Source of the DNA: Bacteroidota bacterium
GTDB lineage: Bacteria > Bacteroidota > Ignavibacteria > UBA10030 > SZUA-254
Assembly (NCBI GenBank): GCA_044449065.1
Contig: JBIOHP010000005.1
Coordinates: 107,374-171,373, forward strand
Direction: 5' to 3'
DNA: 64,000 nt
Positions 1-64,000 of this stretch are shown here, one piece after another. Positions within the stretch are counted from its first letter, which is position 1. The number at the start of each line of letters is the position of its first letter. The translations under genes and the position numbers were made by a program. The notes below the pieces were generated by a model. That model did not search any database and had not been told where the DNA came from. It saw nothing but the letters and a program-made list of their open reading frames with translations.

Positions 1-179
1 GTTGTACCAACTACCAGGATATTTACTCCCGTTATCGGCTGTTGGGTTATTTGCATAACGACCTTCCCGGAAATTATCCCTTCGTTCTTCTCATCACCAA
101 ATGCAAACAAATGAATACTGAACCAAAATAACATAACGGCAAGGAGCTCAAATCGTTTCATATTATAGAAGAAAGATTC

Positions 180-1103
180 TTAATGATAGATAGATGAGAG
201 CGCATCCGGCAAGGAAGGATATTTGAAGACAAACCCATTAGCCGATAATTTCGATGGGATTGCTTTTTGTCCCGTCAACAGCATCTCTGCCATTTCGCCA
301 AAGATAATTTTTAATATAAATCCGGGAACGGGAAACAATGAAGGACGGTGCATTGCTTTACCTAACTCGTTTGAAAATTGCTTCATGGTTACCGGGTTGG
401 GCGCCGTCATATTGATCGGACCTGAAACCGTTTTTTGCTCCAATGCGAATATCATGCATCGTACCACATCTTCGATATGAATCCAGGGCATCCATTGCCT
501 GCCATTTCCGATGGGACCCCCTACGAAGAGCTTAAACGGCAGTTCCATTTTTTTTAACGCGCCGCCGTTTTTCCCAAGAACAATTCCCGTCCTTAAAATT
601 ACAAGCCGGACTCCAAAAGACTCGACCCTACGCGCTTCCTGTTCCCAGCGGCGGCATGCACCAGAAAGAAAATCATTCCCCGAAGCCTTCTCCTCAGTCA
701 CATCACCGGATTCAACACTCCCGTAATATCCAACCGCGGAAGAATTAATCAACACTTGAGGTTTCGTCTTTGCTTTGAGGATAGATTCTACGATCGCTTT
801 CGTTGCGTTCACTCTGCTGTTGATTATTTTTGTTTTCTGTTTTGGGCTCCAGCGTTTTCCTGCAATCGATTCTCCGGCGAGATTAATTACGGCATCAGCT
901 CCATCTACGTTTTTCCGCCAACTCCCATTCGTTCCCCCATCCCATAATTCGACCGATAATAATGCATTAGCGGATGATGTTAACTCTGAGGATACATGCA
1001 ATGGATCTCGTGATAGAAGAGTAACGTTATGTTTTCGTTGGAGCAACTCTTTTACCAATGCTGTTCCGAAGAAACCTGTTCCACCCGCGATTATAATTTT
1101 CAT
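180..1103 (-). CDS. TIGR01777/YfcH-like NAD-dependent epimerase/dehydratase family protein (SDR fold with C-terminal DUF1731-like region)
   Basis: N-terminal Rossmann motif MKIIIAGGTGFFGTAL and the overall SDR-epimerase layout. The track ORF starts at a GTG at 1121. The ATG at 1103 (MKIIIAGG) is the more likely start. Confidence 0.75.
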   Translation of the reverse strand: MKIIIAGGTGFFGTALVKELLQRKHNVTLLSRDPLHVSSELTSSANALLSVELWDGGTNGSWRKNVDGADAVINLAGESIAGKRWSPKQKTKIINSRVNATKAIVESILKAKTKPQVLINSSAVGYYGSVESGDVTEEKASGNDFLSGACRRWEQEARRVESFGVRLVILRTGIVLGKNGGALKKMELPFKLFVGGPIGNGRQWMPWIHIEDVVRCMIFALEQKTVSGPINMTAPNPVTMKQFSNELGKAMHRPSLFPVPGFILKIIFGEMAEMLLTGQKAIPSKLSANGFVFKYPSLPDALSSIYH

Positions 1104-1238
1104 TACTGCACCGTTATACACATAATTTCCACATGGATAAAAGATGTTGTAAGATTTAAAATACCGAATCTTTTTATTTAAGTCGGAGGAATTATAATAT
1201 TTTCCGTATTTTATAATCGATTATATAGCAACGATAAG

Positions 1239-2060
1239 ATGCCTCAAAATATCCATAAAATCAAAGATTTAGAAAATAAAGATTTACATCCGTATAAAAC
1301 ACTTCGCCGCCCGCTTGAACATTTAAAGAGCGGGATTTTTGTCGCTGAGGGAGAGAAAGTTGTGAAGAAACTGCTGAGTTCTCAGCTCCAATTGGTTTCG
1401 CTTCTTGTGACTCCGGACTGGTTTTCAAAATTAGAAAGCGATTTATCGTTGCTGAAGGATGAAATTAAGATTTTTATCGCCGATAAAACCCTTTTAGAAA
1501 CAATCGTCGGATGCAATCTTCATCAGGGGATCATGGCGATAGCGCGAGTGCCGGCAAACCGTACGCTCAATGAAATTATTCGTTCGTTAGCAAAACCAGC
1601 CATGTTTGTAGCGCTTGACGGATTGGTGAGCGCGGAGAATGTGGGTGTGATTGTTCGCAACTGTGCAGGTTTCGGAGTTGACGCAATCATCGTTGGCGAA
1701 ACATCAAGCAGCCCATACCTGCGGCGTGCGGTAAGAAATTCGATGGGGACGGTGTTTGATATTCCAATCGTCCATGTCGATAATCTTCAATCGACATTGA
1801 ACGATCTACGAACCATCTATAACTGCAACGTCGCCGCAGCGCATCCGGCAGGCGCGCAATCGATCTATGATGCGGATTTTTCCGGGAATGTCTGCATCGT
1901 TCTCGGGAACGAAGGCGACGGCTTATCGCAAAAGATTCTTGATGCTTGTTCAACTTATGTTTCCATACCAATGAACAACAAAGTCGATTCATTGAATGTC
2001 GGCAGCGCAAGTGCCGTACTCCTCTATGAGTCATCCCGTCAGCGCAAACAATCTCATTGA
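1239..2060 (+). CDS. SpoU/TrmH-family RNA 2'-O-methyltransferase
   Basis: C-terminal SPOUT motifs IVLGNEGDGLS and SIPMNNKVDSLNVGSASAVLLYE. ATG at 1239. Confidence 0.8.
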   Translation: MPQNIHKIKDLENKDLHPYKTLRRPLEHLKSGIFVAEGEKVVKKLLSSQLQLVSLLVTPDWFSKLESDLSLLKDEIKIFIADKTLLETIVGCNLHQGIMAIARVPANRTLNEIIRSLAKPAMFVALDGLVSAENVGVIVRNCAGFGVDAIIVGETSSSPYLRRAVRNSMGTVFDIPIVHVDNLQSTLNDLRTIYNCNVAAAHPAGAQSIYDADFSGNVCIVLGNEGDGLSQKILDACSTYVSIPMNNKVDSLNVGSASAVLLYESSRQRKQSH

Positions 2061-2061
2061 T

Positions 2062-2649
2062 ATGATTACGAAAGAAATCATTACCGCAGCCCTCTCCCGG
2101 CGTCAACGCAAGGTGATATCGTCTGAAGAGTATCCACTCTATAAAAGAGCGGCAGTTCTCATCACGCTCGTCCCTATAGACGATGAATTCAGTATACTGC
2201 TAACCGTCCGAACCGACGAAGTTGAAACGCATAAGGGACAAATATCCTGCCCCGGTGGAATGCGGGATGATGGCGATAACGATTTAACGCAGACAGCGCT
2301 GCGCGAGACAGAGGAAGAATTAGGAATACCACGAACGAGTATTGAAATTCTCGGTGTCAGCGACGATCAGGCAACACCGACAAAATTTATTATCACTCCC
2401 GTGGTAGGTTGTTTGGATGAACTGCCATCTTTAACACTCAATACGAATGAAGTCGCTGAAGTATTTACCGTGCCGCTCTCAGTTTTCATTGAAAAGAAAA
2501 ATGCGCGAAACGAAGAGCGTGAATTCCAAGGGAAAATTCACACGGTTTGGTATTTTCAGTACGGGAAACACATGATCTGGGGTGCGACGGCAATTTTACT
2601 GGTAAATTTTGCCGAGATCATCATGAAAGCTAATACATCGGGGCAATGA
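2062..2649 (+). CDS. Nudix hydrolase (CoA pyrophosphatase-like)
   Basis: Nudix box GGMRDDGDNDLTQTALRETEEELGI. An ATG at 2062 (MITKEI) follows the upstream gene's stop directly. The track ORF from 1996 overlaps the previous gene. Confidence 0.7.
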   Translation: MITKEIITAALSRRQRKVISSEEYPLYKRAAVLITLVPIDDEFSILLTVRTDEVETHKGQISCPGGMRDDGDNDLTQTALRETEEELGIPRTSIEILGVSDDQATPTKFIITPVVGCLDELPSLTLNTNEVAEVFTVPLSVFIEKKNARNEEREFQGKIHTVWYFQYGKHMIWGATAILLVNFAEIIMKANTSGQ

Positions 2650-2675
2650 GCCACACGGCTCCGATACTCCGGGGG

Positions 2676-3098
2676 CTATTCGACTTCTACCAATTCTTTA
2701 TTTGAAAAGAAATAACTAATTTCGATGAGGGCGTTTTCAGGAGAGTCGGATCCGTGAATGATATTTTCACCTTTGTTATCCGCGTATAATTTGCGGATTG
2801 TACCCGCAGCCGCCTCTTTGGGATCTGTGGCGCCGATCAATACCCTGAAATCCGCAACAGCATTTACTTTTTCCAGCACAATGGGAACACAGGCGCCCGA
2901 ACTCATGAATTCCACAAGTGAATCGTAAAATGGTCGCCCGTTATGCACGGCATAGAATCTACCGGCGGATTGTTTGGTCAGGCGCGTTTTCTTCATTGCG
3001 ACTACCTTGAACCCTCCCTTTTGAATATGGGCAATAACCGCGCCGATAAGATTTTTCCGGACACAATCGGGTTTTAAAATTGCTAATGTTCGTTCCAC
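2676..3098 (-). CDS. ndk: nucleoside-diphosphate kinase
   Basis: [11 protein letters not shown]...[12 protein letters not shown], the NDK active-site His region, at the canonical ~140-aa length. Confidence 0.93.
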
Positions 3099-3141
3099 TA
3101 TTTTTTCTTTCTATTGATTAGTTTTATTTATCAGGGAAAAA

Positions 3142-3558
3142 TCAACTCTTCCGCTTTTTAACGGTTGATTCTTTCTTCTTCGCAGCTTTGCCTCCAACTA
3201 TAGGATAACCAAGTTTAATCCATTCCCGCCAACCGCCGTCCATCGATAGGACATTCTTATAACCCATCAAACGGAGATTATCGGCTGCAAGAACCGAACG
3301 AAATCCGCCGCCGCAATACAAAATTATTTCCGATTCCTTATCCGGAACAGAATTTTCAATATCTCTCTCAATAATTCCTTTACCGAGATAAATCGAATTC
3401 GGAAGACGCCCGGCTGCCCATTCACTCTCTTCACGGATATCGACAAGGATAAAATCATCGCCGTTATCCATTCTCCGTTTCACGGTTTTGGGATTTGTTT
3501 CCCGAACTTTCTTTCGGCGCCGGTCAACGAGTTTGAGAAATGCGGGGGAGTGTTTCAT
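3142..3558 (-). CDS. rhodanese-like sulfurtransferase domain protein
   Basis: Single rhodanese domain with the catalytic Cys loop YCGGGFRS. Its start overlaps the sucD stop by 4 nt. Confidence 0.75.
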
Positions 3559-4526
3559 TTACGGCCCTTTTTCTTTTTCGTTAAAGAAGATTTTTTTGAT
3601 GAAATAATCACCGTTTTTTTCTTCGCATTTTTGGGAAGTACTTTCTGCACCATCGCTCCGATATCCGCCGGGCTATCGACGACATGGATTCCTGCTTTTT
3701 TCATTGCTTTCATTTTCTCCTCGGCAGTGCCTTTACCGCCGGAAATGATGGCTCCGGCGTGTCCCATCCGGCGCCCAGGAGGAGCAGTCCGGCCCGCAAT
3801 GAATCCGATCACCGGTTTGGTGAAATTCTTCCGCACATATTCCGCGGCTTCCTCCTCCGCGGTTCCACCAATTTCTCCGATCATGATGACCGCATCGGTG
3901 CCGTCGTCCTCTTTGAAGAGCTTCAACGCATCGAGAAAGCGTGTTCCGACCACAGGATCGCCCCCGATTCCCATGCAGGTCGATTGTCCCAACCCGCGTT
4001 CCGTCACCTGCCAAACGGCTTCGTAGGTCAGAGTTCCACTACGTGAAATCAATCCAACGGTACCCGGACTGTGAATAAAACCGGGCATGATGCCGATTTT
4101 ACATTGACCCGGGGTGATGATGCCCGGGCAATTCGGACCAATCATGCGCGCGCCGGTGCTTTTTAAATATTCATACACTTTTACCATATCGCGGGCAGGG
4201 ATGCCTTCGGTAATGGCAACGATTAATTTTATACCCGCTTCGGCAGATTCCATAATCGCTTCGGCTGCAAACGACGCAGGCACAAAAATGATCGACACGT
4301 TGGCTCCTTCCTTCTTCACAGCATCGTCAACCGTATTGAACACAGGAACCGATTTTTTAAACGGATATTGCTCATTGCCTTTATAAGACAAACCGCCTTT
4401 GCCGGGAGTAACACCTGCTACAACTTTTGTGCCGTATAGAATCATCTGCTGCGTGTGAAACGTGCCCTCGCCGCCGGTAATTCCTTGGACTACTAACCGC
4501 GTATTTTTATCGACTAAGATGCTCAT
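3555..4526 (-). CDS. sucD: succinyl-CoA synthetase alpha subunit with an unusual Lys-rich C-terminal tail
   Basis: [25 protein letters not shown], the CoA-binding motif, and the phosphohistidine region MGHAGAI. The protein ends with about 26 extra residues, [25 protein letters not shown]. Confidence 0.9.
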
Positions 4527-4783
4527 AATGTTTTATTAATGTGGGTTCTAATTTGATATTAATTTTAACGATAGCAATTTTAAAACTCCCGATCCCCGGT
4601 GGTTTTCAATCAGAAGAAATTACTCTCTTCATTGAAACCGTTCACTTACCGCCGCAGCTTAAAAGTTTACCAGAGAGCTCCGCACCGCGATTGAAAAATA
4701 ATGATTGAACTAATTGTGAAGTAAGAACGGGAGAATATATTCAATACGCCGAGGTTGGAATACCACCCCGGTGTTTGTAAATC

Positions 4784-4972
4784 TTACTTTAATCGCGCTA
4801 ACGGTTTTTGCGAATTTTCTTCCGGCACATCCGGATTTTCCCGGGACGCCTTCCGGAATTCGCGCCATCCCTTTCCTAAACCCGCCGCAAACTCGGGTAT
4901 TTTCTTTCCGCCGAAAAAAATGAGTATCACGAACAATAACAATAATATTTCAGGGGTCCCTAAATTTCCCAT
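4784..4972 (-). CDS. tatA: twin-arginine translocase TatA/E family protein
   Basis: MGNLGTPEILLLLFVILIFFGGKKIPEFAAGLGKGWREFRK, the typical TatA TM-hinge-amphipathic helix pattern, 62 aa. Confidence 0.8.
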   Translation of the reverse strand: MGNLGTPEILLLLFVILIFFGGKKIPEFAAGLGKGWREFRKASRENPDVPEENSQKPLARLK

Positions 4973-4975
4973 CTC

Positions 4976-5716
4976 TTATTTCCTATCAACCAACAGATTC
5001 TCCGGAATCATTTCCAGAGGAATAAAACTTTTAATGAGCGATGTGAATATCTTCTGACCATCGGTGTGACGCAAAACCGCATCGGAGGCGCGTTCGGGAT
5101 GCGGCATCATTCCCATTACATTGCCGGCGATATTCATAATGCCGGCGATGTTGCGTGATGAACCGTTTGGATTTGCGGCATCAGTCAGTGTTCCGTCCAA
5201 TTCGCAATATCTGAACAATACCTGCCCGTTTTCTTCGAGCATATCGAGCGTCTTGTCATCCGCATAATAGTTGCCTTCGCCATGCGCAATGGGTAACTGG
5301 AGGATATCTCCTTGCCGGCATACCGATGTAAATCTTGAATGAATATTCTCAACTCTCAGATTAACGAACTTGCAGGCGAATGATAAATTTGCATTCCGCA
5401 ACAATGCTCCCGGCAAGAGCCCTGCTTCACAGAGCGTTTGGAAGCCGTTGCAAATTCCGATAACGACGCCCCCGGAATTGGCAAACCGGATAACTTCTTT
5501 CATGATCGGCGAAAAACGGGCAATAGCGCCGCAGCGAAGATAATCCCCGTAAGAGAATCCCCCCGGCAAAATGACGATATCGGAATTCTCCAGAGAAGAA
5601 TTCTTATGCCAGAGAAAGGCGACGTCTTGATGGAAAATATCCTTGAAAACATAATATGCGTCATGATCGCAATTAGAACCGGGAAAAACAACTAAGCCGA
5701 CCTTGAGCCGATCCAT
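4976..5716 (-). CDS. purQ: phosphoribosylformylglycinamidine synthase subunit PurQ (glutaminase)
   Basis: N-terminus KVGLVVFPGSNCDHD and a class I glutamine amidotransferase Cys/His layout. It lies adjacent to purS. Confidence 0.9.
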   Translation of the reverse strand: MDRLKVGLVVFPGSNCDHDAYYVFKDIFHQDVAFLWHKNSSLENSDIVILPGGFSYGDYLRCGAIARFSPIMKEVIRFANSGGVVIGICNGFQTLCEAGLLPGALLRNANLSFACKFVNLRVENIHSRFTSVCRQGDILQLPIAHGEGNYYADDKTLDMLEENGQVLFRYCELDGTLTDAANPNGSSRNIAGIMNIAGNVMGMMPHPERASDAVLRHTDGQKIFTSLIKSFIPLEMIPENLLVDRK

Positions 5717-5717
5717 C

Positions 5718-5966
5718 TTACATCGATTCCAAAGTATAGGTATAATCTTCCATCACCGGATTAGCGAGAAGTTTTTTGCACGCCTCCTCGGTCACCCGCC
5801 GCGCTTCTTCCTTCGTTCCTCCGCTCACTTTCATCTCGATATATTTACCCATTCTCACCTCAGTTGTACTTGCCATACCGAGATTTTGAAGGGCATGATG
5901 GACTGCTTTCCCCTGGGGATCAAGAATGGATGATCGCAGGGTGATAATAATTTTCGCTAAATACAC
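5718..5966 (-). CDS. purS: phosphoribosylformylglycinamidine synthase subunit PurS
   Basis: 82-aa protein with IITLRSSILDPQGKAV...MGKYIEMKV, PurS-like, immediately upstream of purQ. Confidence 0.85.
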   Translation of the reverse strand: MYLAKIIITLRSSILDPQGKAVHHALQNLGMASTTEVRMGKYIEMKVSGGTKEEARRVTEEACKKLLANPVMEDYTYTLESM

Positions 5967-5980
5967 GCGGTCGCTTCCTA

Positions 5981-6745
5981 TTACACATCAACGCTGGTTA
6001 ATTCAGAATCTTCTTCCCTGTTTTTGGAGAAGGGGCGGAGTACCCGCTTAATGGTTTCAACGATCAGCCGTAAGGGACCCGTTGCAACATAAAATACAAA
6101 AAATGGAAATAACGCGCTCCCCTGCGTGAGGATGATCGCCGTGACTCCAACCACCATTACCGTAAATCGCAGCGGATGTTGAAGAAGCCCGCGCTTAGAC
6201 AATTTTGGCAGGGCGTCATACTTAATATTGCTGACCATGAGCAGGGAGAGAATCACAACCATCGGGGCTAAAAGCCAGACCACATCGCTGTTGATCCCGA
6301 TTTCCGGCGTGTAATATCTGAGAACAAACGCGCAAATCATCATTGCAGTAGCCGGAATGGGAAGTCCTTTGAAATATTCTTTATCATAACTAACCAACTG
6401 AGAATTAAACCGCGCCAGTCGCATTGCCCCGAACGCCATCGGCATGGCGCTGATCAGCGTGCCCGTGCCGTTCATTGTATGGAGAAAAATAGTGTAGACT
6501 AAAAACGAGGGAGCAACGCCGAAGGATACGACATCGCAGAGAGAATCGAGTTCAACGCCAAAATCGCTGAAAGATTTCGTTATGCGCGCCATCATTCCAT
6601 CCAGGACGTCGAATATCCCGGCGGAGACGATAAGCCAAGCAGCCATATCGTACTCGCCGCGCGCCGTGCTCAACAACGAGAGAAAACCGCAAAAAATATT
6701 CAGGATCGTAAACAAGCTTGGTACAACAGCCCGTGTAATTTTCAT
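5981..6745 (-). CDS. pssA: CDP-diacylglycerol--serine O-phosphatidyltransferase (CDP-alcohol phosphatidyltransferase family)
   Basis: CDP-OH phosphotransferase motif DVLDGMMARITKSFSDFGVELDSLCD. It is a multi-TM protein and sits next to psd. Confidence 0.85.
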   Translation of the reverse strand: MKITRAVVPSLFTILNIFCGFLSLLSTARGEYDMAAWLIVSAGIFDVLDGMMARITKSFSDFGVELDSLCDVVSFGVAPSFLVYTIFLHTMNGTGTLISAMPMAFGAMRLARFNSQLVSYDKEYFKGLPIPATAMMICAFVLRYYTPEIGINSDVVWLLAPMVVILSLLMVSNIKYDALPKLSKRGLLQHPLRFTVMVVGVTAIILTQGSALFPFFVFYVATGPLRLIVETIKRVLRPFSKNREEDSELTSVDV

Positions 6746-6783
6746 TTTATGAGTTTCCTTAGTTAGACATCAGTTAATTAAGG

Positions 6784-7452
6784 TTATGCTTTGGGATATT
6801 TGGCTAAAATTGTCTCGCCCGCTTTTACCCGTTCATTTAAATGCACCATAATGATGGAAGTTTTGGGCATCATGACATCCACTCTTGAGCCAAATTTTAT
6901 CATTCCAAACCGTTCGCCCATTTTCACCTGTTGACCGGGTTGCACTTCCGCAACTATTCGTCGGGCAACCGCACCGGCAACCTGCTTAAACATAACTCTT
7001 GTATCTCCATCCGCAAGACCAATATGCGTGCGTTCATTGCGTTCCGACGATTTATCCTCAAACGCCGCCAGATACTCTCCTTTAACATAACTATAATATT
7101 GAACGATCCCGCTGATCGGGAATCGGTTTACATGGACATCCAGGGGAGACATGAAGATACTCACCTGGAGTGCCGTTTCTTTCAAATATTCCGGTTCAAA
7201 AATTTCTTTAATGACGATCACCTTGCCATCTGCCGGAGAGAGAATTATCCGGTTCTCAACCGGCGGACGCCGCTCAGGATCCCTGAAAAAATTCAACACC
7301 AAAATGGTGACCATGGCCAGCAATACTAATATACTATATTTTATGGGATCGTTATTAATAAAGATCACCGTAAGCGACCCAATTATCAATAATCCTATAA
7401 AATATTTCCAAAGAACATCATAGCCGTATCGTGTAAGCATTATCCTGCACAA
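6784..7452 (-). CDS. psd: phosphatidylserine decarboxylase proenzyme
   Basis: C-terminal GERFGMIKFGSRVDV, which contains the self-cleavage GS site. Membrane anchor at the N-terminus. Confidence 0.85.
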   Translation of the reverse strand: MCRIMLTRYGYDVLWKYFIGLLIIGSLTVIFINNDPIKYSILVLLAMVTILVLNFFRDPERRPPVENRIILSPADGKVIVIKEIFEPEYLKETALQVSIFMSPLDVHVNRFPISGIVQYYSYVKGEYLAAFEDKSSERNERTHIGLADGDTRVMFKQVAGAVARRIVAEVQPGQQVKMGERFGMIKFGSRVDVMMPKTSIIMVHLNERVKAGETILAKYPKA

Positions 7453-7811
7453 TTTGTTCTAACAATTTGAAAGGTTTTGGTTGGATAATGAATTGCGATG
7501 GCTACCGATCACAAGGGTAAAACCCATATAATCGAATTGCAGGTGTAACGAGGTAAAAAAGAACGATAAAATTGGCTTTATTTGAATATTTTCGTCTTTC
7601 ACGTGATAATATGATAGCAAAAAACGTGTTTAAAGTCAAAAATTCGTCATTTCCATCGGATTGATTAAATTTGGCGAGCATGGGACTTAAACGATTTTCT
7701 TCCTTTCCCCAGGGAATCCCTGGATTTCATTCCGGGACAAACTCAGCAGTTGAATTGTTGATAAAAAATCATCATTTTACGAATTAAAATTATCAATACA
7801 GCCATTTATTG

Positions 7812-9893
7812 ATGCCGGCACAGACAACTATAAAATCTTCGAAATCGAGATATAGCGATTCGAAGCTTATCCTGCGATCCACTATAGCTCTTTTTGCGAT
7901 TGTATGTATCGTCACTACAATTAACGTTAACGACAGCACTCTACTAAAACCGGTCGCTTTTACTCTGGGAACCTGGGCTCTCGCCGTATTCGTATTGTAT
8001 CTGATCTTCAGTGGAAGGAAGAGCGCATTTTCGTTTTCGATAGTTCATTTTTTCATCCTCGCCTATCTGGGGGCGGGTCTTCTATCCATTGTTCGCGCGA
8101 TTAATACCCACCAGAGTTTCGAAGCTATGGCGCAGCAAGTTTGCTGCGCCATCATATTCTTCATCGTTTTTGAAACCCTAACGGAGAAAGATTCGCTTGA
8201 TGAAATAACAAAGCTGACTCTCCTTGTTACAGGGCTTGTCTGCGCAATCGGAATCCTCGAGGTTATATCTCCATCATTTTTTTCCCTCGTGGCAATTTCC
8301 AATCAACAGGAATATTTTTCGACGTTTGGGAATTCAACGTATTTCGCCGGTTACCTGGTGATGATTCTTCCGGTAGCGATAGCAACGTTGATAAATATTT
8401 CCGGGTGGAACAGAACAAAATTCGCCCTCATGATTCTTGTGATCAGTATTCTTTATTTGTTGGTGATGACAGAATCGCGCAGCGCCTGGATCGGCGCGCT
8501 TGTCTCTATGGGTTTGTTCTTCCTGATCAATTATTCGAAAAGCAGCATACGATGGATGTTCCTTGGCGGGTTATGCGCTGCCGCAATTGCAACCTATTTT
8601 CTTTTCCCTGAACTGATTCAACGGCGGCTTTCAACAATATCACTCAATAATCCTGAATCCTCCCTTGCCCGAAGATTATTTTTCTATGAAGGAGCGATTC
8701 GGGCATTTTTAGCGTCGCCGGTCATCGGTAATGGTGTGGGAAATTTCTCTATCGTTCTCCCAAAATTCCGATCGACAAATTATTGGATGTTCAAATCCGA
8801 AGATATCGTACCGCACGCCCACAATGAATATTTAGAAATCTTATCGGAAACGGGTATTATCGGGTTCACAGTTTTTATCATTATCCTTGTTCTTACGTTT
8901 AAATCCATTGGACGCTTCGTCAAGAATCAATCCGGTGAAAGAAGGACATTGCTCATTGGTTATCTTGGTTCTCTCATAGGTGTATTAATAGATAACATGG
9001 GCAGCTTGAATTTACGGACGATTCCGGTCATAATGGGTTTTTGGATGTTCCTTGCCCTTGCATTACGCACATCGGAGATCAAAATAATTACAGTTCCATT
9101 TCGTTTATCCAGGGGGCTTTGGAAATTACGCTACTCACCTTTTATTGGTTATGGAGTTTATTTGCTGTGGGCGATTCCAGGAATCATTGATCGCTATATC
9201 ACCGATAAAAGTTTCTTTGAGGGCTTGCAATCCGATTATCAAGGGACAATGGAAATTGCGAATGAGAAATTTAGCGACGCTGTAAAACGCAGCCCCGATA
9301 ACGCTCCGGCAAGATTTTATTATTCATCAACCCTCATGTTAACAAGTCATTTTCAGGAAGCAGTTGAAAACTGCACAGTTCTGCTGAAAACATATCCCTA
9401 TTACCCAAAAGCAAAACTTATCCGCGCTGTTTCGGCATTCAGTCTCAATGATACAACTATGGCTTTGAAAGATATAGCAGACGAGATGAAGCTGGAGACA
9501 GAACCCCTCACGTTATATTACGCATCATTTTTTGCTTACAGGATGGATAAGCCCGCTGTTGAGTACCGGTACGTTTCGGAATTGATCCGGAACAGTCTGT
9601 TGAGCAAGAATCCTGATTACGTAAGCCAGGCAATCGAACGGTATTCTATCCTTAATGTCGGAATGCAGGATACCCTCGCCTGCGATAGTATGTTCACGCA
9701 ACTCTGCGCAAAGTTTCCGAAGAATGGAGATATACTCTCATCGATAGCGGAAGGGTATGCAGAGATGGGAAAATTTAATAAAGCTATGGAAATACTCAAC
9801 CGCGCGTTAGCTATTGACGGGTTAGAAGATAAAATAAAAGATCGTCTCAGCGCTTTATCGGCTAAATTGAAAGCCGTTGAAGCACCCCGATGA
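7812..9893 (+). CDS. O-antigen ligase (Wzy_C) family membrane protein with C-terminal TPR repeats
   Basis: About 12 TM segments, the O-antigen ligase motif HAHNEYLEILSETGIIGF, and a C-terminal soluble TPR-like region. The track ORF starts at a TTG at 7809; the adjacent ATG is at 7812. Confidence 0.75.
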   Translation: MPAQTTIKSSKSRYSDSKLILRSTIALFAIVCIVTTINVNDSTLLKPVAFTLGTWALAVFVLYLIFSGRKSAFSFSIVHFFILAYLGAGLLSIVRAINTHQSFEAMAQQVCCAIIFFIVFETLTEKDSLDEITKLTLLVTGLVCAIGILEVISPSFFSLVAISNQQEYFSTFGNSTYFAGYLVMILPVAIATLINISGWNRTKFALMILVISILYLLVMTESRSAWIGALVSMGLFFLINYSKSSIRWMFLGGLCAAAIATYFLFPELIQRRLSTISLNNPESSLARRLFFYEGAIRAFLASPVIGNGVGNFSIVLPKFRSTNYWMFKSEDIVPHAHNEYLEILSETGIIGFTVFIIILVLTFKSIGRFVKNQSGERRTLLIGYLGSLIGVLIDNMGSLNLRTIPVIMGFWMFLALALRTSEIKIITVPFRLSRGLWKLRYSPFIGYGVYLLWAIPGIIDRYITDKSFFEGLQSDYQGTMEIANEKFSDAVKRSPDNAPARFYYSSTLMLTSHFQEAVENCTVLLKTYPYYPKAKLIRAVSAFSLNDTTMALKDIADEMKLETEPLTLYYASFFAYRMDKPAVEYRYVSELIRNSLLSKNPDYVSQAIERYSILNVGMQDTLACDSMFTQLCAKFPKNGDILSSIAEGYAEMGKFNKAMEILNRALAIDGLEDKIKDRLSALSAKLKAVEAPR

Positions 9894-10057
9894 CTCGATT
9901 AAGAGGTGCCAACGACCAAAATTCATCGAATTTCGTTTGCAAGAGAACAAAATTTTTAATACCTTTATATGCATCGGATGCGAAATGGTACCATGCCATT
10001 GAAATTTATCCTCCAGAATAATACACCGGTGTACGTCGATATCAATGAATTTTTAAT

Positions 10058-10130
10058 TGCCCGGTGGTGTAATTGGCAACACACTTGACTCTGGATCAAG
10101 GAAGTCTAGGTTCGAGTCCTAGCCGGGCAG
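10058..10130 (+). tRNA. tRNA-Gln (anticodon CUG)
   Basis: Hand-folded cloverleaf. 7-bp acceptor stem TGCCCGG/CCGGGCA, D-arm GTGT..ACAC, anticodon stem CTTGA/TCAAG with loop CTCTGGA (anticodon CTG), T-arm CTAGG-TTCGAGT-CCTAG, discriminator G. CCA is not encoded. Confidence 0.8.
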
Positions 10131-10134
10131 CAAT

Positions 10135-10163
10135 AAAGGGCGCTTTTTGAGCGTCCTTTGTCT
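10135..10163 (+). terminator. rho-independent terminator after tRNA-Gln
   Basis: AAAGGGCGC-TTTTTGA-GCGTCCTTTG hairpin with one G-U wobble, followed by a T-rich run. Confidence 0.6.
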
Positions 10164-10320
10164 TTAGATGTAAAAAATCTTACCGGTATCGTTCAATCCG
10201 CCCCCGACCTTCTCAGAATATTTGAATTTTCCTTAAATCTTTCCTACATTTTTCAGTAACAGAAGATTGTAAAAACCTTTATTCCAATGAATTCCACAAG
10301 CGATTATAAAGGGCACACCA

Positions 10321-10797
10321 ATGGACGAAACAATTAAATTTAATCTCAACGGCAAAGAAACCAGCTTCACAGGCGATAGCAGCCGCATGCTCTTATGGGT
10401 ATTGCGAATAAATCTCGGGTTAACCGGAACCAAGTATGGATGCGGTGAAAGTTTTTGCGGCGCGTGCACGGTGATTGTTGAGAATGAGGCGGTGCGTTCA
10501 TGTCAAACTCCGGTTAAATTTGTCAACGGAAAAAAGGTTCTCACCATCGAAGGATTATCGAACAATGGTAAACTGCATCCGTTACAGACAGCTTTTATCC
10601 AAAACGACGCCATGCAATGCGGATACTGCACCCCGGGTATGATAATGAACGCCTACGCGTTTCTGAAAAAAAATCCCAAGCCCTCGTCGTCGGATATTCT
10701 AACGGGAATGGACGATAATTTTTGCAGGTGCGGAGCGCACACGCGTATCGTTAGAGCAATCCGGGACGCTGCGAAATCGATGGAAGGAGGAATGTAA
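10321..10797 (+). CDS. (2Fe-2S)-binding small subunit of a xanthine-dehydrogenase-family molybdenum-cofactor-dependent hydroxylase (IorA/CoxS-like)
   Basis: Plant-type ferredoxin motif CGESFCGACTV plus the second cluster motif CGYCTPGMIM, 158 aa. Confidence 0.85.
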   Translation: MDETIKFNLNGKETSFTGDSSRMLLWVLRINLGLTGTKYGCGESFCGACTVIVENEAVRSCQTPVKFVNGKKVLTIEGLSNNGKLHPLQTAFIQNDAMQCGYCTPGMIMNAYAFLKKNPKPSSSDILTGMDDNFCRCGAHTRIVRAIRDAAKSMEGGM

Positions 10798-10798
10798 T

Positions 10799-12949
10799 AT
10801 GGAAAACCAACAATCGTTAGATTTCGAACTACCCTACGGGACGCCCAATCTTACGTTAGACCGGCGCCAATTTCTAAAAATTACGGGAAGTGGAATTTTC
10901 CTTCTGTTCACCATCGGGGATTTATCGCTTCTTGCACAGGAAAGGTTACGCAGAAATCTCCCCACCGATTTTAACGCGTTTCTTAATATAGGAGAAAACG
11001 GACGCGTCGCGTGTTACACCGGAAAGATTGAAATGGGACAGGGTGTTGTTACTTCCCTCGCCCAAATGCTGGCTGATGAATTAGACGTAACATTGGAAGC
11101 AATCGATATGGTCATGGGAGACACCGAACTTTGTCCATGGGATATGGGGACTTTCGGATCGATGTCGACACGATTTTTTGGTCCAGCTCTGCGATCCGCT
11201 GGCGCTGAAGCAAGAAGCGTTCTTTTAGAATTAGCATCCGAAGAACTCAAAGTTCCTTCGAAGAACCTGGTAACAAAGAATGGGATTGTTTTCGACAAAA
11301 CCAACAAAGACCATCAGATTACCTACGCCAATCTTGCAAAAGGGAAAAAGATTGTAAAACATGCTACCGGAAAATCGGTTTTGAAATCGGTTTCGGAATT
11401 TACGGCAATAAACAAGTCCACTCTCCGGGTTGACGCCGAGGTAAAGGTTACCGGAAAAGCAAAATATGCCGGGGATGTTCAACTCCCTGGGATGCTGTAC
11501 GCAAAAATACTCCGTCCCCCTGCTCATGGCGCCAAGTTTATCGATGTTGACGTCTCCGAAGCGAAAAGCGTACCGGGCGTCCAAATCGTCCGCGATGGCG
11601 ATCTTGTAGCCGCCCTGCATAAATATCCCGACGCCGCGGAGTTTGCCCTTTCTAAAATCAAGGCGAAATTCGATAACTCCAAATCGGACCTTACCGATAA
11701 AAATATTTTCGATCATCTGTTAAAAGTCGCCCCGGAAGGAAAAGCTATAGCGCAAGAAGGCGATCTTGAGAAAGGGAAAAAAGAATCGGGTTCAATCATA
11801 GACGAAACATATTTGAATGATTATGTAGCGCATTCGCCGATGGAGCCGCATACCGCAGTGGTAAGCATCGAGGGATCCTCGGCAACAGTTTGGGCGTCGA
11901 CACAAACGCCATTCAGCGCGAAGGATGAAGTCGCCAAAGAACTTGGCTTTTCTCCCGAGAACGTTCGTGTGAAGCCATCGTTTGTTGGCGGCGGCTTTGG
12001 CGGAAAATCCCGAAACCTGCAGGCGGTTGAAGCCGCTCGCCTTGCAAAACTAAGCGGGAAACCGGTGCAGGTCGCATGGACAAGAGAAGAAGAATTCTTT
12101 TACGATTCGTTTCGCCCGGCGGCAATTGTGAAAATTCATTCCGGTGTGACCAACGAAGGAAAAATTGGTTTTTGGGATTATAATGTGTATTTCGCAGGCG
12201 AACGCGGCGCGGAGCATTTTTATAATATCCCGAATCATAAGACGACCTCCTTCAATTCCTCGTGGATGGGATCGCCGGATTCTCATCCGTTCGCGACCGG
12301 ACCCTGGAGAGCGCCGGGGAACAACACCAATACATTCGCCAGAGAATCACAGATCGATATCATGGCTGCAAAAGCGGGTGTGGATCCGCTGGAATTCCGC
12401 ATGAACAACCTGACCGACCCGAAAATGAAGAACGTGCTGCAAACCGCAGCGAAAAAATTCGGATGGATTCCGGGAAAAGCCCCAAGCGTCAGAGGTTGGG
12501 GCATCGCGCTTGGAGTAGACGCGGGCACCTCCGTCGCGACGATTGCAGAGGTTGCGGTCGATAAGAAAACCGGAAGCGTTAAAGTGAAGCGCGTGGTGTG
12601 CGCGCAGGATATGGGATTGGCAATTAACCCGGAAGGCGCCGCGATTCAAATGGAAGGATGCATCATGATGGGGCTTGGATACGCCCTTTCGGAAGGGATC
12701 CATTTCGAGGCGGGAAAAATATCCGATATTAATTATGATACGTATGAGCTTCCGAGGTTTTCCTGGCTGCCAGAGATAGAGACAGTTATTATTGATAATA
12801 AAAATTCCGATCCCCAGGGCGGCGGCGAACCCGCGATAGTTACGATGGGAGCCGTGATCGCGAATGCAATTTTCGATGCAACGGGCGCCCGGTTATTCCA
12901 GCTTCCGATGAACGAAGAGCGAATTAAAAAGGCGCTGGAGAAGGGTTAA
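10799..12949 (+). CDS. molybdopterin-binding large subunit of an aldehyde oxidase/xanthine dehydrogenase family enzyme (IorB-like) with a Tat signal
   Basis: Twin-arginine signal RRQFLKITGSGIFLL. Aldehyde oxidase/XDH a/b-hammerhead and MoCo-binding regions, 716 aa. A GGAGG ribosome-binding site lies upstream and the start is tightly coupled to the small subunit. Confidence 0.8.
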   Translation: MENQQSLDFELPYGTPNLTLDRRQFLKITGSGIFLLFTIGDLSLLAQERLRRNLPTDFNAFLNIGENGRVACYTGKIEMGQGVVTSLAQMLADELDVTLEAIDMVMGDTELCPWDMGTFGSMSTRFFGPALRSAGAEARSVLLELASEELKVPSKNLVTKNGIVFDKTNKDHQITYANLAKGKKIVKHATGKSVLKSVSEFTAINKSTLRVDAEVKVTGKAKYAGDVQLPGMLYAKILRPPAHGAKFIDVDVSEAKSVPGVQIVRDGDLVAALHKYPDAAEFALSKIKAKFDNSKSDLTDKNIFDHLLKVAPEGKAIAQEGDLEKGKKESGSIIDETYLNDYVAHSPMEPHTAVVSIEGSSATVWASTQTPFSAKDEVAKELGFSPENVRVKPSFVGGGFGGKSRNLQAVEAARLAKLSGKPVQVAWTREEEFFYDSFRPAAIVKIHSGVTNEGKIGFWDYNVYFAGERGAEHFYNIPNHKTTSFNSSWMGSPDSHPFATGPWRAPGNNTNTFARESQIDIMAAKAGVDPLEFRMNNLTDPKMKNVLQTAAKKFGWIPGKAPSVRGWGIALGVDAGTSVATIAEVAVDKKTGSVKVKRVVCAQDMGLAINPEGAAIQMEGCIMMGLGYALSEGIHFEAGKISDINYDTYELPRFSWLPEIETVIIDNKNSDPQGGGEPAIVTMGAVIANAIFDATGARLFQLPMNEERIKKALEKG

Positions 12950-13047
12950 TATCCTTTTCTGAAGCGATTCTATTTCATGAGAGGGATACTTTTCTATTAT
13001 GTAGTGGGGTGAGGTTCTGGTGATAAAAAAAGGGGGCGTCCAAGTTG

Positions 13048-13208
13048 TGACCTACACCGTTGAACGAGATGGAGAGACTATGTGAAAACTCCAATTCATC
13101 TTTCAGTCAAGATTCGATTTATCGCAATGTGCACCGATATAAGGAGATCGCGACGCGGTGAAACTGCTCGCGATGACTTTTCACACAGCATCTGAATCTC
13201 GTTTTTCC
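13048..13208 (+). repeat. structured intergenic repeat unit, copy A (includes an extra ATCGCGA...TCGCGAT hairpin)
   Basis: Shares cctaca(c/g)cgttgaacgagat...tgtgaaaactc...aggagat...ttttcacaca with copy B at 13300-13425. The long-range arms TGTGAAAA and TTTTCACA are complementary. Confidence 0.5.
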
Positions 13209-13209
13209 A

Positions 13210-13278
13210 GGCGGTCATGATCCACACCATGACCGGAATAAAATGAAAAAGTTGTCATGAAATGGTTCATGACACCCC
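13210..13278. repeat. palindromic repeat (GGTCATG..CATGACC and GTCATGAA..TTCATGAC arms); a second copy at 16221..16410 carries an insertion
   Basis: ggcggtcatgatccacaccatgaccggaataaaatgaaaaagttgtcatgaaatggttcatgacacc recurs at 16221-16236 plus 16356-16410, with only a few mismatches. Confidence 0.6.
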
Positions 13279-13299
13279 GGCAAAGTAACTTTTAGGATG

Positions 13300-13425
13300 T
13301 AACCTACAGCGTTGAACGAGATTTAGAATCTGTGTGAAAACTCTGATTCCCCGTTTAAATAAGATTCAAAGTTTTGCAATTTGCATCGATATGAGGAGAT
13401 TTTTCACACAAATTGCTTAGTGTGG
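13300..13425 (+). repeat. structured intergenic repeat unit, copy B
   Basis: Aligns with copy A with indels. The stem arms tctgtgtgaaaactc and gagatttttcacacaaa are retained. Confidence 0.5.
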
Positions 13426-13446
13426 GGCGCGTAGTGTGGTTGTTAA

Positions 13447-13480
13447 AGGGCTCTCGATATCGGAAGCCTTTTTAATTCAG
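13447..13480 (+). terminator. candidate rho-independent terminator downstream of the tandem repeats
   Basis: aaagggctctcgatatcggaagccttttt is an imperfect GC-containing hairpin followed by TTTTT. Confidence 0.4.
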
Positions 13481-13605
13481 AACTATTGCAGGAAGTATTT
13501 CTTTAAAATTAAAGGTCGGTCGCCCGGCTTGGTCTCTTTTTTCTAATGAAATATAGCAAACGATACTAGCTCCATAACGCGGGTCCGGGACACAACCCAA
13601 ACAAC

Positions 13606-14496
13606 TTAAGGATTTTTTCCTCTTTCGTTTTGATCCATACTCTTGATAAGTTCATCAACCTCCTCAATCGAAGGCCGGTCATCGCTCAGAAAGTAATTGG
13701 TTGGGAACTCCACGATTTTCAGGTACGCTGCTTTTTCCCCTTCCTCATCCTGGATATCTTTCAGAGTGATGGCAAATCTGTGGTGATCGCGCAAATAGGT
13801 GTAATCTGAAAATGGCGTATCGAAATACGAGACCTCGAAATCTTCAACATCCTTCAACGAATCATCGCGAACATCCGTTTCCAGTTCGACTGCATTTTCG
13901 CCAAACGATTTCAGCGAAATATGAATCTTGTGAGTATCTTTTTTCGCCTCGTCGTTTGAGATAAGTAGAGCGTTGTACGATTCACCTTTTTTCAAGATGA
14001 AGCTTGCAAATGTCTGCTTCGCATTCGCCTCAATCAGTTGTTCCTCAGATTGAACAATCTCTTGCGCGAATGAAATCAAATCATCGAGCGCTTTACGCCG
14101 TTCGTGAGGATCGTGGAGCTTATCGGCCTGCCCCGCAAACACATCGAAAAACACGCGCGGATTAAAATGACCTTTGGCATTATCGTAAAAGAGCCTGAGT
14201 GTCGCGATGCGCGAGCGGAGATCGAGCTTGGAATTCAAGACACTCGACAGCAATATTTTGTAGCTTTCCGTTTTAAAATTCAGCTCAAATTCTTCCCGCT
14301 GGTGCAAGAGTTGAAAAACATCCTCCCGTAACTTTATTTGAGATTCAAGTTGGCGGCTTCTCTCCTGCTGCCAGGAACTGAATATCCCGATCGCGGTTGC
14401 CAGGACGGTGACGAGACCGGTTAATTGAGCGAAAGAAATTCCCCGTCGTTTGCTCTCAGATTTATCTTCGAGTTGTTCTTGTGTATTTTTCTCCAT
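13606..14496 (-). CDS. hypothetical membrane-anchored protein (N-terminal TM, charged coiled-coil-like remainder)
   Basis: Long ORF with a TM segment LTGLVTVLATAIGIFSSW near the N-terminus. No recognisable catalytic motif. Confidence 0.5.
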   Translation of the reverse strand: MEKNTQEQLEDKSESKRRGISFAQLTGLVTVLATAIGIFSSWQQERSRQLESQIKLREDVFQLLHQREEFELNFKTESYKILLSSVLNSKLDLRSRIATLRLFYDNAKGHFNPRVFFDVFAGQADKLHDPHERRKALDDLISFAQEIVQSEEQLIEANAKQTFASFILKKGESYNALLISNDEAKKDTHKIHISLKSFGENAVELETDVRDDSLKDVEDFEVSYFDTPFSDYTYLRDHHRFAITLKDIQDEEGEKAAYLKIVEFPTNYFLSDDRPSIEEVDELIKSMDQNERGKNP

Positions 14497-14946
14497 ACCA
14501 GTAATCTTAGCTTATTGTATGATTTGATCATTTTGAGCAGGCCGCCCTACGCATAGGTTTTTGGGCCGCTGCTGGCTCCAGATTGGACAAATTTACGTAT
14601 TTATTCCTTCTAGTCCAATTCAGATCACTCACGCCACGAATCGCTACGTGATTTGGTAATTGAGAGAGGTTAAATGCCAAAATTCAATATTCCCCGAATC
14701 CTACAAATTTAGCTCCAAATATCGTTTTGTATCTTATAGATAAGATCAATAAAATCAATGCCTTGGAATTCCAAGAACAAACTTCAAACGGAGGGAGCGA
14801 ATTAAGGGGAACTGTTAATAATGAAGTATTGTTAATCACGCTTGTAAGATTCTTTATCAGATAAAACTATCTGATAACAGGTCTTCACAAAAATACACCC
14901 CAGATTATCTTAACTCATTTTATCAACGCTTAATCCAGGAGTCCTT

Positions 14947-15360
14947 ATGCGAAGATTTATAATATTGTTCGCCGTCGCATTGTTCGTAACGGCAATTGCA
15001 GTTCAGGCGGGAGAAACATCCACGCGTTTCAAAAAACAGCATCTGAAGCAGACGGAGGAGAATCTCGTCAGCGTCTTGAACAACAACAGCAGTCCCTCCA
15101 TGCAGGCGTCTGCTGCGCAAACCATCAGGGAATTGGAATGGTCATTTCCCGAGGAATCGTTTGATTCTTTTGTTGAACCGTTAATGCGCATTGTAAAAGA
15201 TGAAACTTCAGACACGCAGGTACGCATTCTGGCGGCAATTGCGCTGGACGGGCTTCACTCAGATACCGGAGACGGCGCCATCGAAAGCGTCGCAAAAGGA
15301 GCCGGCGATAAGAGCGTAAAGACCTTGTGCGCAGCATTGTTAGTCAAGTCCGGCAAATAG
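14947..15360 (+). CDS. hypothetical small secreted protein (signal peptide, HEAT-like helical repeats)
   Basis: Signal peptide MRRFIILFAVALFVTAIAVQA in a clean 137-aa ORF. Confidence 0.5.
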   Translation: MRRFIILFAVALFVTAIAVQAGETSTRFKKQHLKQTEENLVSVLNNNSSPSMQASAAQTIRELEWSFPEESFDSFVEPLMRIVKDETSDTQVRILAAIALDGLHSDTGDGAIESVAKGAGDKSVKTLCAALLVKSGK

Positions 15361-15531
15361 AGGGAAAATAATCACGAGCCGTTAACCCCTTCTGACTAAA
15401 CAAATGCCTCTTCCGGTTAATATTTACCTAAGCGGGATCTTTATGTAGGGCTTCTGCCTCCTGGTAGAAGCATCAAGACCGTCCCTTGCATGGTAATGAA
15501 GATACCGGGTATCGTAGTTGACATCTCCTTA

Positions 15532-16089
15532 TCACATAATGAGGGGAATGAACATTTTTGTCCGCTGCATGTAGCGGGCGTATTCATCGCCAAACTTTTT
15601 GAGCATTTCATGCTCTTCTGTTTTTGCCGTCGCTACCAGAGCCCATAGATTCACCACCGCGCACGCTGCTGTTGCCGGGGTCATTTCCTTGAAAAAAATA
15701 CCGGCGCCGAGGAGTACGAGCGACGCATAGAGCGGATGACGGATATAACGATAAATGCCTGCAGTAACGAGCGCCGTTGTATTTTCGATCTGACCCTCCG
15801 GCTTGCCTGCTGTGCGCAAGGCGTTGAATCCGTAGAGAGGTAGCGGAATTGCTCCAAAAAGAATCACCCAGGAAATGAGTTGATTCCACGCCCAGGGATG
15901 CACAAACCACACAGGCGCGCACAACAAGGTAAGGATGAGGATGCTTTCAAATGAAAAGAACCGGTAAACGCCATGATAGCGACCAGCCCTGAGGGAGAAA
16001 AACCATGAAATAATGCTATTCGTGATGGTGCCAACTGCCAGAATAACAACAAATACTGTAGTTTTCATGGGAAATTTAAAATGAAACAA
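15532..16089 (-). CDS. isoprenylcysteine carboxyl methyltransferase (ICMT)/phospholipid methyltransferase family membrane protein
   Basis: Multi-TM protein with the ICMT-family C-terminal motif RYIRHPLYASLVLLGAGIFF...E. Confidence 0.7.
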   Translation of the reverse strand: MFHFKFPMKTTVFVVILAVGTITNSIISWFFSLRAGRYHGVYRFFSFESILILTLLCAPVWFVHPWAWNQLISWVILFGAIPLPLYGFNALRTAGKPEGQIENTTALVTAGIYRYIRHPLYASLVLLGAGIFFKEMTPATAACAVVNLWALVATAKTEEHEMLKKFGDEYARYMQRTKMFIPLIM

Positions 16090-16236
16090 TCATAAATTAA
16101 CAATAATAATATGAACGAGATGAATCTCGTTCTACAAGTTACTTTTTGGGTGCCCCCACTTCGATCTCAAGTGATAAAGTCACTCTTGCACGAGACTTCG
16201 TCTTGCGCTACATTTTTCTAGGCGGTCATGGTCCAC

Positions 16237-16355
16237 GAGTCTGTCCGAGAACTCGTAGTAGCGGGTCACCTGACCCGCGCCCATGCCCAATTGGATTCGA
16301 AATAGCCGCCGATCTGGTGATCGGCTACTACAAAACATGGTTCTCGGACAGACTC
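16237..16355. mobile_element. MITE-like 119-bp element with perfect 16-bp terminal inverted repeats, inserted inside another palindromic repeat
   Basis: Terminal inverted repeats GAGTCTGTCCGAGAAC / GTTCTCGGACAGACTC. Internal nested palindromes GCGGGTCAcCTGACCCGC and TAGCCG..CGGCTA. It interrupts the 16221..16410 copy of the repeat seen uninterrupted at 13210..13278. No ORF. Confidence 0.55.
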
Positions 16356-16476
16356 CCACACCATGACCGGGATAAAATGAAAAGGTGTCATGAAATGATT
16401 CATGACACCCTGGCATGGTGCCAATTGCCAGAATAACGACAAACACTGTAGTATTCATTGGAAATTATTCCTAGTG

Positions 16477-17136
16477 CTAATCGTTAATCATGGCAATCGC
16501 TCTCACCGGAGATCCATCGGCATGTTCAATATTCAACGGTAAACATTGAAACGAAAAAGCTTTATCCGGAAGTTTGTCTAAATTGGTAAGATTTTCGACC
16601 AAAATTATTTCTTTTTCCAACAGAATGTGATGGTTGGGCAGGTTTTCGGATGTGACATCTTCCGCGGAGAAAACCCTATCCACCGAAAAAGAGTCGATGC
16701 CAATACCCTTCAGGTTGAATTTTGTTAGCCAACGCGCCGCTTCCTGGGTCGGAATAGGGCAATTCTCAAAATAGTCGTCCCTATTCCATTTATACTGCCA
16801 GCCGGTAAAAAAGAGGATGAAATCCACCCGTGATATTTTTGTTTCAAACTTCTTCAAGAAATTCACATCAATTTCTTTTCTATCCCGGCAGGGAATTACA
16901 ATTGCGCTGCCGATAAATTTATCGATTGGGAACAGGTCTAATGATTTTGTATTTTTTACTATGTGGCATGGAGCGTCGATATGCGTCCCCGAGTGCAGTA
17001 CCATCGTCATTTTAAGCTCGGCAAAGTCATTTTTTTCAACGGTATTGAGAACTTCAAATGCAGGCCGAAGAGTATCGGGGTATACCGTAATTTTCTCATT
17101 CAGAATATGAGTAAGGTCAATAAGTTTATTTTGCAT
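16477..17136 (-). CDS. cyclase family protein (kynurenine formamidase-like)
   Basis: Conserved HSGTHIDAPCHI motif of the putative cyclase/arylformamidase fold, 219 aa. Confidence 0.75.
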   Translation of the reverse strand: MQNKLIDLTHILNEKITVYPDTLRPAFEVLNTVEKNDFAELKMTMVLHSGTHIDAPCHIVKNTKSLDLFPIDKFIGSAIVIPCRDRKEIDVNFLKKFETKISRVDFILFFTGWQYKWNRDDYFENCPIPTQEAARWLTKFNLKGIGIDSFSVDRVFSAEDVTSENLPNHHILLEKEIILVENLTNLDKLPDKAFSFQCLPLNIEHADGSPVRAIAMIND

Positions 17137-17201
17137 AGTTTATCTTTATTTATTTCACGCTACCAGTGGTCAACATGGTTCGATCAAATTTTGACGGCGA
17201 C

Positions 17202-18239
17202 TTAGGAGCTCTTTGCTCCTTTGATCAGCGAAGTCCCAAACGGCGTATCAATTCTTGCAATCTTTTTTAAGCCGGCTGCATTCATCCACGAGCGAATTTC
17301 AGATTCGGTGTAAGTGTCTCCCGCGCGCGTGCCGACAAGCATATTCAAGGAAAAGAACGCGCCGTGCTGAGGGCGTAACCGGTCTTCGTCCATAATAAAA
17401 TCGACGACAACGAGTTGTCCGTTGGGATTAAGAGATTTCGCGCATTTCTTCAAGAGCCGACGATTTTCTTTCTCCGAGTTGCTATGAATGATCGCAGAGA
17501 GAAATACGATATCAAATCCCCTGCCGATATCATTTTTCAAATAGTCTCCCACTCTATAATCAATTTCGGATGAAAGCTTCGCCTGCTTCACATATTTCCT
17601 GGTGAGCGGGATGACGTTAGGCAAATCGAACACTGCGGCGGAAATCCCTTTCCTTGCTCTGACAAATGCCATGCTGAATGCTCCGGAGCCGCCCCCTACA
17701 TCGAGTATGCGGTTGACTCCTGTGAGATCGATGTACGAAACAACTGCCGGCGCTTGCATGACCGCGCGGTCATGCATCGCGGCAATAAACGCCTCCAGCC
17801 ATGTGGATTTGCGATCGTTGGTGTGCGGGCGGATTGCTGCGGTCGTCCCTTCACGCACAGCCCGGGTAAGCGTGCTCCACGTGTCCCACAACGAGACCGT
17901 ATGCATGAACCCCGCCATATACTCGGGCTTGCCCTTCACGAGCAGATGCGCAGCGGCAGGCGTGTTGGAAAATTTCCCGCCTTTTTTAATAAGCAATTCC
18001 ATTGCGCAGAGGGCGTTCATCAACCGATCCGTTGCGCGAGGGTTCGTTTTCAGATTTTTGGCTACTTCAGCGGAGGTCCTTGCCCTATCGCCAAGCGCTG
18101 TAAAAATCCCCAGCTCATACGCGGTGAGGAAGATCCGGCTCGATTGGAAGCCGGTGGCAATCTCCCTAATCTTGATAGGAGTGAAAAGATCGGAGTTCGG
18201 TGTATTCAATTTATGTGTGGTCATATTCAGAAGTATCAA
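17202..18239 (-). CDS. class I SAM-dependent O-methyltransferase (dimerisation domain plus O-MT family 2 catalytic domain)
   Basis: SAM-binding motif LDVGGGSGAFSMAFVRA, followed by a DLPNV-type motif and an N-terminal winged-helix dimerisation region. Confidence 0.75.
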   Translation of the reverse strand: MILLNMTTHKLNTPNSDLFTPIKIREIATGFQSSRIFLTAYELGIFTALGDRARTSAEVAKNLKTNPRATDRLMNALCAMELLIKKGGKFSNTPAAAHLLVKGKPEYMAGFMHTVSLWDTWSTLTRAVREGTTAAIRPHTNDRKSTWLEAFIAAMHDRAVMQAPAVVSYIDLTGVNRILDVGGGSGAFSMAFVRARKGISAAVFDLPNVIPLTRKYVKQAKLSSEIDYRVGDYLKNDIGRGFDIVFLSAIIHSNSEKENRRLLKKCAKSLNPNGQLVVVDFIMDEDRLRPQHGAFFSLNMLVGTRAGDTYTESEIRSWMNAAGLKKIARIDTPFGTSLIKGAKSS

Positions 18240-18476
18240 ATTTTGATGAAGAATTTAAATGATTACGTTCTCTGAATCTACCAATTTAGCATGACTTTCT
18301 CAATCTTAATGAGAGGGATCGTACTGCCTGAATCCATCATCGACAAGAAAAACATTTCGTTTTTAAAAATTGACAATTTTCCGCGCCTTTTGTACTTTGT
18401 TTTTAAGCAAGGTACATTCTGCCACCTAACATGTTGTTTTATCCGATAGTTATGTTCTTAAGAAGCGTACTAGAAT

Positions 18477-19631
18477 ATGAATAACCCCGGAGTTGCATCC
18501 CCGTTTAAAGCTCCCGTGCAGGAGTTGCTTCAATCCGCCGACATTCAAATCGAAGGTTCCCGTCCGTGGGATATCCAGGTAACCAATATTGGATTCTATG
18601 GAAGGGTGATCCGGGAACTGGCTCTTGGTTTGGGCGAATCGTACATGGACGGATGGTGGGATTGCGAGCATCTCGATCAGTTCTTTTACCGGCTGCTATC
18701 CGCTAACCTGCAGGAAAAAGCCGGCAAGAATAAAAAGATGATTGCGTTCAATCTCCTTTCCCGGCTCACGAATTTGCAGACGCCGCCTCGTTTACGAAAG
18801 AGCGTCGGTGTGTCCTATGAGCGGGGCGTGGAGCTTTATGCCGCCTTTCTGGATCCCTTTTATCAATACTCATGCGCCTATTTTAAGAACACCGACGACC
18901 TTGCAACAGCCCAGAAGCAAAAGATGGATCTGATCTGCAGGAAACTGCGCCTGGAAGCGAGTGATCAGGTTCTTGATATCGGCTGCGGATGGGGCGGGCT
19001 CGCAAAATTCATCGCGGAAAAGGTCGGCTGCAAGGTTACCGGCATCAACATTGCGCAGGAGCAAATCGCGTTCGCCCGCGATTTTTGCCGGGGGACGAAT
19101 GTTGAAATACTCGAGCTCGATTACCGTAACCTACTACAGGAAGAGTTTCAAAAAAAATTTAATAAGATTGTGAGCGTCGGAATGATAGAACATGTCGGCT
19201 ATAAGAACCACCGCGTGTATATGCAAGCCGTGAATAATTGTCTGAAACACGACGGCATGTTCCTGCTCCAAACGATTGGAAGCAACATTTCTGCAAAAGC
19301 TGCAGATAAAAATCTTTGGATCGAAAAATATATTTTCCCCAATGCTATAGTGCCATCGATACCGCAACTCGCCTCCGCCTCGGAAGGTCTTTTTATCATT
19401 GACGACATCCATAGTTTTGGGTCATACTACGACTTGACACTGATGGCATGGGCTAACAACTTTGAAAACAATTGGGCAAATCTTCGTTCGCATTACGATG
19501 AACGATTTCACAGGATGTGGAGGTATTTTCTGTTATCATGCGCCGGAGCGATGCGTGCGGGTTATAACCAGCTCTGGCAAATTGTGTTCAGGAAAATCGG
19601 CACACAGGGCTTGTACGAACCGGAACGATAA
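18477..19631 (+). CDS. cfa: cyclopropane-fatty-acyl-phospholipid synthase family protein
   Basis: VLDIGCGWGGLAKFIAEKVGCKVTGINIAQEQIAFAR and downstream CFA synthase motifs, 384 aa. Confidence 0.85.
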   Translation: MNNPGVASPFKAPVQELLQSADIQIEGSRPWDIQVTNIGFYGRVIRELALGLGESYMDGWWDCEHLDQFFYRLLSANLQEKAGKNKKMIAFNLLSRLTNLQTPPRLRKSVGVSYERGVELYAAFLDPFYQYSCAYFKNTDDLATAQKQKMDLICRKLRLEASDQVLDIGCGWGGLAKFIAEKVGCKVTGINIAQEQIAFARDFCRGTNVEILELDYRNLLQEEFQKKFNKIVSVGMIEHVGYKNHRVYMQAVNNCLKHDGMFLLQTIGSNISAKAADKNLWIEKYIFPNAIVPSIPQLASASEGLFIIDDIHSFGSYYDLTLMAWANNFENNWANLRSHYDERFHRMWRYFLLSCAGAMRAGYNQLWQIVFRKIGTQGLYEPER

Positions 19632-19644
19632 ACAGCGTCTAAAT

Positions 19645-19672
19645 AAAAGGGCGCTCATTGAGCGCCCTTTTG
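19645..19672. terminator. bidirectional rho-independent terminator between convergent genes
   Basis: AAAAGGGCGCTCA-TTGAGCGCCCTTTT is a perfect GC-rich stem flanked by A and T runs. It sits between cfa (+) and the T9SS protein gene (-). Confidence 0.75.
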
Positions 19673-19710
19673 TATTACTTCCCTTCGAATTCTGCTCGAG
19701 ATATTTGATA

Positions 19711-21672
19711 CTATTTGATTAAAAGCATTTTCTGCGTTTGTGTAAACGCTTTGGTCGGATCAGAAGCGCTGACAGCGTTGAGGCGGTAATAATAGACGCC
19801 GCTTGCGACTCCGCCGGCATTCCAGCTTGCAGATTTTACTCCCGCGCCCTGCATCCCATTTACCAACGTTGTGACTTCCTGACCGAGTGCGTTATATATT
19901 TTTACAGTCACATAACTCGCTGTTCCCAATTGATAACTAATTACCGTTGTGGGATTGAAAGGATTGGGATAGTTTTGAGCCAACGCATATCGCGACACAA
20001 CCTGCGGATGGCTCATCACCCCGAGAACAACAGCAGGATTCAGGACAACATTAACGGACTGAACGCTGTTTACGTTATCAACGGTAATATTTCCAATTTG
20101 GGAAGTCCCGAAGTCGAGCAGTCCGCTGACTACTGTATAATTTCCGGGGGTTAATCCGTCAATCTGGAAGGAACCATCCAGATCGGTGATTGCGCCGCCG
20201 GCAATATTTCCGCTCTGGTCCGTAGCATAGACAAGAGCGCCGTCTAATACCGCTCCTGTATTGCCGGCTACACTTCCTATGACCGATAAACTATCGCGCA
20301 CATGATGGAGATTTTGAAGCTTGAAGTTGATATTTCCCACCACGCCGCTGTCAGTCACCACAACGGAATCGGCTTGCTTCCAATCGAACGTGGGCGTGCC
20401 GTCGTAACGGAAAAAGGACGGTTTATATCCCATTGACCATGCCAGAAGAATATATTTTCCGGGAATTACATTCGTGAAGCTGTAATCACCGGTTGTGGTA
20501 TCCGTGCCGACAAAATATTTCGTATGCATCCCTTTATTTCCATGCGTATTGTACGCATAGACATACGCGTTTAACGGGATGGCGCCGGAAGAATCTTTAA
20601 CGCTGCCGCTCATTCCATTTGCATAGACAGGTTTTGCGCCGAGAATGAAATTAATATCGGTAACATTCCCGGTAATTGGAATTCTATCGGCGGCGTTAAA
20701 CGTGGTTTTATTATTCCAAAATTGCGGCATCAATGAATCAATCCATGGATCGGCATAAATGACGACGGTATCGTTGGCGTTGAACATAAACTTATAGTTG
20801 CCGAGTGAATCTGTCTTTGTCCAGAATGATCCCCGTCCCCAATTGTTCCAACTGTTCGGAGGGTTAATCCAGCCATGATCTCCTCCGCCCCAGGGAGGCA
20901 GAGGTATCGGCCACCTGTGATTAATAATAAATGCAGTCATTAACGCTCGCTGCGGGTTGCCCGATCCGTCTTTCACGGAGCCCGTGAGCGAATAGAAAAC
21001 CGGAGGCGTTATCTTCTTTAGACCGATATTAAACGTAAGGGAATCATTCGCATTGAGGGTCACTTTGGTTGCCTGGAGAATCGAGGATACATTGTCGTAA
21101 AATTCTCCAACATATCCCTTCGCCCCCGAAAAGATGTAATACTGCCCTGCCCGAAGTTTAATTGTAAAGAACCCGTTGCTATCTGTCTGCGCCTGCGGCA
21201 TGAAGGGCATCATTCCAGAAGCTGGAATAAAATTGACCATACCGCCGGCAATCGGCAGTTTGGTAGAATCATCGACGAGTGTGCCGCTAATTTTCCCGAA
21301 GGTGATAACAGGCGGAATTGTTTGAACTTCAATGTTGTTCGATGAATCGCTCTCGCTATGGTTGATGAGCGCGGTGACATAATAGGAGTAGGTATTCCCA
21401 GTCTGCACAAAAAAATCGTAAAAGCTCGTATCTATCGTTGTGAATATTCTATTATAATGGTGAACTGTATCATTGAGTCCGCCATTCTTTTTATAGATAT
21501 TGAATCTCACCGAATCGCCCTTCAAAGCATAGTGCCAGGTCAGATTTATGGACGAAAAATGTCCCATACCGCCTATCGTGCCGACAAGATTCGTCGGCGG
21601 AACCGGTTGAGAAAAAGCCGGGATGCTTACCAGGAATAGAAGCGCAACAGCAACAAACATGATAAATTTCAT
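19711..21672 (-). CDS. secreted protein with carboxypeptidase-regulatory-like/Ig-like beta domains and a T9SS C-terminal sorting domain
   Basis: Signal peptide MKFIMFVAVALLFLVSIPAFSQ. C-terminal T9SS signature YALAQNYPNPFNPTTVISYQL...KIYNALGQEV. Confidence 0.75.
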   Translation of the reverse strand: MKFIMFVAVALLFLVSIPAFSQPVPPTNLVGTIGGMGHFSSINLTWHYALKGDSVRFNIYKKNGGLNDTVHHYNRIFTTIDTSFYDFFVQTGNTYSYYVTALINHSESDSSNNIEVQTIPPVITFGKISGTLVDDSTKLPIAGGMVNFIPASGMMPFMPQAQTDSNGFFTIKLRAGQYYIFSGAKGYVGEFYDNVSSILQATKVTLNANDSLTFNIGLKKITPPVFYSLTGSVKDGSGNPQRALMTAFIINHRWPIPLPPWGGGDHGWINPPNSWNNWGRGSFWTKTDSLGNYKFMFNANDTVVIYADPWIDSLMPQFWNNKTTFNAADRIPITGNVTDINFILGAKPVYANGMSGSVKDSSGAIPLNAYVYAYNTHGNKGMHTKYFVGTDTTTGDYSFTNVIPGKYILLAWSMGYKPSFFRYDGTPTFDWKQADSVVVTDSGVVGNINFKLQNLHHVRDSLSVIGSVAGNTGAVLDGALVYATDQSGNIAGGAITDLDGSFQIDGLTPGNYTVVSGLLDFGTSQIGNITVDNVNSVQSVNVVLNPAVVLGVMSHPQVVSRYALAQNYPNPFNPTTVISYQLGTASYVTVKIYNALGQEVTTLVNGMQGAGVKSASWNAGGVASGVYYYRLNAVSASDPTKAFTQTQKMLLIK

Positions 21673-22007
21673 AAGGACCTCATAGTATGTAAATAAATTT
21701 AATCAACTATTAAATATGAAAATTCGTTGGGAAAATTCAAAACGATCTCATGCGAATTATCACATCGAACACTAATATTGACACACATTTATGAAATTGG
21801 GTTTAATTTTTAAGAATTTTCAGCCCTTTATTCTTGTGATATTCGTCACATAAATTTTCGGCAAGGCATAAAGTCATGATTTTAATGAAGTAACTACGGC
21901 ATCCTTACATAATCGGGTAATTGAGATACAGCGATAAAATAACAGACGCCAAATTAAACATCTTTCGAAAATTCAATTTATCCACCACAAGTCTTTAACC
22001 GATTGCT

Positions 22008-23744
22008 TCACCTCGAAGTACCGACGTTATCCGTTCCTGCGCGAAACGAATAATACCGTGGAATCCATTGCGCCTTCTTAATAAGCATTTCAAGTTCATG
22101 GTCGCTCACTAATCTGCCCAAGCCGGAATCCCTTGCTTCTATCGCCACAGCTTTGGCAACTTGAGCGGAAACGTTTCGAATATCACCAAGATCCGGCAGA
22201 AGCATATTTTGCTTCCGCATATCCCCGGTAACCATTCCGCTGATTGCCTCGCTCGCCCTTAGAAACATCTTTGTCGTAATCTTTGCAGAATTGCTCACCA
22301 GAGCGCCCAAGCCAAGACCCGGAAAAATAAACATATTATTGCACTGTGAAGTTTTGAATTTTTTTCCACAATACTCAAAGGGCCTATACGGACTCCCGGT
22401 GGCAATTAATCCTTTCCCCTGGGTTGCGATGGCAACTTCTTCAGGTGTGCACTCCGATTTGGAGGTAGGATTGGACAAGGCAAAAATAATGGGTCGTTCG
22501 TCATTAACTGCCATCTGCTTCAATATTTCCGCATTGAAAAGTCCGGGGGTTGCTGTGCCGCCGATGAGAACCGTGGTCCGGGAATTTTGTATGATATCCA
22601 TTAATCCGATTTTATTGGGGGAATCTAATTTCCACCCCGCAACCACGGAACGTTTTTGGGCAAAGGACATCTGCGATGATGTTAATCCCGGAGTATCTTC
22701 CAATAACAATCCGGTAATATCGTATGCATAAATCTTGCTCCGTACATCTTCAACGGATAATCCTTCATTTACCAGCATGGTACGGATATTGGAAGCAATT
22801 CCGGCGCCGGCTTGCCCCATACCGACGACAAGAAAGCGTTGATCGGCGAACCGTTGGTTTTTGATTTTCATCGCTGTCATCAACGCCGCTGCGGTCACCG
22901 CGCCTGTCCCTTGAATATCATCGTTAAAGGAAAGGATTCTGTCCCGATAGCGTTCTAATAAATTAAATGCTTTGTGCTTGGCAAAATCTTCCCATTGCAA
23001 TAAGGCGTTTGGAAAATTCCGCTTTACGCCGAGAACAAATTTTTCGATGAACTCGTCGTATTCATCTCCTATCAATCGTTTGTTGCGATATCCCAGGTAG
23101 AGAGGATCGTTCAGCAGCCGATCGGTGTTCGTCCCGACGTCCAAACAGATTGGTAAGCAGCATGCGGGATGTAATCCTCCTGCCGCAACATACAGATTTA
23201 TTTTTCCGACCGGGATTCCCATGCCATCGGAACCCAGATCGCCGAGACCGAGAATCCTCTCGCCGTCCGTAACAACGATCAAATTCACCTGTGGCAGCGA
23301 TACATCCTGAAATATTTTATCGATGTTGGCAATATTATCCGGACTAATATAAATCCCGCGAAACTCGCGCGTAATATGGCTCAACATCATGCACGCTTTG
23401 CCAACCGTTGGCGTATAGACAATAGGAAGCATCTCGATGAGATTATCGGCAAGAAGACTATAAAAAAGGGTTTCGTTTCTGTTAAGCAAACTTTGAAGAA
23501 AAATATATTTTTCGATGTCGTCCTGTTTGCGTATGAACATTTCGTAACTGCGCTGCCGTTGCACCACGATATCGGAGATATTGGAGCGGAGTAACCCGCT
23601 TAAACCGAGGTTATGGCGTTCTTCCTGGCTGAAGGCGGACGCTTTGTTCAGAAAAGGATCATTCAGGAGCTGTTGACCGCGCGTGTAGACTTCAAAATAT
23701 TCTTCGCAGGTCAGGGGATCAATTTTTAAGGAAAAGGTTTTCAT
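22008..23744 (-). CDS. NAD(P)-dependent malic enzyme
   Basis: Malic enzyme signatures FNDDIQGTGAV and VVGMGQAGAGIA, 578 aa. Confidence 0.88.
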   Translation of the reverse strand: MKTFSLKIDPLTCEEYFEVYTRGQQLLNDPFLNKASAFSQEERHNLGLSGLLRSNISDIVVQRQRSYEMFIRKQDDIEKYIFLQSLLNRNETLFYSLLADNLIEMLPIVYTPTVGKACMMLSHITREFRGIYISPDNIANIDKIFQDVSLPQVNLIVVTDGERILGLGDLGSDGMGIPVGKINLYVAAGGLHPACCLPICLDVGTNTDRLLNDPLYLGYRNKRLIGDEYDEFIEKFVLGVKRNFPNALLQWEDFAKHKAFNLLERYRDRILSFNDDIQGTGAVTAAALMTAMKIKNQRFADQRFLVVGMGQAGAGIASNIRTMLVNEGLSVEDVRSKIYAYDITGLLLEDTPGLTSSQMSFAQKRSVVAGWKLDSPNKIGLMDIIQNSRTTVLIGGTATPGLFNAEILKQMAVNDERPIIFALSNPTSKSECTPEEVAIATQGKGLIATGSPYRPFEYCGKKFKTSQCNNMFIFPGLGLGALVSNSAKITTKMFLRASEAISGMVTGDMRKQNMLLPDLGDIRNVSAQVAKAVAIEARDSGLGRLVSDHELEMLIKKAQWIPRYYSFRAGTDNVGTSR

Positions 23745-23949
23745 AGGTAGTGTTGAATGTGATGATAAATTTAAGTCAGGGTTAAAATAATATTAATTTA
23801 CGAATTTTTTAAGCTACGTTCAACATGAACGATACTTCGTCCCGCTACACAAGGCGGAACCAGGAAATGCTTCATCAAAATTAAAAAGCCGACCCAAAGT
23901 TTGAGTCGGCTTTCTTGTTGTCTTATTGATCTACTCTATACTATACTAC

Positions 23950-26900
23950 TTATTTCATTACTATGAATTTCTTAACATCCGAAAAATTATTTGCCTGCAA
24001 CCGATAGAAGTATACGCCGCTGGGCAGGTTGGTTGCGTTAAACGATACCGATTTGTATCCCTCATTTTGAAATTCGTTTACCAATGTCGCTACTTTTTGA
24101 CCCAGGAGATTAAAGATGCTCAGATTTACCCTGCTCTCTTTCGGCAACTGATATTGTATAATCGTTGCCGGGTTAAATGGATTGGGATAGTTTTGCTGCA
24201 ATGCATAATCTTTTGGCACCGATGCTTTTGTTGTAGTCATGGGTTTTACGAGAGATCCACCAGGATTCGTATTAGCTCCAGCGACCGAGAGCATATCTGA
24301 TAGATGTTGAATGACTCTGGGATTAAATCTGCCAATATCGGGCGTAAGATCGCTCAATGCCTGAACGGCTTCCGATAAATTTCCCTGCGAGTAGAGTGCA
24401 ATGATTTTCTGTGTTTTACAATATGTCCACAGATCGTTATTGGATGTATTGGAGGCAATATCATCCGCGAGTGACGCCGCATTGAGATAATCTTTCTTAT
24501 TCATTTTCTCTTGAATGCGGAACGATGAAATTAGCGATTTATATTTTCCCGGACGGGCCGCTCCTTCCAGATGATTCAGAAAATCTTCCCAGGGAACGCT
24601 GATTAAAGATTCATACCGCTTACCGGGACCGGCAAGCTCTGATAATTCATGGAGGGCGATAGACGCAGAATCTGGACTGTGTTTAACCAGGTACTTCAGA
24701 TATTTTAAATATTTTACCGTATCATTGTCAGATCTGCCGCCGTTAATGGTAGGTGATTCACTACCGGGGTTGATATGAGTATACGCAGTTTGACCAGGTG
24801 TATAAACCGAACTGCACAGGGGATACGATACATTAACCGGACCGGATAAGGCGCCTGAGGGGGGTGCGCACGGCAGTATTGTATTTCCCCAATATGTGTT
24901 ATTAGCATAAATTCCCAAATTTGTCGCATCGTTAACAAAATAGCCGGAAAAACTGTAACCGGTGTTATAAATATTATTATACCCGCCATTCTTTATTTCA
25001 GGAATCGGTACCCACACGCAGGGATTCATATTGAAAAGACTCAATTGATCCATTTCGCCATCGCATTGCCAGTAACCTCCTGCCGGGATATAATGACCAA
25101 TCAATATTTGACCGCTTTCGTGAACATTTATTTCACCGGCGTTTTGAAACAGAGTGTTGTTACCCGCAGCAAATCCATCCGGGGAAAGGTATGCGATGCT
25201 GTTGATTCCGGAGATATCAATACCATTCCCGTAATTATATTGAATACGCGAATTTCCCATGAAGAGAATAGAATTACACATTGAAATTCCGGGACCGGCG
25301 TTTCCCGTTCCGTTGCTATCGATCTTGGATTGATAAATATCCGCTCTGGCAGATATTAGAGATAATCCTTCCTGCCTGTTTTTTGATATTAGGGAGTACC
25401 GGATGTTTGCGGCGGAATTATTTACATCATTGTTTGATATATCAATTCCCTGTTGGCTGCAATTTTTTATCGTACAGTATTCAATAATTGATTGACCATC
25501 CGGATTCATTAGCCATAATCCCTTTGTTCCATATTGGATATCACAATAGGAGAAGGTATGAGGTCCACTCTTATCTCGGAGTAATATATTATACCAATCC
25601 CCGGGGGCAGGTGATGAATTAGCAGAAGTGAATGTGATATGTTGACTTGAAGTACCGGTTGCGTTCAGAGTGCCATCAACTAATATTGAAGCATTATGAC
25701 CGATTTTTACTACTGAACCTGATTCGATAGTTAAATTCGTATATTGTTGTACAGTTAAGCCATTATTCAATATTATGTTTCCACCTTTAATTGAAACCCA
25801 ACCCCATGCAAATGGATCATCTCCTATCTGAAGATCACCATTTACATTGAAAGTGTTGCCGTTGTCTATGAATAATCCTGAAGAGTACGTGCCCCCATAC
25901 ATCATAAAAAGTGTGCCACCCGGAACTATAAATTGGTTAGCACTTGATAACACACAGTTCCCCACAAGTTGGAACTGTAAAAATATATTATTATCAAGAC
26001 CGGAAATATCCGGCATGATATCGTTTGGTAAATCGGTGCCTTGTACTATAATATCACTTTCGTTATCCTTGAAATGGTTTCCTTGAATGATGTGGTTCCA
26101 ATGTCCATTAACATCATTTTCTATGAGATATAAACCATGAGTCGCGTTCTGGATAATCGAATTTCTTATTATTAGACTATCGTTTTGATTATGATACGAA
26201 GCAGCAATTCCTGACCAATGCTCACGGTAATTTCCATACCCAATACCCTCAAATTTTATACTATCATTGATACCATTCCCTCCGGCTGAGACAAATTTAC
26301 CACTACTTAACGAGATTGATGCGTCTTTAATGATATCCCATGTAGAACCCGGGCTGATATTAATATTTTTCGGTAAGTCAAAAGTTAGCGAACCATTGAC
26401 GAAGACATTCCCCGAAAGTATTCCATCTGGTACTTCATTAGCAGAAGAGAAAAAATAATTATATAATGGTGGAGCGTTAATTTGATAATTTACGTTAAAT
26501 GATACTTTGTGATCATTCGGATTTACTGAAAATGCGTTTAATGAAATACCGGTCATTAAACTATCTATAGAATTGGTATTTGGATCGCTGTTCTGATTAA
26601 GATCCGTACCGTGCTGGGGATAAAAATCGTTTGGATCACCGGGTGTGTACCTGATTCTCGGATAATTTTTCACCGTTAATATTAGATTCTTAAGTGCCTC
26701 ATTGCCTAATCTTCCGGTTCCAAAATAGTAACTTGCTGAATCCCAGTTTAATGCTGAAAAACTTGAATAATGCCAGATTAAAGCTCCTCCCGTGAATCCT
26801 TGAGGTGGATTGATTCCACCGGCAAATCTATTAAATCCTTCGCGCTGCCGATTTTCTACAACAAAATATTCGCTATGTTGGTAATTATTATTTCTTCCTG

Positions 26901-28056
26901 CATCCCCATAGACCGTGATAAGAGCCACCGTATTCACGCCGGAGACTGGCACGGCGTCAAGAGGAGCCAAGGAGATATTTGTTGTGTTTGCATTAATACG
27001 AACAATTGATGCTTGCGGAATCCAACCTGCCCATAATTTATGAATTGGATTGGTATGGGGAGGACAAATGTGATATATCGGTTGAAGACTGCCCCAATGC
27101 ATTATTTCGTACGAGCCACCTTGGATATGAGTAAAGCCCATTAAGTGACCGTATTCATGACAATACCCAAAGAGTGGGGAGAGTATACTGGTCGAATAAG
27201 TCGCTCTACTTTCTTTCTCAGAGAAGACAATATATGTGCCAGGCACGTCGTCCGCATATCCCCCAAAATGCGCATAGGTATAATCAAAACCTCCGGCGCC
27301 TATGATTACTATCTTTCCTATATGGTTATTCTTGAAAGAATCTATATCAAAATCGATATATTCAGGGTTACCAACAGTATGCAATGCTCTCAACTTTGCA
27401 ATGACATCCCCGTACGGATTGTTATTTTCATAGGTGGATCGTGAGTTAGGTAAATTTATCCAATGTATATAATGTTTGCCGCCTATATTATCAATATTGT
27501 TGACTATTCCTGTATGGTATTTATCCGAACCGCCATTGTGTGTGGGGTATGGTGTGATAATGTGATTTCCATAGCTTACCTCCTTCCAGTACTCCTTAAC
27601 GCTCCCATACAATGTCATGTCCATAGTAATTGGTCTTCCATATTCATCAGAGCCGGCATTTCCTTGATGGCTAAGCCAATCAGGGTTCCGCTGACCAACC
27701 CAGGTATTATCCGAAAAAAATTGATCCCAATAATCTTCATAAACATATTTACGAATTTCCATAAACATATTGCCCAGACTGTCTTTTTCCCATCCGAGAC
27801 TTCCCACTGAGTTCGCGCTGACATTATTCGCAGGATCATTAATCTCTACGATAGTGCTCGGCGGTTGTCCGGAGGGCAATCTGCCATCCGAAAAATCTAC
27901 ATAGACAAGGACGAGATTGGGATTAGGGTCGTAAGTAAAGTTTGTTTTGCTCATTTGTTGGGTGAAATCCATACGGCAGAAGCCATCGATACCGGCTGAG
28001 AGGCAAAACCACTGCAGAAGAAGGATGCAGACGGATATTGAAACAATGTATCGCAT
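23950..28056 (-). CDS. giant T9SS cargo protein: N-terminal metzincin-type zinc metalloprotease domain, parallel beta-helix repeats, C-terminal T9SS sorting domain
   Basis: Signal peptide. The HEYGHLMGFTH motif fits the HExxHxxGxxH pattern. The central region is Asn/Gly/Ser-rich and beta-helix-like. The C-terminus reads YALQQNYPNPFNPATIIQYQL...IFNLLGQKV. Confidence 0.75.
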   Translation of the reverse strand: MRYIVSISVCILLLQWFCLSAGIDGFCRMDFTQQMSKTNFTYDPNPNLVLVYVDFSDGRLPSGQPPSTIVEINDPANNVSANSVGSLGWEKDSLGNMFMEIRKYVYEDYWDQFFSDNTWVGQRNPDWLSHQGNAGSDEYGRPITMDMTLYGSVKEYWKEVSYGNHIITPYPTHNGGSDKYHTGIVNNIDNIGGKHYIHWINLPNSRSTYENNNPYGDVIAKLRALHTVGNPEYIDFDIDSFKNNHIGKIVIIGAGGFDYTYAHFGGYADDVPGTYIVFSEKESRATYSTSILSPLFGYCHEYGHLMGFTHIQGGSYEIMHWGSLQPIYHICPPHTNPIHKLWAGWIPQASIVRINANTTNISLAPLDAVPVSGVNTVALITVYGDAGRNNNYQHSEYFVVENRQREGFNRFAGGINPPQGFTGGALIWHYSSFSALNWDSASYYFGTGRLGNEALKNLILTVKNYPRIRYTPGDPNDFYPQHGTDLNQNSDPNTNSIDSLMTGISLNAFSVNPNDHKVSFNVNYQINAPPLYNYFFSSANEVPDGILSGNVFVNGSLTFDLPKNINISPGSTWDIIKDASISLSSGKFVSAGGNGINDSIKFEGIGYGNYREHWSGIAASYHNQNDSLIIRNSIIQNATHGLYLIENDVNGHWNHIIQGNHFKDNESDIIVQGTDLPNDIMPDISGLDNNIFLQFQLVGNCVLSSANQFIVPGGTLFMMYGGTYSSGLFIDNGNTFNVNGDLQIGDDPFAWGWVSIKGGNIILNNGLTVQQYTNLTIESGSVVKIGHNASILVDGTLNATGTSSQHITFTSANSSPAPGDWYNILLRDKSGPHTFSYCDIQYGTKGLWLMNPDGQSIIEYCTIKNCSQQGIDISNNDVNNSAANIRYSLISKNRQEGLSLISARADIYQSKIDSNGTGNAGPGISMCNSILFMGNSRIQYNYGNGIDISGINSIAYLSPDGFAAGNNTLFQNAGEINVHESGQILIGHYIPAGGYWQCDGEMDQLSLFNMNPCVWVPIPEIKNGGYNNIYNTGYSFSGYFVNDATNLGIYANNTYWGNTILPCAPPSGALSGPVNVSYPLCSSVYTPGQTAYTHINPGSESPTINGGRSDNDTVKYLKYLKYLVKHSPDSASIALHELSELAGPGKRYESLISVPWEDFLNHLEGAARPGKYKSLISSFRIQEKMNKKDYLNAASLADDIASNTSNNDLWTYCKTQKIIALYSQGNLSEAVQALSDLTPDIGRFNPRVIQHLSDMLSVAGANTNPGGSLVKPMTTTKASVPKDYALQQNYPNPFNPATIIQYQLPKESRVNLSIFNLLGQKVATLVNEFQNEGYKSVSFNATNLPSGVYFYRLQANNFSDVKKFIVMK

Positions 28057-28145
28057 GATAATCTCCTAAATTGTATGTGATATTATTGAATTGAATGAAC
28101 TGAAGCTATTGCAATCTTACCGAATAGTAGTTTTAATTTTTCTCC

Positions 28146-29807
28146 TTATCTGATATAACTCATCTTTTTTGATTGCGCATAGTTCTTGGTTTTTATCTGG
28201 TAGAAATAAACCCCGCTGGGCTGGTTTGCCAAATCGAATTCCAGGGTATACTTTCCCGGGGCTTGATGTTCTTTATGGAATCGTTCTATTTCCTGACCAA
28301 GAATATTGAAGATTGCAATTTCAACATCTGTGATTTCAGGGAGAAAATAATCGATTCTGGTTATAGGATTAAATGGATTAGGATAATTATCAGATAGTGA
28401 ATATGATAAAGGGAGAATTATATTGTCGATGCGTACTTCGGTAATAATTCCCAAACTCCCATTTCTTCCTGTATGCTTCGCTTTTATCCATCCCTGAGTT
28501 GTCCAATATGAAATGATCGCACCGCCCATATTGTCTGAGGCGAGAGAAGGAAAATAGGCATTCGAGGGATCGGAGATTACGGTGAAAGAATCGGGCCAAA
28601 GCGGGCTGCCGGAAGTATCGAATTTTTGCGCATGACCGCTGACAAAAAAATATAAACCTAATTCCCCTTTGGAAGAAAACGTCATTGGAAATTCTTCACC
28701 GTGGATATCTAAACCATAATTCCGCCAATGTCCTCCATTTTTATCTATTCTTTGAGCGCGAGTTCTCCCGACCCCGGATGTATCCTGAAACGACCAAACG
28801 AAAAATACCCCCCCTAAATGATCTGGTATCAATGGATTCAATATACCAGCGTATCCACCGTTTGTTGGTTCAAAATGAATTTTGTATTGGGCATTCCACA
28901 ATGAATCCCCACTGTTCGAGATTTTTGTTATCTGTCCCAAAGTATAAGATTTTCCAAGACTATCTATGCCGGATCCAACATAAATATTATAGTAGCCGAC
29001 ACTATCTCTTTCTGAACCCAACATACCACGTCCTGTTATAATTGTTGGTGATATTATATTACCATCCAGATCGATCTCCTTCATACCACTTGTTGATTGA
29101 ATGTAAACCCGGGAGCCAATCCGTTTAACGTAGTCGAACTGGATTTGGCCCATCACTGAGACGGTATCATATCCTTTTTGCCAGAGCTTGTTGCCGTTAG
29201 CATCATAGCGGGCGCCCCACACCGTCTCCAAATTTGTCGAGCCCGTGTCCCCGAAGTTGTCTTCCTCAACTATAAAGATAACGCCGCTGGCTCCATCGGT
29301 TACGCCGTAAGCGTATTTTCGACCTCCTTGCAGCGGTCCAAAATTTATTCCTCCGGCATGCCACCGCACATTTCCATTCTTATCCACACGCTGAGCATAG
29401 AGAGCCCCATTATAGCAATAAGTCCCAGTTTCGTATGTGACACAGTGAGCGCCATGCACATCAGCCCACCAAAATATAACTCCTCCGTCGTTGTCGGATA
29501 TCAGCGGGATATATTGGTATTGTGAACCAGCAGAGTCGTATTGTGCCAACACCGGTTGAGACCAAATATTTTTACCATAGGGATCGAGCTTTTGGAGATA
29601 AATATAATCATTGAGGATCCCGGAAATGATGCAGCTCCCATCGTCATACGATACTATCTGTGAATATAAACCAGGAGTAACGATCAACCCGCTATCGGCA
29701 ACTGGGGAGGTAGACCACTGCCCATAACATTGCGCCTGCAATAAAAACCATAGCAATGCGCCTGCATTAAAAAAACTTAGCTTGGTAAATCGTATTTTTA
29801 TTCGCAT
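28146..29807 (-). CDS. secreted beta-propeller-like protein with a T9SS C-terminal sorting domain
   Basis: Signal peptide at the N-terminus. C-terminus YSLSDNYPNPFNPITRIDYFLPE...IFNILGQEI. Confidence 0.7.
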   Translation of the reverse strand: MRIKIRFTKLSFFNAGALLWFLLQAQCYGQWSTSPVADSGLIVTPGLYSQIVSYDDGSCIISGILNDYIYLQKLDPYGKNIWSQPVLAQYDSAGSQYQYIPLISDNDGGVIFWWADVHGAHCVTYETGTYCYNGALYAQRVDKNGNVRWHAGGINFGPLQGGRKYAYGVTDGASGVIFIVEEDNFGDTGSTNLETVWGARYDANGNKLWQKGYDTVSVMGQIQFDYVKRIGSRVYIQSTSGMKEIDLDGNIISPTIITGRGMLGSERDSVGYYNIYVGSGIDSLGKSYTLGQITKISNSGDSLWNAQYKIHFEPTNGGYAGILNPLIPDHLGGVFFVWSFQDTSGVGRTRAQRIDKNGGHWRNYGLDIHGEEFPMTFSSKGELGLYFFVSGHAQKFDTSGSPLWPDSFTVISDPSNAYFPSLASDNMGGAIISYWTTQGWIKAKHTGRNGSLGIITEVRIDNIILPLSYSLSDNYPNPFNPITRIDYFLPEITDVEIAIFNILGQEIERFHKEHQAPGKYTLEFDLANQPSGVYFYQIKTKNYAQSKKMSYIR

Positions 29808-30222
29808 GACACCGCCTCAAATATTACCAAAAGTTACGGAAAGATATTTGGAAAGTCAAGTAATTTCATGGAAAATTAAAAATATTTTTCACAGGAAGGC
29901 ATTTCCAATAAATCTAACTTTATAATTAACATAACTTTATGCCATGCCACAACAACGAACAGGAAATGCTTAAATATGAGGGAGTAACAGATAAGAGACA
30001 AATCGTTAAATCTCAAACGAGATTGAAACATACGCTCTTAAAGTGGAATGAACCACGTTGCAAAGAATTTGCCCGGTTGGTGCGTATATTTTTTCAATTT
30101 AATTACTCAATTTAAATACTCGCCGCGTTGTTGATACTTCCCAAAATTTCTCTTACATTGAAGAGAATTTAATTGATACATTATTTTGTTGCCATATACG
30201 TGAAGGAAACAACAATCCATCT

Positions 30223-31509
30223 ATGACAGTGGAACCATCGATACAATTACAGGAAGAGAATAACCGGCTGCGTAAGGCAGTGCAGGAGTTATCGGTCCTG
30301 AACGATCTCGCGCGCGATATCAGCTCAACCATGAGTCTTGACGAGGTGATCCAGAATATCGTCAAGCGGTCGGTGCGCGCCCTCCATTGCCAGCAGGGCA
30401 CCATTACGCTCGTCAACGAAGAGGTGCGCGATGAAATGAAAACATTCATCCGCACCAACGATTCCACCGCCAACCATGAGCAATTTCATCTCAATCAGAA
30501 CATCCTCGGCTGGATGATGCTGAATAAAAAACCGATGGTCTCGAACGACATCAGCACCGACGCGCGTTTTCAGGGCATTAAGGTCGATTCGGGCATGAAG
30601 TCGATCCTCTGCGTTCCCCTCCTCATCAAAAACGCCCTGATAGGTATCCTGACAGTTTTTAATAAAAAAGATAATACGGAATTCGGCGAGGATGATAAGC
30701 GCCTGCTAGCGATTATTGCCGCGCAATCGGCGCAGGTGTTGGAAAATGCGCGTCTGTACGACCAGGAGAAGAGCTTACTTGCCATGCAGGAACAGATGAA
30801 GCTTGCTCAAAAAATCCAGTACGATCTTCTCCCTAAAAAATCTCCGGAAATCCCCGGCTTTGATATCGTGGGAGCCACGTTTCCGGCTCAATCAATAGGC
30901 GGCGATTATTTTGATTTTATTCCGTTAGAATCCCAGCGGTGGGCGATTTGTCTCGGCGATGTTACCGGCAAAGGATTGCCGGCTTCATTATTGATGGCAA
31001 ACGTGCAAGCGACATTGCGCGGGCAGGCAATCGTCAGCACGCCGCCAAGCGAATGCCTTTCCCGCTCGAACCGGCTCCTGTACGACAGCACCAGCCCGGA
31101 AAAATTTGTGACCCTTTTTTACATCGTCATCGATCCGAACAATGATCACGTGGTGTTTTGCAATGCGGGACATGACCATCCGTATCTCCTAACCTCGACG
31201 GATCAAATTATCCGGCTGAAGACCGGCGGTCTCATGCTGGGAATTATGCCGTCGTATCCGTTCAAAGAAGAAACCATTTCATTCAAACCCGGAGATACGC
31301 TGGTGATGTATTCCGACGGCGTTCCCGAGGCAAGGAATAATGTCGGCGACTTCTTTGGGGATGAAGCGCTAGAAAAAATATTAATCGAACACCGATCACA
31401 ATCACCCGCTCATATTCTTAGTTCTGTTATCGAAGCCGTGAAGAAACATGCGGGAACCCATCCGCAATCGGACGATATTACGATCGTTGTCATAAGACGG
31501 ACTCCCTAA
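30223..31509 (+). CDS. GAF-domain-containing PP2C-type (SpoIIE/RsbU family) serine phosphatase
   Basis: N-terminal GAF-like region. PP2C/SpoIIE motifs GDVTGKGLPASLLMANVQATLR and MYSDGVPEA. Confidence 0.8.
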   Translation: MTVEPSIQLQEENNRLRKAVQELSVLNDLARDISSTMSLDEVIQNIVKRSVRALHCQQGTITLVNEEVRDEMKTFIRTNDSTANHEQFHLNQNILGWMMLNKKPMVSNDISTDARFQGIKVDSGMKSILCVPLLIKNALIGILTVFNKKDNTEFGEDDKRLLAIIAAQSAQVLENARLYDQEKSLLAMQEQMKLAQKIQYDLLPKKSPEIPGFDIVGATFPAQSIGGDYFDFIPLESQRWAICLGDVTGKGLPASLLMANVQATLRGQAIVSTPPSECLSRSNRLLYDSTSPEKFVTLFYIVIDPNNDHVVFCNAGHDHPYLLTSTDQIIRLKTGGLMLGIMPSYPFKEETISFKPGDTLVMYSDGVPEARNNVGDFFGDEALEKILIEHRSQSPAHILSSVIEAVKKHAGTHPQSDDITIVVIRRTP

Positions 31510-31736
31510 AAATCAAGAACTCCAAATCAGTTCCCCGCTGAAGTAGTCCCCTCCCCCGCCCGCCGTTAGTATCAAGGTTCAGTCTGAACCGGCGGGAAAG
31601 TTGAAATCTTTCTTCCACTCCATTTATTACCCGCTATTACACTTTAAGAATAATTTAATGAGGGAGATTACGAATAGTTAATCTCCTATGTTGAATAATT
31701 TCAAGAACCTAAGTTGTTCACCGACGAATCCCTTCT

Positions 31737-31863
31737 CTAGCAGGGTGTTGAAAAAGTATCGAATTAGGACGGGTCATTCCGAACTTGTTTCGGAATCTGT
31801 TCATTTTTAGACCCTGAAACAAGTTCAGGGTGACTCGGATTGGGTTTTTCAACACCTTGCTAG
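31737..31863. repeat. 127-nt composite palindromic element (MITE-like, or a structured RNA)
   Basis: 19-20-nt terminal inverted repeats, CTAGCAGGGTGTTGAAAAAG / GTTTTTCAACACCTTGCTAG, with one G-T position. They enclose two internal hairpins, ATTCCGAA-cttgt-TTCGGAAT and CCCTGAA-acaag-TTCAGGG, whose loops are complementary to each other. Confidence 0.55.
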
Positions 31864-32141
31864 TAAGCAAAAAATAGATTCCCACATCCCTTGGAATTCT
31901 TCATACTTCTTGTTAGATTTCAGACATAATCCTCTGATTTATAAAGATTTATAGCATCATTCAACAAGATACCGGACGCTCGACCTTATAATTGACGCAT
32001 CAACACTAAGCAGGATGTGCCAAATAAGATAGTTACAGGGCAATAGTTGCCCTCGTTACCCTGAAAGATCGTTAAAACATTCGAAACGAATAGAGTAAAA
32101 GTGGGGTTTAATATCAGTGTAACGATTAAGGAAGTATTGTT

Positions 32142-32900
32142 ATGTACATGAGATTGGTTGAAATGAAAGTTGATCCGGTAAAATTACCGGAAATGCGGGA
32201 ATTCTACGAACGGACGGCAATTCCCGCCCTTCATGCGGTGAGAGGATGTTTGTTCGCAACTCTCATACAAAGCAATGAACATATCGGAGAGTGCATATCA
32301 ATGACGCTATGGAATACTCAAGCTGAGGCGGAAGAATATGGGAAAAGCCGCATCTATTCAACCCTTGCAGAGAAGATTCGAACGTATTTATCCCATTCCA
32401 ATGAATGGAAAATTGAGCTTTCAAAAGATTTAACACTTGAAATGGTTCCAATACTTGAAGAACCTATTGTGAAATCGTATCCAATAGGAGCATTTGAAAA
32501 TGGGATAAACACGCCATCCGATACGCCGCAATTATTATACGTCAGGATAGTTGGACCTAAAATTCGACAAGGCATGTTGGAGGAATTCAAACAAATTTAT
32601 GCGAGGGAAATATTGCCTGTCTTAAAAAAAGTGCGCGGCTGCCGCTATGCTTTTGTTACCGTGGGTGGAAAAGATAAATCCGACGTCATGTCGGTGACGG
32701 TCTGGGATAGCCAAGCTGCCGCTGACGAGTACGAGGCAAGCGGACTCTTCGATCAGTTAAAAGAAAAGTTGATGCACACCTTCACAGAATTATACCAATG
32801 GAAAATGGGTCTCGATAAAGACACGGATACAAAAACTTTCACAAGCGACGATATGACCGTGAAACATTATCAAGTGGTTACGGGCGAAAGCTTCCGGTAG
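32142..32900 (+). CDS. tandem ABM (antibiotic-biosynthesis-monooxygenase-like) domain protein
   Basis: Internal duplication: residues ~1-110 and ~135-250 share ...PEMREFYERTAIPALHAVRGCLFATL...MTLWNTQAEAEEY versus ...LEEFKQIYAREILPVLKKVRGCRYAFV...VTVWDSQAAADEY. Confidence 0.6.
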   Translation: MYMRLVEMKVDPVKLPEMREFYERTAIPALHAVRGCLFATLIQSNEHIGECISMTLWNTQAEAEEYGKSRIYSTLAEKIRTYLSHSNEWKIELSKDLTLEMVPILEEPIVKSYPIGAFENGINTPSDTPQLLYVRIVGPKIRQGMLEEFKQIYAREILPVLKKVRGCRYAFVTVGGKDKSDVMSVTVWDSQAAADEYEASGLFDQLKEKLMHTFTELYQWKMGLDKDTDTKTFTSDDMTVKHYQVVTGESFR

Positions 32901-33079
32901 CGCAACACCGCATAATCCCGATTGCCTTTATCATTAGATACCCGCACCGGGCGTAAAAACCCGACGGTGAATCAACAGAATCGAACTTCTCATTGTTATT
33001 ACTTGTTATAAGTTAAATCATTACAATCATTAAACATACGTACGGTTATGGTCGGCCAAATCCCGAAGGGATCACTTTC

Positions 33080-33285
33080 GTGACAATATCCCAGTATAAG
33101 ATTTTAGAAAAACCCAGCCACAAAGACGGCGGGCAAGTCGGCGAAGGCGGCATGTCCCAAAATCACCCACGCGCGTTTTTTGCAAGTGGTTATGATTTTG
33201 CGGATCTCCCGTTGTTTGGATTCCGCTTTGACAACGGGATTCCAAAAAGCGGAACCGTTGAGCGAAGCGAGAACGGGAGCCCACT
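33080..33285 (+). promoter_or_regulatory. kinase leader element L1 (variant A): a uORF of about 69 codons ending in ATGA at the K1 start
   Basis: Degenerate copy of the kinase 5' end (GTG-TISQYKILEK), then the conserved block cccagccacaaagacggcgggcaagtcggcgaaggcggcatgtcccaaaatcacccacgcgcgttttttgcaagtgg...ggatctcccgttgtttggattccgctttgacaacgggattccaaaaagcggaaccgttgagcgaagcgagaacgggagcccactATG. Confidence 0.7.
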
Positions 33286-36015
33286 ATGATTGGGCAGACG
33301 ATATCTCACTACAAAATTCTTGAGAAATTGGGAGAGGGCGGAATGGGTGTTGTCTACAAAGCCCAGGATACAAAACTTGATCGCTTCGTCGCGTTAAAAT
33401 TCTTATCTCCTCATCTTGCCTCTTCGGAACAGGATAAGTCCCGTTTCACCCAGGAGGCGAAAGCCGCAGCGGCGCTCAATCATCCGAATATTTGCACGAT
33501 CATCGATATTCAGGAAAATGACGGCGTCATGTTTATCGTAATGGAATTTGTTGATGGTCAGACATTGCGCGAGAAAAAGGCATCCATCACGTTTAAACAG
33601 GCAATCGATATTGGAATTCAGATAGCGGAGGGTTTAGGCGCGGCTCATGATAAAGGCATCGTGCACAGGGATATCAAACCCGAAAACATCATGATCCGAA
33701 GGGATGGCATCGCGCAAATAATGGACTTTGGACTTGCGAAACTTCGCGGCAGCGTTACGCGGCTGACAAAAGAGGGGAGCACAATCGGCACGGCAGGATA
33801 TATGTCGCCGGAACAAGTGCAGGGACAGGATATCGACCACAGGTCGGATATATTTTCGTTTGGAGTTTTACTGTATGAACTTATCACCGGTCAGCTTCCG
33901 TTTAAGGGCGTACATGAAACTGCATTGATGTATGAAATTGTGAATATGGAAGCGCCGCCGATGTCTTCGATTAAACCGGACATAGAGGCAACCCTCGACG
34001 CGATTGTTCTGGAATGTTTAGAAAAAGATCCCAACGAACGAACGCAATCTGCCAAGCAGGTATCCATAGATTTAAAACATTTTAAACGCGAGTCAACGCG
34101 ACAGCGGGTCAGCCGCATCACAACGGCAAAGCCGGTACAATCATATTCAAATGTTAAGCAACCGGAACCGCAGAACATCCAGCTTTCCAAATCCACCGGA
34201 TTGGCAGGTAAAATACCCTGGTTAATTTCCATCGTCTGCCTGATTGGGTTCTCAGTATTTGCCGGTCTTTATTTGAAGCGCCAGAATATTGATCCCCAGA
34301 TGGTACAGTCATATATTCTCCCGCCCGAAAATTCCAGTTTTGCCACCCATTCCGGAAACACGGGAGAAGGACACCTTGCGCTTTCACCGGACGGAAGCAT
34401 GCTCGCCTTCGTGTGCGCTGATAGTGCGGGCAAAACTCACTTAATGGTCCGCCCTTTAAATTCTATCGATGCAAAAGAACTTCCTTCGACCCAGGAGGCG
34501 GGCTATCCGTTCTGGTCGCCGGATAATAGATACATTGGTTTTTTCCAGGGTGGAAAACTGAAAAAAATTGAAGCGTCCGGCGGACCTTCGTTGACGATAT
34601 GCGACGCAGCGGACGGACGCGGCGCATCATGGAATCAAGATGGAATAATCATACTGGCGCCAAACCCGGCCGGACCAATTTATCAGGTATCCGAGGCAGG
34701 CGGAACCCCTGTCGCCATCACAAAATTTGACACCACAAGACATACCCACTCGCACCGCTGGCCCTTCTTCCTGCCGGATGGAAAACATTTCCTCTATTTT
34801 TCACGATCAAGTTTTGGCGGCGTTGAACGGGAAGAGGACGCTCTTTATACCGCCTCCCTGGACGGAAAAGATAATAAACGACTTATACCTGCAAAGGCAA
34901 ATGTGGCATACGTTTCGGGTATGTTGATCTATTTAAGCGATAAAACGCTAATGGCGCAACGCTTCCAACCTGATAAACTTGAACTTATCGGGGAAGCCAA
35001 GCCGATAGCCGAACCTATTGAGTATGACCTGGATTATAATAGAGCGATTTTTACTGTGTCCCAGAATGGCATCCTCTGTTATCAATCACGAAGCACAAAA
35101 GTGGGCTGGCAGTTGGAATGGCTTGACCGCAAAGGCAATTTGGTGGGTAAAATTGGCGAACCTGCCCAGATAGGATCTGCGGCGCTATCACCCGACGAAA
35201 AAAAAATCGCCTATGATGTCTATGATCCTCAATCAAAAAATAAGGATATATGGATTTATGAGCTCGCGCGGGGAATTAAAACAAGATTTACCTTCGATCC
35301 CTCTGTAGACGAATTGCCAAATTGGTCGCCCGATGGCAGCAAGATTATATTTCATTCAGATCGAAAGGGACACTATGATTTGTACCAAAAAACAACTGAC
35401 GGAGAAGGGAGCGAGGATGTACTCCTTGAATCTCCAGAAGCGAAATTTCCTTACGATTTCTCGAGCGACGGTAAATATTTCACCTACTCAGCCAACGATT
35501 CCCATACCGGATCGGACATCTGGATTCTTCCACTCACCGGCGACAGAAAACCAATCAGATTAGTGCAATCGGAATTCGATGATGATGTTTCACACTTTTC
35601 AAGGGATATGCGGTGGATTTCCTACCGGTCGAATGAATCAGGCAACTACGAACTTTATGTCCGACCATTTCTGGATGCTGAAGGGAAAATAGCAACTACC
35701 CAGGCGCGTAAATGGCAAATATCCGTGAATGGAATCGCGGTCAATTCAAGTGAGGAATGGAGCAAAAATGGGAAGGAATTTTATTACCTCTCCCAGGATA
35801 ATAAATTTATCGCGGTTGAGGTCAGGACAAACGGATCATCGTTCGAGATTGGCAACTCAAACGAATTGTTTGACGTCAAATCGAATACCGCTATTTCTTT
35901 TGTCGATGCAAGCGCTGACGGAAATAAATTTCTTTTCATCGTCACTGTAGGCGGAGAGGTTCATCCTCCCATTACACTGGTGACAAATTGGGATAAGGAA
36001 CTTAAGAACCAATGA
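33286..36015 (+). CDS. receptor Ser/Thr protein kinase K1: Hanks-type kinase, TM helix, PD40/TolB-like beta-propeller
   Basis: Gly-loop LGEGGMGVVYKA, VALKFL, HRDIKPENIM, DFG and GTAGYMSPE. TM helix IPWLISIVCLIGFSVFAGLYL. Repeated SPDG/FSPDG propeller motifs, 909 aa. Confidence 0.9.
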   Translation: MIGQTISHYKILEKLGEGGMGVVYKAQDTKLDRFVALKFLSPHLASSEQDKSRFTQEAKAAAALNHPNICTIIDIQENDGVMFIVMEFVDGQTLREKKASITFKQAIDIGIQIAEGLGAAHDKGIVHRDIKPENIMIRRDGIAQIMDFGLAKLRGSVTRLTKEGSTIGTAGYMSPEQVQGQDIDHRSDIFSFGVLLYELITGQLPFKGVHETALMYEIVNMEAPPMSSIKPDIEATLDAIVLECLEKDPNERTQSAKQVSIDLKHFKRESTRQRVSRITTAKPVQSYSNVKQPEPQNIQLSKSTGLAGKIPWLISIVCLIGFSVFAGLYLKRQNIDPQMVQSYILPPENSSFATHSGNTGEGHLALSPDGSMLAFVCADSAGKTHLMVRPLNSIDAKELPSTQEAGYPFWSPDNRYIGFFQGGKLKKIEASGGPSLTICDAADGRGASWNQDGIIILAPNPAGPIYQVSEAGGTPVAITKFDTTRHTHSHRWPFFLPDGKHFLYFSRSSFGGVEREEDALYTASLDGKDNKRLIPAKANVAYVSGMLIYLSDKTLMAQRFQPDKLELIGEAKPIAEPIEYDLDYNRAIFTVSQNGILCYQSRSTKVGWQLEWLDRKGNLVGKIGEPAQIGSAALSPDEKKIAYDVYDPQSKNKDIWIYELARGIKTRFTFDPSVDELPNWSPDGSKIIFHSDRKGHYDLYQKTTDGEGSEDVLLESPEAKFPYDFSSDGKYFTYSANDSHTGSDIWILPLTGDRKPIRLVQSEFDDDVSHFSRDMRWISYRSNESGNYELYVRPFLDAEGKIATTQARKWQISVNGIAVNSSEEWSKNGKEFYYLSQDNKFIAVEVRTNGSSFEIGNSNELFDVKSNTAISFVDASADGNKFLFIVTVGGEVHPPITLVTNWDKELKNQ

Positions 36016-36202
36016 TTGGTCAAACCATCTCACAATACACTATTATTGAAAAGCTGGGAGAGGGCGGCATGTCCCAAACTTTCCCACGAGCGCAGCGAGT
36101 GGAAGAAAGTTTGAGGATCTCCCGTTGTTTGGATTCCGCTTTGACAACGGGATTCCAAAAAGCGGAACCGCTGGAACACAGTGGAAGCGGGAGGCGTGGA
36201 CT
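36012..36202 (+). promoter_or_regulatory. kinase leader element L2 (variant B, lacking the 27-nt CCCGCC..GGCGGG hairpin insert)
   Basis: The uORF ATG overlaps the K1 stop (ATGA at 36012-36015). The uORF MIGQTISQYTIIEKLGEGGMSQTFPRAQ... ends in ATGA at the K2 ATG (36203). Confidence 0.7.
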
Positions 36203-38899
36203 ATGATTGGGCAGACAATATTTCACTACAAAATTCTTGAGAAATTGGGAGAGGGCGGTATGGGCATTGTTTATAAAGCCCACGATATAAAGCTGGATCG
36301 TTTTGTTGCTCTAAAATTCCTTCCCCAGCATCTCGCCGCTTCACAGCAGGATAAGAGCCGGTTTGCTCAGGAAGCAAAAGCCGCAGCAGCGCTCAATCAT
36401 CCTAATGTATGTTCCATTATCGACATTCAGGAATATGATGGACCCTCCTCCGCCGGGGCTCCGGCGGGCAAGCAGATGTTTATTGTTATGGAGTTTGTGG
36501 ATGGCGTCACCCTGCGGGAGAAAAAACAATCCATCAGTTTCAAACAGGCAATTGATATCGGCGTTCAAATCGCCGATGGGCTCGCAGCCGCGCATGAGAA
36601 GGGCATCGTCCACCGGGATATAAAACCGGAAAACATCATGATTCGAAAAGACGGCATCGCTCAGATTATGGATTTCGGGTTGGCAAAACTCCGGGGGAAT
36701 ATCACCCGGCTGACAAAGGAAGGCAGCACAATCGGCACGGCGGGGTACATGTCACCTGAACAAGTTCAGGGACAAGACACGGATCATCGTTCGGATATCT
36801 TTTCATTCGGCATTCTTCTGTATGAACTTTTTACGGGAGAATTGCCCTTCAAAGGAATCCATGAAACAGCGTTAATGTATGAAATTGTGAATGTTGAACC
36901 GGCGCCGATGTCATCTGTGAAACCGGAAATTGACCCATCTCTTGACGCCATCGTTCTGGAATGTTTAGAAAAAGATCCGAATGAGCGGACTCAGTCGGTA
37001 AAACAAGTCTCTGTTGATCTGAAACATTTCAAACGTGAAACGAGCCGTGAGCGCTTAACCCGGACAATTAAAACAAAACCGCTACAAAAAGACACTGGCA
37101 TTGGTAATACTGACCGGAGCGAATCAGTACAAACACCCCGCCGCAATTGGATCTGGCATGGTATTTACGGATCATTATTACTTGTACTTTTAATATATGT
37201 GTGGAAGCCATGGAACAAAGACCCAGCCGCTCTTCCTCCTCCCATGCATTTTAATGTGGACGTGCCACCTCGAGCTCCTTTGATAGGAGGCAGCGACGAT
37301 ATCACTATCTCTCCGGACGGAAAAAAAATTGTTTACGCCGGCTCGAATCCCTCCAATCCACAATTGTTCCTTCGGAAAATTGATCAACTGGATGTTCAGG
37401 GAATCCCTAACACGGAAGGAGCAGATGAACCGGTCTTTTCACCTGACGGACAATGGATTGCTTATGTTCAGAGCGACAAGATCAAGAAGGTTTCCATCCT
37501 CGGCGGCGCCCCCGAAATGTTATGTGGAACTCAAGGTTTACCCAGAGGTCTGTGGTGGGCTGAAGATAATAATATTTACTTTGGACACATCAGCCGGGCT
37601 TTATTTAAAGTACCTTCCGCAGGCGGTACACCAACCCGGATCACTACCCTCGACAGTGCAAATGGTGAAATCAGTCACCGGTACCCCCAGCTTCTGCCGG
37701 ATGGAAAAACCATACTCTTCACCATTAAACCGAATAACATATCTTCATTCAGCGACGCCATGATTGCCGTTCAACGATTGGGAACAAACGAGAAGAAAAT
37801 ATTAATCCACGGCGGAACCTACGGTCGTTTTCTCCCATCCGGGTACCTGGTTTATGTTCGTGAAAATACAATTTTTGCGGCGCGATTTGATCCGGATCGG
37901 CTTGAGATTCAAGGATCACCCCAGCCCATAACTCAGGGCGGGTGGCTCAACGAAGGTTCCGGAAGCGCTGGAATCAGTGTTTCAACTGCAGGAAATCTCA
38001 TCTATGTTCCAGAGGGCTTGATTGATTTAAAAAATACCGCTCTCGTTTGGATGGATCGTCAGGGAAAATCGTACCCGCTGCTTGATTCACTGGGTTCCTA
38101 TGGCGGAGTAACGGTTTCACCTGATAACCAAAAAATAGCTTTGAACCTACAGGCGGCAAATGATGATATATGGATTTATCAAATAGCCCGTGGGACACTC
38201 ACACGCCTAACATTCGGGGGCGGTAATAATAATTTCCCAATTTGGACTCCTGATAATAAGTATGTGGTATATAATGCTGAAAAAGGAAAATCTCCCAATA
38301 TCTACAGAAAACCCTGGGATGGAAGCGGGGAAGAAGAACGCCTGACGACAAGTGATGAGGCGCAATTTCCTTCTTCGATTAGCCCTGATGGTAAACTCCT
38401 TGCTTTCATCCAGAATTCCGATATATGGATATTACCGCTTGAGGGTGACCGGAAACCCTGGCGCTTTATCCAGTCGCAAGCCACTGAAGCAACTCCTATG
38501 TTTTCTCCCGATGGCCGTTGGATGGCATATGCATCAAACGAATCCGGAAAATTTGAGGTCTATGTTGTACCCTTTCCTAAACACGAAGGGAAGTGGCAGA
38601 TATCAAACGGCGGCGGCAATGGACCCATTTGGTCAAGAAATGGAAAAGAATTGCTCTATGGAAGCGGCACGTCTATGATGGCTGCCGAAATTACTCCTGG
38701 GCAATCATTCGATTTTTCCGTCCCCAAAAAAATATTGGAACTAACTTCGTCAAATGCTGTCGCATACGATGTAACCTCCGATGGAAACCGTTTCATTGTT
38801 GGTTTGGCTCGTAGGGGCATTTTTACGATTAATCATTTTAACATCATTCTTAACTGGACTACGGAGTTAAAAGAAAAATTTGCAGAGAATAAAAATTAA
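36203..38899 (+). CDS. receptor Ser/Thr protein kinase K2: kinase, TM, PD40 beta-propeller
   Basis: MIGQTIFHYKILEKLGEGGMGIVYKA, HRDIKPENIM, DFG. TM helix WIWHGIYGSLLLVLLIYVW. PD40 repeats. The track ORF is extended 78 nt upstream from a TTG. ATG at 36203. Confidence 0.9.
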   Translation: MIGQTIFHYKILEKLGEGGMGIVYKAHDIKLDRFVALKFLPQHLAASQQDKSRFAQEAKAAAALNHPNVCSIIDIQEYDGPSSAGAPAGKQMFIVMEFVDGVTLREKKQSISFKQAIDIGVQIADGLAAAHEKGIVHRDIKPENIMIRKDGIAQIMDFGLAKLRGNITRLTKEGSTIGTAGYMSPEQVQGQDTDHRSDIFSFGILLYELFTGELPFKGIHETALMYEIVNVEPAPMSSVKPEIDPSLDAIVLECLEKDPNERTQSVKQVSVDLKHFKRETSRERLTRTIKTKPLQKDTGIGNTDRSESVQTPRRNWIWHGIYGSLLLVLLIYVWKPWNKDPAALPPPMHFNVDVPPRAPLIGGSDDITISPDGKKIVYAGSNPSNPQLFLRKIDQLDVQGIPNTEGADEPVFSPDGQWIAYVQSDKIKKVSILGGAPEMLCGTQGLPRGLWWAEDNNIYFGHISRALFKVPSAGGTPTRITTLDSANGEISHRYPQLLPDGKTILFTIKPNNISSFSDAMIAVQRLGTNEKKILIHGGTYGRFLPSGYLVYVRENTIFAARFDPDRLEIQGSPQPITQGGWLNEGSGSAGISVSTAGNLIYVPEGLIDLKNTALVWMDRQGKSYPLLDSLGSYGGVTVSPDNQKIALNLQAANDDIWIYQIARGTLTRLTFGGGNNNFPIWTPDNKYVVYNAEKGKSPNIYRKPWDGSGEEERLTTSDEAQFPSSISPDGKLLAFIQNSDIWILPLEGDRKPWRFIQSQATEATPMFSPDGRWMAYASNESGKFEVYVVPFPKHEGKWQISNGGGNGPIWSRNGKELLYGSGTSMMAAEITPGQSFDFSVPKKILELTSSNAVAYDVTSDGNRFIVGLARRGIFTINHFNIILNWTTELKEKFAENKN

Positions 38900-38917
38900 T
38901 TTCTCACCAATTATCCG

Positions 38918-39132
38918 ATGATCGGAAAAACTATCTCACACTACAGGATTCTCGAGAAGCCCCGCCATAAAGACGGCGGGCAAGTTGGCGAGGGCGGAAT
39001 GTCCCAAAATCACCCACGCGCGTTTTTTGCAAGTGGTTGTGATTTTGCGGATCTCCCGTTGTTTGGATTCCGCTTTGACAACGGGATTCCAAAAAGCGGA
39101 ACCGTTGAGCGAAGCGAGAACGGGAACCCCCT
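38918..39132 (+). promoter_or_regulatory. kinase leader element L3 (variant A)
   Basis: uORF MIGKTISHYRILEKPRHKDGGQVGEGGMSQNHPRAFFASGCDFADLPLFGFRFDNGIPKSGTVERSENGNPL, with its stop overlapping the K3 ATG. Confidence 0.7.
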
Positions 39133-41805
39133 ATGATTGGACAGTCAATATCTCATTACAAAATCCTTGAGAAGCTGGGAGAAGGCGGGATGGGGATCGT
39201 CTATAAAGCAGAGGATACTAACCTCAAAAGAATTGTCGCATTGAAATTTTTACCCAGCCATCTTTCTGCATCGGAAGCCGACAAAGCGCGATTTATACAG
39301 GAAGCACAGGCGGCATCCTCGCTTAATCATCCCAATGTCTGCACTATTCACGATATCCAGGAACACGACGGGCAAATGTTCATCGTGATGGAATTTGTCG
39401 ACGGTCAAACATTACGGGAAAAAAAATCATCCATTACCATGAAACAGGCAATCGATATCGGCATCCAGATCGCTGATGGGCTTGCCGCCGCACATGAGAA
39501 AGGGATTATCCACCGGGATATCAAACCCGATAATATCATGGTCCGGAAGGATGGCATCGTTCAAATTATGGATTTCGGGTTGGCCAAGCTCAGAGGTGTC
39601 TCGAAATTAACGAAAGAAGGAAGCACAATCGGAACTGCAGGGTACATGTCGCCTGAACAAGTGCAGGGTTTAGAGACGGATCATCGTTCGGATATATTTT
39701 CTTTCGGTGTACTTTTATTCGAGCTTTTAACGGGACAACTCCCATTTAAAGGTGTCCATGAAACAGCGATTGCATACGAAATTGTAAACGTCGATGCTCC
39801 CCCTATGTCATCCATTAAACCTGAAATCGATTCAGCGCTTGATGCTATTGTTCTGGAATGTCTTGCAAAAGAACCTTCGGAACGATCCCAATCAATTGCG
39901 GAAGTTGCTAAAGATCTGCGGCGGTACAAACGGGAATCAAGCAGGCAGCATCTGAGCAGGTCATTCCCCGCGCAATCTGCAATACGTCAGATAGGCGCCG
40001 TGACTTCTGCCCCCACTGTTGCGATCACTCCTCAACGAAGCATTCTTCCGTGGGGAATTGCAGGGATGCTTCTCATTGTAACATCCATATTGCTATTTCG
40101 TCAATATTTCGCCTCGGCTGAACGTCAGCCCCTATTAATAGCTTCCATCGCTCCGCCCGATAGCGTATACATTCACTCGTACGGTCAGGCAGCAGGTCCC
40201 CCGGCAATTTCACCTGACGGCAGGACAATCATGTATTGTGGAGTGGCTTCTAACGGAATTACCCAGATTTATGTTCGTTCGCTTCATGAAAATGTTACGC
40301 GAGCACTGGATGGAACAAACTACGCGCAATATCCATTCTGGTCGCCGGATGGAAAACAGATCGGATTCTTCGCCGGAGGGAAAATCAAGAAGATAGAGGT
40401 CGATGGCGGTTCTCCTGTAACGGTTTGTGTTGCCATCAATCCCCGCGGCGGGACATGGAGCAGCGCTGGAGTGATTCTCTTCGCCCCCGATTACCAATCG
40501 CCGATCTCCCGGGTATCCGCCGATGGCGGGATTCCGGAGCCATTAACGAAATTAGACACCTCGCGCAATGAAGTATCGCATCGATGGCCCTTTGCTTTGC
40601 CTGATGGAAAACACTTTCTCTATTTTTCGCGTATAGCTAACAATTCCGGTCCCGCGGAGGGTCATGCCGTCTATGCTTCGTCGCTCGATGGAAAAGATAA
40701 CAGGTTGGTTCTCCGCACCAATTCCAATGCCGTCTACGCCGCCGGGTACTTGCTTTTTGTCCGGGGATCGACATTGATGGCGCAACAATTCGATCAATCC
40801 TCCGTGCAGCTAAAGGGCGATCCCGCTCCATTGGCGGAAGGTGTCATTGATGATCCCGGATTTAATCAATCGGTTTTTTCCGCATCGCAAACGGGGATCC
40901 TGATTTACCAGCCAGGAAATGTACGAGCCGGAGCAAAATTATTAATCACCGATCTCAACGGTAAAATAATTTCAACCCTAGGTGAGAGCATAGAAAACTT
41001 TCGCGTCCGTTATGCTCCTGACGGAGAGCATATCATTGCCAGCATTTTCGATCCTAAGTTGTTGCGATTAAATATCTGGGAATATGATCTCCATACCGGC
41101 GGTAGGAACCGGATCACCTCAGGCACCGGCGAAGATAACGCGATCCCCTCTCCGACCAGCGATGATATTATTTATTCTTCCCAGCGAACCGGCGTTTGGA
41201 ATTTGTACGAAAAATCGATGAGTGGTCAGGGTGGTGATTCAGCCCTTCACCCATCCCCAAGCTATGATTTATCTCTTGATTGGTCGCGCGACGGTTCCCT
41301 TGTATTATTTTCGAGAGTAGAACCATCTAAAACCCAAGCAGATTTGTGGATCATGCAAATGAAGAATGCACATGAACAATATCCGGTGGTAAACACGGAG
41401 TTTGACGAAGTTGGGGGGCGGTTCTCACCCGATGGTAAATGGATCGCTTATGTTTCGAACGAGAGCGGCGACTACGAAGTTTATATAAAATCAGCCGTGA
41501 AAACGGAAACTCAAAGTTGGAAGATTTCATCAGCAGGCGGATACTTTCCCTGCTGGGCAGGCAGCAGCAATGAATTGTGTTATGTGAGCAGTGAGAATAA
41601 AATGATGCTTGTCACTCTCCGGTACAAAGATAAGATGGTCGAGGTTGCGAGTATCCATTCTTTATTTAGTGTACCCGCATTTTTGGAGAGTTATGATATC
41701 TCCCCCAATGGAAAAACGATGGTAATCAATCGCAGTCTTGAAATGCAAAAATCGGCGCCGCTGACTATGCTCGTCAACTGGCAGGAGGAGTTGAAACAGA
41801 AATGA
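39133..41805 (+). CDS. receptor Ser/Thr protein kinase K3: kinase, TM, PD40 beta-propeller
   Basis: LGEGGMGIVYKA, HRDIKPDNIM, DFG, TM helix ILPWGIAGMLLIVTSILLF, PD40 repeats, 890 aa. Confidence 0.9.
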   Translation: MIGQSISHYKILEKLGEGGMGIVYKAEDTNLKRIVALKFLPSHLSASEADKARFIQEAQAASSLNHPNVCTIHDIQEHDGQMFIVMEFVDGQTLREKKSSITMKQAIDIGIQIADGLAAAHEKGIIHRDIKPDNIMVRKDGIVQIMDFGLAKLRGVSKLTKEGSTIGTAGYMSPEQVQGLETDHRSDIFSFGVLLFELLTGQLPFKGVHETAIAYEIVNVDAPPMSSIKPEIDSALDAIVLECLAKEPSERSQSIAEVAKDLRRYKRESSRQHLSRSFPAQSAIRQIGAVTSAPTVAITPQRSILPWGIAGMLLIVTSILLFRQYFASAERQPLLIASIAPPDSVYIHSYGQAAGPPAISPDGRTIMYCGVASNGITQIYVRSLHENVTRALDGTNYAQYPFWSPDGKQIGFFAGGKIKKIEVDGGSPVTVCVAINPRGGTWSSAGVILFAPDYQSPISRVSADGGIPEPLTKLDTSRNEVSHRWPFALPDGKHFLYFSRIANNSGPAEGHAVYASSLDGKDNRLVLRTNSNAVYAAGYLLFVRGSTLMAQQFDQSSVQLKGDPAPLAEGVIDDPGFNQSVFSASQTGILIYQPGNVRAGAKLLITDLNGKIISTLGESIENFRVRYAPDGEHIIASIFDPKLLRLNIWEYDLHTGGRNRITSGTGEDNAIPSPTSDDIIYSSQRTGVWNLYEKSMSGQGGDSALHPSPSYDLSLDWSRDGSLVLFSRVEPSKTQADLWIMQMKNAHEQYPVVNTEFDEVGGRFSPDGKWIAYVSNESGDYEVYIKSAVKTETQSWKISSAGGYFPCWAGSSNELCYVSSENKMMLVTLRYKDKMVEVASIHSLFSVPAFLESYDISPNGKTMVINRSLEMQKSAPLTMLVNWQEELKQK

Positions 41806-42016
41806 TCGGAAAAACCGTTTCCCATTATAAGATTATCGAGAAGCCCCGCCACAAAAACGGCGGGCAAGTCGGCGAGGGCGGAATGTCCCAAACTTTCCCA
41901 CGAGCGCAGCGAGTGGATGAAAGTTTGAGGATCTCCCGTTGTTTGGATTCCGCTTTGACAACGGGATTCCAAAAAGCGGAACAGCTGGAACGCAGTGGAA
42001 GCGGGAGGCGTGGACT
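41802..42016 (+). promoter_or_regulatory. kinase leader element L4 (variant B)
   Basis: The uORF ATG overlaps the K3 stop (ATGA). Sequence ...cccgccacaaaaacggcgggcaagtcggcgagggcggaatgtcccaaactttcccacgagcgcagcgagtggatgaaagtttgaggatctcccgttgtttggattccgctttgacaacgggattccaaaaagcggaacagctggaacgcagtggaagcgggaggcgtggactATG. Confidence 0.7.
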
Positions 42017-44392
42017 ATGATTGGGCAGACAATATCTCATTACAAAATTCTTGAGAAATTGGGTGAAGGCGGCATGGGCATCGTCTATAAAGCCCAGGAT
42101 ACCAGACTTGATCGAATTGTCGCATTGAAATTTTTACCCGTCCATCTGACTTCGAATGAAGCCGAGAAAGCGCGTTTTTTGCAGGAAGCAAAAGCCGCAG
42201 CGACGCTCAATCATCCTCACGTCTGCACTATCTATGGTATTAGCGAGCATGATGATCACGAGGGTGGTATTCAGCAATTTATTGAGATGGAATATGTGGA
42301 CGGCGAAACGCTCCGCAAAAAAATACCACTTGCCAAAACCGACGATGCGTATAAGTATGCAATACAGATCGGCGATGCGTTGCAGGAAGCGCATTCAAAA
42401 GGAATTGTTCACCGTGACGTGAAATGCGAAAATATCATGGTGAATTCAAAGAATCAAATCAAAGTAATGGATTTCGGCCTGGCGAAGCTCAAAGGATCGT
42501 TAAAGCTCACAAGGACCTCGAGCACGGTCGGCACGCTTGCGTATATGGCGCCGGAACAGATTCAAGGCGGTGATGTGGACGCGCGATCCGATATTTTCTC
42601 ATTCGGTATTGTTCTGTTCGAGATGCTGACGGGCAAGACGCCCTTCCGGGGTGAACATGATGCGGCGATGATGTACTCCATTGTGAATGAAGAACCAGAG
42701 ACGGTTGCGAAATATAAACCAGACGTCTCACCCGAGGTGGAACGGATTATCAAACGAGCTCTCGAAAAAGACCCCGATGACCGGTATCAATCGGCGGCGG
42801 ATATGGTAAGTGAGATCCGGCGCGTCCAGAGGCAATCAACGAGAATCCTTCGTCCTTCAATGGTTGATATGCCGACGCTCCATCCAACTTTTTCTCATGA
42901 GAACCCGGTTGCGAAGTCCACCCCATCATCGAAGAAGAAAACAATTCTCATTTCTGCACTAATAGGGGCAGCACTTATTATTGCCCTTGCAGTCTACCTA
43001 TTAATGGGGCATCAACAAGCAATCGGATCGCTGGCGGTGCTGCCATTCGAGAATGTCGGCGCTTCGCCGGATCAAGAATATCTTTCCGATGGTATCACAG
43101 AAAATATTATCAACAACCTGACAAAAATATCCTCCCTCAGAGTTGTTCCGCGCAGTACGGTTTTCCGTTTTAAGGGAAAAGAACTCGATGTTCAGGATAT
43201 CGGTTCTAAGTTAAATGTTAATGCCGTGCTCACAGGACGAATCACCCATCGCGGACAATCTCTCGATGTTCAAGTAGACCTGATTGATATCAAAAGGGAA
43301 TCGCAATTGTGGGGCAACAATTATCAATCCTCTGAAGCGGAAATTCTCTCGCTCCAGGAGCAAATCACCAAGGACGTTTCGTCAAAATTAGGATTAGGAC
43401 TCTCCACAGATCTTCGCGAGGGACTCGCAAAACGCTCAACCGATAACACACAAGCATATCAATTATATCTCCAGGGACGTTACTGGTGGAATAAACGCAC
43501 GAGTGAGTCTATAGATCGCGCCATCAATTTCTTCAATCAGGCAATTGCGCTCGATTCTACGTACGCTCTCGCTTATGCAGGTTTGGCAGATTGTTACATC
43601 ATCCAATCTCAGTACTCCGGAATACCGACACGGATAACTATTCCCCTGACAAAAAATGCCGCCCGGAAAGCCCTCGAACTCGATAATTCATTGGCAGAAG
43701 CGCACACTACGCTCGCATTTTGCCTTTACGAAGCATGGAAATACGATGAGGCAGAAAAAGAATTTAAACAGGCAATCGCTCTTAATCCCAAGTATCCGAC
43801 GGCTTATCACTGGTACAACATAATGCTCGTAAGAACCGGACGAGCTGATGAAGCATGGAAAATTATTCAGCAAGCTCACGATCTTGATCCATTTTCACCG
43901 GTTATTACATTAAATGTGGGCGCTATATTTTTCCTGCGCGGGCAATTTGAAGAAGCACTCACCTATCTTAAAAAAAGCATTGAGCTTGACCCGTCATTCG
44001 CCCCGGGATATGCCTGGATTGGATTAACCTATGACCGCATGAATAACGTAACAGAGGCTCTTCCTCAACTCGAAAAAGCATTAGAGCTATCCGGCCGATC
44101 GGCTGAATGCATTTCGTATCTCGGATATTTTTATGGTAAAAGAGGAATGCGTGATAAAGCAATCGAGTTATTAAAAGAAAACGAAGAACGGTATAAAGCA
44201 GGCACCGGCGCTGCCTACAATATCGCTCGTATCTATGCAGGGCTTGGCGACAAGGATAATGTTTTAAAATGGCTCGAACAGGACGTCGCCGATCAAAGCA
44301 CCTGGACCGGAGAACTCAAAACCGATTATGTGTGGGATAGCGTTAAAACCGATCCGCGTTTTATTGCATTATTACATAAAGTTGGATTATAG
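42017..44392 (+). CDS. receptor Ser/Thr protein kinase K4: kinase, TM, periplasmic alpha/beta module (LPFxN...YxSDGxTExxI), TPR repeats
   Basis: LGEGGMGIVYKA, HRDVKCENIM, DFG. TM helix ILISALIGAALIIALAVYLL. Then AVLPFENVGASPDQEYLSDGITENIINNL followed by TPR-like repeats, 792 aa from the ATG at 42017. Confidence 0.88.
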   Translation: MIGQTISHYKILEKLGEGGMGIVYKAQDTRLDRIVALKFLPVHLTSNEAEKARFLQEAKAAATLNHPHVCTIYGISEHDDHEGGIQQFIEMEYVDGETLRKKIPLAKTDDAYKYAIQIGDALQEAHSKGIVHRDVKCENIMVNSKNQIKVMDFGLAKLKGSLKLTRTSSTVGTLAYMAPEQIQGGDVDARSDIFSFGIVLFEMLTGKTPFRGEHDAAMMYSIVNEEPETVAKYKPDVSPEVERIIKRALEKDPDDRYQSAADMVSEIRRVQRQSTRILRPSMVDMPTLHPTFSHENPVAKSTPSSKKKTILISALIGAALIIALAVYLLMGHQQAIGSLAVLPFENVGASPDQEYLSDGITENIINNLTKISSLRVVPRSTVFRFKGKELDVQDIGSKLNVNAVLTGRITHRGQSLDVQVDLIDIKRESQLWGNNYQSSEAEILSLQEQITKDVSSKLGLGLSTDLREGLAKRSTDNTQAYQLYLQGRYWWNKRTSESIDRAINFFNQAIALDSTYALAYAGLADCYIIQSQYSGIPTRITIPLTKNAARKALELDNSLAEAHTTLAFCLYEAWKYDEAEKEFKQAIALNPKYPTAYHWYNIMLVRTGRADEAWKIIQQAHDLDPFSPVITLNVGAIFFLRGQFEEALTYLKKSIELDPSFAPGYAWIGLTYDRMNNVTEALPQLEKALELSGRSAECISYLGYFYGKRGMRDKAIELLKENEERYKAGTGAAYNIARIYAGLGDKDNVLKWLEQDVADQSTWTGELKTDYVWDSVKTDPRFIALLHKVGL

Positions 44393-44468
44393 AAATTATG
44401 ACCGGAAGTATAGGTTCAAGCAAGTATGGTGTTATCAACAATACGCGAGAGAAAAATAGGAGAAGTTT

Positions 44469-46598
44469 ATGATAGGTCAAAGTATTTCACACTACAAGAT
44501 TTTAGAAAAACTCGGAGAAGGCGGAATGGGGGTCGTCTATAAAGCGCAGGATTTAAAACTCGACCGTGTCGTTGCCATTAAATTTCTCCCTTCCCATCTT
44601 TCTGCTTCCGCAGACGATAAGGCGAGATTTCTGCAAGAGGCAAAAGCGACCGCAGCGTTAAATCATCCCAATATCCTCAATGTTTATGAGATTGATGAAC
44701 GGGAAGGCGGGATGTTTTTCGTTATGGAATACATAGATGGAAAGACTTTGAAATCTCATATCGCGAATCTAAAATCGGGAGATGGTATTTCTGTGAAGCA
44801 AGCTATCGACTGGACCATCCAGATTGCTCAGGGGCTAAAGGCGGCTCATGAAAAAGGCATCTTCCATCGCGACATCAAAACCGAGAACATCATGCTCACT
44901 ATGGATGGCAATCCAAAGATCATGGATTTTGGAATTGCCAAACTGAAAAATAGTACGGGTCTTACAAAGACAGGCACTTCGCTGGGAACGCTGAGTTATA
45001 TGTCGCCGGAGCAGGCGCAAGGGATGTCGGCAGATCACCGCTCGGATATTTGGGCGCTCGGCATTGTTTTTTATGAAATGTTGACGGGCGAGGTTCCCTT
45101 TAGAAGCGAGCATGAGGCAGGATTGATTTACCTAATTATGAATGAGCACGCGGTGGCGCCGAGTTCCCATGATAAGAGGATTCCACACGTAATAGATTCA
45201 TTTATGATGGAACTCCTCGAGAAAGACCGGGAACGAAGATTACAATCAATGAACGAAGTAGTTCTCCGAGTTCGCGAAATCAGCGGCGAAATTGAAAATA
45301 CAGGCAAAACCGGTAAGACGAAAGCAATTGCTCTCCTCCCCTTTGAAAATATCAGTCCCGATAAAGACAGCGATTATTTCAGCGATGGTCTTACCGAAGA
45401 ATTGATTCTAAGTTTATCACGGTTGAAAGATATACGGGTTGTTTCAAGAACAAGCACCATGCAATACAAGGGAACGCGGAAAGATATTAAGACGATTGGC
45501 AGAGAACTTGGCGCCCGGTACATCCTTGAAGGGAGCGTAAGAAAATTCCAGGACGATTTGCGAATTACGGTGCAATTAGTGGACGTCGAAACTGACGCCC
45601 AGCTCTGGGCTGCAAAATACAAAGGCAAGCTCGCGGATGTGTTTGATATTCAAGAACAAGTGTCGGAACAAATCGTTGATGCGTTAATGGTGAAATTAAC
45701 TCCGGTTGAAAAAGTCGTTCTTGCGAAACGATCCACCGATAATCCGGAAGCGTTCGATCTCAATCTCCGGGCAAGAAATTTCCTTACGCGCTATACTAAG
45801 AACGATATTAACGCTGCCATTCAACTGTTCAACCGTGCGATCGAACTGGATGTGAGATACGCCGCGGCGTATGCCGGAATGAGCGAGTCTTACGGCTCCC
45901 TCTATTTTTTTTACGAGAGAAATAATCTCTGGCTTGATAAATCCATTGAAGCAGGACTGAAAGCCCTCGCGTACGATCCCACACTCTCTGAGGCGTATGC
46001 TTCGCTGGCGCTTGCCTACTTCAATCAGAAATCTATCGATGAAGCCGTAAAGGCAGGACACAAAGCCATCGAACTTGATTCGAATAATCATATCGCTTAT
46101 TGGATTTTGGGCAGAATATATCATAGTACCGATCGTGACCGCGAGTCGGTCGGATTGTTTAAAAAAGCAATATCACTTAATCCGGAGTTCTACTCCGCCT
46201 ATGGCGATCTCCGTATGGTCTATGAGCGCCTTGGCGAGATGGACAATTGGAAGGAAACCCTGCAACAAAGCGCACAGATGTTTCCGCGTTATCTATCAAA
46301 ACACCCCGAAGATGCGCGCGCGCATATGTATTATGGTCTCACTCTCGGGATGGCTGAGCGAATCGGCGAGGCAAAACAAGAGGCGGCAAAAGCGCTTGAG
46401 CTTAACCCATCCGATCCACTCATGTTATATAACGCCACCTGCTTTTATGCCCGGCTCGGTGAAAAGCAGTTAGCGGTAAATACCTTGAAAAATGCCGTTA
46501 CCGCCGGATATGAGAATTTTGAGTGGATTAAGCGCGATCCTGACTGCGAGACTCTCCGCAACGAGCCAGGCTATCTTGAATTGATGAAAGGAAAATAA
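44469..46598 (+). CDS. Ser/Thr protein kinase K5: kinase fused directly (no TM helix) to an LPFxN-type alpha/beta module plus TPR repeats
   Basis: LGEGGMGVVYKA, HRDIKTENIM, DFGIAK. No hydrophobic segment between the kinase and AIALLPFENISPDKDSDYFSDGLTEELI. It has its own GGAG-containing upstream region rather than the shared leader. Confidence 0.88.
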   Translation: MIGQSISHYKILEKLGEGGMGVVYKAQDLKLDRVVAIKFLPSHLSASADDKARFLQEAKATAALNHPNILNVYEIDEREGGMFFVMEYIDGKTLKSHIANLKSGDGISVKQAIDWTIQIAQGLKAAHEKGIFHRDIKTENIMLTMDGNPKIMDFGIAKLKNSTGLTKTGTSLGTLSYMSPEQAQGMSADHRSDIWALGIVFYEMLTGEVPFRSEHEAGLIYLIMNEHAVAPSSHDKRIPHVIDSFMMELLEKDRERRLQSMNEVVLRVREISGEIENTGKTGKTKAIALLPFENISPDKDSDYFSDGLTEELILSLSRLKDIRVVSRTSTMQYKGTRKDIKTIGRELGARYILEGSVRKFQDDLRITVQLVDVETDAQLWAAKYKGKLADVFDIQEQVSEQIVDALMVKLTPVEKVVLAKRSTDNPEAFDLNLRARNFLTRYTKNDINAAIQLFNRAIELDVRYAAAYAGMSESYGSLYFFYERNNLWLDKSIEAGLKALAYDPTLSEAYASLALAYFNQKSIDEAVKAGHKAIELDSNNHIAYWILGRIYHSTDRDRESVGLFKKAISLNPEFYSAYGDLRMVYERLGEMDNWKETLQQSAQMFPRYLSKHPEDARAHMYYGLTLGMAERIGEAKQEAAKALELNPSDPLMLYNATCFYARLGEKQLAVNTLKNAVTAGYENFEWIKRDPDCETLRNEPGYLELMKGK

Positions 46599-46602
46599 AT
46601 AC

Positions 46603-46817
46603 GTGATAGGTCGGATAATATCACACTACGACATCATTGAAAAATCCCGCCATAAAGACGGCGGGCAAGTCGGCGAGGGCGGCATGTCCCAACATCACTC
46701 GCGAATTGTTTTTACCAGTGATTGTGATGTTGCGAATCTCCCGTTGTCTGGATTCCGCTTTGTCAACGGGATTCCAAAAAGCGGAACCGTTGAGCGAAGC
46801 GAGAACGGGAACCCACT
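46603..46817 (+). promoter_or_regulatory. kinase leader element L5 (variant A, GTG-initiated degenerate uORF)
   Basis: GTG-IGRIISHYDIIEKSRHKDGGQVGEGGMSQ..., with the stop overlapping the K6 ATG (ATGA). Confidence 0.65.
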
Positions 46818-49202
46818 ATGATTGGGCGAACAATTTCTCATTACAAAATTCTCGAGAAGCTTGGTGAAGGCGGGATGGGCATCGTCTATAAAGCCAGCGA
46901 CACGAAGCTCGACCGTATTGTCGCGCTGAAATTTTTACCCCAGCACCTGACGGAAAATGACGCTGAAAAAGCCCGCTTTATGCAGGAAGCAAAAGCTGCC
47001 GCCACATTGAACCATCCTCACGTTTGCACGATCTATCGCGTCGATGAATTCGAGGGCCAACAATTCATCGAAATGGAATACGTAGATGGTGTGACCCTTC
47101 GTCAAAAATTGCCCATTCAGAAACAAACTGACGCAATCAGTTATGCTATACAGATTGGGGACGCTCTTCAAGAAGCCCACGGCAAAGGAATTGTTCATCG
47201 CGATATCAAAGCCGAAAACATCATGATCAACTCCAAGAACCAGATCAAGGTGATGGATTTCGGTCTGGCAAAACTTAAAGGATCGATGAAGTTGACAAAA
47301 ACATCGAGCACGGTAGGAACACTTGCTTATATGGCGCCGGAACAAATTCAGGGCGGTGAAGTCGATGCGCGAAGCGACCTGTTCTCCTTCGGTATATTGA
47401 TATTCGAAATGCTGACCGGGAAAACTCCCTTCCGCGGCGAGCATGAAGCGGCGGTTCTCTATTCCATTGTTAACGAAGTTCCGGACTCAGTTCTAAAACT
47501 CAGGCCCGACCTATCTCCTGAACTTGATCGGATAATCGGACGCGCCATAGAAAAGGACCCGGAGGATCGATATCAATCAGCCGCAGATCTTGTAAGCGAG
47601 TTAAAAAGAGTCCAAAAACAATCCTCGAAAGTTTCAAGATCGATAACCCACGAGATAAAACCTCCCGTTGCTGAGGAATTTCGTCCCTCATTTTCCCAGT
47701 CGGTTCCTTCATCCCAACCTAAAAAGGGAAGCCGGATATTCATGATGACTGGAATTGTACTTGTTTGCCTGATTGCGGCAGTGATCGCATACTTTTCATT
47801 CTTTGGCAAGCATCAATCAATTGATTCAATCGCCGTGCTCCCCTTTACGAATGTGAGCGCCGACCCCAACTCAGAATACTTAAGCGACGGAATCACGGAA
47901 AGCTTAATCAACTCGCTGTCTCAATTATCCAATCTCACCGTAATGTCGAGAAGTTCTGTGTTTCATTACAAAGGGAAAGAAATCGATCCGCAGAAGGCAG
48001 GTAAAGAGTTGGGCGTGAAGGCAGTACTTACGGGCAGGGTCGCTCAACGTGGCAATAATCTCCAGATCAGCACGGAGCTTGTAAACGTTTCGAATAACAG
48101 TCATATTTGGGGCGAGCAATATAACAAAAATCTTTCCGACATACTTGCCGTGCAGGAAGAGATATCGAAAGAGATTTCTCAGCAACTGAGCGTGAAATTG
48201 GTCGGTGAAGATGAAAAAAAACTTACCAAACATTCCACGGAAAACACGGAAGCGTATCAACTCTATCTGAAAGGAAGATTTTATTGGAATAAACGCAAAG
48301 CGGACGATCTCCAAAAAGCTATCGACTATTTTAATCAGGCAATCGAGAAAGACCCCGGCTATGCGCTTGCCTATGCCGGATTGGCTTCCACCTATGCAAT
48401 CTTTCCGGAATATTCAGGATTACCGGCAAAAGACTACCTCCCAAAAACCGAAGCGGCTGCGCGGAAAGCCCTTGAACTTGACCCGACCCTCGCTGAGCCG
48501 CATGCCGCATTAGGTTTAAACAGGTATGCCCACCAATGGGATTGGAAAGGCGCCGAGCAAGAATTGAAGCAAGCAATTGAGCTTAATCCGAATTACCCAA
48601 CTGCTCATCACTGGTACTCCATTTGCCTGAGACAACAGGGCAAATTTGAGGAATCGTTAGCTGAAATACAACGCGCGCAAGAACTCGATCCTCTTTCACT
48701 TATTATCAATGTGAATGTTGCAGAGGTTCTTCTTGTCATGGAGCGCTATGATCTCGCATTAGAACAGTTTAAAAAAACGCTCGATCTGGATCCTAATTTT
48801 CCCGGAGCGCTTCAGGGTCTCGGCATTGAGTATATGCTCCAAGGCAAATATGATGAGGCAATTTCCGAGCTGCAAAAAATCAGGCAGATTATGGACCCTA
48901 ACAATCCTTTTGCGCTTGGAGATTTAGGTTATGCGTATGCGAAAGCAGGCAGGAAAGATGATGCAATCAAAACGATAAACCAATTACTTGGATTAACAAA
49001 ACGCGGCTATACACTCTCAGATCAAATCGCTCTTGTGTATGCAGGATTAGACGATAACGATAAGGCGTTTGAGTGGCTCCAGAAAGCGTATGACGAGCAA
49101 GGCATAGGTCTTGGTTATCTTAAAATTTCGAAAGCATGGGATAATCTCCATTCCGATCCGCGTTTCACAGCAATGCTGAAGAAGATAGGTTTAGTTCAAT
49201 AA
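46818..49202 (+). CDS. receptor Ser/Thr protein kinase K6: kinase, TM, alpha/beta module, TPR
   Basis: LGEGGMGIVYKA, HRDIKAENIM, DFG, TM helix IFMMTGIVLVCLIAAVIAYF, AVLPFTNVSADPNSEYLSDGITESLINSL, TPR repeats. Confidence 0.9.
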   Translation: MIGRTISHYKILEKLGEGGMGIVYKASDTKLDRIVALKFLPQHLTENDAEKARFMQEAKAAATLNHPHVCTIYRVDEFEGQQFIEMEYVDGVTLRQKLPIQKQTDAISYAIQIGDALQEAHGKGIVHRDIKAENIMINSKNQIKVMDFGLAKLKGSMKLTKTSSTVGTLAYMAPEQIQGGEVDARSDLFSFGILIFEMLTGKTPFRGEHEAAVLYSIVNEVPDSVLKLRPDLSPELDRIIGRAIEKDPEDRYQSAADLVSELKRVQKQSSKVSRSITHEIKPPVAEEFRPSFSQSVPSSQPKKGSRIFMMTGIVLVCLIAAVIAYFSFFGKHQSIDSIAVLPFTNVSADPNSEYLSDGITESLINSLSQLSNLTVMSRSSVFHYKGKEIDPQKAGKELGVKAVLTGRVAQRGNNLQISTELVNVSNNSHIWGEQYNKNLSDILAVQEEISKEISQQLSVKLVGEDEKKLTKHSTENTEAYQLYLKGRFYWNKRKADDLQKAIDYFNQAIEKDPGYALAYAGLASTYAIFPEYSGLPAKDYLPKTEAAARKALELDPTLAEPHAALGLNRYAHQWDWKGAEQELKQAIELNPNYPTAHHWYSICLRQQGKFEESLAEIQRAQELDPLSLIINVNVAEVLLVMERYDLALEQFKKTLDLDPNFPGALQGLGIEYMLQGKYDEAISELQKIRQIMDPNNPFALGDLGYAYAKAGRKDDAIKTINQLLGLTKRGYTLSDQIALVYAGLDDNDKAFEWLQKAYDEQGIGLGYLKISKAWDNLHSDPRFTAMLKKIGLVQ

Positions 49203-49247
49203 TATGAAACTCACATTATAAAAGGACAGGAATAAGCGAGGTCAACT

Positions 49248-49682
49248 ATGACAACGGTTAGAAATATCATACAAGCTAAGGGGAGCAACGTCTGGGCGAT
49301 TGGTCCCACGGCTTCCGTGTTTGAAGCCCTCAAATTGATGGCGGAAAAAAATGTTGGGGTATTACTTATCAGGGAAGGAGAAGCGGTGGTGGGGATATTA
49401 TCGGAGCGCGATTACGCCCGCAAGATTGCCCTAAAGGGATTGACTTCGCACAAGGTGTTAGTTAAAGAAATCATGACAGCGAAGGTCATATCCATCGCGC
49501 CAGAACAATCCATCGACGACTGTATGGCTATTATGCTGGAAAAACATATCCGCCATCTTCCTGTCATGGAAAACAACCTTTTAAGAGGGATCGTCTCGAT
49601 CGGCGATGTGGTTAAAGCTATTGTCGCTGAACGGGAGCAAACAATTGAACACCTGACAAACTACATAACCGGAAACCGGTAG
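49248..49682 (+). CDS. CBS-domain pair protein
   Basis: 144 aa with two CBS motifs (…GVLLIREGEAVVGILSERD… and …HLPVMENNLLRGIVSIGD…), inserted between K6 and leader L6. Confidence 0.75.
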   Translation: MTTVRNIIQAKGSNVWAIGPTASVFEALKLMAEKNVGVLLIREGEAVVGILSERDYARKIALKGLTSHKVLVKEIMTAKVISIAPEQSIDDCMAIMLEKHIRHLPVMENNLLRGIVSIGDVVKAIVAEREQTIEHLTNYITGNR

Positions 49683-49685
49683 GCA

Positions 49686-49900
49686 ATGATCGGTCAAACA
49701 ATTTCCCATTATAAGATTCTTGAAAAGCCCCGCCACAAAGACGGCGGGCAAGTCGGCGAGGGCGAAATATCCCAAAATCACCCACGCGCGTTTTTTGCAA
49801 GTGGTTGTGATTTTGCGGATCTCCCGTTGTTTGGATTTCGCTTTGACAACGGGATTCCAAAAAGCGGAACCGTTGAGCGAAGCGAGAACGGGAGCCCCCT
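49686..49900 (+). promoter_or_regulatory. kinase leader element L6 (variant A)
   Basis: uORF MIGQTISHYKILEKPRHKDGGQVGEGEISQNHPRAFFASGCDFADLPLFGFRFDNGIPKSGTVERSENGSPL, with its stop overlapping the K7 ATG. Confidence 0.7.
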
Positions 49901-52285
49901 ATGATTGGGCAGACAATATCTCATTACAAAATTCTTGAGAAATTGGGTGAGGGTGGAATGGGCATCGTCTACAAGGCAGAAGACACGCGTCTTCACCGGA
50001 TGGTGGCTATAAAGATATTGCCGACTCACCTCGCCGTTCACGGCGAGGAGCGTGAACGCTTTACCCTTGAGGCGCAAGCGGCTTCAGCGATTAACAATCC
50101 GAACATCTGTACGATTTATGAAATTGATGAAACGAACGATGATACGTTTATCGTGATGGAATATGTCGAAGGGAGTACGGTTCGCGAATGGATTCAGAAG
50201 AAACTCAGTGAAACGGAAGGATTCCGCAAGACGGGACTAACAGAAGCGATTCACCTTGCTATCCAGATTGCCGAGGGACTTGATAAGGCGCACGAAAAGG
50301 GAATCGTTCACCGCGATATTAAGTCGGAGAACGTGATGGTCACCCCGGATGGCCGCGCGAAGATCATGGATTTTGGATTGGCGAAACTTCGCGGCGTCAG
50401 TAAGCTTACAAAAGTAGGCAGCACGGTCGGAACACTTGCCTATATGTCTCCCGAGCAGATCGAAGGACTCGAAACAGACCACCGCACAGACATTTTCAGT
50501 TTCGGCGTCCTGCTCTATGAAATGATCACGGGGAAACTTCCGTTTCTCGCCGCCCACGAAGCGGCAATCATGTACGAGATCATCAATGTGGTGCCGCAGC
50601 AACCCTCGCAGGTGCGCCAGACCGTCGACTTGGAGCTCGACCGGATAGTCATGAAGTGCATGGAAAAGAATCGTGACGAACGATATCAATCGTTGAAAGA
50701 AGTTGTCGTTGATCTTCGACGATTTAGCCGAGACTCCTCAGGTAAAACGATGGCTCGTCCGGCTACCATGAGTGATCACGCCCACCAGAACAAGAGTGCT
50801 TCTTCACCACGGTCATCAAGAACGAATATTGCAGCGATTGCAGGCAGCGTAATTCTTATAAGCGCTTCACTCTCATATTACTACTTCACACACCACCCAT
50901 CCTCAATCGATTCGCTCGCAGTGCTTCCGTTCGTCAACGCCAGCCCCGATTCAAGCATGGAATATCTCAGCGATGGAATCACCGAGTCTCTCATCAATTC
51001 TCTCTCGCAACTCCCGGACTTAAAAGTGATGTCGAGGAATTCGGTTTTTCGTTATAAGGGAAGCAATGCCGATCTTCAAACGATCGGACGGGAAGTCGGC
51101 GTCCATGCGATACTATTGGGGCGCGTGTTGGAACGTGGGGATAATCTCAGCATCAGTGCCGAGCTGATCAATGTATCGGATAACAGCCATCTCTGGGGCG
51201 AGCAGTACAACAGGAAATCTGCAGACCTCCTCGCCGTTCAGGAAGAAATAACACGCGATATTTCAGATAAATTGAAGCTTCGCCTCGCCGACAAGGACGA
51301 AAAACATTCCGCCAAAGCATCAACCGAGAACACGGAAGCATACCAATTGTACCTGAAAGGTCGTTATCACTGGAACAGGCGTTCCGCCGACGAGCTCCGG
51401 AAAGCGATTGATTACTTCCAGCAGGCGGTTGAATCAGACCCAAATTATGCCCTCGCCTATTCAGGAATTGCAGATGCATACGGAGTCCTCGGGTGGTTTG
51501 AATATGGCATAGTGTCTCCGCGCGATGCGTTCCCCAAAGCCAAAGCCGCAGCGCTCAAAGCCGTGGCAATCGATCCGGGGCTGGCTGAAGGATATGCCTC
51601 TCTTGCCTTTGCGTACCAGCACGATCATGACACACTTGCCGCGTCTCAGAACTACAAACGGGCGATTGAACTTAATCCTTCATATCCGACCGCCCATCAT
51701 TGGTATTCCGAGGAGTTGATGAGCGAGGGGAAAAAGGATGAATCTATCGAAGAGATAAAGCGCGCGCTCACCCTCGATCCGCTTTCGTTGATTATTACCC
51801 GCGATGTGGGCTGGATGTATTACTTCGCCCGCCGGTACGACGAAGCGAGTGTATACATTCAAAAATCGTTGGATCTCGATTCGAATTTTTCGCGGGGCCA
51901 TCTTCTCCTTGGTCTGTGCCGCATCCAGCAGGGAGCGCTTGGCGATGCCATAACCGAATTCAAAACAGCTTCGAAATTCTCGAACGAGACTATCAGTACC
52001 GCCCTCCTTGCCTATTGTTATGCTAAAGCTGGAAAAACCACCGAGGCAAAAGATATTCTCCGGAGTATGCTTTCACTTTCCTCATCGAAGTATGTTTCGC
52101 CCGGCGCAATTGCGCTGGTCTATATGGGCCTCGGAGATCGGGAAAAGATTTTCGAGTGGCTTAACAAAGCTGTCGACGATCAATCGGGAATTTTTGGTTT
52201 TGTAAAGGTTGATCCGCTCTTTGATGGCATCAGGAATGATCCCCAATTCGTCGCATTGCTGCACAAGGGAGGGATCCCTCTATGA
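49901..52285 (+). CDS. receptor Ser/Thr protein kinase K7: kinase, TM, alpha/beta module, TPR
   Basis: LGEGGMGIVYKA, HRDIKSENVM, DFG, a TM helix, AVLPFVNASPDSSMEYLSDGITESLINSL, TPR repeats. Confidence 0.9.
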   Translation: MIGQTISHYKILEKLGEGGMGIVYKAEDTRLHRMVAIKILPTHLAVHGEERERFTLEAQAASAINNPNICTIYEIDETNDDTFIVMEYVEGSTVREWIQKKLSETEGFRKTGLTEAIHLAIQIAEGLDKAHEKGIVHRDIKSENVMVTPDGRAKIMDFGLAKLRGVSKLTKVGSTVGTLAYMSPEQIEGLETDHRTDIFSFGVLLYEMITGKLPFLAAHEAAIMYEIINVVPQQPSQVRQTVDLELDRIVMKCMEKNRDERYQSLKEVVVDLRRFSRDSSGKTMARPATMSDHAHQNKSASSPRSSRTNIAAIAGSVILISASLSYYYFTHHPSSIDSLAVLPFVNASPDSSMEYLSDGITESLINSLSQLPDLKVMSRNSVFRYKGSNADLQTIGREVGVHAILLGRVLERGDNLSISAELINVSDNSHLWGEQYNRKSADLLAVQEEITRDISDKLKLRLADKDEKHSAKASTENTEAYQLYLKGRYHWNRRSADELRKAIDYFQQAVESDPNYALAYSGIADAYGVLGWFEYGIVSPRDAFPKAKAAALKAVAIDPGLAEGYASLAFAYQHDHDTLAASQNYKRAIELNPSYPTAHHWYSEELMSEGKKDESIEEIKRALTLDPLSLIITRDVGWMYYFARRYDEASVYIQKSLDLDSNFSRGHLLLGLCRIQQGALGDAITEFKTASKFSNETISTALLAYCYAKAGKTTEAKDILRSMLSLSSSKYVSPGAIALVYMGLGDREKIFEWLNKAVDDQSGIFGFVKVDPLFDGIRNDPQFVALLHKGGIPL

Positions 52286-55005
52286 TCGGACAAACTATTT
52301 CGCATTACAAAATTCTTGAGAAGTTAGGTGAAGGCGGCATGGGCGTCGTCTATAAAGCCCAGGATACAAAACTTGATCGCTTTGTCGCGCTGAAGTTCCT
52401 CCCCTCCCAACTCAATGCCTCCGAACAGGACAAGGCGCGGTTCACGCAAGAGGCGAAATCCGCGGCAGCGCTGAACCATCCGAATGTCTGTTCGATCATC
52501 GACATACAGGAACACGATGGAACGATGTTTATCGTGATGGAGTTTGTGGATGGCCAGACCCTCCGCGACAAAATGAAGACCGCCGGAAGTGCGATTGAAG
52601 GTTCTACACTTCCCTTGAAACAGGCGATCGATATCGGAATCCAGATATCAGATGGGCTTGCTGCGGCGCATGAAAAAGGAATTGTACACCGGGACATCAA
52701 ACCGGAAAATATCATGATCCGCAAAGACGGCATCGCGCAGATTATGGATTTCGGATTGGCAAAACTTCGCGCGAGCGGCAGCAAGATAACCCGTCTTACA
52801 AAAGAAGGCAGCACGGTAGGCACAGCAGGATATATGTCGCCGGAGCAGATTCAGGGACAGGACACCGACCCCCGCTCGGATATTTTCTCTCTGGGAGCGC
52901 TGTTGTACGAACTATTTACGGGGGAATTACCCTTTAGAGGAGTTCATGAAACCGCGTTAATGTACGAAATCGTCAACGTTGACCCGGCGCCATTGTCGGC
53001 GGTGAAACCGGAAATCGATTCTTCACTCGATGCAATTGTCTTAGAGTGCCTTGCCAAATATCCCTCGGAACGGTTCCAGTCTGTCGCAGAGGTTGGCAAG
53101 GAACTGAGGAGATTCAAGCGCGAATCATCACGGCAAAAAGTTAGCAGAATAACCTCTGCCCGCCCGGCATACGTTCAATCCGCAACCATTCCGGTAATGG
53201 CGCCAACGCCTGCTCCTGTTCAGATTCAACAACAGACCCGTCTGCCCTGGATTGTGAGTGGACTCCTTTTTCTTGTTGCTGTGGCGTCAATCATTTTTCA
53301 TTTCCTTACTCCCCCTTCACATGTGGAAAATCGAGTCACGAGATCATTGATTTTACCCCCCGCGAAAACAAATTTTAATATGCAGGTCGGCGGGCACCTT
53401 GCCATCTCCCCCGATGGCAATAGCATCGCATTTGTTGGAACCGATTCCAGCGGCGTCGACCACGTTTGGGTCCGTCCAATCAATTCGTTAACGGCTATCT
53501 CGCTCTCTGGAACAGAAGGCGCAACATACCCCTTCTGGTCCCCCGACAGCCGCACAATAGGATTCTTTGCGGGCGGCAAGCTCAAGAAGATCGAAGCAAC
53601 AGGCGGACCTGTTCTTACGATCTGCGATGCTTCCGATGGGCGCGGGGGAACATGGAATGAGGCGGGCATTATCGTGTTTTCCGCTGGTCCGAGCGATCCG
53701 CTCTCCAAGGTATCATCAGCCGGAGGAATCCCGGCGAGGATAACTGTATTGGATACTTCCCACCATGAAAATAGTCACCGCTGGCCCTGGTTTCTACCCG
53801 ATGGAAAACATTTTCTCTATACGACTCAATCTCAGACGACAGGCGGAACGGATAATGACGCAATCAGAATTTCAACCATCGATTCCTCCATGAACAAAAC
53901 ATTGATCCCTGGCAATTCGAATACGTGTTTTGTTAATGGGCATATTTTATTTATCCGGCAAGGGACATTGATGGCGCAACCATTTGATCCCGGAAAACTC
54001 GAAATGACCGGTGACGCTATTCCAATCGCGGAACAAATCCAATATGGAGCGGCGCGCAGCAGGGGGATGTTTTCCTCATCGTTGAACGGAGTGCTTATTT
54101 TTCAGAGCGGCGAAAATCAAACGCAACGGGTTGCCATATTCGACCGCACCGGCAACCGGACGCATCTTGTTACCGATCTCAATGCGTCTAATCCGAAGTT
54201 TTCACCGGACCAAAGTCACATCGTCTACCATATTATTGATCCCCAGTCCCGCAACGCCGATATCTGGGTTCACGAACTTTCGAGGGGAGTGAGTTCCCGA
54301 TTAACATTTAACCCTGCGTTTGAAATACAACCGTTTTGGTCTCCTCACGGGGACACCGTTGTTTTCGGCTCCAACCGGAAGGGCGTGTACAATCTCTACA
54401 TCAAAAGCGCAAACGGTGCAGGCGATGAACAACTCATTTTGGAATCGAACCGCGACAAGTATGTCAGCGACTGGTCGCGCGATGGACGGTATTTGGCATT
54501 CACCACGACCGGAGATCCAAAAACAAAAGCTGATCTCTGGGTGCTTCCGTTTTTTGGCGACCGGAAACCGATACCTTTTGTCCAAACTGAGTTCAATGAA
54601 GGAAACGGCAGTTTTTCCCCGGATTCTCGCTGGATTGCCTATCAATCCGATGAAAGCGGAAGAAGTGAAATCTATGCCCGCTTACTCGATGGTTCCGGAG
54701 GAAAGTTCCAGATATCGACAAATGGCGGTAGAAAACCGTTCTGGAAATTAGATGGCAGGCAGCTCTTTTTCACCTCAACCGACAGAAAATTACAGGTTGC
54801 GTACATTAAGGAAAACGCATCTTCCCTTTTTGTCGACAGTGTAGCCACATTGTTTGATTTTGAATCGCGCGGTATCATAGCTAACAATATCGACGATGTT
54901 AGCAACGACGGCAAGCAAGTTCTCGCCCTAGTTACGGACTCCAAACAAACTTCGACGCCCATTACACTTGTCGTGAACTGGGACGAGGAGTTGAGGAAGA
55001 AATGA
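52282..55005 (+). CDS. receptor Ser/Thr protein kinase K8: kinase, TM, PD40 beta-propeller (no leader; its ATG overlaps the K7 stop)
   Basis: LGEGGMGVVYKA, HRDIKPENIM, DFG, TM helix LPWIVSGLLFLVAVASIIF, PD40 repeats. ATGA overlap with K7 at 52282-52285. Confidence 0.9.
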   Translation: MIGQTISHYKILEKLGEGGMGVVYKAQDTKLDRFVALKFLPSQLNASEQDKARFTQEAKSAAALNHPNVCSIIDIQEHDGTMFIVMEFVDGQTLRDKMKTAGSAIEGSTLPLKQAIDIGIQISDGLAAAHEKGIVHRDIKPENIMIRKDGIAQIMDFGLAKLRASGSKITRLTKEGSTVGTAGYMSPEQIQGQDTDPRSDIFSLGALLYELFTGELPFRGVHETALMYEIVNVDPAPLSAVKPEIDSSLDAIVLECLAKYPSERFQSVAEVGKELRRFKRESSRQKVSRITSARPAYVQSATIPVMAPTPAPVQIQQQTRLPWIVSGLLFLVAVASIIFHFLTPPSHVENRVTRSLILPPAKTNFNMQVGGHLAISPDGNSIAFVGTDSSGVDHVWVRPINSLTAISLSGTEGATYPFWSPDSRTIGFFAGGKLKKIEATGGPVLTICDASDGRGGTWNEAGIIVFSAGPSDPLSKVSSAGGIPARITVLDTSHHENSHRWPWFLPDGKHFLYTTQSQTTGGTDNDAIRISTIDSSMNKTLIPGNSNTCFVNGHILFIRQGTLMAQPFDPGKLEMTGDAIPIAEQIQYGAARSRGMFSSSLNGVLIFQSGENQTQRVAIFDRTGNRTHLVTDLNASNPKFSPDQSHIVYHIIDPQSRNADIWVHELSRGVSSRLTFNPAFEIQPFWSPHGDTVVFGSNRKGVYNLYIKSANGAGDEQLILESNRDKYVSDWSRDGRYLAFTTTGDPKTKADLWVLPFFGDRKPIPFVQTEFNEGNGSFSPDSRWIAYQSDESGRSEIYARLLDGSGGKFQISTNGGRKPFWKLDGRQLFFTSTDRKLQVAYIKENASSLFVDSVATLFDFESRGIIANNIDDVSNDGKQVLALVTDSKQTSTPITLVVNWDEELRKK

Positions 55006-55216
55006 TCGGTCAAATAATTTCACATTATAAGATTCTTGAAAAGCCCCGCCACAAAGATGGCGGGCAAGTCGGCGAAGGCGGAATGTCCCAAACTTTCCCA
55101 CAAGCGCAGCGAGTGGATGAAAGTTTGAGGATCTCCCGTTGTTTGGATTCCGCTTTGACAACGGGATTCCAAAAAGCGGAACAGCTGGAACGCAGTGGAA
55201 GCGGGAGGCGTGGACT
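55002..55216 (+). promoter_or_regulatory. kinase leader element L7 (variant B)
   Basis: The uORF ATG overlaps the K8 stop. uORF MIGQIISHYKILEKPRHKDGGQVGEGGMSQTFPQAQRVDESLRISRCLDSALTTGFQKAEQLERSGSGRRGL, with its stop overlapping the K9 ATG. Confidence 0.7.
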
Positions 55217-57589
55217 ATGATCGATCAAACGATATCTCATTACAAAATTCTTGAGAAGTTAGGTGAAGGCGGCATGGGAGTGGTCTACAAAGCTGAAGAT
55301 ACGAATCTCAAGCGCATCGTCGCCCTGAAATTCTTGCCTCATCATCTCACGACCAACGACGCAGAAGGCGCGCGGTTTATCCAAGAGGCACAGGCGGTTG
55401 CCGCGCTCAATCATCCGAACATCTGCGCGATTTATTCTTTCGGCGAGCATGAAGGCACCCACTTTATCGAGATGGAATTGGTGGAGGGAGTCACTCTGCG
55501 TCATAAGCTGCCGATCCAGAAGCAGGCCGACGCCGTGAGCTACGCAATTCAAATCGGCGAGGCACTGCAAGAAGCACACAGTAAGGGGATCGTGCACCGC
55601 GATGTTAAAGCTGAAAATATCATGACGAATACCAAGAACCAGATTAAGGTTATGGACTTTGGCTTGGCGAAGCTCAAGGGATCGTTGAAGCTCACCAAAA
55701 AGTCGAGCAGGATCGGCACGCTCGCTTATATGGCGCCTGAGCAGATTCAAGGCGGAGAAGTGGATGCGAGGAGCGACCTGTTTTCGTTCGGTATTGTGGT
55801 GTTTGAAATGCTCACGGGCAGGACGCCATTCCGCGGCGAGCACGAGGCTGCGACGATTTATTCGATCGTGAACGAGCCGCCGGAGTCACTCTTGAAACTC
55901 CGGCCGGACGTTTCGCCGGAGCTTGAGCGGATCGTTCACCGCGCAGTTGAAAAAGACCCTGAGGACAGGTATCAATCGGCCGCGGATATGGTGAGCGAAC
56001 TGCGGCGTGTGCAGAAGCAATCGACGAAAGTTTCGAGAACGATGGAGAAGGGGATTGCTCCGGCATTGACATCCGAAACGAGGCTCGGTGCAGCAGCGGC
56101 ATCGGATGTGGCGACTTCGCCGAATCGAACCCGGCAATTCATGATCGCCGGAATTGTCCTCGCGGTCATCGCCGCCGTGATCGTTGGGTATTTATTGTTC
56201 TCAACCAAGCGTCAGACAATTGACTCGCTTGCGGTTCTGCCGTTTGTCAACGTCTCGACCGATCCCGAAAAGGAATATCTCACTGAAGGCGTCACGGAAA
56301 ATATCACTAATAAACTTTCACAGTTTTCCGGACTTCGGGTCATTCCGAGGAGTTTGGTTGCGCGCTATAAAGGAGCAGACGTTGATCCCCGCGCCGCCGG
56401 TGCGGATCTGAAAGTCGGCGCAGTGTTGACGGGAAGAATTATTCAGCGCGGTGACTCACTCGATATTCAGACCGAGCTGATCGATGTGCACAATGTTTCG
56501 CAAATTTGGGGTGAGCACTATAACCGCCCATCGTCCGATTTAGTGGAGATCCAAGATGATATCATCAAGAATATTTCTGGAAAAATCAAAGGGGAAGCAA
56601 GCGCGGAAGAAAACAACCGCCTCATTCATTCCCGGGCAGTCGATCCCGAAGCGTACAAACTTTATTTGCAGGGGATGTATTTTTGGAACAAACGCTCTGC
56701 TGAAGGCAACAGAAAAGCGATCGAATATTTTGAGAACGCTGTTGGGAAAGACCCCACCTATGCGCTCGCGTATATCGGCATCGCGGACGCGTACATATTG
56801 GCGGCTGTCTTAAGCAGTCATCCTGCCGATTTTCGTGAGCGCATAAAGGCGGCGGCGTTGAAAGGGTTGGAGTTGGACAGCGCTTTGCCCGAAGCGCATG
56901 CTGCGCTGGGCGATGAACTGGCCTATTTTGAATTCGATCTTAAAGGCGCGGAACGGGAGCTTCGCCGGGCAATTACGCTCAATCCAAATTATGCGACCGG
57001 TCATCATTGGCTCGGAGAATTTCTTGTCGCCGTGGGTAAATACGACGAGGGACTTGCGGAATACCGGCGCGCAATGGAACTCGATCCGGTATCGCTCGCC
57101 ATCAGCTCCGACTACGCGTATGGCTTGTATTTTGCCCAACAATTTGACCGCTCTATCGAAGAGTTGAAAAAGATTATTGAAACCGATCCGAATTTTGTTC
57201 GCGCGCATTTCTATATCACTCTTCCGTATCTCATGAAGGGGATGCCGAAGGCAGCGTTCGACGAATTCATCAAAGGGATGGTTGCAGAGGGAGACAGCGC
57301 CGCAACAATTGCGGCGATACAACATGCTTTTGCCGTCTCCGGTTACAATGGGGTTGTAAAACTGCAGTTGGAACTAGCGGACACACTACCCATCGCTACT
57401 GCAATCTTTGACGCCGCAAGATGCTATGCCTTTCTTGGCGATAAGAATAGCGCTCTGGCGACATTGGAGAAAGAATACGAGGAAAGGCAATATAGCGCCC
57501 TAGGAATACTCGTCGAACCGATGTTTCACAATCTGCGAAAAGAACCAAGGTTTATCGCCCTGTTCAACAAGCTGGAAAACAACAAGTGA
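55217..57589 (+). CDS. receptor Ser/Thr protein kinase K9: kinase, TM, alpha/beta module, TPR
   Basis: LGEGGMGVVYKA, HRDVKAENIM, DFG, TM helix FMIAGIVLAVIAAVIVGYLLF, AVLPFVNVSTDPEKEYLTEGVTENITNKL, TPR repeats. ATG at 55217; the track ORF is TTG-extended. Confidence 0.9.
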   Translation: MIDQTISHYKILEKLGEGGMGVVYKAEDTNLKRIVALKFLPHHLTTNDAEGARFIQEAQAVAALNHPNICAIYSFGEHEGTHFIEMELVEGVTLRHKLPIQKQADAVSYAIQIGEALQEAHSKGIVHRDVKAENIMTNTKNQIKVMDFGLAKLKGSLKLTKKSSRIGTLAYMAPEQIQGGEVDARSDLFSFGIVVFEMLTGRTPFRGEHEAATIYSIVNEPPESLLKLRPDVSPELERIVHRAVEKDPEDRYQSAADMVSELRRVQKQSTKVSRTMEKGIAPALTSETRLGAAAASDVATSPNRTRQFMIAGIVLAVIAAVIVGYLLFSTKRQTIDSLAVLPFVNVSTDPEKEYLTEGVTENITNKLSQFSGLRVIPRSLVARYKGADVDPRAAGADLKVGAVLTGRIIQRGDSLDIQTELIDVHNVSQIWGEHYNRPSSDLVEIQDDIIKNISGKIKGEASAEENNRLIHSRAVDPEAYKLYLQGMYFWNKRSAEGNRKAIEYFENAVGKDPTYALAYIGIADAYILAAVLSSHPADFRERIKAAALKGLELDSALPEAHAALGDELAYFEFDLKGAERELRRAITLNPNYATGHHWLGEFLVAVGKYDEGLAEYRRAMELDPVSLAISSDYAYGLYFAQQFDRSIEELKKIIETDPNFVRAHFYITLPYLMKGMPKAAFDEFIKGMVAEGDSAATIAAIQHAFAVSGYNGVVKLQLELADTLPIATAIFDAARCYAFLGDKNSALATLEKEYEERQYSALGILVEPMFHNLRKEPRFIALFNKLENNK

Positions 57590-57623
57590 ACGGCAACATG
57601 TTTCTTCAAACGTTCCATACGCT

Positions 57624-57838
57624 ATGATGAGCCACACGATTTCCCACTACAAGCTTCTCGAGAAGCCCCGCCATAAAGACGGCGGGCAAGTCGGCGAGGG
57701 CAACATGTCCCAAACTTTCCCACGAGTGCGGCGAGTGGATGGAAGTTTGAGGATCTCCCGTTGTTTGGATTCCGCTTTGACAACGGGATTCCAAAAAGCG
57801 GAACAGCTGGAACGCAGTGGAAGCGGGAGGCGTGGACT
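57624..57838 (+). promoter_or_regulatory. kinase leader element L8 (variant B)
   Basis: uORF MMSHTISHYKLLEKPRHKDGGQVGEGNMSQTFPRVRRVDGSLRISRCLDSALTTGFQKAEQLERSGSGRRGL, with its stop overlapping the K10 ATG. Confidence 0.7.
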
Positions 57839-60520
57839 ATGATTGGGCAAACAATATCTCATTACAAAATTCTTGAGAAGTTAGGCGAGGGCGGGATGGG
57901 CGTAGTGTACAAAGCCGAAGATACCAAGCTCAAGCGGGTCGTCGCGTTGAAGTTTTTACCGGAACATCTTTCTGCATCCTCGGTGGACAAGGAAAGATTT
58001 ATCCAGGAAGCACAGGCGGCTTCAGCTCTGAATCATCCCAATGTTTGCACGATACACGACATTCAGGAACACGATGGAAAAATGTTCATTGTTATGGAAT
58101 TCGTTGACGGGCAAACACTACGGCAAAAGAAGGATTCAATATCCCAGAAACAAGCAATTGAAATTGGAATTCAGATTGCCGATGGTCTTGCCGCCGCGCA
58201 TGAAAAAGGAATTGTTCACCGCGATATCAAGCCCGAAAACATTATGATACGAAAAGATGGCTCTGCCCAGATCATGGATTTCGGACTGGCAAAACTCAGA
58301 GCAAGCGGGAGTAAAATTACCCGCCTTACAAAGGAAGGCAGCACAGTCGGAACCGCGGGCTATATGTCGCCGGAACAGGTACAAGGACATGAAGTTGATC
58401 ATCGCTCTGATATTTTTTCTTTCGGTGTTTTGCTCTATGAACTGATAGCAGGTCAGCTTCCATTCAGGGGCGTGCATGAAACAGCGTTGATGTACGAGAT
58501 TGTCAATGTCGATCCTGCGCCAATTTCAACGATTAAACCGGAAATTGATCCCAACCTCGATAGTATAATTCTTGATTGCCTTGAGAAAGACCCTAAAGAA
58601 CGCTGCCAATCAGTTGCCGAAGTTGCCAGGGATCTCCGCCGGATAAAGCGTGAATCGAGCCGGCAGCGCGCCAGCCGCATAACTTCAGTACGACCAATTT
58701 CGCCCAAACAAACGCCTATAGTTACGCCTTCTGCCGCGATGCAAACGAAACGCCAGATAGTGTGGCCCCTGCTCTGCGGTATCCTGGGTGTTGCTCTCCT
58801 CGCATCGATCTGGATTCTGGTGAGTAGAGGGAAATCGTCACATCCCATTATACGGTTGGGAATAACATTACCGAAGGGCGAATCGGTGGAGTCGCAATAT
58901 TTCTCGGCTATTGCAATTTCTCCGGATGGTACGCAAATTGTTTATAGGACGAATGGGAGATTGTATAAGCGAAGCATGGATAGCTTCACTCCGGAAGCTA
59001 TTCCCGGCACAGAGAACAGTGAAAATCCATTCTTCTCTCCCAACGGTAAATGGATCGGTTTTTTCTCAGACGGGAAACTTAAAAAGGTATCGTTAAGCGG
59101 AGGGACACCGTTGGACGTGACCGATCAAATGGGAAATCGCGGCGCGGTCTGGACGAAGGATGGAAAAATCATTTTTGCACCCACAGCGCGGCAAGGGCTT
59201 TTTTGCATCAATGAGGACGGCAGCGACCGCCGGCAGCTTACCACTGTTGATAGCACGAAGAATGAGCGCACTCATCGGTGGCCCCAGATCATGCCCGATG
59301 GAAAAACCATATTGTTTACCATAGGCACAATGGACAGCCCCGATTATTATGAGGACGCAACGATAGGCGCTGTAAACATCGAAACCGGTGAGCGGAAAGT
59401 TGTCATGAAAGGAGCGAGCACGACCTACTATCTGGGCACCGGAGATCTTCTCTATTCACATGCAGGGATTTTGTTCGCTGTGCCATTCGATTCTAAGAAC
59501 ATTGAAGTCAAAGGAACCGCATTCGCGGTGCTGGACAATGTCTCCGGCGACCCGACAACAGGAGCAACCAATTATTCAATTTCCGATAATGGAACGCTTG
59601 CATATGTTCCGGGTTCAACAAATCTTCTCAATCGAACCCTGGCTCTTATCGATCGAAATGGAACAACTTCCATTCTCCCGGCTCCGAGCCAGAATTATAT
59701 GGAACCACGCATCTCTCCGGATGGTAAACAGGTTGCCGTGGTTATCGGGTCTGCAAAAGATTACGATATCTGGCTGTATGATATGCAACGACATACGATG
59801 AGCCGATTTACCTTCGGGGGAATTAACCGTTCTCCTGTTTGGTCGCCCGATAGCAAGCGCATCGCGTATTCATACAATGAAACCGGAAATCGGAAAATTA
59901 TCATCCGACAAGCGGACGGCGGCGGGACGCCTGAAGAAATTAAAATGACCTATGATCGAACCTATGTACTGTGCTGGTCGCGGGACGGTTCGTCGATTAT
60001 CTTTAATGGGATCCGCGCTTCTACAGGGTACGATATACTTGTTCTTCCCGTAAGGGGAAATCACCAGCCATGGGCTTTTCTTGATACTCGGTTCGATGAA
60101 CGGGAAGCGTCCCTTTCACCCGATGGCAGATGGATCGCCTTTACCTCAAATGAGACCGGCTCACAACAAATTTACGTTCGACCGTTTCCCCATGGCAACG
60201 GAAAATGGCAGATCTCAACCGATCAGGGAGGAGATGCAAATTGGTCACCGGATGGGAAAACGCTCTTTTATCAAAGTCAATCCGAGCTTAGGGCTGTTTC
60301 GATCATCGGCACTACCTCGTTGGTTGTTGGAGAATCAAAAGTTCTTGTGAGAGATTTTCAGAGAATCTTTGTGGAAAGCGGAATTAATTACGATCCCACT
60401 CCGGATGGGAAATATTTTCTATGCACGAAACCTGCAGAAGGGGATGATATGCTGCGACAGATCAATATAGTGTTAAACTGGTTCGATGAAATTCAATTAA
60501 AGGCAGGCGCAAACAAATGA
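57839..60520 (+). CDS. receptor Ser/Thr protein kinase K10: kinase, TM, PD40 beta-propeller
   Basis: LGEGGMGVVYKA, HRDIKPENIM, DFG, TM helix IVWPLLCGILGVALLASIWILV, PD40 repeats (SPDG motifs), 893 aa from the ATG at 57839. Confidence 0.9.
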   Translation: MIGQTISHYKILEKLGEGGMGVVYKAEDTKLKRVVALKFLPEHLSASSVDKERFIQEAQAASALNHPNVCTIHDIQEHDGKMFIVMEFVDGQTLRQKKDSISQKQAIEIGIQIADGLAAAHEKGIVHRDIKPENIMIRKDGSAQIMDFGLAKLRASGSKITRLTKEGSTVGTAGYMSPEQVQGHEVDHRSDIFSFGVLLYELIAGQLPFRGVHETALMYEIVNVDPAPISTIKPEIDPNLDSIILDCLEKDPKERCQSVAEVARDLRRIKRESSRQRASRITSVRPISPKQTPIVTPSAAMQTKRQIVWPLLCGILGVALLASIWILVSRGKSSHPIIRLGITLPKGESVESQYFSAIAISPDGTQIVYRTNGRLYKRSMDSFTPEAIPGTENSENPFFSPNGKWIGFFSDGKLKKVSLSGGTPLDVTDQMGNRGAVWTKDGKIIFAPTARQGLFCINEDGSDRRQLTTVDSTKNERTHRWPQIMPDGKTILFTIGTMDSPDYYEDATIGAVNIETGERKVVMKGASTTYYLGTGDLLYSHAGILFAVPFDSKNIEVKGTAFAVLDNVSGDPTTGATNYSISDNGTLAYVPGSTNLLNRTLALIDRNGTTSILPAPSQNYMEPRISPDGKQVAVVIGSAKDYDIWLYDMQRHTMSRFTFGGINRSPVWSPDSKRIAYSYNETGNRKIIIRQADGGGTPEEIKMTYDRTYVLCWSRDGSSIIFNGIRASTGYDILVLPVRGNHQPWAFLDTRFDEREASLSPDGRWIAFTSNETGSQQIYVRPFPHGNGKWQISTDQGGDANWSPDGKTLFYQSQSELRAVSIIGTTSLVVGESKVLVRDFQRIFVESGINYDPTPDGKYFLCTKPAEGDDMLRQINIVLNWFDEIQLKAGANK

Positions 60521-60658
60521 TAGGGCTCTGTGATATACAGCATAATGGAGTAACAAAAATATATTTAATATATTATTATAAACAGAGACCATATTGGTTG
60601 ACAATGAGCGTTCAACATGACAAAATGAGAAATATCAGAGAAAAGGATCGGTGATGCT

Positions 60659-61003
60659 ATGCCTTACGGACATCAACTTTTAACTCTCATCAAGCAATCG
60701 GATACCATGGATCGTGTTTGCAAAGATCGGCTGCAATCAGGCGATTGGATGCTCATCCAAACCCGGAATTCACGCTACTCTATTCATATTGGCGGCGATG
60801 GCTGGTGTGAGATATCAGGGGGATGGTTCGATAGGAAGGGAAAATCACACGCGAGAGTTCGGATAAACGGATGCACCTGGGGCGGCTCGGCGATCAATTT
60901 ACAGGTTGCGGCTGCGTGCGGACTTTGCATTGAATTCAGCAACCGCGTTGTAACAAGTCCCATACAACGGATAATTTTCTTTCCCGGGTTCACGATGAAT
61001 TAA
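60659..61003 (+). CDS. hypothetical small protein (114 aa)
   Basis: Clean ATG ORF with a strong terminator immediately after it (61034-61069). No recognisable motif. Confidence 0.45.
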   Translation: MPYGHQLLTLIKQSDTMDRVCKDRLQSGDWMLIQTRNSRYSIHIGGDGWCEISGGWFDRKGKSHARVRINGCTWGGSAINLQVAAACGLCIEFSNRVVTSPIQRIIFFPGFTMN

Positions 61004-61033
61004 GTTCAATAGAAGAAAATCGATGAAATGAAT

Positions 61034-61069
61034 ATGAAAAGCCGGAAGATATCCGGCTTTTCATATTTT
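61034..61069 (+). terminator. rho-independent terminator
   Basis: ATGAAAAGCCGGA-agat-ATCCGGCTTTTCAT stem of about 13 bp, followed by ATTTTA. Confidence 0.75.
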
Positions 61070-61330
61070 ACTTCGACCCATCAGAATGCATCTCCCCCCT
61101 CCCGATTTCAACCCATCAAAACATTTGATGTATTCCAACCCAATACCCTCATAATGGCTAATATCATGGTAACGATATCATGAAAAGTGCAGCTACTTGA
61201 TGTATTTTTTATTATCTATAACAATGAAGGGATTCAAAACGGTTGTAAATTGTGAAAATATTCGGCAAATTAGTGTCAGCAGTTAATTTTCTCGCATGAT
61301 CTACAATTATTTGGCTTTGGAGAATCTACT

Positions 61331-64000
61331 ATGAAATCTTTGCTTACGTATGTGTTGCTCGCCTGTTTTTTTCTTCCGGGTTATGCTTATAGTCAGAGTG
61401 ACCATACCCCTCCTGAAATGAAAGACCTGCGATACCGGGAATCGCAGCAATACAAAGCAATGATGAGAAGAACACTTGACGGGGTTGCGTCTGAAGACCG
61501 CATCGATGTAAAGTATTACAGGTTAGATATTCAGATCACCACTTCGCCTCAATACCTCGAAGGCAGCGTGTTGATGACCGCGCAAAACCTCGTGGACAAC
61601 CTTACTTCCATAACGCTCGATCTTATGCAAGCCATGACGGTTGATTCCGTGAAGGTAGGCGGGACTCTGGTAAGTTTCACCCAGCATCCCTCAAATTTCG
61701 ATATTCAACTTGACAGAACATACAATCATGGCGAGGCGATGACGATGGAAACATTCTACCAGGGTCATCCGGGAAGCAGCGGTTTTGGAAGCTTTGAATA
61801 TTCATCCCATGGCGGCTCTGCAACACCCTGGGTTTGGTCCCTCAGCGAACCGTTTGGCGCTAAAGATTGGTGGCCCTGCAAAGATCATCCCTCGGATAAA
61901 GCAGATTCAGCCGATATCATCGTAACGGTGAGCAACCAGTTCAGGGTGGGATCGAACGGGAAATTAATTTCAACGCAGGATAATGGCGACGGCACCGCCA
62001 CATACCATTGGCATGAACATTATCCGATTTCAACTTATTTAATTTCGGTCACCGTAACGAATTTTTCAACCTTCTCCAATTGGTTTCACTATACTCCGAC
62101 TGATTCCATGGAAGTTCTTAATTATGTCTTACCGGAACATTTATCATCGGCAACGTCCTTGCTGCCAAACGCGGTTGACGGATTGCGAATATATTCAAAT
62201 CTATTCGGGTTGTACCCCTTCATTCAGGAAAAGTACGGGCACTGCGAATTTGGCTGGGGGGGCGGCATGGAACATCAAACGATGACCTCGCTGGGGGGAT
62301 TCGATGAAAGTCTTGTGATGCATGAACTCGCCCATCAATGGTTCGGCGATATGATAACCTGCCGCACCTGGCCCGATATCTGGCTGAACGAGGGGTTTGC
62401 CACGTTTTGTGAATTGCTTTATGAGGGAGTTAAATACGGTCAACCATATTATTCATCGGGTATTAACAGCGATATGACCAGCGCAAGAAGCGCCGTTGGA
62501 ACTGTTAGCGTGAGCGATAGCGGAGCCACACTCTTCGATTGGAATCTTGTTTACGCAAAAGGCGCGGTAGTTCTTCACATGCTCCGGCATGCAATCGGGG
62601 ACACGTCGTTTTTTCATGGTATGCGTAATTATGCGAACAATCCCGCCTTACGATTCGGGACTGCATCTACGGCTGATTTTCGCGGAGAATGCGAAGCTGC
62701 TTCAGGGCAGGATTTAAATTATTTTTTCAACGAATGGATTTACGGAGAAAAATATCCAACATATTACAAATGGTCCAATATTGATACGACAACCACCGGC
62801 TGCAGCGTAGCAATTCACCTCGCCCAAACGACCGGCACGTCAAACCCGACCTTCTTCACCATGCCTGTGGATTTGAAGTTCATCGGTACGGGCTGGGACT
62901 CAACCATCACCGTTTTGAACATCGCGGCTTCCCAGGATTTTACATTTGATCTCCCCAAGGTTATTACCTTGGTGCAGCTCGATCCGCAAAACGGGATATT
63001 GAAAACTGTTCACGACGACGATTACACTATTGGACCGGATTCCCTTGATTTCGGGGACGTCATCTATAGCCAGCAAAAAACAGATACTATAACAGTTACT
63101 AATACGGGCGCTAATACATTTAACGTGTCTTCTGTAATCTCCGATCTCCCTGATTACAAGATAACACCCACAAGCGCAGCTATCCCTTCAGGATCTAAGA
63201 AATCCTTCGCAATAGCATTTACACCGACCGCTTTTGGAACAAGAACGGGTCATTTAACATTCGCAATCAATAATTTTAACATTGCATTCCCGACCGTAAT
63301 AGGAATAACTGGACATGGCACGGCATCATCAACATTATTTTCACCATCGCCTGACTCTTTATATGTTGGGGACGCCCTCATGGCAAAATCCAGATTAGAC
63401 AGTATTACCATAACAAATACCGGGGGAGATTCGTTGTTAATCGCTTCGGCAGCATCAGATATAAGTTGTTTTACGGTCACGCCATCCGCAGATACTATTC
63501 TTCCCATACAGAGCAAAAAGTTTTATGTGACATTTACACCAACCTCCATCGGAATGCAAACAGGACACATAACATTTATTCACAACGGCACAAGCTCACC
63601 CAACCGTGTTCCGGTTTCTGGCTTCGGAGATTCGTGGCGTTTTTTCATGTACTACAATCCGAGTTGGAATCTTCTTTCCGTGCCGTGTAAACTCGGTAAT
63701 TATCAGAAAGATTCGGTATTTCCGGGCGGCAGCTCACTTGCATATACCTACCTTTACCCGACCGGTTACGTTTCACAGGAATCGTTACGCAATGGCGTGG
63801 GTTACTGGTACAAGTTTCCCATTGATAAACCAATCACCATAACCGGCGTTCCGCTCATACTCGATACGATCAAGGCGGTGAAAGGATGGAATCTCATTGG
63901 TTCCATTTCAAATGCCATAGGAGTGAACCAAATTTATTCCGATCTTCCGGGTACTATAACATCAAGCTTTTTTGGATATCGGAACGGATATGTAATCGTT
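61331..64000 (+). CDS. secreted M1-family (aminopeptidase N-like) zinc metallopeptidase fused to Ig-like (choice-of-anchor-D-like) repeats; 3' end runs off the window
   Basis: Signal peptide MKSLLTYVLLACFFLPGYAYS. GAMEN-like motif GGMEHQTMTS. HELAHQWFGD...WLNEGFATF matches the HExxHx18E pattern. Tandem domains such as FGDVIYSQQKTDTITVTNTGANTFNV follow. Hand translation shows no stop through 64000. Confidence 0.75.
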   Translation, partial: MKSLLTYVLLACFFLPGYAYSQSDHTPPEMKDLRYRESQQYKAMMRRTLDGVASEDRIDVKYYRLDIQITTSPQYLEGSVLMTAQNLVDNLTSITLDLMQAMTVDSVKVGGTLVSFTQHPSNFDIQLDRTYNHGEAMTMETFYQGHPGSSGFGSFEYSSHGGSATPWVWSLSEPFGAKDWWPCKDHPSDKADSADIIVTVSNQFRVGSNGKLISTQDNGDGTATYHWHEHYPISTYLISVTVTNFSTFSNWFHYTPTDSMEVLNYVLPEHLSSATSLLPNAVDGLRIYSNLFGLYPFIQEKYGHCEFGWGGGMEHQTMTSLGGFDESLVMHELAHQWFGDMITCRTWPDIWLNEGFATFCELLYEGVKYGQPYYSSGINSDMTSARSAVGTVSVSDSGATLFDWNLVYAKGAVVLHMLRHAIGDTSFFHGMRNYANNPALRFGTASTADFRGECEAASGQDLNYFFNEWIYGEKYPTYYKWSNIDTTTTGCSVAIHLAQTTGTSNPTFFTMPVDLKFIGTGWDSTITVLNIAASQDFTFDLPKVITLVQLDPQNGILKTVHDDDYTIGPDSLDFGDVIYSQQKTDTITVTNTGANTFNVSSVISDLPDYKITPTSAAIPSGSKKSFAIAFTPTAFGTRTGHLTFAINNFNIAFPTVIGITGHGTASSTLFSPSPDSLYVGDALMAKSRLDSITITNTGGDSLLIASAASDISCFTVTPSADTILPIQSKKFYVTFTPTSIGMQTGHITFIHNGTSSPNRVPVSGFGDSWRFFMYYNPSWNLLSVPCKLGNYQKDSVFPGGSSLAYTYLYPTGYVSQESLRNGVGYWYKFPIDKPITITGVPLILDTIKAVKGWNLIGSISNAIGVNQIYSDLPGTITSSFFGYRNGYVIV

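Follow-up and report, generated by a model that had tools for sequence, protein, structure and literature searches.

The 64-kb window (the whole stretch of DNA analysed here) comes from an uncultured Ignavibacteria-type bacterium. Within it, two convergent genes are separated, according to the ORF coordinates, by a spacer of 656 bp that harbors two similar repeats, A and B, in agreement with the earlier note, which had described both flanking genes as convergent around ~650 bp of intergenic DNA. The longest ORFs in the spacer do not exceed 44 codons, and none is conserved between A and B. Repeats of this type are denoted R below, and the module between them is denoted M. The spacer and its flanks comprise the following features.

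10799-12949, plus strand: molybdopterin oxidoreductase subunit gene, left flank of the spacer
13042-13061 (A) and 13294-13313 (B), plus strand: non-palindromic 5' flank of ~20 nt (TGTGACCTACACCGTT..), common to A and B in the alignment
13062-13203, plus strand: copy A (R-A), with outer arms GAACGAGAT(G) / (G)AATCTCGTT around a ~122-nt palindromic core (13072-13193)
13147-13174: GC-rich internal hairpin ATCGCGA-N14-TCGCGAT, in A and not in B
13204-13290, minus strand: module M, a REPIN-like inverted doublet of two related hairpins, with a U-run after the second hairpin on the minus strand
13213-13234: M hairpin 1, GGTCATGAT-CCAC-ACCATGACC, in the empty form; the paralogue at 16224-16368 has R-C in its loop
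13253-13274: M hairpin 2, TGTCATGAA-ATGG-TTCATGACA (CCAT loop on the minus strand), the core of which recurs in metagenomes
13314-13414, plus strand: copy B (R-B), consisting of the left outer arm GAACGAGAT and a core (13324-13414)
13445-13473, plus strand: weak terminator-like hairpin AAAGGGCTC..GAAGCCTTT followed by TTTTT
13513-13543: hairpin rich in GC and accompanied by T-rich sequence on either strand, located ~70 nt past the stop codon of the minus-strand gene
13606-14496, minus strand: gene for a 296-amino-acid protein, right flank of the spacer

A terminator scan of the region called two sites, 13513-13530 on the plus strand and 13274-13253 on the minus strand, the latter within M, which is thus terminator-like on that strand. 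The hairpin at 13513-13543 is likely a terminator for both convergent genes, a role in which it would act bidirectionally. The hairpin with a T-run that the earlier note placed downstream of the repeat pair is present at 13445-13473, but it is weak (-11.2 kcal/mol, z -2.25) and was not called by the scan.

Structure of the tandem repeats

The alignment of A (13046-13148) with B (13298-13400) extends over 103 ungapped nt with 77% identity (E = 2e-17 in the within-window BLAST search), so the tandem pair recognized in the earlier note is real. The similarity begins ~4 nt earlier (13042 / 13294) and picks up again at TTTCACACA; the full extents are 13042-13206 for copy A and 13294-13425 for copy B, and the best-conserved part is the 5' 21 nt. 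Because the ~20-nt flank that the two copies share is non-palindromic, A and B appear to be related by a local duplication that carried this flank along rather than by two independent insertions. A simple 252-bp tandem duplication was also considered and rejected, given that no residual similarity is found outside the R unit.

The distal arms form closing stems in both copies, as had been proposed. The arms of A are 29 nt long (13063-13091 / 13175-13203) and 79% complementary, and those of B are 18 nt long (13327-13344 / 13397-13414) and 89% complementary; the 3' arm of A is, in addition, 86% complementary to the 5' arm of B, across the middle module. The extra hairpin reported for A is likewise found, at 13147-13174, without a counterpart in B, where the alignment leaves a gap opposite a 29-nt insertion in A. 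Since R-C, a further copy discussed below, also has GC-rich hairpins beside its 3' arm, loss of this hairpin from B by deletion would be the simpler reading. The outermost 3' (right outer) arm, ATCTCGTT, is missing from B as well.

The structure common to A and B consists of an invariant 7-bp stem and two short internal stems, 12 predicted pairs altogether, among which there are no compensatory pairs between the two copies. The minus strand folds slightly better than the plus strand (-50.5 vs -46.1 kcal/mol), and, of the four arm mismatches, three are A.C when read on the plus strand and G.U when read on the minus strand. The plus-strand fold of B is no better than that of shuffled sequence (z 0.08). 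Folded as single-stranded DNA, A and B reach z-scores of only -2.1 and -1.4, respectively, which marks both as decayed. In a covariance model built from A and B only (R1), the core of A scores 152.8 bits and B scores 105.5 bits.

The hairpin doublet and its relatives

Module M is predicted to fold on the minus strand as one long hairpin (-33.1 kcal/mol, z -3.96) and is 92% identical to two segments farther downstream, 16356-16415 and 16213-16236. The intact palindrome that the earlier note saw between A and B, GTCATGAA-ATGG-TTCATGAC, indeed lies at 13254-13273, and a search with up to two mismatches yields 2 matches in the window compared with 0.01 expected. The exact core GTCATGAA-CCAT-TTCATGAC occurs in 45 metagenome stretches, with 2-4 copies in several contigs, and the three contig groups that have both the hairpin and an assigned taxonomy are Ignavibacteria or Bacteroidota MAGs. 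These hairpins are intergenic and biased in orientation: none of the 35 occurrences lies inside an ORF of at least 100 amino acids, and 24 of the 30 occurrences with an upstream ORF on the fetched stretch are located downstream of a co-directional ORF. The stems vary and co-vary around an invariant apex, GAACCAYTTC, as do the bases that flank the core. Partner hairpins with a CCAC loop are found upstream in the metagenome loci L008/21/29, L016/41, L030/35 and L042; in the first of these groups, hairpin 1 carries a compensatory change from T-A to C-G. The U-run that follows the hairpin here is not conserved in other lineages, so termination does not define this family.

RAYTs, the enzymes associated with REP sequences, are typically encoded by a single gene copy per genome. 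A motif scan for RAYTs in the window and 53 fetched loci found none, and no transposase, parent IS or RAYT was detected in the window or in the Ignavibacteria-type and related loci checked. REP units carry, at one of their ends, a GTAG or CGTC tag that is left unpaired (PMC3733652). GTAG is absent from M, and TGTC is present but pairs with GACA inside the stem. Both REP-type repeats and the Y1 transposases that go with them have been described from Bacteroidetes and Chlorobi (PMC3733652, PMC6006769).

A third repeat copy and empty target sites

Three features around 16 kb bear on the history of the spacer.

16113-16132: palindrome P, GAACGAGAT-GA-ATCTCGTTC, in which the arms around the core of A occur in empty form
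16213-16415, minus strand: M', a second copy of M (92% identity), interrupted by R-C
16237-16355: R-C, a palindromic element of 119 nt whose 16-nt termini GAGTCTGTCCGAGAAC are perfect, with CCAC / CCAC flanks (16233-16236, 16356-16359)

The best non-self match of the model R1 is 16235-16359, with a score of 18.9 bits and an E-value of about 0.08 (128 kb of searched strand) that is borderline and known to be rough. The segment picked by the model coincides almost exactly with the boundaries of the sequence that interrupts the second M copy. The 5' arm of R-C is identical to that of B in 14 of 20 positions, and all 15 arm pairs are formed in R-C, four of them compensatory, with both sides changed relative to A and B. 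Overall, 90.5% of the arm cells are paired, compared with 22-52% when the partner is slid, and 3 of 500 shuffles reach the observed values. The interior of R-C is barely alignable to A and B, the relationship being one of arms and architecture.

The arms of R-C match perfectly over 16 nt and are 30 nt long when the host hairpin is counted. As DNA, R-C folds with z -7.2 and another element, R-D (~127 nt), with z -8.6; the contrast between these near-perfect hairpins and the poor folds of A and B fits intact versus decayed copies. Altogether, the 64-kb window contains three related R copies, which lie at 13.1, 13.3 and 16.3 kb, together with a look-alike at 31.7 kb; the core sizes are 91-125 nt. 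The three clear copies all lie within 3.3 kb, and two of these are linked by local duplication.

Two palindromes occur in both empty and filled versions. R-C sits, with a 4-bp CCAC duplication, in the loop of hairpin 1 of the second M copy (16233-16359); the corresponding empty site is hairpin 1 of M at 13213-13234, which is also empty in the metagenome loci L008/L021/L029. Palindrome P is empty at 16113-16132 and is filled by the core of R-A at 13072-13193. A search for P with up to three mismatches yields 1 match compared with 0.05 expected, the 11-mers of both termini of A converge at P in the within-window BLAST search, and five of the seven AACGAGAT octamers in the window fall in two loci, copy A and P. 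Only R-C shows a clear target duplication (CCAC); in R-A it is ambiguous (G or TG). The empty P might alternatively be the product of a central deletion in a longer palindrome.

The spacer in related contigs and sequence collections

Sequence homology to 11 related contigs ends at 12967 and 13578, that is, 18 nt and 28 nt past the two flanking stop codons, and the 610-nt block in between (12968-13577) is absent from all 11, each of which has an orthologue of one or the other flanking gene. The nearest orthologues of the oxidoreductase gene (78-84% amino acid identity; five of five contigs) and the homologues of the gene for the 296-amino-acid protein (84-90% amino acid identity; six of six contigs) have different neighbours and are not accompanied by R or M, and even next to close homologues of the latter gene (85% nucleotide identity) the block is missing entirely. 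The best reading of this pattern is that the mosaic in the spacer fills the junction of two synteny blocks, i.e. a synteny breakpoint.

Outside the source genome, no homologues of R were found in genome, metagenome, viral, plasmid or phage collections. The scan for the exact R pattern gave two chance matches in the genome collection, one of them in a seryl-tRNA-synthetase-like coding region, none in the metagenome collection, and 43 in the viral collection, compared with ~35 expected by chance (our own estimate), where the sole double match is a perfect palindrome of the assembly type. Pattern scans of the collections for P and R-C produced nothing useful, BLAST searches of the plasmid and phage collections gave no match, and neither the covariance-model search of 331 kb of loci nor the nhmmer search of all fetched sequence (~0.87 Mb) retrieved any R. 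The literature search on the palindrome sequence and on repeats in Ignavibacteria turned up nothing specific.

Origin of the locus

The earlier note had put forward a tandem sRNA locus, and this proposal found no support. Under it, A and B would be paralogous sRNA genes with promoters of their own, the second ending at the hairpin and T-run of 13445-13473. Tandem paralogous sRNA genes are well known from PrrF1/PrrF2, OmrA/OmrB and Qrr, which A and B resemble as two similar ~100-160-nt units arranged head to tail in an intergenic region, with a terminator-like, albeit weak, hairpin after the second; a long closing stem is possible in both copies, and the 5' 21 nt are the best-conserved stretch. 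A sigma-70-like site (ATGACA-18-TAGGAT, 9 of 12 matches) ends at 13298, directly before B, although the lineage's own promoter type may differ; promoter-like sites as a whole, however, are at chance level (2 found vs 1.5 expected), none precedes A, and the Bacteroidota-type motif TAnnTTTG occurs on neither strand. The promoter and terminator per copy, the cross-species conservation and the conserved single-stranded seeds of the known pairs were not found here, and no plus-strand terminator-like site lies between A and B. With Rfam 15 at the gathering threshold, the only hit in the window is a tRNA at 10058-10130, and no family matches the region at that threshold or, beyond chance, at E<=10. 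The lack of compensatory pairs and the poor plus-strand fold of B further argue against sRNA genes, as does R-C, which is nested in the loop of another hairpin, where a promoter or terminator of its own would not fit. Conservation in relatives, on which, along with transcription, the earlier note had let its proposal depend, is not seen as far as it can be tested: homologues are absent from all the collections and from the corresponding loci of relatives, including the 11 contigs. An origin of A and B as sRNA genes is thus quite unlikely.

A cis-acting 3'-UTR structure specific to this locus, never mobile but duplicated in place, and serving as a hairpin array that stabilizes or terminates the transcript of one convergent gene or the other, is an unlikely explanation too. 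It would accommodate the flank common to A and B, which implies local duplication, and the minus-strand features of the block, namely the better fold, the G.U character of three of the four arm mismatches and hairpin 2 of M, which together with its U-run reads as a minus-strand terminator; transcribed arrays of 3' hairpins do accumulate between convergent genes. Such a structure, on the other hand, fits poorly with R-C, which occurs elsewhere with a CCAC duplication, and with the empty and filled palindromes, all of which argue for insertions. Nor does it agree with the lack of the similarity outside the R unit that in-place duplication of 252 bp would leave, and close homologues of the minus-strand gene without the block imply that this gene does not need it. 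Far less probable still is a coding origin, in which M would be the remnant of a small protein-coding gene and the R copies gene debris as well. The palindrome can be read as C-H-E-P-F-H-D, a 93-codon ORF extends over the copy at 16.2-16.46 kb, the minus-strand ORF at 16.18-16.46 kb opens with the signal-peptide-like MNTTVFVVILAIGT, and the 13-kb copy is readable as a frameshifted, internally deleted version of the 16-kb ORF. The signal-peptide-like start, however, is a 52-nt duplication of the 5' end of the neighbouring gene. In 40 of the 43 distinct contexts (window copies included), the ORF in the CHEPFHD frame has only 11-73 codons, the longest two found outside the window reach 266 and 94 codons but come from contigs in which the match is chance-like or the flanking bases differ, and a direct reading of the alignment reveals no excess of synonymous changes in the reading frames of A and B. 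The bases flanking the core differ among loci yet stay complementary, which is indicative of selection for the stem and not for a peptide; given the short ORFs and the co-varying stem flanks, the coding hypothesis for the palindrome was rejected.

The evidence favours an alternative that the earlier note had listed, decayed mobile elements or a cis-acting repeat, in view of the third element, which sits at another site with an insertion signature, and of two palindromic targets that occur both empty and filled. Specifically, A and B are probably worn-down MITE-like copies beside a REP-like doublet, in a BIME-like mosaic rather than an sRNA gene. R would be a small family of ~120-nt palindromic, non-coding, non-autonomous elements that lack an ORF and combine internal hairpins with long inverted arms at their termini; A and B would be two decaying members of this family. 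These elements appear to have inserted into the centres of pre-existing short palindromes, R-A inside GAACGAGAT..ATCTCGTTC and R-C in the loop of the REP-like hairpin. The pair would have arisen by a local duplication that included ~20 nt of the left flank, after which B would have lost the GC hairpin and the right outer arm. With M, the inverted REP-like doublet, between the two copies, the pieces together would constitute the mosaic at the synteny junction. Mobilization could have depended on a transposase encoded elsewhere, which might be a RAYT-type enzyme or come from an IS sharing the same ends. The present-day effect of the block is likely passive: it would be transcribed only as part of a read-through 3' UTR, where its hairpins could pause, terminate or protect transcripts.

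Relationship to known repeats

Hairpin-forming MITEs are familiar from several bacteria and include ERIC/IRU in enterobacteria (~127 bp), Correia/NEMIS in Neisseria (100-155 bp) and RUP in Streptococcus pneumoniae (~107 bp). R shares with these a length of ~120 nt, long terminal inverted arms, the absence of ORFs and an intergenic location that frequently falls in transcribed 3' regions; copies decayed to varying degrees, size variants produced by internal insertion or deletion (A vs B) and a short flanking duplication (R-C) are additional common traits. In contrast to these MITEs, to which it has no sequence similarity, R was counted in three (or four) copies in 64 kb, apparently inserts at palindrome centres rather than at a TA-type target, lacks a parent IS or transposase in the window and the loci checked, and resides in an uncultured bacterium of the Ignavibacteria type. 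Insertion into palindromes has precedents: IS1397 and ISKpn1 target the loops of palindromic units, and IS110-family elements target REPs. R-C, which occupies precisely the loop of a REP-like hairpin, and R-A, which splits a palindrome with 9-bp arms at its centre, conform to this pattern, but these ISs are autonomous and encode a transposase, whereas R is ~120 nt long and non-coding, and the likeness involves two target cases only.

Like REPs and REPINs (PMC3116915, PMC2817692, PMC3733652, PMC6006769), M pairs two hairpins of 20-22 nt in inverted orientation, and the doublet can close into a single long hairpin, as in a REPIN. The family to which its hairpins belong likewise has multiple copies with co-varying stems, all of them intergenic and with a preferred orientation downstream of genes. 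As in BIMEs, the spacer as a whole is a mosaic of palindromic units. M differs from REPs in that it has no unpaired GTAG/CGTC tag, its conserved part being the apex GAACCAYTTC instead of a 5' tag, and from REP-RAYT systems in that no RAYT gene was seen in the window and the loci scanned. The R elements themselves are much longer than REPs.

Implications

Most likely, the repeats at this locus are of a commonplace bacterial type. Given its resemblance to a mosaic of repeats at the site of a rearrangement, the locus should be annotated as an sRNA candidate only on the basis of expression data. A more far-reaching possibility, which we raise tentatively, is that R, judging from the two cases, represents a class of MITEs that integrate specifically into the apex or centre of existing palindromes, and that the target hairpin belongs to an undescribed REP-like system of the Ignavibacteria-type lineages seen here, with an invariant apical GAACCAYTTC in place of a 5' tag and a constant orientation within gene 3' regions, presumably read by a conserved protein or nuclease. 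Little has been charted of the small palindromic repeats of Ignavibacteria-type bacteria, and the locus provides seeds for two families, the ~120-nt R element and the GTCATGAA-CCAY-TTCATGAC hairpin doublet. With full genomes, these seeds could be used to find the mobilizing enzyme and to track rearrangements and strain variation in metagenomes.

Repeat pair in the convergent spacer

The spacer, 656 bp between two genes that do converge as the earlier note had it, holds two copies (A and B) of R, a palindromic repeat element of ~120 nt, on either side of a hairpin-doublet module, M. A second copy of M, here M', lies at 16 kb and is split by a palindromic segment of ~120 nt, R-C. The features are:

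10799-12949, + strand: molybdopterin-binding oxidoreductase subunit, flanking the spacer
13062-13203: copy A of R
13204-13290: M; hairpin 1 is GGTCATGAT-CCAC-ACCATGACC and hairpin 2, on the other strand, TGTCATGAA-CCAT-TTCATGACA
13314-13414: copy B of R
13606-14496, - strand: 296-aa gene of unknown family, flanking the spacer
15532-16089, - strand: PEMT/ICMT-like gene
16213-16415: M'
16237-16355: R-C

The tandem pair is real: 13046-13148 and 13298-13400 are 77% identical over 103 nt without gaps (BLAST within the window, E = 2e-17). The similarity begins at ~13042/13294, 20 nt ahead of the palindromic part, and picks up again at TTTCACACA, past a 29-nt hairpin found in A only; this extra hairpin, recognized earlier, spans 13147-13174 and has no counterpart in B. 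The proposed closing inverted arms are present in both copies, with 29 nt in A (13063-13091 and 13175-13203, 79% complementary) and 18 nt in B, and the 3' arm of A is 86% complementary to the 5' arm of B across the intervening module. The palindrome GTCATGAA-ATGG-TTCATGAC lies between the copies at 13254-13273, as described. The hairpin with a T-run after B, previously read as a terminator, exists but is weak; the sites favoured by the terminator scan are 13513-13530 (+) and 13274-13253 (-).

A plain tandem duplication of 252 bp does not fit, because no similarity is left after the R unit.

Tests of an sRNA reading

The structured pair had been proposed as a candidate sRNA locus, which was not borne out: there is no Rfam family, promoter-like sites are at chance level and the A/B comparison yields zero compensatory pairs. 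The only Rfam match in the window is a tRNA outside the spacer, with the spacer matches at chance level. Promoter-like sites number two against 1.5 expected, just one of them before B and none before A, and the TAnnTTTG motif is absent from both strands. The A/B consensus structure (12 pairs) consists of an invariant 7-bp stem and two short internal stems, none of its pairs being compensatory. On the plus strand, B folds no better than shuffled sequence (z 0.08), and folding is somewhat better on the minus strand (z -3.06 for A and -1.91 for B). Open reading frames in the spacer have at most 44 codons, and none is conserved between A and B. That A and B are independent sRNA genes, as their tandem structured layout had suggested, is very unlikely.

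The tRNA gene (10058-10130; Rfam, 63.6 bits) lies ~190 nt upstream of a 2Fe-2S and molybdopterin oxidoreductase gene pair.

Further copies of R, which the earlier note had proposed to seek, were searched for by pattern scans of genome, metagenome and viral collections with chance matches only, and there was no match in the plasmid and phage collections. The sole double match in viral contigs is due to a perfect palindrome with arms of ~220 nt (7740-8190 of locus L054, contig IMGVR_UViG_3300028166_000012), which folds a coding region onto itself and looks like an assembly artefact.

Empty and filled palindromes

The two hairpins of M are related and inverted relative to each other; they can alternatively fold into one long hairpin, a layout shared with REPINs. 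M is repeated in M' with 92% identity over 61 nt and again over 24 nt. The segment that splits M' has perfect 16-nt termini with CCAC at either side, whereas the uninterrupted hairpin (13213-13234) has one CCAC only. From its arms and architecture, the segment is apparently a third element of the R type. A covariance model based solely on A and B places it at the top of the non-self matches in the window with a borderline E-value (18.9 bits, E ~0.08; boundaries 16235-16359), and its 5' arm matches that of B at 14 of 20 positions. With the three sequences aligned, R-C forms all 15 arm pairs, four of them altered on both sides relative to A and B; overall, 90.5% of the cells are paired, compared with 22–52% when the partners are slid. 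The observed values are attained in 3 of 500 shuffles.

The outer arms of A also occur without a core, as the palindrome GAACGAGAT-GA-ATCTCGTTC (P) at 16113-16132, ~80 nt from M'. With hairpin 1 of M empty and its counterpart filled by R-C, and P empty and its counterpart filled by the core of A, the window therefore holds two cases of a palindrome that is empty at one locus and contains an R core at another. Other metagenome contigs (L008/L021/L029) also have hairpin 1 empty, with T-A replaced by C-G as a compensatory change, which argues for the empty form as ancestral and for R-C as an insertion. Only R-C shows a clear target duplication. The clear copies of R are three, all inside 3.3 kb and two of them linked by duplication; R-C folds as a near-perfect DNA hairpin (z -7.2), and the copies A (z -2.1) and B (z -1.4) are degraded.

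A 52-nt direct repeat (16025-16076 and 16415-16466, 90% identity) is a duplication of the 5' end of the PEMT/ICMT-like gene, start codon included. Its copies flank a composite of ~340 nt in which P is joined through 80 nt to M' with R-C. A 93-codon ORF, probably spurious, begins at the upstream remnant start and runs through the repeats.

Elsewhere in the window, a look-alike of R, R-D (31737-31863, ~127 nt), is a near-perfect palindrome in a 630-bp spacer (31509 to 32142), with 19-nt termini that are 95% complementary and two internal inverted 'GTC-tagged' hairpins; it is built like R and folds as a near-perfect DNA hairpin (z -8.6), with only weak sequence similarity to R. Further on, 33286-60520 carries about ten paralogous genes on one strand (~700–920 aa), the first ~1 kb of which are 65–90% identical in nucleotide sequence.

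Synteny around the block

The oxidoreductase matches a protein of an NCBI 'Bacteroidota bacterium' MAG at 100% identity. Its closest orthologues (78–84% protein identity) lie on five contigs with a different downstream gene in each, and none of the five carries R or M. Nucleotide homology on this side stops at 12967, 18 nt beyond the stop codon. For the 296-aa gene (homologues 84–90% identical), nucleotide homology of 81–85% in six contigs is limited to 13578-14629, ending 28 nt beyond the stop codon. The 610-nt block 12968-13577 is therefore missing from every relative examined and falls exactly between two synteny breakpoints.

The 296-aa gene with 133 nt upstream behaves as an isolated conserved block of ~1 kb, whose neighbours differ in every relative.

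A hairpin family in metagenomes

A metagenome scan for GTCATGAAATGNTTCATGAC gave 45 stretches, often several per contig, of which a few were set aside as apparent chance matches, a human-gut terminator among them. The remaining contigs have 32–54% GC, and three groups of them were assigned through identical or at least 90%-identical clustered proteins, one to an Ignavibacteria MAG and two to 'Bacteroidota bacterium' MAGs. The GTCATGAA-CCAT-TTCATGAC hairpin, present in the window at 13253-13274 and 16386-16409 and at loci L005-L049, has an identical 20-nt core; the bases beside the core vary by locus yet stay complementary, and the neighbouring partner hairpins have wholly different stems with a common GAACCAYTTC apex. 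No occurrence checked lies inside an ORF of at least 100 aa. In 24 of 30 cases, not all of them independent loci, the upstream ORF has the CCAT strand as its coding strand, and a U-run follows both window copies but not those of other lineages.

A peptide reading of the motif, C-H-E-P-F-H-D, was rejected: of 43 distinct contexts, 40 have an ORF of just 11–73 codons in that frame, and the bases beside the core co-vary.

For Bacteroidetes and Chlorobi, both REP-type repeats and subclasses of TnpA_REP have been documented (PMC3733652, PMC6006769). Unlike the described REP super-families with their GTAG/CGTC tags, this family has no such tags in unpaired form, and no description of it was found in Rfam or the searchable literature.

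On an Ignavibacteria MAG contig (Ga0156791_1098; 9600-10700 of locus L016), three hairpin copies lie within 1 kb, after the 3' end of a gene, after a partial duplicate of that end and at the start of the duplicate, with a hicA/hicB-like pair between gene and duplicate. The arrangement looks like a further case of local rearrangement associated with repeats.

Origin of the block

The simplest account, and a rather probable one, is that the 610-nt block is a BIME-like mosaic of mobile repeats. R would be a small MITE-like family of palindromic elements, members of which inserted into the centres of palindromes; A and B may derive from one insertion through a local duplication that brought along 20 nt of left flank, B later shedding the GC hairpin and right outer arm. 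M would be a REP-like doublet, and the block would occupy a rearrangement junction. Neither a mobilising enzyme nor a RAYT-like ORF was found in the window or the loci scanned. A duplicated 3'-UTR structure that never moved, which would fit the shared flank of A and B and the position past two gene ends, has R-C at another locus against it and is unlikely.

Under the mosaic account, the hairpins would be transcribed solely by read-through from a flanking gene. The minus strand is slightly favoured, since three of the four arm mismatches are A.C on the plus strand and G.U on the minus, the minus strand folds better, and M is oriented as the family is where it follows co-directional genes; on that strand, a role of the hairpins in termination or in protecting 3' ends is conceivable.

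MITE-like and REP-like repeats are already known kinds; a mosaic of them would not surprise a specialist and makes no long-standing question testable. The lineage here is poorly charted. It is possible, although doubtful, that R targets the palindrome apex and that an apex-defined REP-like hairpin family exists in the Ignavibacteria-type lineages seen here; if true, both would be moderately interesting.

Follow-up and report, generated by a model that had tools for sequence, protein, structure and literature searches.

Why should one small repeat lie nested inside another? In the 64-kb stretch of DNA analysed here (the window), a preliminary description had reported a palindromic repeat that is intact at 13210-13278 and recurs at 16221-16410, where a 119-bp insert (16237-16355) splits it, and had proposed two families of small non-autonomous mobile or structured elements, one inserted into the other. 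On the basis of the sequence comparisons described below, the insert is very probably an IS1182-type MITE that was put by a transposase acting in trans into the loop of a palindrome, and the outer element a REP-like doublet of hairpins. The coordinates of the features discussed are collected in Table 1.

Table 1. Repeat features of the window and related loci (positions refer to the window unless a locus is named)
Feature	Position	Strand	Remarks
Inner element	16237..16355	.	119-bp non-coding MITE with IS1182-type ends; missing from paralogous copy A; long-hairpin fold
Left TIR GAGTCTGTCCGAGAAC	16237..16252	+	Identical 16-mer terminates elements in L001, L002 and L003; near ISMno8 end GAGCCTGTCCGAGTAAC
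Right TIR	16340..16355	-	Exact reverse complement of left TIR
Target-site duplication, left copy CCAC	16233..16236	.	Single CCAC in copy A at 13222-13225
Target-site duplication, right copy CCAC	16356..16359	.	Single CCAC in copy A at 13222-13225
Outer repeat copy A (empty site)	13202..13282	+	Hairpin 1 13212-13235, loop CCAC; hairpin 2 13251-13276
22-mer TGTCATGAAATGGTTCATGACA in copy A hairpin 2	13253-13274	+	Core shared with 31 metagenome loci
Outer repeat copy B (filled)	16213..16415	+	92% to copy A in two pieces (BLAST)
Copy B hairpin 1 arms	16223-16232 and 16360-16369	+	Fold
Copy B hairpin 2	16384-16409	+	Loop ATGA; fold
M2a, second MITE-like element	13074..13192	.	119 bp; TIRs GAGACTATGTGAAAAC and GATGCTGTGTGAAAAG
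M2b, third MITE-like element	13326..13415	.	90 bp; interior homologous to M2a, not to inner element
Third palindrome, intact	16113..16132	.	GAACGAGA-TGAA-TCTCGTTC; unfilled counterpart of M2a target
~420-bp repeat loci	L011, L013, L015, L016, L019, L021-L024, L027, L028, L030-L033, L035-L038 (e.g. L022 280-680)		

Alignment of the two outer copies shows that the insert does split the second one: copy B consists of 16213-16236 and 16356-16415, which are ~92% identical to copy A, where the empty site reads gatCCACacc. The split had been placed between gtccac and cacacc; what is found instead is a standard 4-bp target-site duplication, with CCAC directly repeated on both sides of the insert. This duplication had been missed. 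It coincides exactly with the 4-nt loop in a hairpin that has a 10-bp stem, CGGTCATGGT-CCAC-ACCATGACCG. The TIRs are perfect as described (16/16), and in the 64 kb GAGTCTGTCCGAGAAC occurs only as this one pair, even with up to three mismatches (chance expectation 0.27). The empty paralogous site and the 4-bp duplication, together with the same TIR around unrelated interiors elsewhere and the match of the TIRs to IS1182 ends (both set out below), bear out the proposal that one element inserted into the other. The internal palindromes that had been noted in the insert exist as well, with single-strand folding z values of -7.1 for the insert, -3.3 for copy A and -9.1 for the filled copy B. No transposase homology was detected in the 119 bp by tblastn with IS1182 transposases, and the ORFs over the insert are spurious overlapping frames only. 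Within the 64 kb this element type is represented by one exact copy and by two relatives whose TIRs have diverged. When the full-text literature was searched for the TIR sequence, chance primer matches alone were returned.

The recurrence of the outer repeat is real, and both copies are slightly longer than had been described (13202-13282 and 16213-16415). Its sequence can be written ...GGCGGTCATG(A/G)TCCACACCATGACCGG(A/G)ATAAAATGAAAA(A/G)G(T)TGTCATGAAATG(G/A)TTCATGACACC..., and it is composed of two ~24-nt hairpin units, each with a 10-bp stem and the loop RTGG, which stand in inverted orientation with a T/A-rich spacer between them; the hairpin 1 loop CCAC is the complement orientation of the RTGG of hairpin 2. 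The window holds two copies, which are separated by 3 kb within a region where local duplications occur, and at neither of them is a target-site duplication of the outer repeat visible. Both are intergenic and lie amid ordinary genes, namely those for molybdopterin oxidoreductase subunits, two proteins without a family match, a PEMT/ICMT-like methyltransferase, a cyclase-family protein, whose next-closest homologues are 79% identical, and an O-methyltransferase; Pfam and tblastn searches revealed no transposase among them.

The hairpin is not confined to the window. A metagenome scan with TGTCAWGRAATGRTTCATGACA gave 31 loci, against an estimated chance expectation of ~0.6. All of these copies are intergenic, the host sequences range from 32 to 54% GC, and a single 917-kb metagenome contig carries four copies of the core hairpin. 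The same choice is made at three degenerate positions in 30 of the 31 loci, and the base pair just outside the searched 22-mer is Watson-Crick, with three pair types, in 16 of 22 distinct contexts, where 7.1 would be expected. The complete doublet is seen twice in the window and in L002, L012/20/25, L018/34, L026/29 and L040, and thus in at least five non-window loci, with spacers that differ. In these doublets the loop of hairpin 1 is kept (CCAC or CCAT, the complement orientation of RTGG) while the stem shifts with compensatory changes, from CGGTCATG.. in the window to CGGTCACG.. in L012, ..ATCACGAA in L018, GTGTCGGGAA in L026 and CTGTCAG.. in L040. Among six double-hairpin loci, which had not been picked for hairpin 1, five of the ten pairs of this hairpin are changed on both sides and 91.5% of cells pair, compared with 23-47% in slid controls; a larger set of units gives the same covariation picture, but that set was selected for pairing. 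The hairpin core was absent from viral contigs. Rfam gave no relevant match at E<=1 in 12-18 kb of the window or at E<=0.1 in eight loci, and a full-text literature search for the hairpin sequence yielded chance primer matches only. When the ORFs within 4 kb of the hairpins were clustered across the 31 loci, no transposase or other protein was found to recur; the sole multi-locus cluster, a 92-aa C-terminal domain that is probably a secretion tag, did not reflect synteny and was set aside.

Several of these loci show features of their own. The surroundings of the core hairpin vary between lineages. In one of them it is part of ~420-bp repeats with long TIRs (...AAGCATAGGCGTCAACTTAA...), which carry it near one end together with a second hairpin, CCGGAAC...GTTCCGG, and are present in several copies per contig (Table 1). 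In a tandem sub-repeat of L027 the stem is wholly replaced and the loop kept (GTAAGGAA-GTGG-TTCCTTAC). At L026 3950-4170 and L029 8753-8973, two core hairpins stand 199 bp apart between tandem GH127-family genes on a contig of 54% GC. Since the nearest named homologues of the GH127-family gene (~62% identity) are from Blastocatellia/Acidobacteriota, the hairpin may extend beyond Bacteroidota. At L018 5968-6090 (minus strand), Rfam gave a match to Rickettsia sRNA47 that stays below threshold (54.6 bits; gathering score 60; E = 4e-11) and is unrelated to the hairpin.

By its architecture, the outer element would be REP/REPIN-like, and we claim for it neither membership of that class nor mobility. 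Of the two families that had been proposed, the inner one is a MITE, whereas the outer one stands as a dispersed hairpin family that may or may not be mobile. A rival reading, which we give a substantial chance somewhat short of even, sees in the outer repeat a locally duplicated terminator/operator hairpin pair under selection, and in the likeness elsewhere a shared protein-binding or termination signal. It would account for two copies lying 3 kb apart in a locally duplicated region with neither an associated transposase nor a target-site duplication, and it agrees with a consensus terminator scan, in which hairpin 2 with the T-rich spacer is terminator-like on the minus strand in both copies, that of copy B lying 66 nt after the stop codon of the cyclase gene. 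However, most metagenome copies of the hairpin are without a T-tract, the core recurs several times per contig, in numerous intergenic settings unrelated to one another and within lineage-specific longer repeats, and the spacers of the doublets differ from locus to locus. The hairpins may serve as terminators or in the manner of REPs. Integron attC sites, CRISPR, IS200/IS605 ends, LexA-type operators and kissing loops were rejected for the outer repeat, as judged by sequence features alone.

The preliminary description saw two elements only at this site and overlooked M2a and M2b at 13.07-13.42 kb. M2a lies in the loop of a palindrome, GAACGAGA-TGGA[M2a]TGAA-TCTCGTT, with one mismatch in the duplication (TGGA vs TGAA). 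M2b has only the left palindrome arm (TGAACGAGA), without a right arm and without a duplication; M2a and M2b both have related TIRs, with the consensus GARNCTRTNNGARAAC. A local duplication (13046-13148 vs 13298-13400, 77% identity, 252-bp period) takes in the left flank of M2a/M2b, so that M2b is probably the product of a segmental duplication and not of a transposition event. The intact third palindrome is, like the outer repeat, terminator-like on the minus strand.

The region as a whole is a mosaic of repeat modules. A linker motif, aagttacttt, stands beside the third palindrome and again, inverted, to the left of copy B (16124-16160). In addition, a 52-bp direct repeat (16025-16076 / 16415-16466, 90% identical) represents a duplication from the PEMT/ICMT-like gene (15532..16089, minus strand), of which it comprises the 5' UTR and the initial ~14 codons. 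Its second copy adjoins the right end of outer copy B, and the two copies bracket a 338-bp segment in which both the third palindrome, intact, and the outer repeat, filled, are found; this may reflect either a long duplication or the remnant of a tandem paralogue. Two ORFs run across the MITE and the outer repeat, one of 96 aa at 16146-16436 (plus strand) and one of 92 aa at 16180-16458 (minus strand), the latter beginning with the duplicated N terminus of the gene (MNTTVFVVILAIGT). Both are almost certainly spurious and open to mis-annotation as hypothetical proteins, and for annotation purposes ORFs called across 16146-16458 are best treated as such. Further along the window, ten tandem paralogues of ~2.4-3.1 kb at 33000-60000, which are 60-90% identical in stretches and contain repeated 'SPDG.WIAY'-type motifs and TPR-like segments, look like an expanded gene family.

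Elements bounded by the same TIR were found in other genomes. A scan of a genome collection with the pattern TIR + N65-95 + GTTCTCGG gave three loci in three lineages (estimated chance expectation ~0.1). L002, from Ignavibacteria, has a 116-bp element with perfect TIRs and the duplication ATGG/ATGG. In L001, from a Chromatiales symbiont, GTAG/GTAG encloses an element of 117 bp, and immediately after it comes a diverged copy of 159 bp (L001b) that ends in CTAG. L003, from Verrucomicrobiales, has a degenerate 58-bp mini-element without a duplication. The interiors of the TIR-sharing elements are unrelated to one another, and all elements found so far are intergenic. Ends that are conserved around free interiors, at unrelated loci and with a 4-bp duplication, are to be expected from transposition and not from a conserved structured RNA. 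The exact 16-mer also has six single matches in viral contigs, which lie inside phage coding sequence without a partner TIR and were put down to chance. MITEs are seen just downstream of a cyclase-family (PF04199-type) gene both in the window (gene at 16477-17136) and in L001 (4004-4984); the two proteins are 24% identical, and with two cases only, the shared neighbour is probably a coincidence.

Where these elements sit bears on the question of nesting. Three insertions, those of the inner element, M2a and the L002 element, fall precisely within the 4-nt spacer that separates the arms of an 8-10-bp palindrome. In each the spacer is the duplicated sequence, and sites of such geometry make up ~1e-4 of window positions. 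The L002 target, once reconstructed as an empty site (CTGTCAAGGA-ATGG-TTCATGACAG), proves to be hairpin 2 of a member of the outer repeat family, with a hairpin-1-like palindrome just upstream. Proteobacterial IS1182 relatives insert at CTAG, itself a 4-bp palindrome, and the L001 insertions (GTAG/CTAG) conform to this. It has been reported that IS1272 and TnSha1, of the IS1182 family, take hairpins or inverted-repeat structures as integration sites and depend little on their sequence, and the same papers cite Siguier et al. (2015) for palindrome-targeting IS1182 members (PMC4923244; PMC5678879). A MITE group that seeks short perfect palindromes with a 4-nt spacer will find them in intergenic hairpin repeats, and the nesting then follows from target choice. 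The preliminary description, which saw the insertion of one element into another and no more, did not recognize that the arrangement reflects a target preference and not a coincidence. It is unlikely, in our estimation, that the enrichment in hairpin loops arose without targeting, through random insertion with survival only in harmless intergenic palindromes. Such a retention bias would fit the intergenic position of every element found, and the L001 and L003 elements, which are not in palindromes, as well as the proteobacterial relatives that use CTAG, speak in its favour. However, it explains the intergenic place and not the base-exact placement in the 4-nt loops of three independent, different palindromes, at a kind of site that is so rare in the window and that members of the family are documented to choose.

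The assignment to IS1182 is based on the ends. In a BLAST search of concatenated MITEs against plasmids, a 159-bp MITE resembling L001b was found on a Pseudomonas plasmid (L041), CTAG-GAGGCTGTCCGAGAAC...ATTCTCGGACAGCCTC-CTAG, where it stands directly after the C-terminal remnant of an IS1182 transposase (tblastn). A 30-mer query of CTAG and the TIR matched an Agrobacterium plasmid, on which CTAG-GAGGCTGTCCGAGTAAT precedes the remains of a decayed gene, 70-73% identical at the DNA level to annotated IS1182-family transposase genes (BLAST); a hand-spliced pseudo-protein of this relic gave no Pfam match. The intact ISMno8 of Methylobacterium nodulans has the form CTAG-GAGCCTGTCCGAGTAAG...GTTACTCGGACGGGCTC-CTAG around a 444-aa IS1182 transposase. 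Between its end GAGCCTGTCCGAGTAAC, which next to CTAG can also be written GAGCCTGTCCGAGTAAG/C, and the TIR of the inner element there is a difference of one substitution and one inserted base. CTAG-GAG(T/C)(C/A)TG is the start of ISKpn6 and of each of four relatives found in viral contigs. The 4-bp duplications are CCAC in the window, ATGG in L002, GTAG in L001 and CTAG in L041, ISMno8 and ISKpn6. It has also been reported that ISPse1, of the IS1182 family, has 16/16 inverted repeats and a 4-bp direct repeat (PMC3281130), and IS1182-related MITEs of ~160 bp with 4-bp direct repeats have been described before (PMC3852290). As the TIRs match the annotated ends of IS1182-family elements, the insert can be placed as an IS1182-type MITE. 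Head-to-tail pile-ups on one 4-bp target are seen in L001 (3720-4010, two MITEs) and in L041 (2668-3163, the IS1182 remnant and then the MITE), which suggests repeated use of a regenerated target.

A search for the cognate transposase had been suggested in the preliminary description, and local tblastn detected none in the window, in L001-L003 or in the L010-L040 loci. No IS1182-type transposase is encoded in the 64-kb window, no full-length IS with the exact GAGTCTGTCCGAGAAC TIR was found, and in the window and all collected loci no TIR pairs stand far apart around a large ORF. The IS427 and IS1031 groups of IS5, and ISAzo13, also have GAG-type ends and 2-4-bp duplications, and IS1182 and IS5 are related families. 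With a TIR that begins GAG, a 4-bp duplication and IS1182 as the sole family tested, the parent could have been sought in IS5 proper (the IS427 or IS1031 group) or ISAzo13 instead. We regard this as quite improbable, for the sole annotated elements with matching ends (GAGCCTGTCCGAGTAAC, GAGGCTGTCCGAG...) encode IS1182-family transposases, and six other IS1182 relatives have GAGYMTG ends. That the inner and outer parts form one structured RNA or regulatory element, with a lineage-specific expansion of its first hairpin and no transposition, would suit the folding of copy B as an extended hairpin (z = -9.1) and the covariation of the stems across loci, but is hardly credible given that the direct CCAC duplication fits transposition and not helix expansion, that in other phyla the same 16-bp ends surround interiors of unrelated sequence at unrelated loci, every one with a 4-bp duplication of its own, and that Rfam gave no match.

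For the insertion of an IS1182-type MITE into a hairpin loop, the following course of events can be proposed. An IS1182-type transposase, encoded outside the window and acting in trans, would bind both 16-bp TIRs, and the element would be integrated through strand transfer, staggered by 4 bp, at the point where a perfect palindrome has its dyad centre; in DNA extruded as a hairpin or cruciform this point corresponds to the loop base. The subsequent repair would duplicate the 4-nt loop (CCAC) only. A dimeric transposase might attack symmetrically around the dyad, with either the extruded hairpin or the symmetry of the duplex as the signal, and it would be structure rather than sequence that is recognized.

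If this is correct, the nesting is explained by a MITE of a hairpin-seeking IS family, for which dispersed palindromic repeats provide landing pads, so that genes are spared. IS1182-type MITEs and the preference of the family for hairpins were known already; what the sequences presented here appear to add are new examples of hairpin-targeted insertion in which the arms are intact and the loop alone is duplicated. Loop-only duplication bears on the unsettled transposition mechanism of IS1182/IS1272, the family to which ISKpn6, adjoining blaKPC, also belongs, and structure-directed IS1182 integration would, if true, follow a pathway so far drawn only as a hypothesis for IS1272. The second outcome is an intergenic hairpin family that is conserved among metagenomic genomes of Bacteroidota-like type and whose description is absent from Rfam and from a full-text literature search by sequence. 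More tentatively, and with considerable doubt on our part, the MITEs might be taken as natural evidence for structure-directed IS1182-type integration, with strand transfer at the base of the 4-nt loop and duplication of the loop only, and their landing pads as an undescribed REP-like family with the core TGTCATGAAATGGTTCATGACA and the loop RTGG, which recurs in several uncultivated lineages that differ in GC and would owe its retention to a hairpin-binding protein.

Compared with known systems, the outer repeat is like REP/REPIN/BIME elements in being a pair of short imperfect palindromes in inverted arrangement, intergenic and dispersed, with compensatory stems and in mosaic repeat clusters. 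It is unlike them in that no RAYT (Y1 transposase) gene was found among the neighbours of the 31 loci or, by Pfam, among the flanking genes of the window, and in that there is no conserved 5' GTAG, the flanks of the outer repeat being CCWGG/CYGG-like. REPs are usually species-specific, whereas the core hairpin described here is common to lineages of different GC (32-54%). The inner element shares with the IS1182 elements ISMno8, ISKpn6 and ISPse1 and with the ISMac2-related MITEs of Methanosarcina acetivorans the ~16-bp TIRs starting GAG(Y)CTG and the 4-bp target duplication, and with the latter also the short, non-coding form with family-type ends. It differs from them in its hosts, which are Bacteroidota/Ignavibacteria, in the lack of an autonomous partner with the exact TIR in the window and the collected loci, and in its targets, which for the window-type elements are 4-nt spacers of longer palindromes (CCAC, ATGG, TGAA) and not CTAG.

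Insertion into the loop of a repeat has a precedent in IS1397 and ISKpn1 of the IS3 family, which insert into the loops of enterobacterial REP/PU palindromes with a 3-4-bp duplication. These are likewise specific for the loop of a dispersed intergenic palindromic repeat; however, they belong to a different IS family, have TG...CA ends and are autonomous elements rather than MITEs. A further parallel, from the same IS family, is IS1272/TnSha1 of staphylococci, which also takes inverted repeats or terminator hairpins as targets with little primary-sequence specificity (PMC4923244; PMC5678879). IS1272 does away with the stem-loop or takes its place, and no duplication is left behind, whereas the insertions described here have the arms intact and the loop alone duplicated, and this is the outcome of the alternative, hypothetical pathway c that was drawn beside the removal of the stem-loop (PMC5678879).

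Follow-up and report, generated by a model that had tools for sequence, protein, structure and literature searches.

We observed a symmetric 127-nt stretch (positions 31737-31863) in the 632-nt spacer between two genes on the + strand of the 64-kb window, by which we mean the whole stretch of DNA that was analysed. The upstream gene encodes a GAF-SpoIIE phosphatase and the downstream gene an ABM-domain protein, and the location between the phosphatase gene and the ABM/kinase block, as given in the original prediction, is borne out by this gene layout. The spacer is low in G+C (0.37-0.42). The stretch begins and ends with arms of 19 nt (31737-31755 and 31845-31863) that are complementary at 18 of 19 positions, the sole exception being G31743 opposite T31857. 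Between the arms lie two hairpins, each with a perfect 8-bp stem, whose loops read CTTGT and ACAAG on the + strand. The arms with their single G-T position and the inner hairpins with complementary loops had both been predicted, and both are present. The parts of the element, including those interpreted below, are collected in Table 1.

Table 1 Parts of the element and its flanking genes, with their positions in the window.
Feature	Position	Strand	Remarks
GAF-SpoIIE phosphatase gene	30223-31509	+	upstream of the element
Putative target-site duplication, left copy, CTAG	31737-31740		same CTAG at 31860-31863
Left terminal inverted repeat, CAGGGTGTTGAAAAA, 15 nt	31741-31755	+	exact match to the ends of IS5-family insertion sequences
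Left spacer, 16 nt, GTATCGAATTAGGACG	31756-31771		alignable to the left spacer of L199; looser fit to the 130-nt family
Probable REP hairpin unit A, CGTC type	31772-31799	+	tag GGTC, loop CTTGT, tail CTG
Stem of unit A, ATTCCGAA/TTCGGAAT	31776-31783 / 31789-31796	+	perfect 8 bp
Linker between hairpin units, TTCATTTT	31800-31807		length and sequence vary across the family
Probable REP hairpin unit B, CGTC type, inverted relative to A	31808-31835	-	tag AGTC, loop CTTGT, tail CTA
Stem of unit B, ACCCTGAA/TTCAGGGT	+ strand 31811-31818 / 31824-31831	-	perfect 8 bp; loop ACAAG on the + strand
Right spacer, 9 nt, CGGATTGGG	31836-31844		conserved with L199 (CGGATTGTT); A-rich in the 130-nt family
Right terminal inverted repeat, reverse complement CAAGGTGTTGAAAAA	31845-31859	-	one mismatch to the left repeat
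Putative target-site duplication, right copy, CTAG	31860-31863		same basis as the left copy
ABM-domain gene	32142-32900	+	downstream of the element; followed by a Ser/Thr kinase-PD40 gene

We assessed how often such a structure would arise by chance. A search for the 19-mer arm with up to three mismatches returned two sites in the whole 64-kb window, and these are the two arms of the element. Dinucleotide-preserving shuffles gave an expectation of 0.02 matches, and two matches were reached in 0 of 100 shuffles. The two perfect 8-bp hairpins between the arms are likewise beyond chance, and unit A folds as a DNA hairpin at -6.5 kcal/mol (z -2.9). Folded as RNA, the whole stretch reaches -66.4 kcal/mol on the + strand and -51.6 kcal/mol on the - strand, with z-scores against shuffles of -10.8 and -10.1, respectively; the 119-nt body of the element, as delimited below, has a z-score of -6.1 when folded as DNA.

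The original prediction had ascribed dyad symmetry to the unit as a whole. Twofold symmetry is indeed present, but it is imperfect and directional: the stems of the two hairpins differ by three compensatory pair changes, and the spacers that separate them from the terminal repeats are unequal (16 nt on the left, 9 nt on the right). The complementary loops are one loop, CTTGT, read on both strands, because the two hairpins are inverted copies of one repeat unit.

Next, we set out the relationship of the terminal repeats to known mobile elements. The 15-nt repeat together with the adjoining CTAG (CTAGCARGGTGTTGAAAAA) was scanned for exact matches in species representatives, with one genome per species, and was found at no fewer than 120 loci in more than 15 phyla. 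Hosts among the matches listed are Chloroflexota, Nitrospirota, Spirochaetota, Ignavibacteriae, Planctomycetota, Myxococcota and Fibrobacterota, together with Verrucomicrobiota, Acidobacteriota, Actinomycetota, Binatota, Dormibacterota, Nitrospinota and several proteobacterial classes. Pairing the matches listed with their inverted partners yielded 84 elements, about 70 of which measure 49-407 nt and 14 of which measure 1.1-1.5 kb. The open reading frames of the three long elements tested encode proteins of 363-427 aa with DUF772 and DDE_Tnp_1 domains, and these proteins score 206-249 bits on the NCBIfam model transpos_IS5_4, against a cut-off of 140. Ends of the same pattern are found in annotated relatives on plasmids, namely ISMch8, ISDisp1 and ISAzs10, all of the IS5 family. 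The transposases associated with these ends share only 40-51% identity among themselves, although the ends do not differ.

Compared with the insertion sequences that have CAGG(G/C)TGTTGAA(A/G)AA ends (L046, L055 and L092, as well as ISMch8, ISAzs10 and ISDisp1), the window element has identical or nearly identical repeats and the same CTAG flanks, the right repeat bearing one substitution. It differs from them in its length of 119 nt, in carrying no transposase and in showing no subterminal similarity to the insertion sequences sampled. As in MITEs derived from insertion sequences, its repeats match those of autonomous, transposase-encoding elements (here those of 1.25-1.5 kb), and its body is small and free of transposase coding; we take the body as non-coding because it measures only 119 nt. 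A tblastn search of the 64-kb window with three cognate transposases returned nothing with E < 1, and the element is regarded as non-autonomous because the window holds no IS5-type transposase. Within the 64-kb window there are also no copies of the terminal repeat beyond the element's own two, and no other GTCA hairpins of the inner-unit type.

The other short, non-coding elements with these ends share only the ends of about 20 nt with the window element, and the smallest of them, L069 and L088, are shells of 49-52 nt that consist of the two repeats only. A simple internal deletion of an insertion sequence was considered as the origin of the window element and rejected for the six full-length insertion sequences sampled, as their subterminal 130 nt contain no such hairpins. 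We also asked whether the approximately 70 further short elements that end in these repeats generally carry dimers of GTC hairpins. Under a strict scan, the window copy and L034 were the only ones with such a dimer, so that the association is lineage-specific rather than general. Judged by sequence, the composite of repeat shell and hairpin dimer represents one MITE lineage and not a general property of these ends. By eye, L007 and L114 resemble the dimer carriers, with stems that are longer and imperfect.

The four bases adjoining the terminal repeats are CTAG on both sides of the element. Since CTAG is palindromic, two flanking copies are indistinguishable at the window locus alone from an extended inverted repeat, and their reading as a duplication rests on related elements. 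In the family described below, 9 of 18 distinct copies have a perfect direct repeat of the four bases outside CAGG..., against a chance expectation of about 0.07. The duplicated tetramers (TCAA, TTGA, TGAA, TAAG and GAAA) are non-palindromic. A Spirochaetes MAG carries one copy flanked by TTAG...TTAG and four siblings flanked by CTAG...CTAG. Because the family has direct 4-bp repeats at this boundary, and because siblings differ in having TTAG or CTAG there, we interpret the paired CTAGs as a 4-bp target-site duplication and place the element proper, of 119 nt, at 31741-31859. The predicted terminal arms thus hold as an inverted repeat in their complementarity, whereas their outer CTAG is read as duplicated target outside the repeat. 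IS5 of Escherichia coli makes 4-bp duplications at the target YTAR (PMC5009759). The CTAG of the window fits YTAR, and a 4-bp length is that of the IS5 group.

To define related elements of the same layout, we looked in JGI metagenomes for hairpin units preceded, at a distance of 8-30 nt, by the inner half of the terminal repeat. The scan gave 33 loci with 18 distinct elements of 118-132 nt, each of which can be aligned from end to end with the window element. In all 18, the order of parts is the same: repeat, spacer, hairpin 1, linker, hairpin 2, A-rich spacer and repeat. The nearest sibling (L199, positions 568-685) is 88% identical to the window element and lies at an unrelated locus. The homology between L199 and the window breaks off at 31733 and 31863; because it stops at the element boundary, we regard L199 as the same element at a different locus. 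Across the family, the linker varies in length and sequence, with about 11 to 28 nt between the stems, and copies that differ in their flanks have conserved spacers between repeat and hairpin. The 18 distinct copies in metagenomes stand beside one copy in 64 kb of the source DNA. No match to IS5-type transposases was found by tblastn at the plasmid, viral and metagenome loci L123-L212. To judge from a full-text literature search with the hairpin and terminal-repeat sequences, in which no paper matched, this MITE family appears to be undescribed.

We compared the window locus with its closest counterparts. The nearest ABM homologues from other genomes are 55-57% identical. Terminal repeats and hairpin units are absent from the loci of two distant relatives (57% and 55% ABM identity), one of which keeps the order of phosphatase and ABM genes. 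Both of these loci are too distant to be aligned across the insertion junction, and no empty site was found. The comparison suggests that the element is not a conserved feature of the phosphatase/ABM locus.

In order to determine which structure is conserved, we examined covariation in an alignment of the 18 distinct family elements. Pairing in the local hairpins stands at 97-98%, with compensatory changes, and covariation as high as that observed arose in 0 of 500 shuffles. Covarying columns include 42/54 (CG in 9 sequences, UA in 8 and UG in 1) and 40/56 (GC in 14 and UA in 3), and the stem of unit B is nearly invariant across the family. We rejected the alternative of one long hairpin, in which hairpin 1 pairs with hairpin 2: it is 82% paired, shows no compensatory change and leaves three positions unpaired in 15-17 of the 18 sequences. 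These data support the local hairpin pair, and not the long hairpin, as the structure likely to be conserved. Since the local hairpins covary and the long hairpin lacks compensatory change, the twofold symmetry of the element is a by-product of inverted ends and an inverted dimer of REPs, and it is not the near-perfect long hairpin of the window copy that has been selected.

The inner hairpins resemble a class of REPs described by Di Nocera, De Gregorio and Rocco (2013, PMC3733652). CGTC REPs have a terminal CGTC tag (often TGTC, with CCTC as a further variant), a stem of 8-9 bp whose first two positions are A and T, a loop of 4-5 nt and a short tail, which is CCA in the majority (PMC3733652). 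They occur mostly as inverted dimers, with heterodimers in the families CGTC-2 and CGTC-3, and their hosts are Proteobacteria, Chlorobi, Bacteroidetes, Spirochaetes and Thermotogae (PMC3733652). No dedicated transposase is apparent for them, and no RAYT is flanked by CGTC units (PMC3733652). In the window element, the stems are 8 bp and the loops 5 nt long, unit A starting with AT and unit B with AC. The two units form an inverted dimer with the tags facing outward and with stems that differ at three pairs. The tags are GGTC and AGTC in the window and TGTC in the family consensus, while CGTC is found in L199 and L183 and in the counterparts from Sphingobium and Novosphingobium. For the tails, the window has CTG and CTA and the family CT(A/C) in place of CCA; the CCA tail is present in sphingomonad copies. 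The inner hairpins are probably a heterodimer of CGTC-type REPs of the family CGTC-2. The original prediction had missed that these hairpins belong to a class already described, and likewise that the terminal CTAG is duplicated target.

A search of plasmids with the whole element matched only its inner part. The plasmids of Treponema saccharophilum contain a 62-nt match to this inner part at 9-10 places per plasmid, and an exact 25-mer of unit B recurs in plasmids of Sphingobium, Sphingomonas and Novosphingobium. Novosphingobium aromaticivorans, which is named as a host of CGTC-2 (PMC3733652), carries the dimer CGTC-ATGCTGAA-CATGT-TTCAGCAT-CCA ... TGG-ACCCTGAA-ACAGG-TTCAGGGT-GACG. Its stems ATGCTGAA and ACCCTGAA are the same pair as in hairpins 1 and 2 of the MITE family, and the unit with the stem ACCCTGAA has the tag CGTC, the tail CCA and the loop CCTGT and starts with AC like unit B. 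Compared with described CGTC-2 REPs, the window units share the (N)GTC tag, the 8-bp stem starting with A, the 5-nt loop, the short unpaired tail and the inverted heterodimer. They differ from CGTC REPs in their tags and tails. They are also the only such units in the 64-kb window, while REPs typically reach a high copy number in their hosts. The window dimer is also enclosed by transposon ends and target duplications, and the paper describes none such for CGTC-2 (PMC3733652).

Hairpin units and dimers also occur outside the terminal repeats. Free dimers that lack the repeats are 89% identical to the window core over 62 nt (L159) and 84% identical over 73 nt (L129). The degenerate unit GTCAYYCYGAACTTGTTTCRGRRTCT has exact matches at 55 viral-contig loci. 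In the 52 distinct contexts among these, 155 of 156 variable stem pairs are Watson-Crick, compared with about 101 expected if the two sides were independent. Intergenic DNA accounts for 40 of the 52 contexts, and a 10-mer like the terminal repeat lies nearby in only 5. The units have no orientation bias with respect to adjacent genes; after gene 3' ends, 9 point in the same direction as the gene and 13 in the opposite one. Since the free hairpin units lack such a bias, no role at the RNA level is supported.

We consider it highly probable that 31741-31859 is a 119-nt non-autonomous MITE of IS5 type, with a heterodimer of CGTC-type REPs as its cargo, inserted at CTAG. A MITE was one of three possibilities raised by the original prediction, and it is favoured by the IS5-family ends, the 4-bp duplications, the copies at unrelated loci and the absence of the element from the loci of two distant relatives. 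The two others, a bidirectional structured RNA and a large protein-binding palindrome, gained no support: Rfam gives no match, the hairpin unit has no orientation bias with respect to genes, and the long hairpin of the whole element shows no compensatory conservation.

The MITE reading suggests the following course of events. The element would have entered the spacer downstream of the GAF-SpoIIE phosphatase gene and upstream of the ABM gene at a CTAG, which was duplicated in the process. Its 15-bp terminal inverted repeats would serve as recognition ends for a clade of IS5-family DDE transposases, and a transposase acting in trans, encoded elsewhere in the genome or formerly present there, would bind both ends, excise or copy the element and join it to a target cut with a 4-bp stagger. 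The CGTC REP heterodimer, with its tags facing outward, may have entered the MITE lineage once and been carried along since as a passive unit. Either order of assembly may apply: the dimer could have been captured by the shell, or it could have inserted into a minimal palindromic shell like L069 and L088. At the window locus, the element would be the mark of a past insertion that at most adds a strong hairpin to a read-through transcript, and the sole hint of an effect on the neighbouring genes is that hairpin A, with its T-rich tail, resembles a terminator.

Alternatively, the core could be a REPIN-like dimer of REPs moved by a single-strand transposase of HUH/Y1 type, similar to RAYTs, in which case the outer CAGG...GAAAAA palindrome would be a preferred palindromic target or a co-opted flank and not a pair of functional ends. 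The core is an inverted pair of tagged hairpins, as in REPINs (PMC3733652 and PMC3337134), the dimer is also found free of terminal repeats (L159 and L129), and REP dimers nested in longer palindromes are reported from Anabaena variabilis and Halothiobacillus neapolitanus (PMC3733652). We nevertheless think this improbable. The terminal repeats are bordered on their outer side by direct 4-bp duplications. The conservation of the spacers between repeat and hairpin, in copies whose flanks differ, shows that the composite moves as a whole. To our knowledge, Y1 transposition (IS200/IS605 family) leaves no target duplication, which also counts against movement of this kind. Furthermore, the tag is (N)GTC and not the GT[AG]G recognised by RAYTs (PMC6006769), and CGTC REPs are reported to have no associated RAYT (PMC3733652).

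The MITE reading was further weighed against a host regulatory feature, which could be a terminator or insulator acting in both directions, a hairpin that stabilises mRNA between the phosphatase and ABM genes, or a large palindromic operator. The location in a 632-nt spacer whose flanking genes share one orientation and the very stable predicted RNA structure are consistent with such a role, as is hairpin A on the + strand, which is followed by the T-rich tail CTGTTCATTTTT and was flagged as terminator-like on the coding strand. REPs and MITEs have been reported to influence termination and mRNA stability (PMC3733652). Against this, the same architecture recurs at many unrelated loci with target duplications, and two distant relatives have phosphatase/ABM-type neighbourhoods that lack the element. 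A scan of positions 31000-32600 with Rfam 15 covariance models, at E up to 10, found nothing at gathering score; the best matches were SNORD46 with 17.5 bits (gathering score 40, E 1.5) and mir-3613 with 15.4 bits (gathering score 91, E 8.3). The hairpin unit has no orientation bias (9 same, 13 opposite), and the whole-element hairpin has no compensatory support. A primary regulatory origin is accordingly improbable as well, and any regulatory effect would come second to insertion. Finally, a chance palindrome in AT-rich intergenic DNA, for which the low G+C of the spacer is the only argument, is refuted by the shuffles (0 of 100 with two 19-mer matches, fold z-scores of -10 to -11) and by the hundreds of related sequences elsewhere.

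REPINs, as set out by Bertels and Rainey (2011, PMC3337134), resemble the window core in having two inverted REP hairpins with a short spacer and a possible fold into a long hairpin, and they are regarded there as non-autonomous mobile units. A RAYT gene is associated with REPINs, whose hairpins have a GT[AG]G tag at the 5' foot (PMC6006769). This guide tetranucleotide is absent from the window hairpins, whose tags are GGTC and AGTC, and the window element further differs from REPINs in that its mobile unit appears to be bounded by DDE-type repeats with duplications.

IS5-type MITEs and CGTC REPs are each known separately, and the window element combines a probable CGTC-REP heterodimer with IS5-type ends. 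This combination may be relevant to the mobility of "orphan" CGTC REPs. It is conceivable, although on balance doubtful, that shells of IS5-type repeats are a vehicle by which DDE transposases move CGTC REP dimers within and between genomes. If true, the shells would be at least one route of mobilisation for a REP superfamily reported to have no dedicated transposase, and they could explain why CGTC dimers lie regularly inside outer palindromes, for example in Halothiobacillus neapolitanus. Along similar lines, minimal palindromic MITEs may be preferred targets of REP dimers, which would insert at their centre. CGTC REPs occur widely, and a composite with DDE-type ends and duplications makes one route of their spread directly testable.

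In Halothiobacillus neapolitanus, CGTC-1 dimers lie within a 41-bp palindrome, GGGaaGCTT-GAAAaACC...GGTaTTTCgAAGC-gCCC, which is not found apart from a dimer and was not interpreted as transposon ends (PMC3733652). This outer palindrome contains ...TTGAAAAA..., and its likeness to the IS5-type repeat extends over no more than about 9 nt and was judged by eye only.

Other MITEs with the ends of IS5-family insertion sequences have been described. In Porphyromonas gingivalis, BrickBuilt and MITEPgRS have the ends of ISPg1/ISPg4, and the ATR of Neisseria has the ends of ISNme1 (PMC4596501). BrickBuilt_4 has a 4-bp duplication, GAAA, confirmed by filled and empty sites (PMC4596501). Like the window element, these MITEs share with insertion sequences only terminal repeats of 12-15 nt, and their interiors are unrelated and repetitive or structured. 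The window element differs from them in its repeat (CAGGGTGTTGAAAAA), in its probable cargo of a CGTC REP heterodimer instead of a minisatellite and in its host, an uncultured Bacteroidota MAG. Its end of 15-19 nt is exact across more than 15 phyla despite transposases that are only 40-51% identical, and it seems to have seeded many lineage-specific MITEs. The ISPg4 end, GAGACTGTTGCA, resembles the GAGACTGTTGAAAAA end of the family member L209.

Among the matches listed (loci L001-L120 of species-representative genomes), the exact 19-mer CTAGCAGGGTGTTGAAAAA is conserved at the ends of transposons from more than 15 phyla of bacteria. The IS5-family transposases that accompany these ends share only 40-51% identity with one another. 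Many of the listed matches lie at contig ends, which is expected because repeats break assemblies. Two minimal elements contain little beyond the two terminal repeats placed back to back, and these could be the smallest shells capable of transposition or, alternatively, solo palindromic relics. An element on Sinorhizobium meliloti pSymA with the same terminal repeats lacks an intact transposase ORF and is kept in many S. meliloti megaplasmids; it looks like an IS5-family copy that has decayed.

We also observed REP-like hairpins at other loci. A cluster of CGTC-type hairpin units on Treponema saccharophilum plasmid pTS1, with the units alternating in orientation, resembles a BIME, and the BLAST match recurs at 9-10 places per plasmid in this species. 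In two elements with the same ends as the main element (the 119-nt MITE of the phosphatase-ABM spacer), inspection by eye revealed an inverted pair of longer, TGTC-tagged hairpins. Neither pair scored in the strict scan for GTC-hairpin dimers. The pairs seen by eye hint that REP-like dimers came to lie inside IS5-type shells more than once.

Coordinates of related elements, further inverted repeats and the 115-aa gene with its homologue
Position	Feature	Host	Description
L069:1270-1318; L088:3184-3235	minimal elements		49-52 nt
L122:1501-2409	element with same terminal repeats	S. meliloti pSymA	909 bp
L123:900-1140	CGTC-type hairpin cluster	T. saccharophilum pTS1	at least 5 units in a single intergenic region
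L007:3002-3173	element with same ends	Ignavibacteriae MAG	hairpins GTCATTCCGA...GAGGAATC
L114:3480-3629	element with same ends	Nitrospirota MAG	hairpins GTCATTGCGAG...GAAGCAATC
window 16223-16369	second inverted-repeat element		147 nt
window 31559-31596	GC-clamped hairpin		CCCGCCG...CGGCGGG, inner GGTTCAG/CTGAACC; 50 nt past phosphatase stop codon
window 31649-31700	inverted repeat		22-nt arms, 73% complementary
L218:2613-2960	115-aa gene of unknown function	distant relative	between phosphatase and ABM genes
window 60668-60985	homologue of the 115-aa gene		51% identity

The window holds a second inverted-repeat element, unrelated to the main one. Its 30-nt arms (CGGTCATGGTCCACGAGTCTGTCCGAGAAC and its inverted partner) are 87% complementary, CTAG precedes it, and its DNA fold (z -9.5) includes two internal GC hairpins. 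The element overlaps with two small ORFs (92-96 aa), and the two larger ORFs that flank it both lie on the minus strand. A search of viral contigs and plasmids returned no match. This may be another MITE-like element.

Within the phosphatase-ABM spacer, two more inverted repeats lie upstream of the main element. The phosphatase gene could have its native terminator in one or the other of them; neither was flagged by the terminator scan. In the locus of one relative, a 115-aa gene separates the phosphatase and ABM genes. Since its homologue in the window lies about 28 kb away, this indicates that the neighbourhood has been locally rearranged.

Follow-up and report, generated by a model that had tools for sequence, protein, structure and literature searches.

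The window, that is, the whole stretch of 64,000 nucleotides that was analysed, carries an array of ten tandem Hanks-type Ser/Thr kinase genes, whose proteins share just 32-60% mutual identity:

33286..36015, plus strand: K1, Hanks-type Ser/Thr kinase with a PD40 beta-propeller, 909 aa
36203..38899, plus strand: K2, kinase, 898 aa
39133..41805, plus strand: K3, kinase, 890 aa
42017..44392, plus strand: K4, kinase with TPR, 791 aa
44469..46598, plus strand: K5, kinase with TPR, 709 aa, without leader
46818..49202, plus strand: K6, kinase, 794 aa
49901..52285, plus strand: K7, kinase, 794 aa
52282..55005, plus strand: K8, kinase with PD40, 907 aa, without leader; its start directly overlaps the K7 stop (ATGA)
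55217..57589, plus strand: K9, kinase, 790 aa
57839..60520, plus strand: K10, kinase, 893 aa

The array is interrupted by a CBS-domain gene at 49248-49682. Eight of the ten kinase genes are preceded by a leader with an upstream open reading frame (uORF) of 64-72 codons, the TGA of which overlaps the kinase ATG as ATGA:

33080..33289, plus strand: uORF of L1, variant A, GTG start, degenerate stub VTISQYKILEK; ends ATGA on K1
36012..36206, plus strand: uORF of L2, variant B, without the 27-nt insertion; ATG overlaps the K1 stop (36015); ends ATGA on K2
38918..39136, plus strand: uORF of L3, variant A; ends ATGA on K3
41802..42020, plus strand: uORF of L4, variant B; ATG overlaps the K3 stop (41805); ends ATGA on K4
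46603..46821, plus strand: uORF of L5, variant A, GTG start, the most diverged copy; ends ATGA on K6
49686..49904, plus strand: uORF of L6, variant A; ends ATGA on K7
55002..55220, plus strand: uORF of L7, variant B; ATG overlaps the K8 stop (55005); ends ATGA on K9
57624..57842, plus strand: uORF of L8, variant B; ends ATGA on K10

All eight leaders placed here by a preliminary description of this DNA were found, with uORFs of the length and ending it had given. It was also right that the uORF ATG of L2, L4 and L7 overlaps the stop of the upstream kinase, that a GTG version (with a degenerate stub) precedes even the first kinase, and that a shared block is read in different frames by variant A (L1, L3, L5, L6) and variant B (L2, L4, L7, L8). 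The ribosome hand-over that it envisaged along the whole array is possible at those three stop/start overlaps but is interrupted at the short untranslated gaps after K2, K4, K6 and K9 (18, 76, 45 and 34 nt, respectively), where the chain is broken. As K7 and K8 are joined by ATGA without a leader, the leader is not required for coupling as such. The product of the L6 uORF is identical to the NCBI hypothetical protein ACHQQQ_04580 from a Bacteroidota MAG. The near-identity of the eight leaders is a peculiarity of this genome; elsewhere the leaders within one locus diverge, and those within loci L016, L018 and L034 differ among themselves by compensatory changes. The eight copies have been homogenised into two variants, most likely by gene conversion, which explains why near-identical leaders stand before kinases of about 50% identity.

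The same architecture is present in about 100 small-ORF clusters (a search with the uORF protein gave 92 small ORFs of the same design) and, among retrieved sequences, in more than 30 loci of sediment metagenomes and Ignavibacteria/Bacteroidota-like MAGs, some metagenomic contigs possibly being chimeric at leader repeats. When the hairpin-encoded part alone was used as a protein query, every ORF returned began with the kinase stub, and a 20-mer of the hairpin had matches in 5 MAG and 21 metagenome contigs, each lying upstream of a kinase. As well, gene maps of L001, L034, L035, L038 and L040 place the uORF end over the kinase start with a 4-nt overlap. The leader had been suspected to be more than a duplication scar, as its presence in many other assemblies affirms, and to be unlike any described element, which agrees with the absence of any Rfam match. 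The leaders are a widespread, so far undescribed family located before Hanks-type Ser/Thr kinase genes of uncultured Ignavibacteria/Bacteroidota-like bacteria.

Each uORF begins with a stub (MIGQTISHYKILEKLGEGGM), which is a copy of about 20 N-terminal kinase codons, and directly after its Met-20 codon follows P1-P2, a 56-nt hairpin of roughly 21 bp. Its internal loop is a conserved tandem G.A, one bulge of 2 nt is present, the tip varies, and the 3+9+4+2+3 stacked pairs make about two helical turns. Its copies in the window, with their scores under the covariance model R1, are:

33152..33207, plus strand: P1-P2 of L1, CAAAATCAC/GTGATTTTG stem, CCAC/GTGG stem and tandem G.A loop; 69.8 bits, structure counts
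36069..36120, plus strand: P1-P2 of L2, CAAACTTTC/GAAAGTTTG, three compensatory pairs relative to variant A; 67.6 bits
38999..39054, plus strand: P1-P2 of L3; 78.2 bits
41883..41934, plus strand: P1-P2 of L4; 69.2 bits
46684..46739, plus strand: P1-P2 of L5, CAACATCAC/GTGATGTTG, one further compensatory pair; 58.0 bits
49767..49822, plus strand: P1-P2 of L6; 74.7 bits, MFE fold
55083..55134, plus strand: P1-P2 of L7; 65.0 bits, MFE fold
57705..57756, plus strand: P1-P2 of L8; 63.9 bits

Covariation was counted in alignment A2 (37 distinct hairpins, 19 pairs), in which 95.3% of the cells are paired, compared with 84.4% in shuffles and 28-46% in slid controls. Both sides have changed in 14 of the 19 pairs, a number that none of 500 shuffles reached, and 75 cells are changed on both sides where 15 were expected; one pair is G.U in 19 sequences. 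Because related sequences are not independent, the shuffle statistics overstate the significance. Model R1 gave 43-83 bits to sense copies and at most 21 bits to antisense copies, and no copy of P1-P2 was found outside leaders in the roughly 290 kb searched with it. The compensatory changes rewrite the uORF peptide, which reads SQNHPRA..CDF, SQNGPRT..CRF, FQISPRA..WKF or SQTFPRA..ESL. Conservation at the nucleic-acid level, which had been proposed together with a covariance model as the check, is supported by covarying pairs and by compensation that alters the peptide.

The consensus fold continues immediately with P3, a GC-rich hairpin abutting P1-P2, whose 3' arm leads into a strong GGAGG, in nearly all leaders 5-8 nt from the kinase ATG. 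The corresponding Shine-Dalgarno (SD)-like sites of the window are:

42003..42008, plus strand: GGGAGG in the P3 3' arm or flank, 8 nt before the K4 ATG (example)
36189, 55203 and 57825, plus strand: GGGAGG in the other variant B leaders
33275, 39122, 46807 and 49890, plus strand: weaker GGGAGC/GGGAAC in the variant A leaders

In leaders the median SD/anti-SD duplex energy is -10.3 kcal/mol, versus -4.7 kcal/mol in 17 other genes of the window, and the median predicted unpaired probability is 0.20 for the SD versus 0.72 for the ATG. Occlusion of the SD by P3 is a thermodynamic prediction only; the stems are short and half of the GGAGG lies outside the stem. The weak SD of the window's variant A leaders is a point against the mechanism proposed below.

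The uORF remains open to ATGA on the next kinase-type start (MIGQ...) in 37 of 38 distinct uORFs, which have 19 distinct lengths from 141 to 273 nt and at least five different stub/hairpin junctions, and this retention of the frame upholds the earlier view of the uORF as a coupling device. In the other two frames, 1 and 0 of 37 leaders lack a stop codon; for shuffled hairpin parts the stop-free share is 21%. Moreover, uORFs chained by ATGA form stacks two to four deep in L009, L014, L016, L019, L028 and L034.

We consider it probable, though far from settled, that the leader is a translated, structured element in which a ribosome translating the uORF opens an occluded SD and re-initiates on the kinase; this is inferred rather than demonstrated, and no expression, ribosome-profiling or reporter data support it. 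The unit comprises, in order, a start codon, the stub, P1-P2, P3 with GGAGG and a uORF stop overlapping the kinase ATG. In an untranslated leader, P3, stacked on P1-P2, would hold the kinase SD paired, so that direct initiation would be poor. A ribosome starting on the stub, or coming from the upstream kinase at the stop/start overlaps, would unwind P1-P3, terminate at the UGA of AUGA and then re-initiate on the kinase AUG with the aid of the freed SD, and kinase output would therefore follow uORF translation, through units that may be stacked two to four deep. Kinase translation would then probably depend on ribosomes arriving from upstream. The conserved P1-P2 hairpin is likely the place where a factor or condition tunes the ribosome flow, for which there is neither ligand- or protein-binding evidence nor a conserved unpaired pocket.

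Alternatively, the hairpins might be selfish or neutral palindromic DNA, similar to MITE or REP elements, which settled in a tolerant spot at the kinase 5' end without a regulatory role, the stub being a rearrangement left-over and the open frame and ATGA being kept only since broken versions would silence the kinase. This is unlikely, but the accessory parts of the leader do resemble mobile sequences:

33202..33255, plus strand: 54-nt block in L1, a palindromic 46-49-nt module within the P3 5' arm
36115-36168, 39049-39102, 41929-41982, 46734-46787, 49817-49870, 55129-55182 and 57751-57804, plus strand: 54-nt block in the other seven leaders
49729..49748, plus strand: optional hairpin P0, CCCGCC-N8-GGCGGG, example from L6
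33114-33133 (degenerate, CCAGCC), 38961-38980, 41845-41864, 46646-46665, 55045-55064 and 57667-57686, plus strand: P0 elsewhere in the window

The window contains eight copies of the 54-nt block, GGATCTCCCGTTGTTTGGATTCCGCTTTGACAACGGGATTCCAAAAAGCGGAAC, with 0-3 mismatches, and none outside the leaders; shuffled sequence yielded 0 matches. Interleaved complementary segments in the block could form an H-type pseudoknot. The block had been used as evidence of conservation at the RNA/DNA level. It has no exact match in GTDB genomes or JGI metagenomes and, judged by sequence comparison, is a lineage-specific inserted mini-element that was later homogenised across the array, not the conserved core of the family. 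A related 48-nt module is the sole difference in 1.8 kb of otherwise identical DNA between L016 and L019, and other copies lie in the P2 loop (L012) and upstream of a stub (L022); the module copies occupy four different positions, probably in both orientations. P0 belongs to a 27-nt insertion that keeps the frame and separates stub codons 14 and 15, and variants of this insertion site occur in other loci. The 27-nt hairpin, reported earlier to be absent only in L2, is indeed absent there and present in the other seven leaders, but its L1 copy is degenerate. Several further small hairpins have inserted, one within another, into the stub, P2 loop and P3; the module and the small hairpin insertions together have in-frame lengths of 24, 27, 45, 48 and 63 nt. 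Truncated 5' kinase fragments, which are common in related loci, and the homogenisation of the leaders in this genome would also suit selfish DNA. However, the core P1-P2 is confined to leaders, to the sense strand and essentially to one position, with the kinase stub in every hairpin-only protein match, and compensatory changes maintain it between paralogous leaders that have diverged as much as their kinases; in addition, no transposase, RAYT, recombinase or integrase was found in the window. Even if the hairpins were selfish, the conserved frame implies a functional requirement for the uORF in kinase expression.

P1-P2 might also serve RNA processing or stability, either as an RNase III-type site cutting a polycistronic transcript or as a hairpin protecting kinase mRNAs. 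Its helix of about two turns with a conserved internal loop and bulge would fit this role, and a long transcript is plausible because no plus-strand terminators or enriched sigma-70 promoters were found between the kinases. We nevertheless regard this role as improbable, since it gives no account of why the uORF must run through the hairpin without a stop and end precisely at the kinase ATG; furthermore, cleavage would strand the stub on a non-stop mRNA, and no cleavage data are available.

The stub peptide itself looks to be under selection, as far as codon comparisons can tell. Within stub codons 2-14, synonymous change is saturated (pS 0.87) and replacements are few (pN 0.13-0.16; pN/pS 0.15-0.18, compared with 0.125 for genuine kinase N-termini), and the uORF starts with ATG in 35 of 38 leaders and with GTG in 3. 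The preliminary description had denied the uORF a functional peptide, and this is shown just for the part after the stub, because the first 14-20 codons look constrained. Peptide-level constraint on the stub is not accounted for by a pure role in ribosome delivery. These values could point to a functional micropeptide or nascent chain, which would mimic the kinase N-terminus (beta-1 strand and glycine loop) in trans or act as a cis sensor within the ribosome. We give this idea very little credence: beyond the stub, the reading frame differs and compensatory RNA changes rewrite the peptide, many leaders have a stub split by in-frame hairpin insertions of 8-21 codons, and real N-termini, through repeated conversion or as a recent source, could account for the stub conservation. 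Finally, duplication-junction debris between paralogs of this locus only, the null considered in the preliminary description and suggested by the partial kinase 5' copy in the leaders, is refuted by the comparative data and retains practically no support, as the same architecture is found in many unrelated assemblies and also before solitary and first-in-array kinases, covaries and keeps its reading frame.

Under the favoured reading of uORF-driven re-initiation, the closest parallels are systems of translational coupling. In these, a short upstream ORF stops over the main start codon, and structure buries the main ribosome-binding site. Natural cases are the iraD uORF of E. coli (PMC5574718) and a Salmonella Mg2+ transporter whose translation is promoted by a small ORF (PMC8092293). 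Synthetic bicistronic designs follow the same principle. The kinase leader has in common with such systems a short leader cistron joined to the main gene by an ATGA-type stop/start overlap, a second SD within that cistron and a leader ribosome that opens the structure around the main start, the last being inferred for the kinase leader. Unlike them, the kinase leader repeats, under replacement constraint, the initial 20 codons of its target gene, contains a family-wide covarying hairpin, is stacked and chained along gene arrays, and is tied to one kinase family in uncultured FCB-group bacteria.

The erm/cat-type and secM-secA leaders act by regulated ribosome stalling and mutually exclusive hairpins, and their leader stop does not overlap the main start. 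They resemble the kinase leader in combining a translated leader with mRNA hairpins that hide a downstream SD, but in the latter no stalling motif is known and no conserved alternative pairing was found; by eye, complementarity between GGNGGN of the stub and the P3 5' arm is not conserved across leaders.

Rickettsia palindromic elements, cyanobacterial small dispersed repeats and REP/BIME are small palindromes that insert in frame or nest. The 46-49-nt module and small hairpins of the kinase leader are similar in their presence/absence polymorphism, nesting and in-frame lengths, whereas its core hairpin is not dispersed, has a single orientation and context, always with stub and ATGA, and no cognate transposase was seen. 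Integron attC sites, imperfect palindromes of 55-150 nt that separate tandem genes on the same strand, likewise keep structure more than sequence and have bulged bases and a variable terminal loop. The kinase leader differs from them in lacking an integrase and RYYYAAC/GTTRRRY boxes, in lying within a translated uORF upstream of its gene and in folding better on the sense strand.

Recoding signals, such as -1 frameshift pseudoknots and the bypass in phage T4 gene 60, were also compared. The kinase leader is similar to them in its hairpin directly after a specific codon, a possible H-type pseudoknot and a coding segment repeated downstream, but it has neither a conserved slippery heptamer nor a stop after the take-off codon. 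No recoding is needed to make the full kinase, because the copy downstream begins at codon 1 and has an SD and ATG of its own.

The window contains ten tandem Hanks-type Ser/Thr kinase genes, K1-K10, on one strand between 33286 and 60520, each encoding a Pkinase domain followed by a PD40 beta-propeller or TPR repeats, and their proteins share a mutual identity of only 32-60%. Eight ORFs of 64-72 codons, the leaders L1-L8, precede K1, K2, K3, K4, K6, K7, K9, and K10, and their boundaries agree exactly with the preliminary description. As also claimed there, the TGA of each uORF overlaps the kinase ATG as ATGA, the uORF ATG overlaps the stop codon of the preceding kinase in L2, L4, and L7, and the eight leaders can be aligned end to end and fall into variant A (L1, L3, L5, and L6) and variant B (L2, L4, L7, and L8), in which a shared block is read in different frames. 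The proposal that overlapping codons chain the whole array holds only in part, as four short untranslated gaps break the chain. Ordinary arrangements are found in two of the ten kinase genes, which lack a leader: K5 (44469) has an AGGAG of its own in the 76-nt spacer before it, while K8 is joined to K7 directly by ATGA at 52282-52285. The genes lying within or directly upstream of the array are as follows.

30223-31509, plus strand, GAF + PP2C (SpoIIE-type) phosphatase gene, directly upstream of the array on the same strand
32142-32900, plus strand, ABM-domain gene, directly upstream of the array on the same strand
49248-49682, plus strand, CBS-pair protein gene (144 aa), inside the array between K6 and L6, 45 nt from K6 and 3 nt from L6

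Of these products, the phosphatase could plausibly act together with the array kinases. The other genes of the window are housekeeping genes, and type IX secretion C-terminal sorting domains are present on three large secreted proteins encoded at 23950-29807 and 19711-21672, both on the minus strand, which is in favour of the window deriving from the FCB group (Bacteroidota/Ignavibacteriota). No recombinase, transposase, or reverse transcriptase was found among the window ORFs, and neither sigma-70 promoters nor terminators are enriched in the leaders.

Used as a protein query, the uORF product retrieved 92 small ORFs, none of them annotated, from assemblies in NCBI, JGI, ENA, and Logan; these ORFs share the design MIGQTISHYKILEK[optional insert]LGEGGM-SQNHPRALFASGCDFEDPPSFWRRRxL; the best match, ACHQQQ_04580 of a Bacteroidota MAG, is identical to L6. 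A 20-mer from the conserved part matched 5 MAG contigs and 21 metagenome contigs, in every case between a stub resembling the kinase N-terminus and a full kinase start, and the gene maps of further loci gave a 4-nt overlap between the small ORF and the kinase start. When the peptide encoded by the hairpin region was used alone as the query, only ORFs beginning with a kinase stub were returned, which ties the element to this kinase family. The five MAG contigs are assigned to Ignavibacteria, Ignavibacteriales, and Bacteroidetes, plus two short ones that are probably mis-binned. The leader-bearing contigs SLIA01000293.1 and CAYHQK010000087.1 (3.8 and 8.8 kb) were binned as Wenzhouxiangella (Gammaproteobacteria) and Nitrospira MAGs, respectively, and match contigs from Ignavibacteriales or other samples; their assignment probably stems from faulty binning and not from a broader taxonomic distribution. 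The leader is a marker of a whole kinase subfamily in uncultured Ignavibacteria/Bacteroidota. Exact-sequence look-ups of K6 and P0003 returned no record, and no published description of this leader family was found in the literature on uORFs or coupling with bacterial kinases or Ignavibacteria. The leader sequences compared are mutually related, and some metagenomic contigs may be chimeric at repeats.

The anatomy of the element was drawn from 38 distinct leaders. It begins with the stub, a start codon (ATG in 35 leaders and GTG in 3) plus about 20 codons that copy the kinase N-terminus. The hairpin P1-P2, UCC-CAAAAUCAC-CCAC-GA-GCG...loop...GC-GA-GUGG-nn-GUGAUUUUG-n-GGA, lies immediately 3' of the Met-20 codon and consists of a 12-bp stem, a 2-nt bulge, a 4-bp stem, a tandem G.A/A.G loop, and 2-3 further pairs, with a variable tip that tolerates extra hairpins. 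P3, which is GC-rich (CCGCC...GGCGG or CCCGCT...AGCGGG), follows without a gap; its 3' arm leads into AGG, producing GGAGG 5-8 nt before the kinase ATG, and the ATGA is the last part of the element.

The P1-P2 fold is strongly supported by covariation. In an alignment of 37 distinct hairpins, 95.3% of the cells were paired under the hand-written structure and both sides changed in 14 of the 19 pairs; 0 of 500 shuffles reached the observed values, and slid controls were only 28-46% paired. G.U occurs at one pair in 19 sequences, the second stem CCAC/GUGG is replaced by CCGC/GCGG or CUGC/GCAG in some leaders, and the stem was encountered in many compensated versions.

Stem versions (5' arm, 3' arm)
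AUCAC, GUGAU
CUUUC, GAAAG
ACGGC, GCCGU
AUUGC, GCAAU
AUUUC, GAAAU

With regard to a riboswitch, which would call for ligand-dependent switching and a ligand pocket of conserved unpaired nucleotides, the conserved positions lie mostly in the stems and the tandem G.A loop, and the loops are variable. A covariance model built from the alignment gave scores of 43-83 bits for sense copies and of no more than 21 bits for antisense copies, and it detected no copies outside leaders in the DNA on which it was run, namely about 290 kb of fetched sequence and the window. RNAalifold recovered both P1-P2 and P3 from full minimal leaders, and whole leaders folded more stably than their shuffles (z = -3.1, -3.7, and -2.2). 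Compensatory changes, strand specificity, and a fixed position relative to the gene, the marks of a structured cis-regulatory RNA, are all present. In the whole window, Rfam release 15 reported only a tRNA at gathering score, and the best sub-threshold matches of the leaders (E-values of 3.8-4.8) were to unrelated eukaryotic or viral models.

Several known structures were considered and rejected. A kink-turn, in which a 3-nt bulge adjoins the tandem G.A/A.G pairs, does not fit, because Watson-Crick pairs flank the tandem G.A on both sides and the 2-nt bulge is 4 bp away. Long-range pairing of the stub with the real N-terminus yielded only weak, G.U-rich pairs without double changes, and an erm-like alternative pairing of the P3 5' arm with the stub GGNGGN is not conserved. 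For a -1 frameshift signal, no slippery heptamer X XXY YYZ is conserved at the required 5-9 nt upstream of the stimulatory structure, strings resembling G GGG GGA occur in a few stubs without being conserved, and the eiav_FSE match in the leader reached 11.6 bits against a threshold of 40. Bypassing of the T4 gene 60 type does not fit, since no stop follows the Met-20 codon and the copy downstream starts over from codon 1 and has a Shine-Dalgarno (SD) sequence. An integron attC site is not supported either, as IntI or another recombinase is absent from the window and the hairpin ends, TCCCAAAAT...ATTTTGNGGA, do not meet the core sites RYYYAAC...GTTRRRY. Finally, minus-strand ORFs of 70-87 codons in the leaders were dismissed as a small antisense gene, because the base composition opens most frames there and the covariance model strongly favours the sense strand.

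The reading frame of the leader is kept open across considerable variation in length. In 37 of the 38 distinct leaders, the uORF terminates at the ATGA that contains the next kinase-type start, despite 19 distinct lengths between 141 and 273 nt, stub insertions of 24, 27, 45, 48, or 63 nt, and stub/hairpin junctions at at least five positions (usually after codon 20, otherwise after GE or after codons 31, 38, and 60). The uORF frame is open in all leaders, whereas the other two frames are free of stops in 1/37 and 0/37, and shuffled hairpin parts were stop-free in 21%. In the window, a 4-nt difference in the P2 loop between variants A and B is offset by +1 and +3 nt near P3. Leaders are also stacked two to four deep and joined by ATGA at six of the loci retrieved from other assemblies (L009, L014, L016, L019, L028, and L034). 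Because the hairpins were located without recourse to ORF calls, by DNA pattern or covariance model, the frame result is not circular. We regard these comparative data as strong evidence that the hairpins must be translated through by ribosomes, which then stop on the kinase start. The leader SD is also unusually strong, with a median SD/anti-SD duplex energy of -10.3 kcal/mol compared with -4.7 for 17 other window genes and -2.9 for random 20-mers, and the median predicted unpaired probability is 0.20 for the SD and 0.72 for the ATG.

What is observed, then, is a conserved sense-strand hairpin, a frame open to the ATGA, a strong SD at or in P3, and stacked units. The leader has features expected of a coupling uORF, namely its own start, a conserved open frame, and a stop overlapping the main start; occlusion of the main ribosome-binding site rests on prediction only, through the unpaired probabilities and the presence of P3 in the consensus fold. 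We propose that P3 would hide the SD on a ribosome-free leader, and that a ribosome arriving from the stub start, or from the upstream kinase at the overlapping stops and starts, would melt P1-P3, terminate at the UGA, and then re-initiate on the kinase AUG. A factor modulating this ribosome flow would be likely to act at the conserved helix, which contains the G.A loop. All of these functional statements are inferred from sequence comparison and thermodynamic prediction. Since K7 and K8 are coupled through ATGA without any leader, the leader must add something beyond coupling. A role of the hairpin in RNase III processing or RNA stability remains possible, but it would not account for the conservation of the frame.

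Leader cistrons that relieve the occlusion of a start are a class of mechanism already known, and the leader can be regarded as the equivalent in nature of the synthetic 'bicistronic design'. It carries two unexplained extras, a peptide mimicking the N-terminus and a conserved G.A-loop hairpin, which looks like a recognition site, although no binding data exist. The self-mimicking stub, the conserved hairpin, the stacking, and the nested in-frame insertions are what is unusual in this family. To our knowledge, almost nothing is known about how the often very large Hanks-type kinase sets of bacteria are controlled in expression. The leader family is compact, recognisable from sequence, and provided with a covariance model, and it makes a testable prediction, namely that kinase translation is slaved to a uORF reading through a conserved hairpin.

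The stub peptide itself appears constrained. Codons 2-14 of the stub differ from the N-terminus just downstream with pS of 0.87 and pN of 0.13, and pN/pS is 0.18 among stubs and 0.125 among genuine N-termini. This pattern may reflect either selection on the stub as a peptide or its regular renewal from functional N-termini. A functional micropeptide or nascent chain from the uORF is suggested by this constraint only. Nor can it be ruled out that the stub serves as a nascent-chain mimic by which the kinases, or a partner, exert feedback on their own translation.

The shared block of the window leaders is 54 nt long. It occurs in 8 copies in the window with 0-3 mismatches, nowhere else in the window, and not in shuffles. 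Compared with standard leaders (L013 and one leader of L016, L016_1622), it proved to lie outside the family core, as a 46-49-nt insertion in the P3 5' arm. A 48-mer of the block with 3 N had no exact matches in GTDB genomes, and a 24-mer from it had none in JGI metagenomes; this marks a lineage-specific block and not an absence of enrichment elsewhere. Within the insertion, the repeats CCCGTTG...CAACGGG and TTCCGC...GCGGAA are interleaved; the module consensus is TCCCGYT..GGATTCCGC..ARCGGGATTCC..AGCGGAA. The repeats are real and recur at three other loci. An H-type pseudoknot or frameshift element in the block was nevertheless rejected, because the block is an accessory insertion, MFE folds pair it otherwise, and it has no slippery site.

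Related copies of the module at other loci
L012, about 4577-4690, within the P2 loop
L022, about 6885-6935, upstream of a stub
L016, about 1003-1050, within the stub

L016 and L019 differ by the presence or absence of an in-frame 48-nt module within the stub and are otherwise 100% identical over 1.8 kb. In the approximately 297 kb examined, module copies were found only in or beside kinase leaders, at four positions relative to the leader. The L016 module shares 40/49 identities with the window block in reverse and 34/49 in forward orientation, which is only suggestive of an opposite orientation, as the module is quasi-symmetric. These observations identify the 46-49-nt module as a small palindromic unit that is mobile or prone to indels. 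The 27-nt CCCGCC hairpin, inserted between stub codons 14 and 15, is another accessory unit, and different hairpins occupy this site in other loci. The family shows that small palindromic insertions may nest in a translated leader if the frame is kept.

Selfish palindromic elements offer a reading that fits these accessory modules only. The 46-49-nt module partly meets REP/MITE criteria, as it shows an indel polymorphism, occupies four positions, and probably occurs in both orientations, and no cognate transposase (RAYT or IS200-IS605 TnpA) was found among the window ORFs. The core hairpin, by contrast, has a single orientation and a single context and co-diverges with the kinases; a dispersed element of the REP/MITE type was rejected for it, since it is confined to kinase leaders and to the sense strand. 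Duplication debris is excluded as an explanation of the leaders.

Leaders within one locus differ by compensatory changes in L016, L018, and L034, suggesting that these leaders are as old as their kinases. In the window, eight near-identical leaders precede kinases that are about 50% identical, and the stubs are more diverged (pS of 0.80) than the N-termini downstream (pS of 0.46). This combination points to homogenisation of the hairpin-to-N-terminus segment in this genome, by gene conversion or recent spread. It is also conceivable, but in our judgment improbable, that 'hairpin + SD + fresh N-terminal coding segment' forms a gene-targeted, self-propagating start cassette, which moves between paralogous kinase genes via recombination in their conserved first 20 codons, displacing the old N-terminus into a stub and imposing uORF-dependent translation. 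If true, the cassette would represent a novel type of genetic element, one that enters a gene family by way of the most conserved coding sequence of that family.

Between L016 (1-5240) and L019 (1314-6469), identity falls to about 70-93% from about kinase codon 15 onward, which reflects either a recombination breakpoint in the N-terminal coding region (a kinase-body swap) or a chimeric assembly. Kinase 5' fragments that are truncated to 31-98 codons and lack the hairpin are frequent beside these arrays.

Kinase 5' fragments at other loci
L001, 2589-2801, truncated, without hairpin
L012, 2158-2253 and 4730-4843, truncated, without hairpin
L022, 4214-4372, truncated, without hairpin
L024, 655-951, minus strand of the stored locus, truncated, without hairpin
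L031, 887-1063, truncated, without hairpin, 58 codons, preceded by a normal leader and with unrelated ORFs after it

Rearrangement, with breakpoints in the 5' region of the kinase, seems to be frequent at the leader loci. As well, the CCCGCC hairpin is followed on the minus strand by a short T run, giving a terminator-like flag in L5 (46646-46665) and L1 (33117-33130), which might stop antisense transcription or be due to chance.
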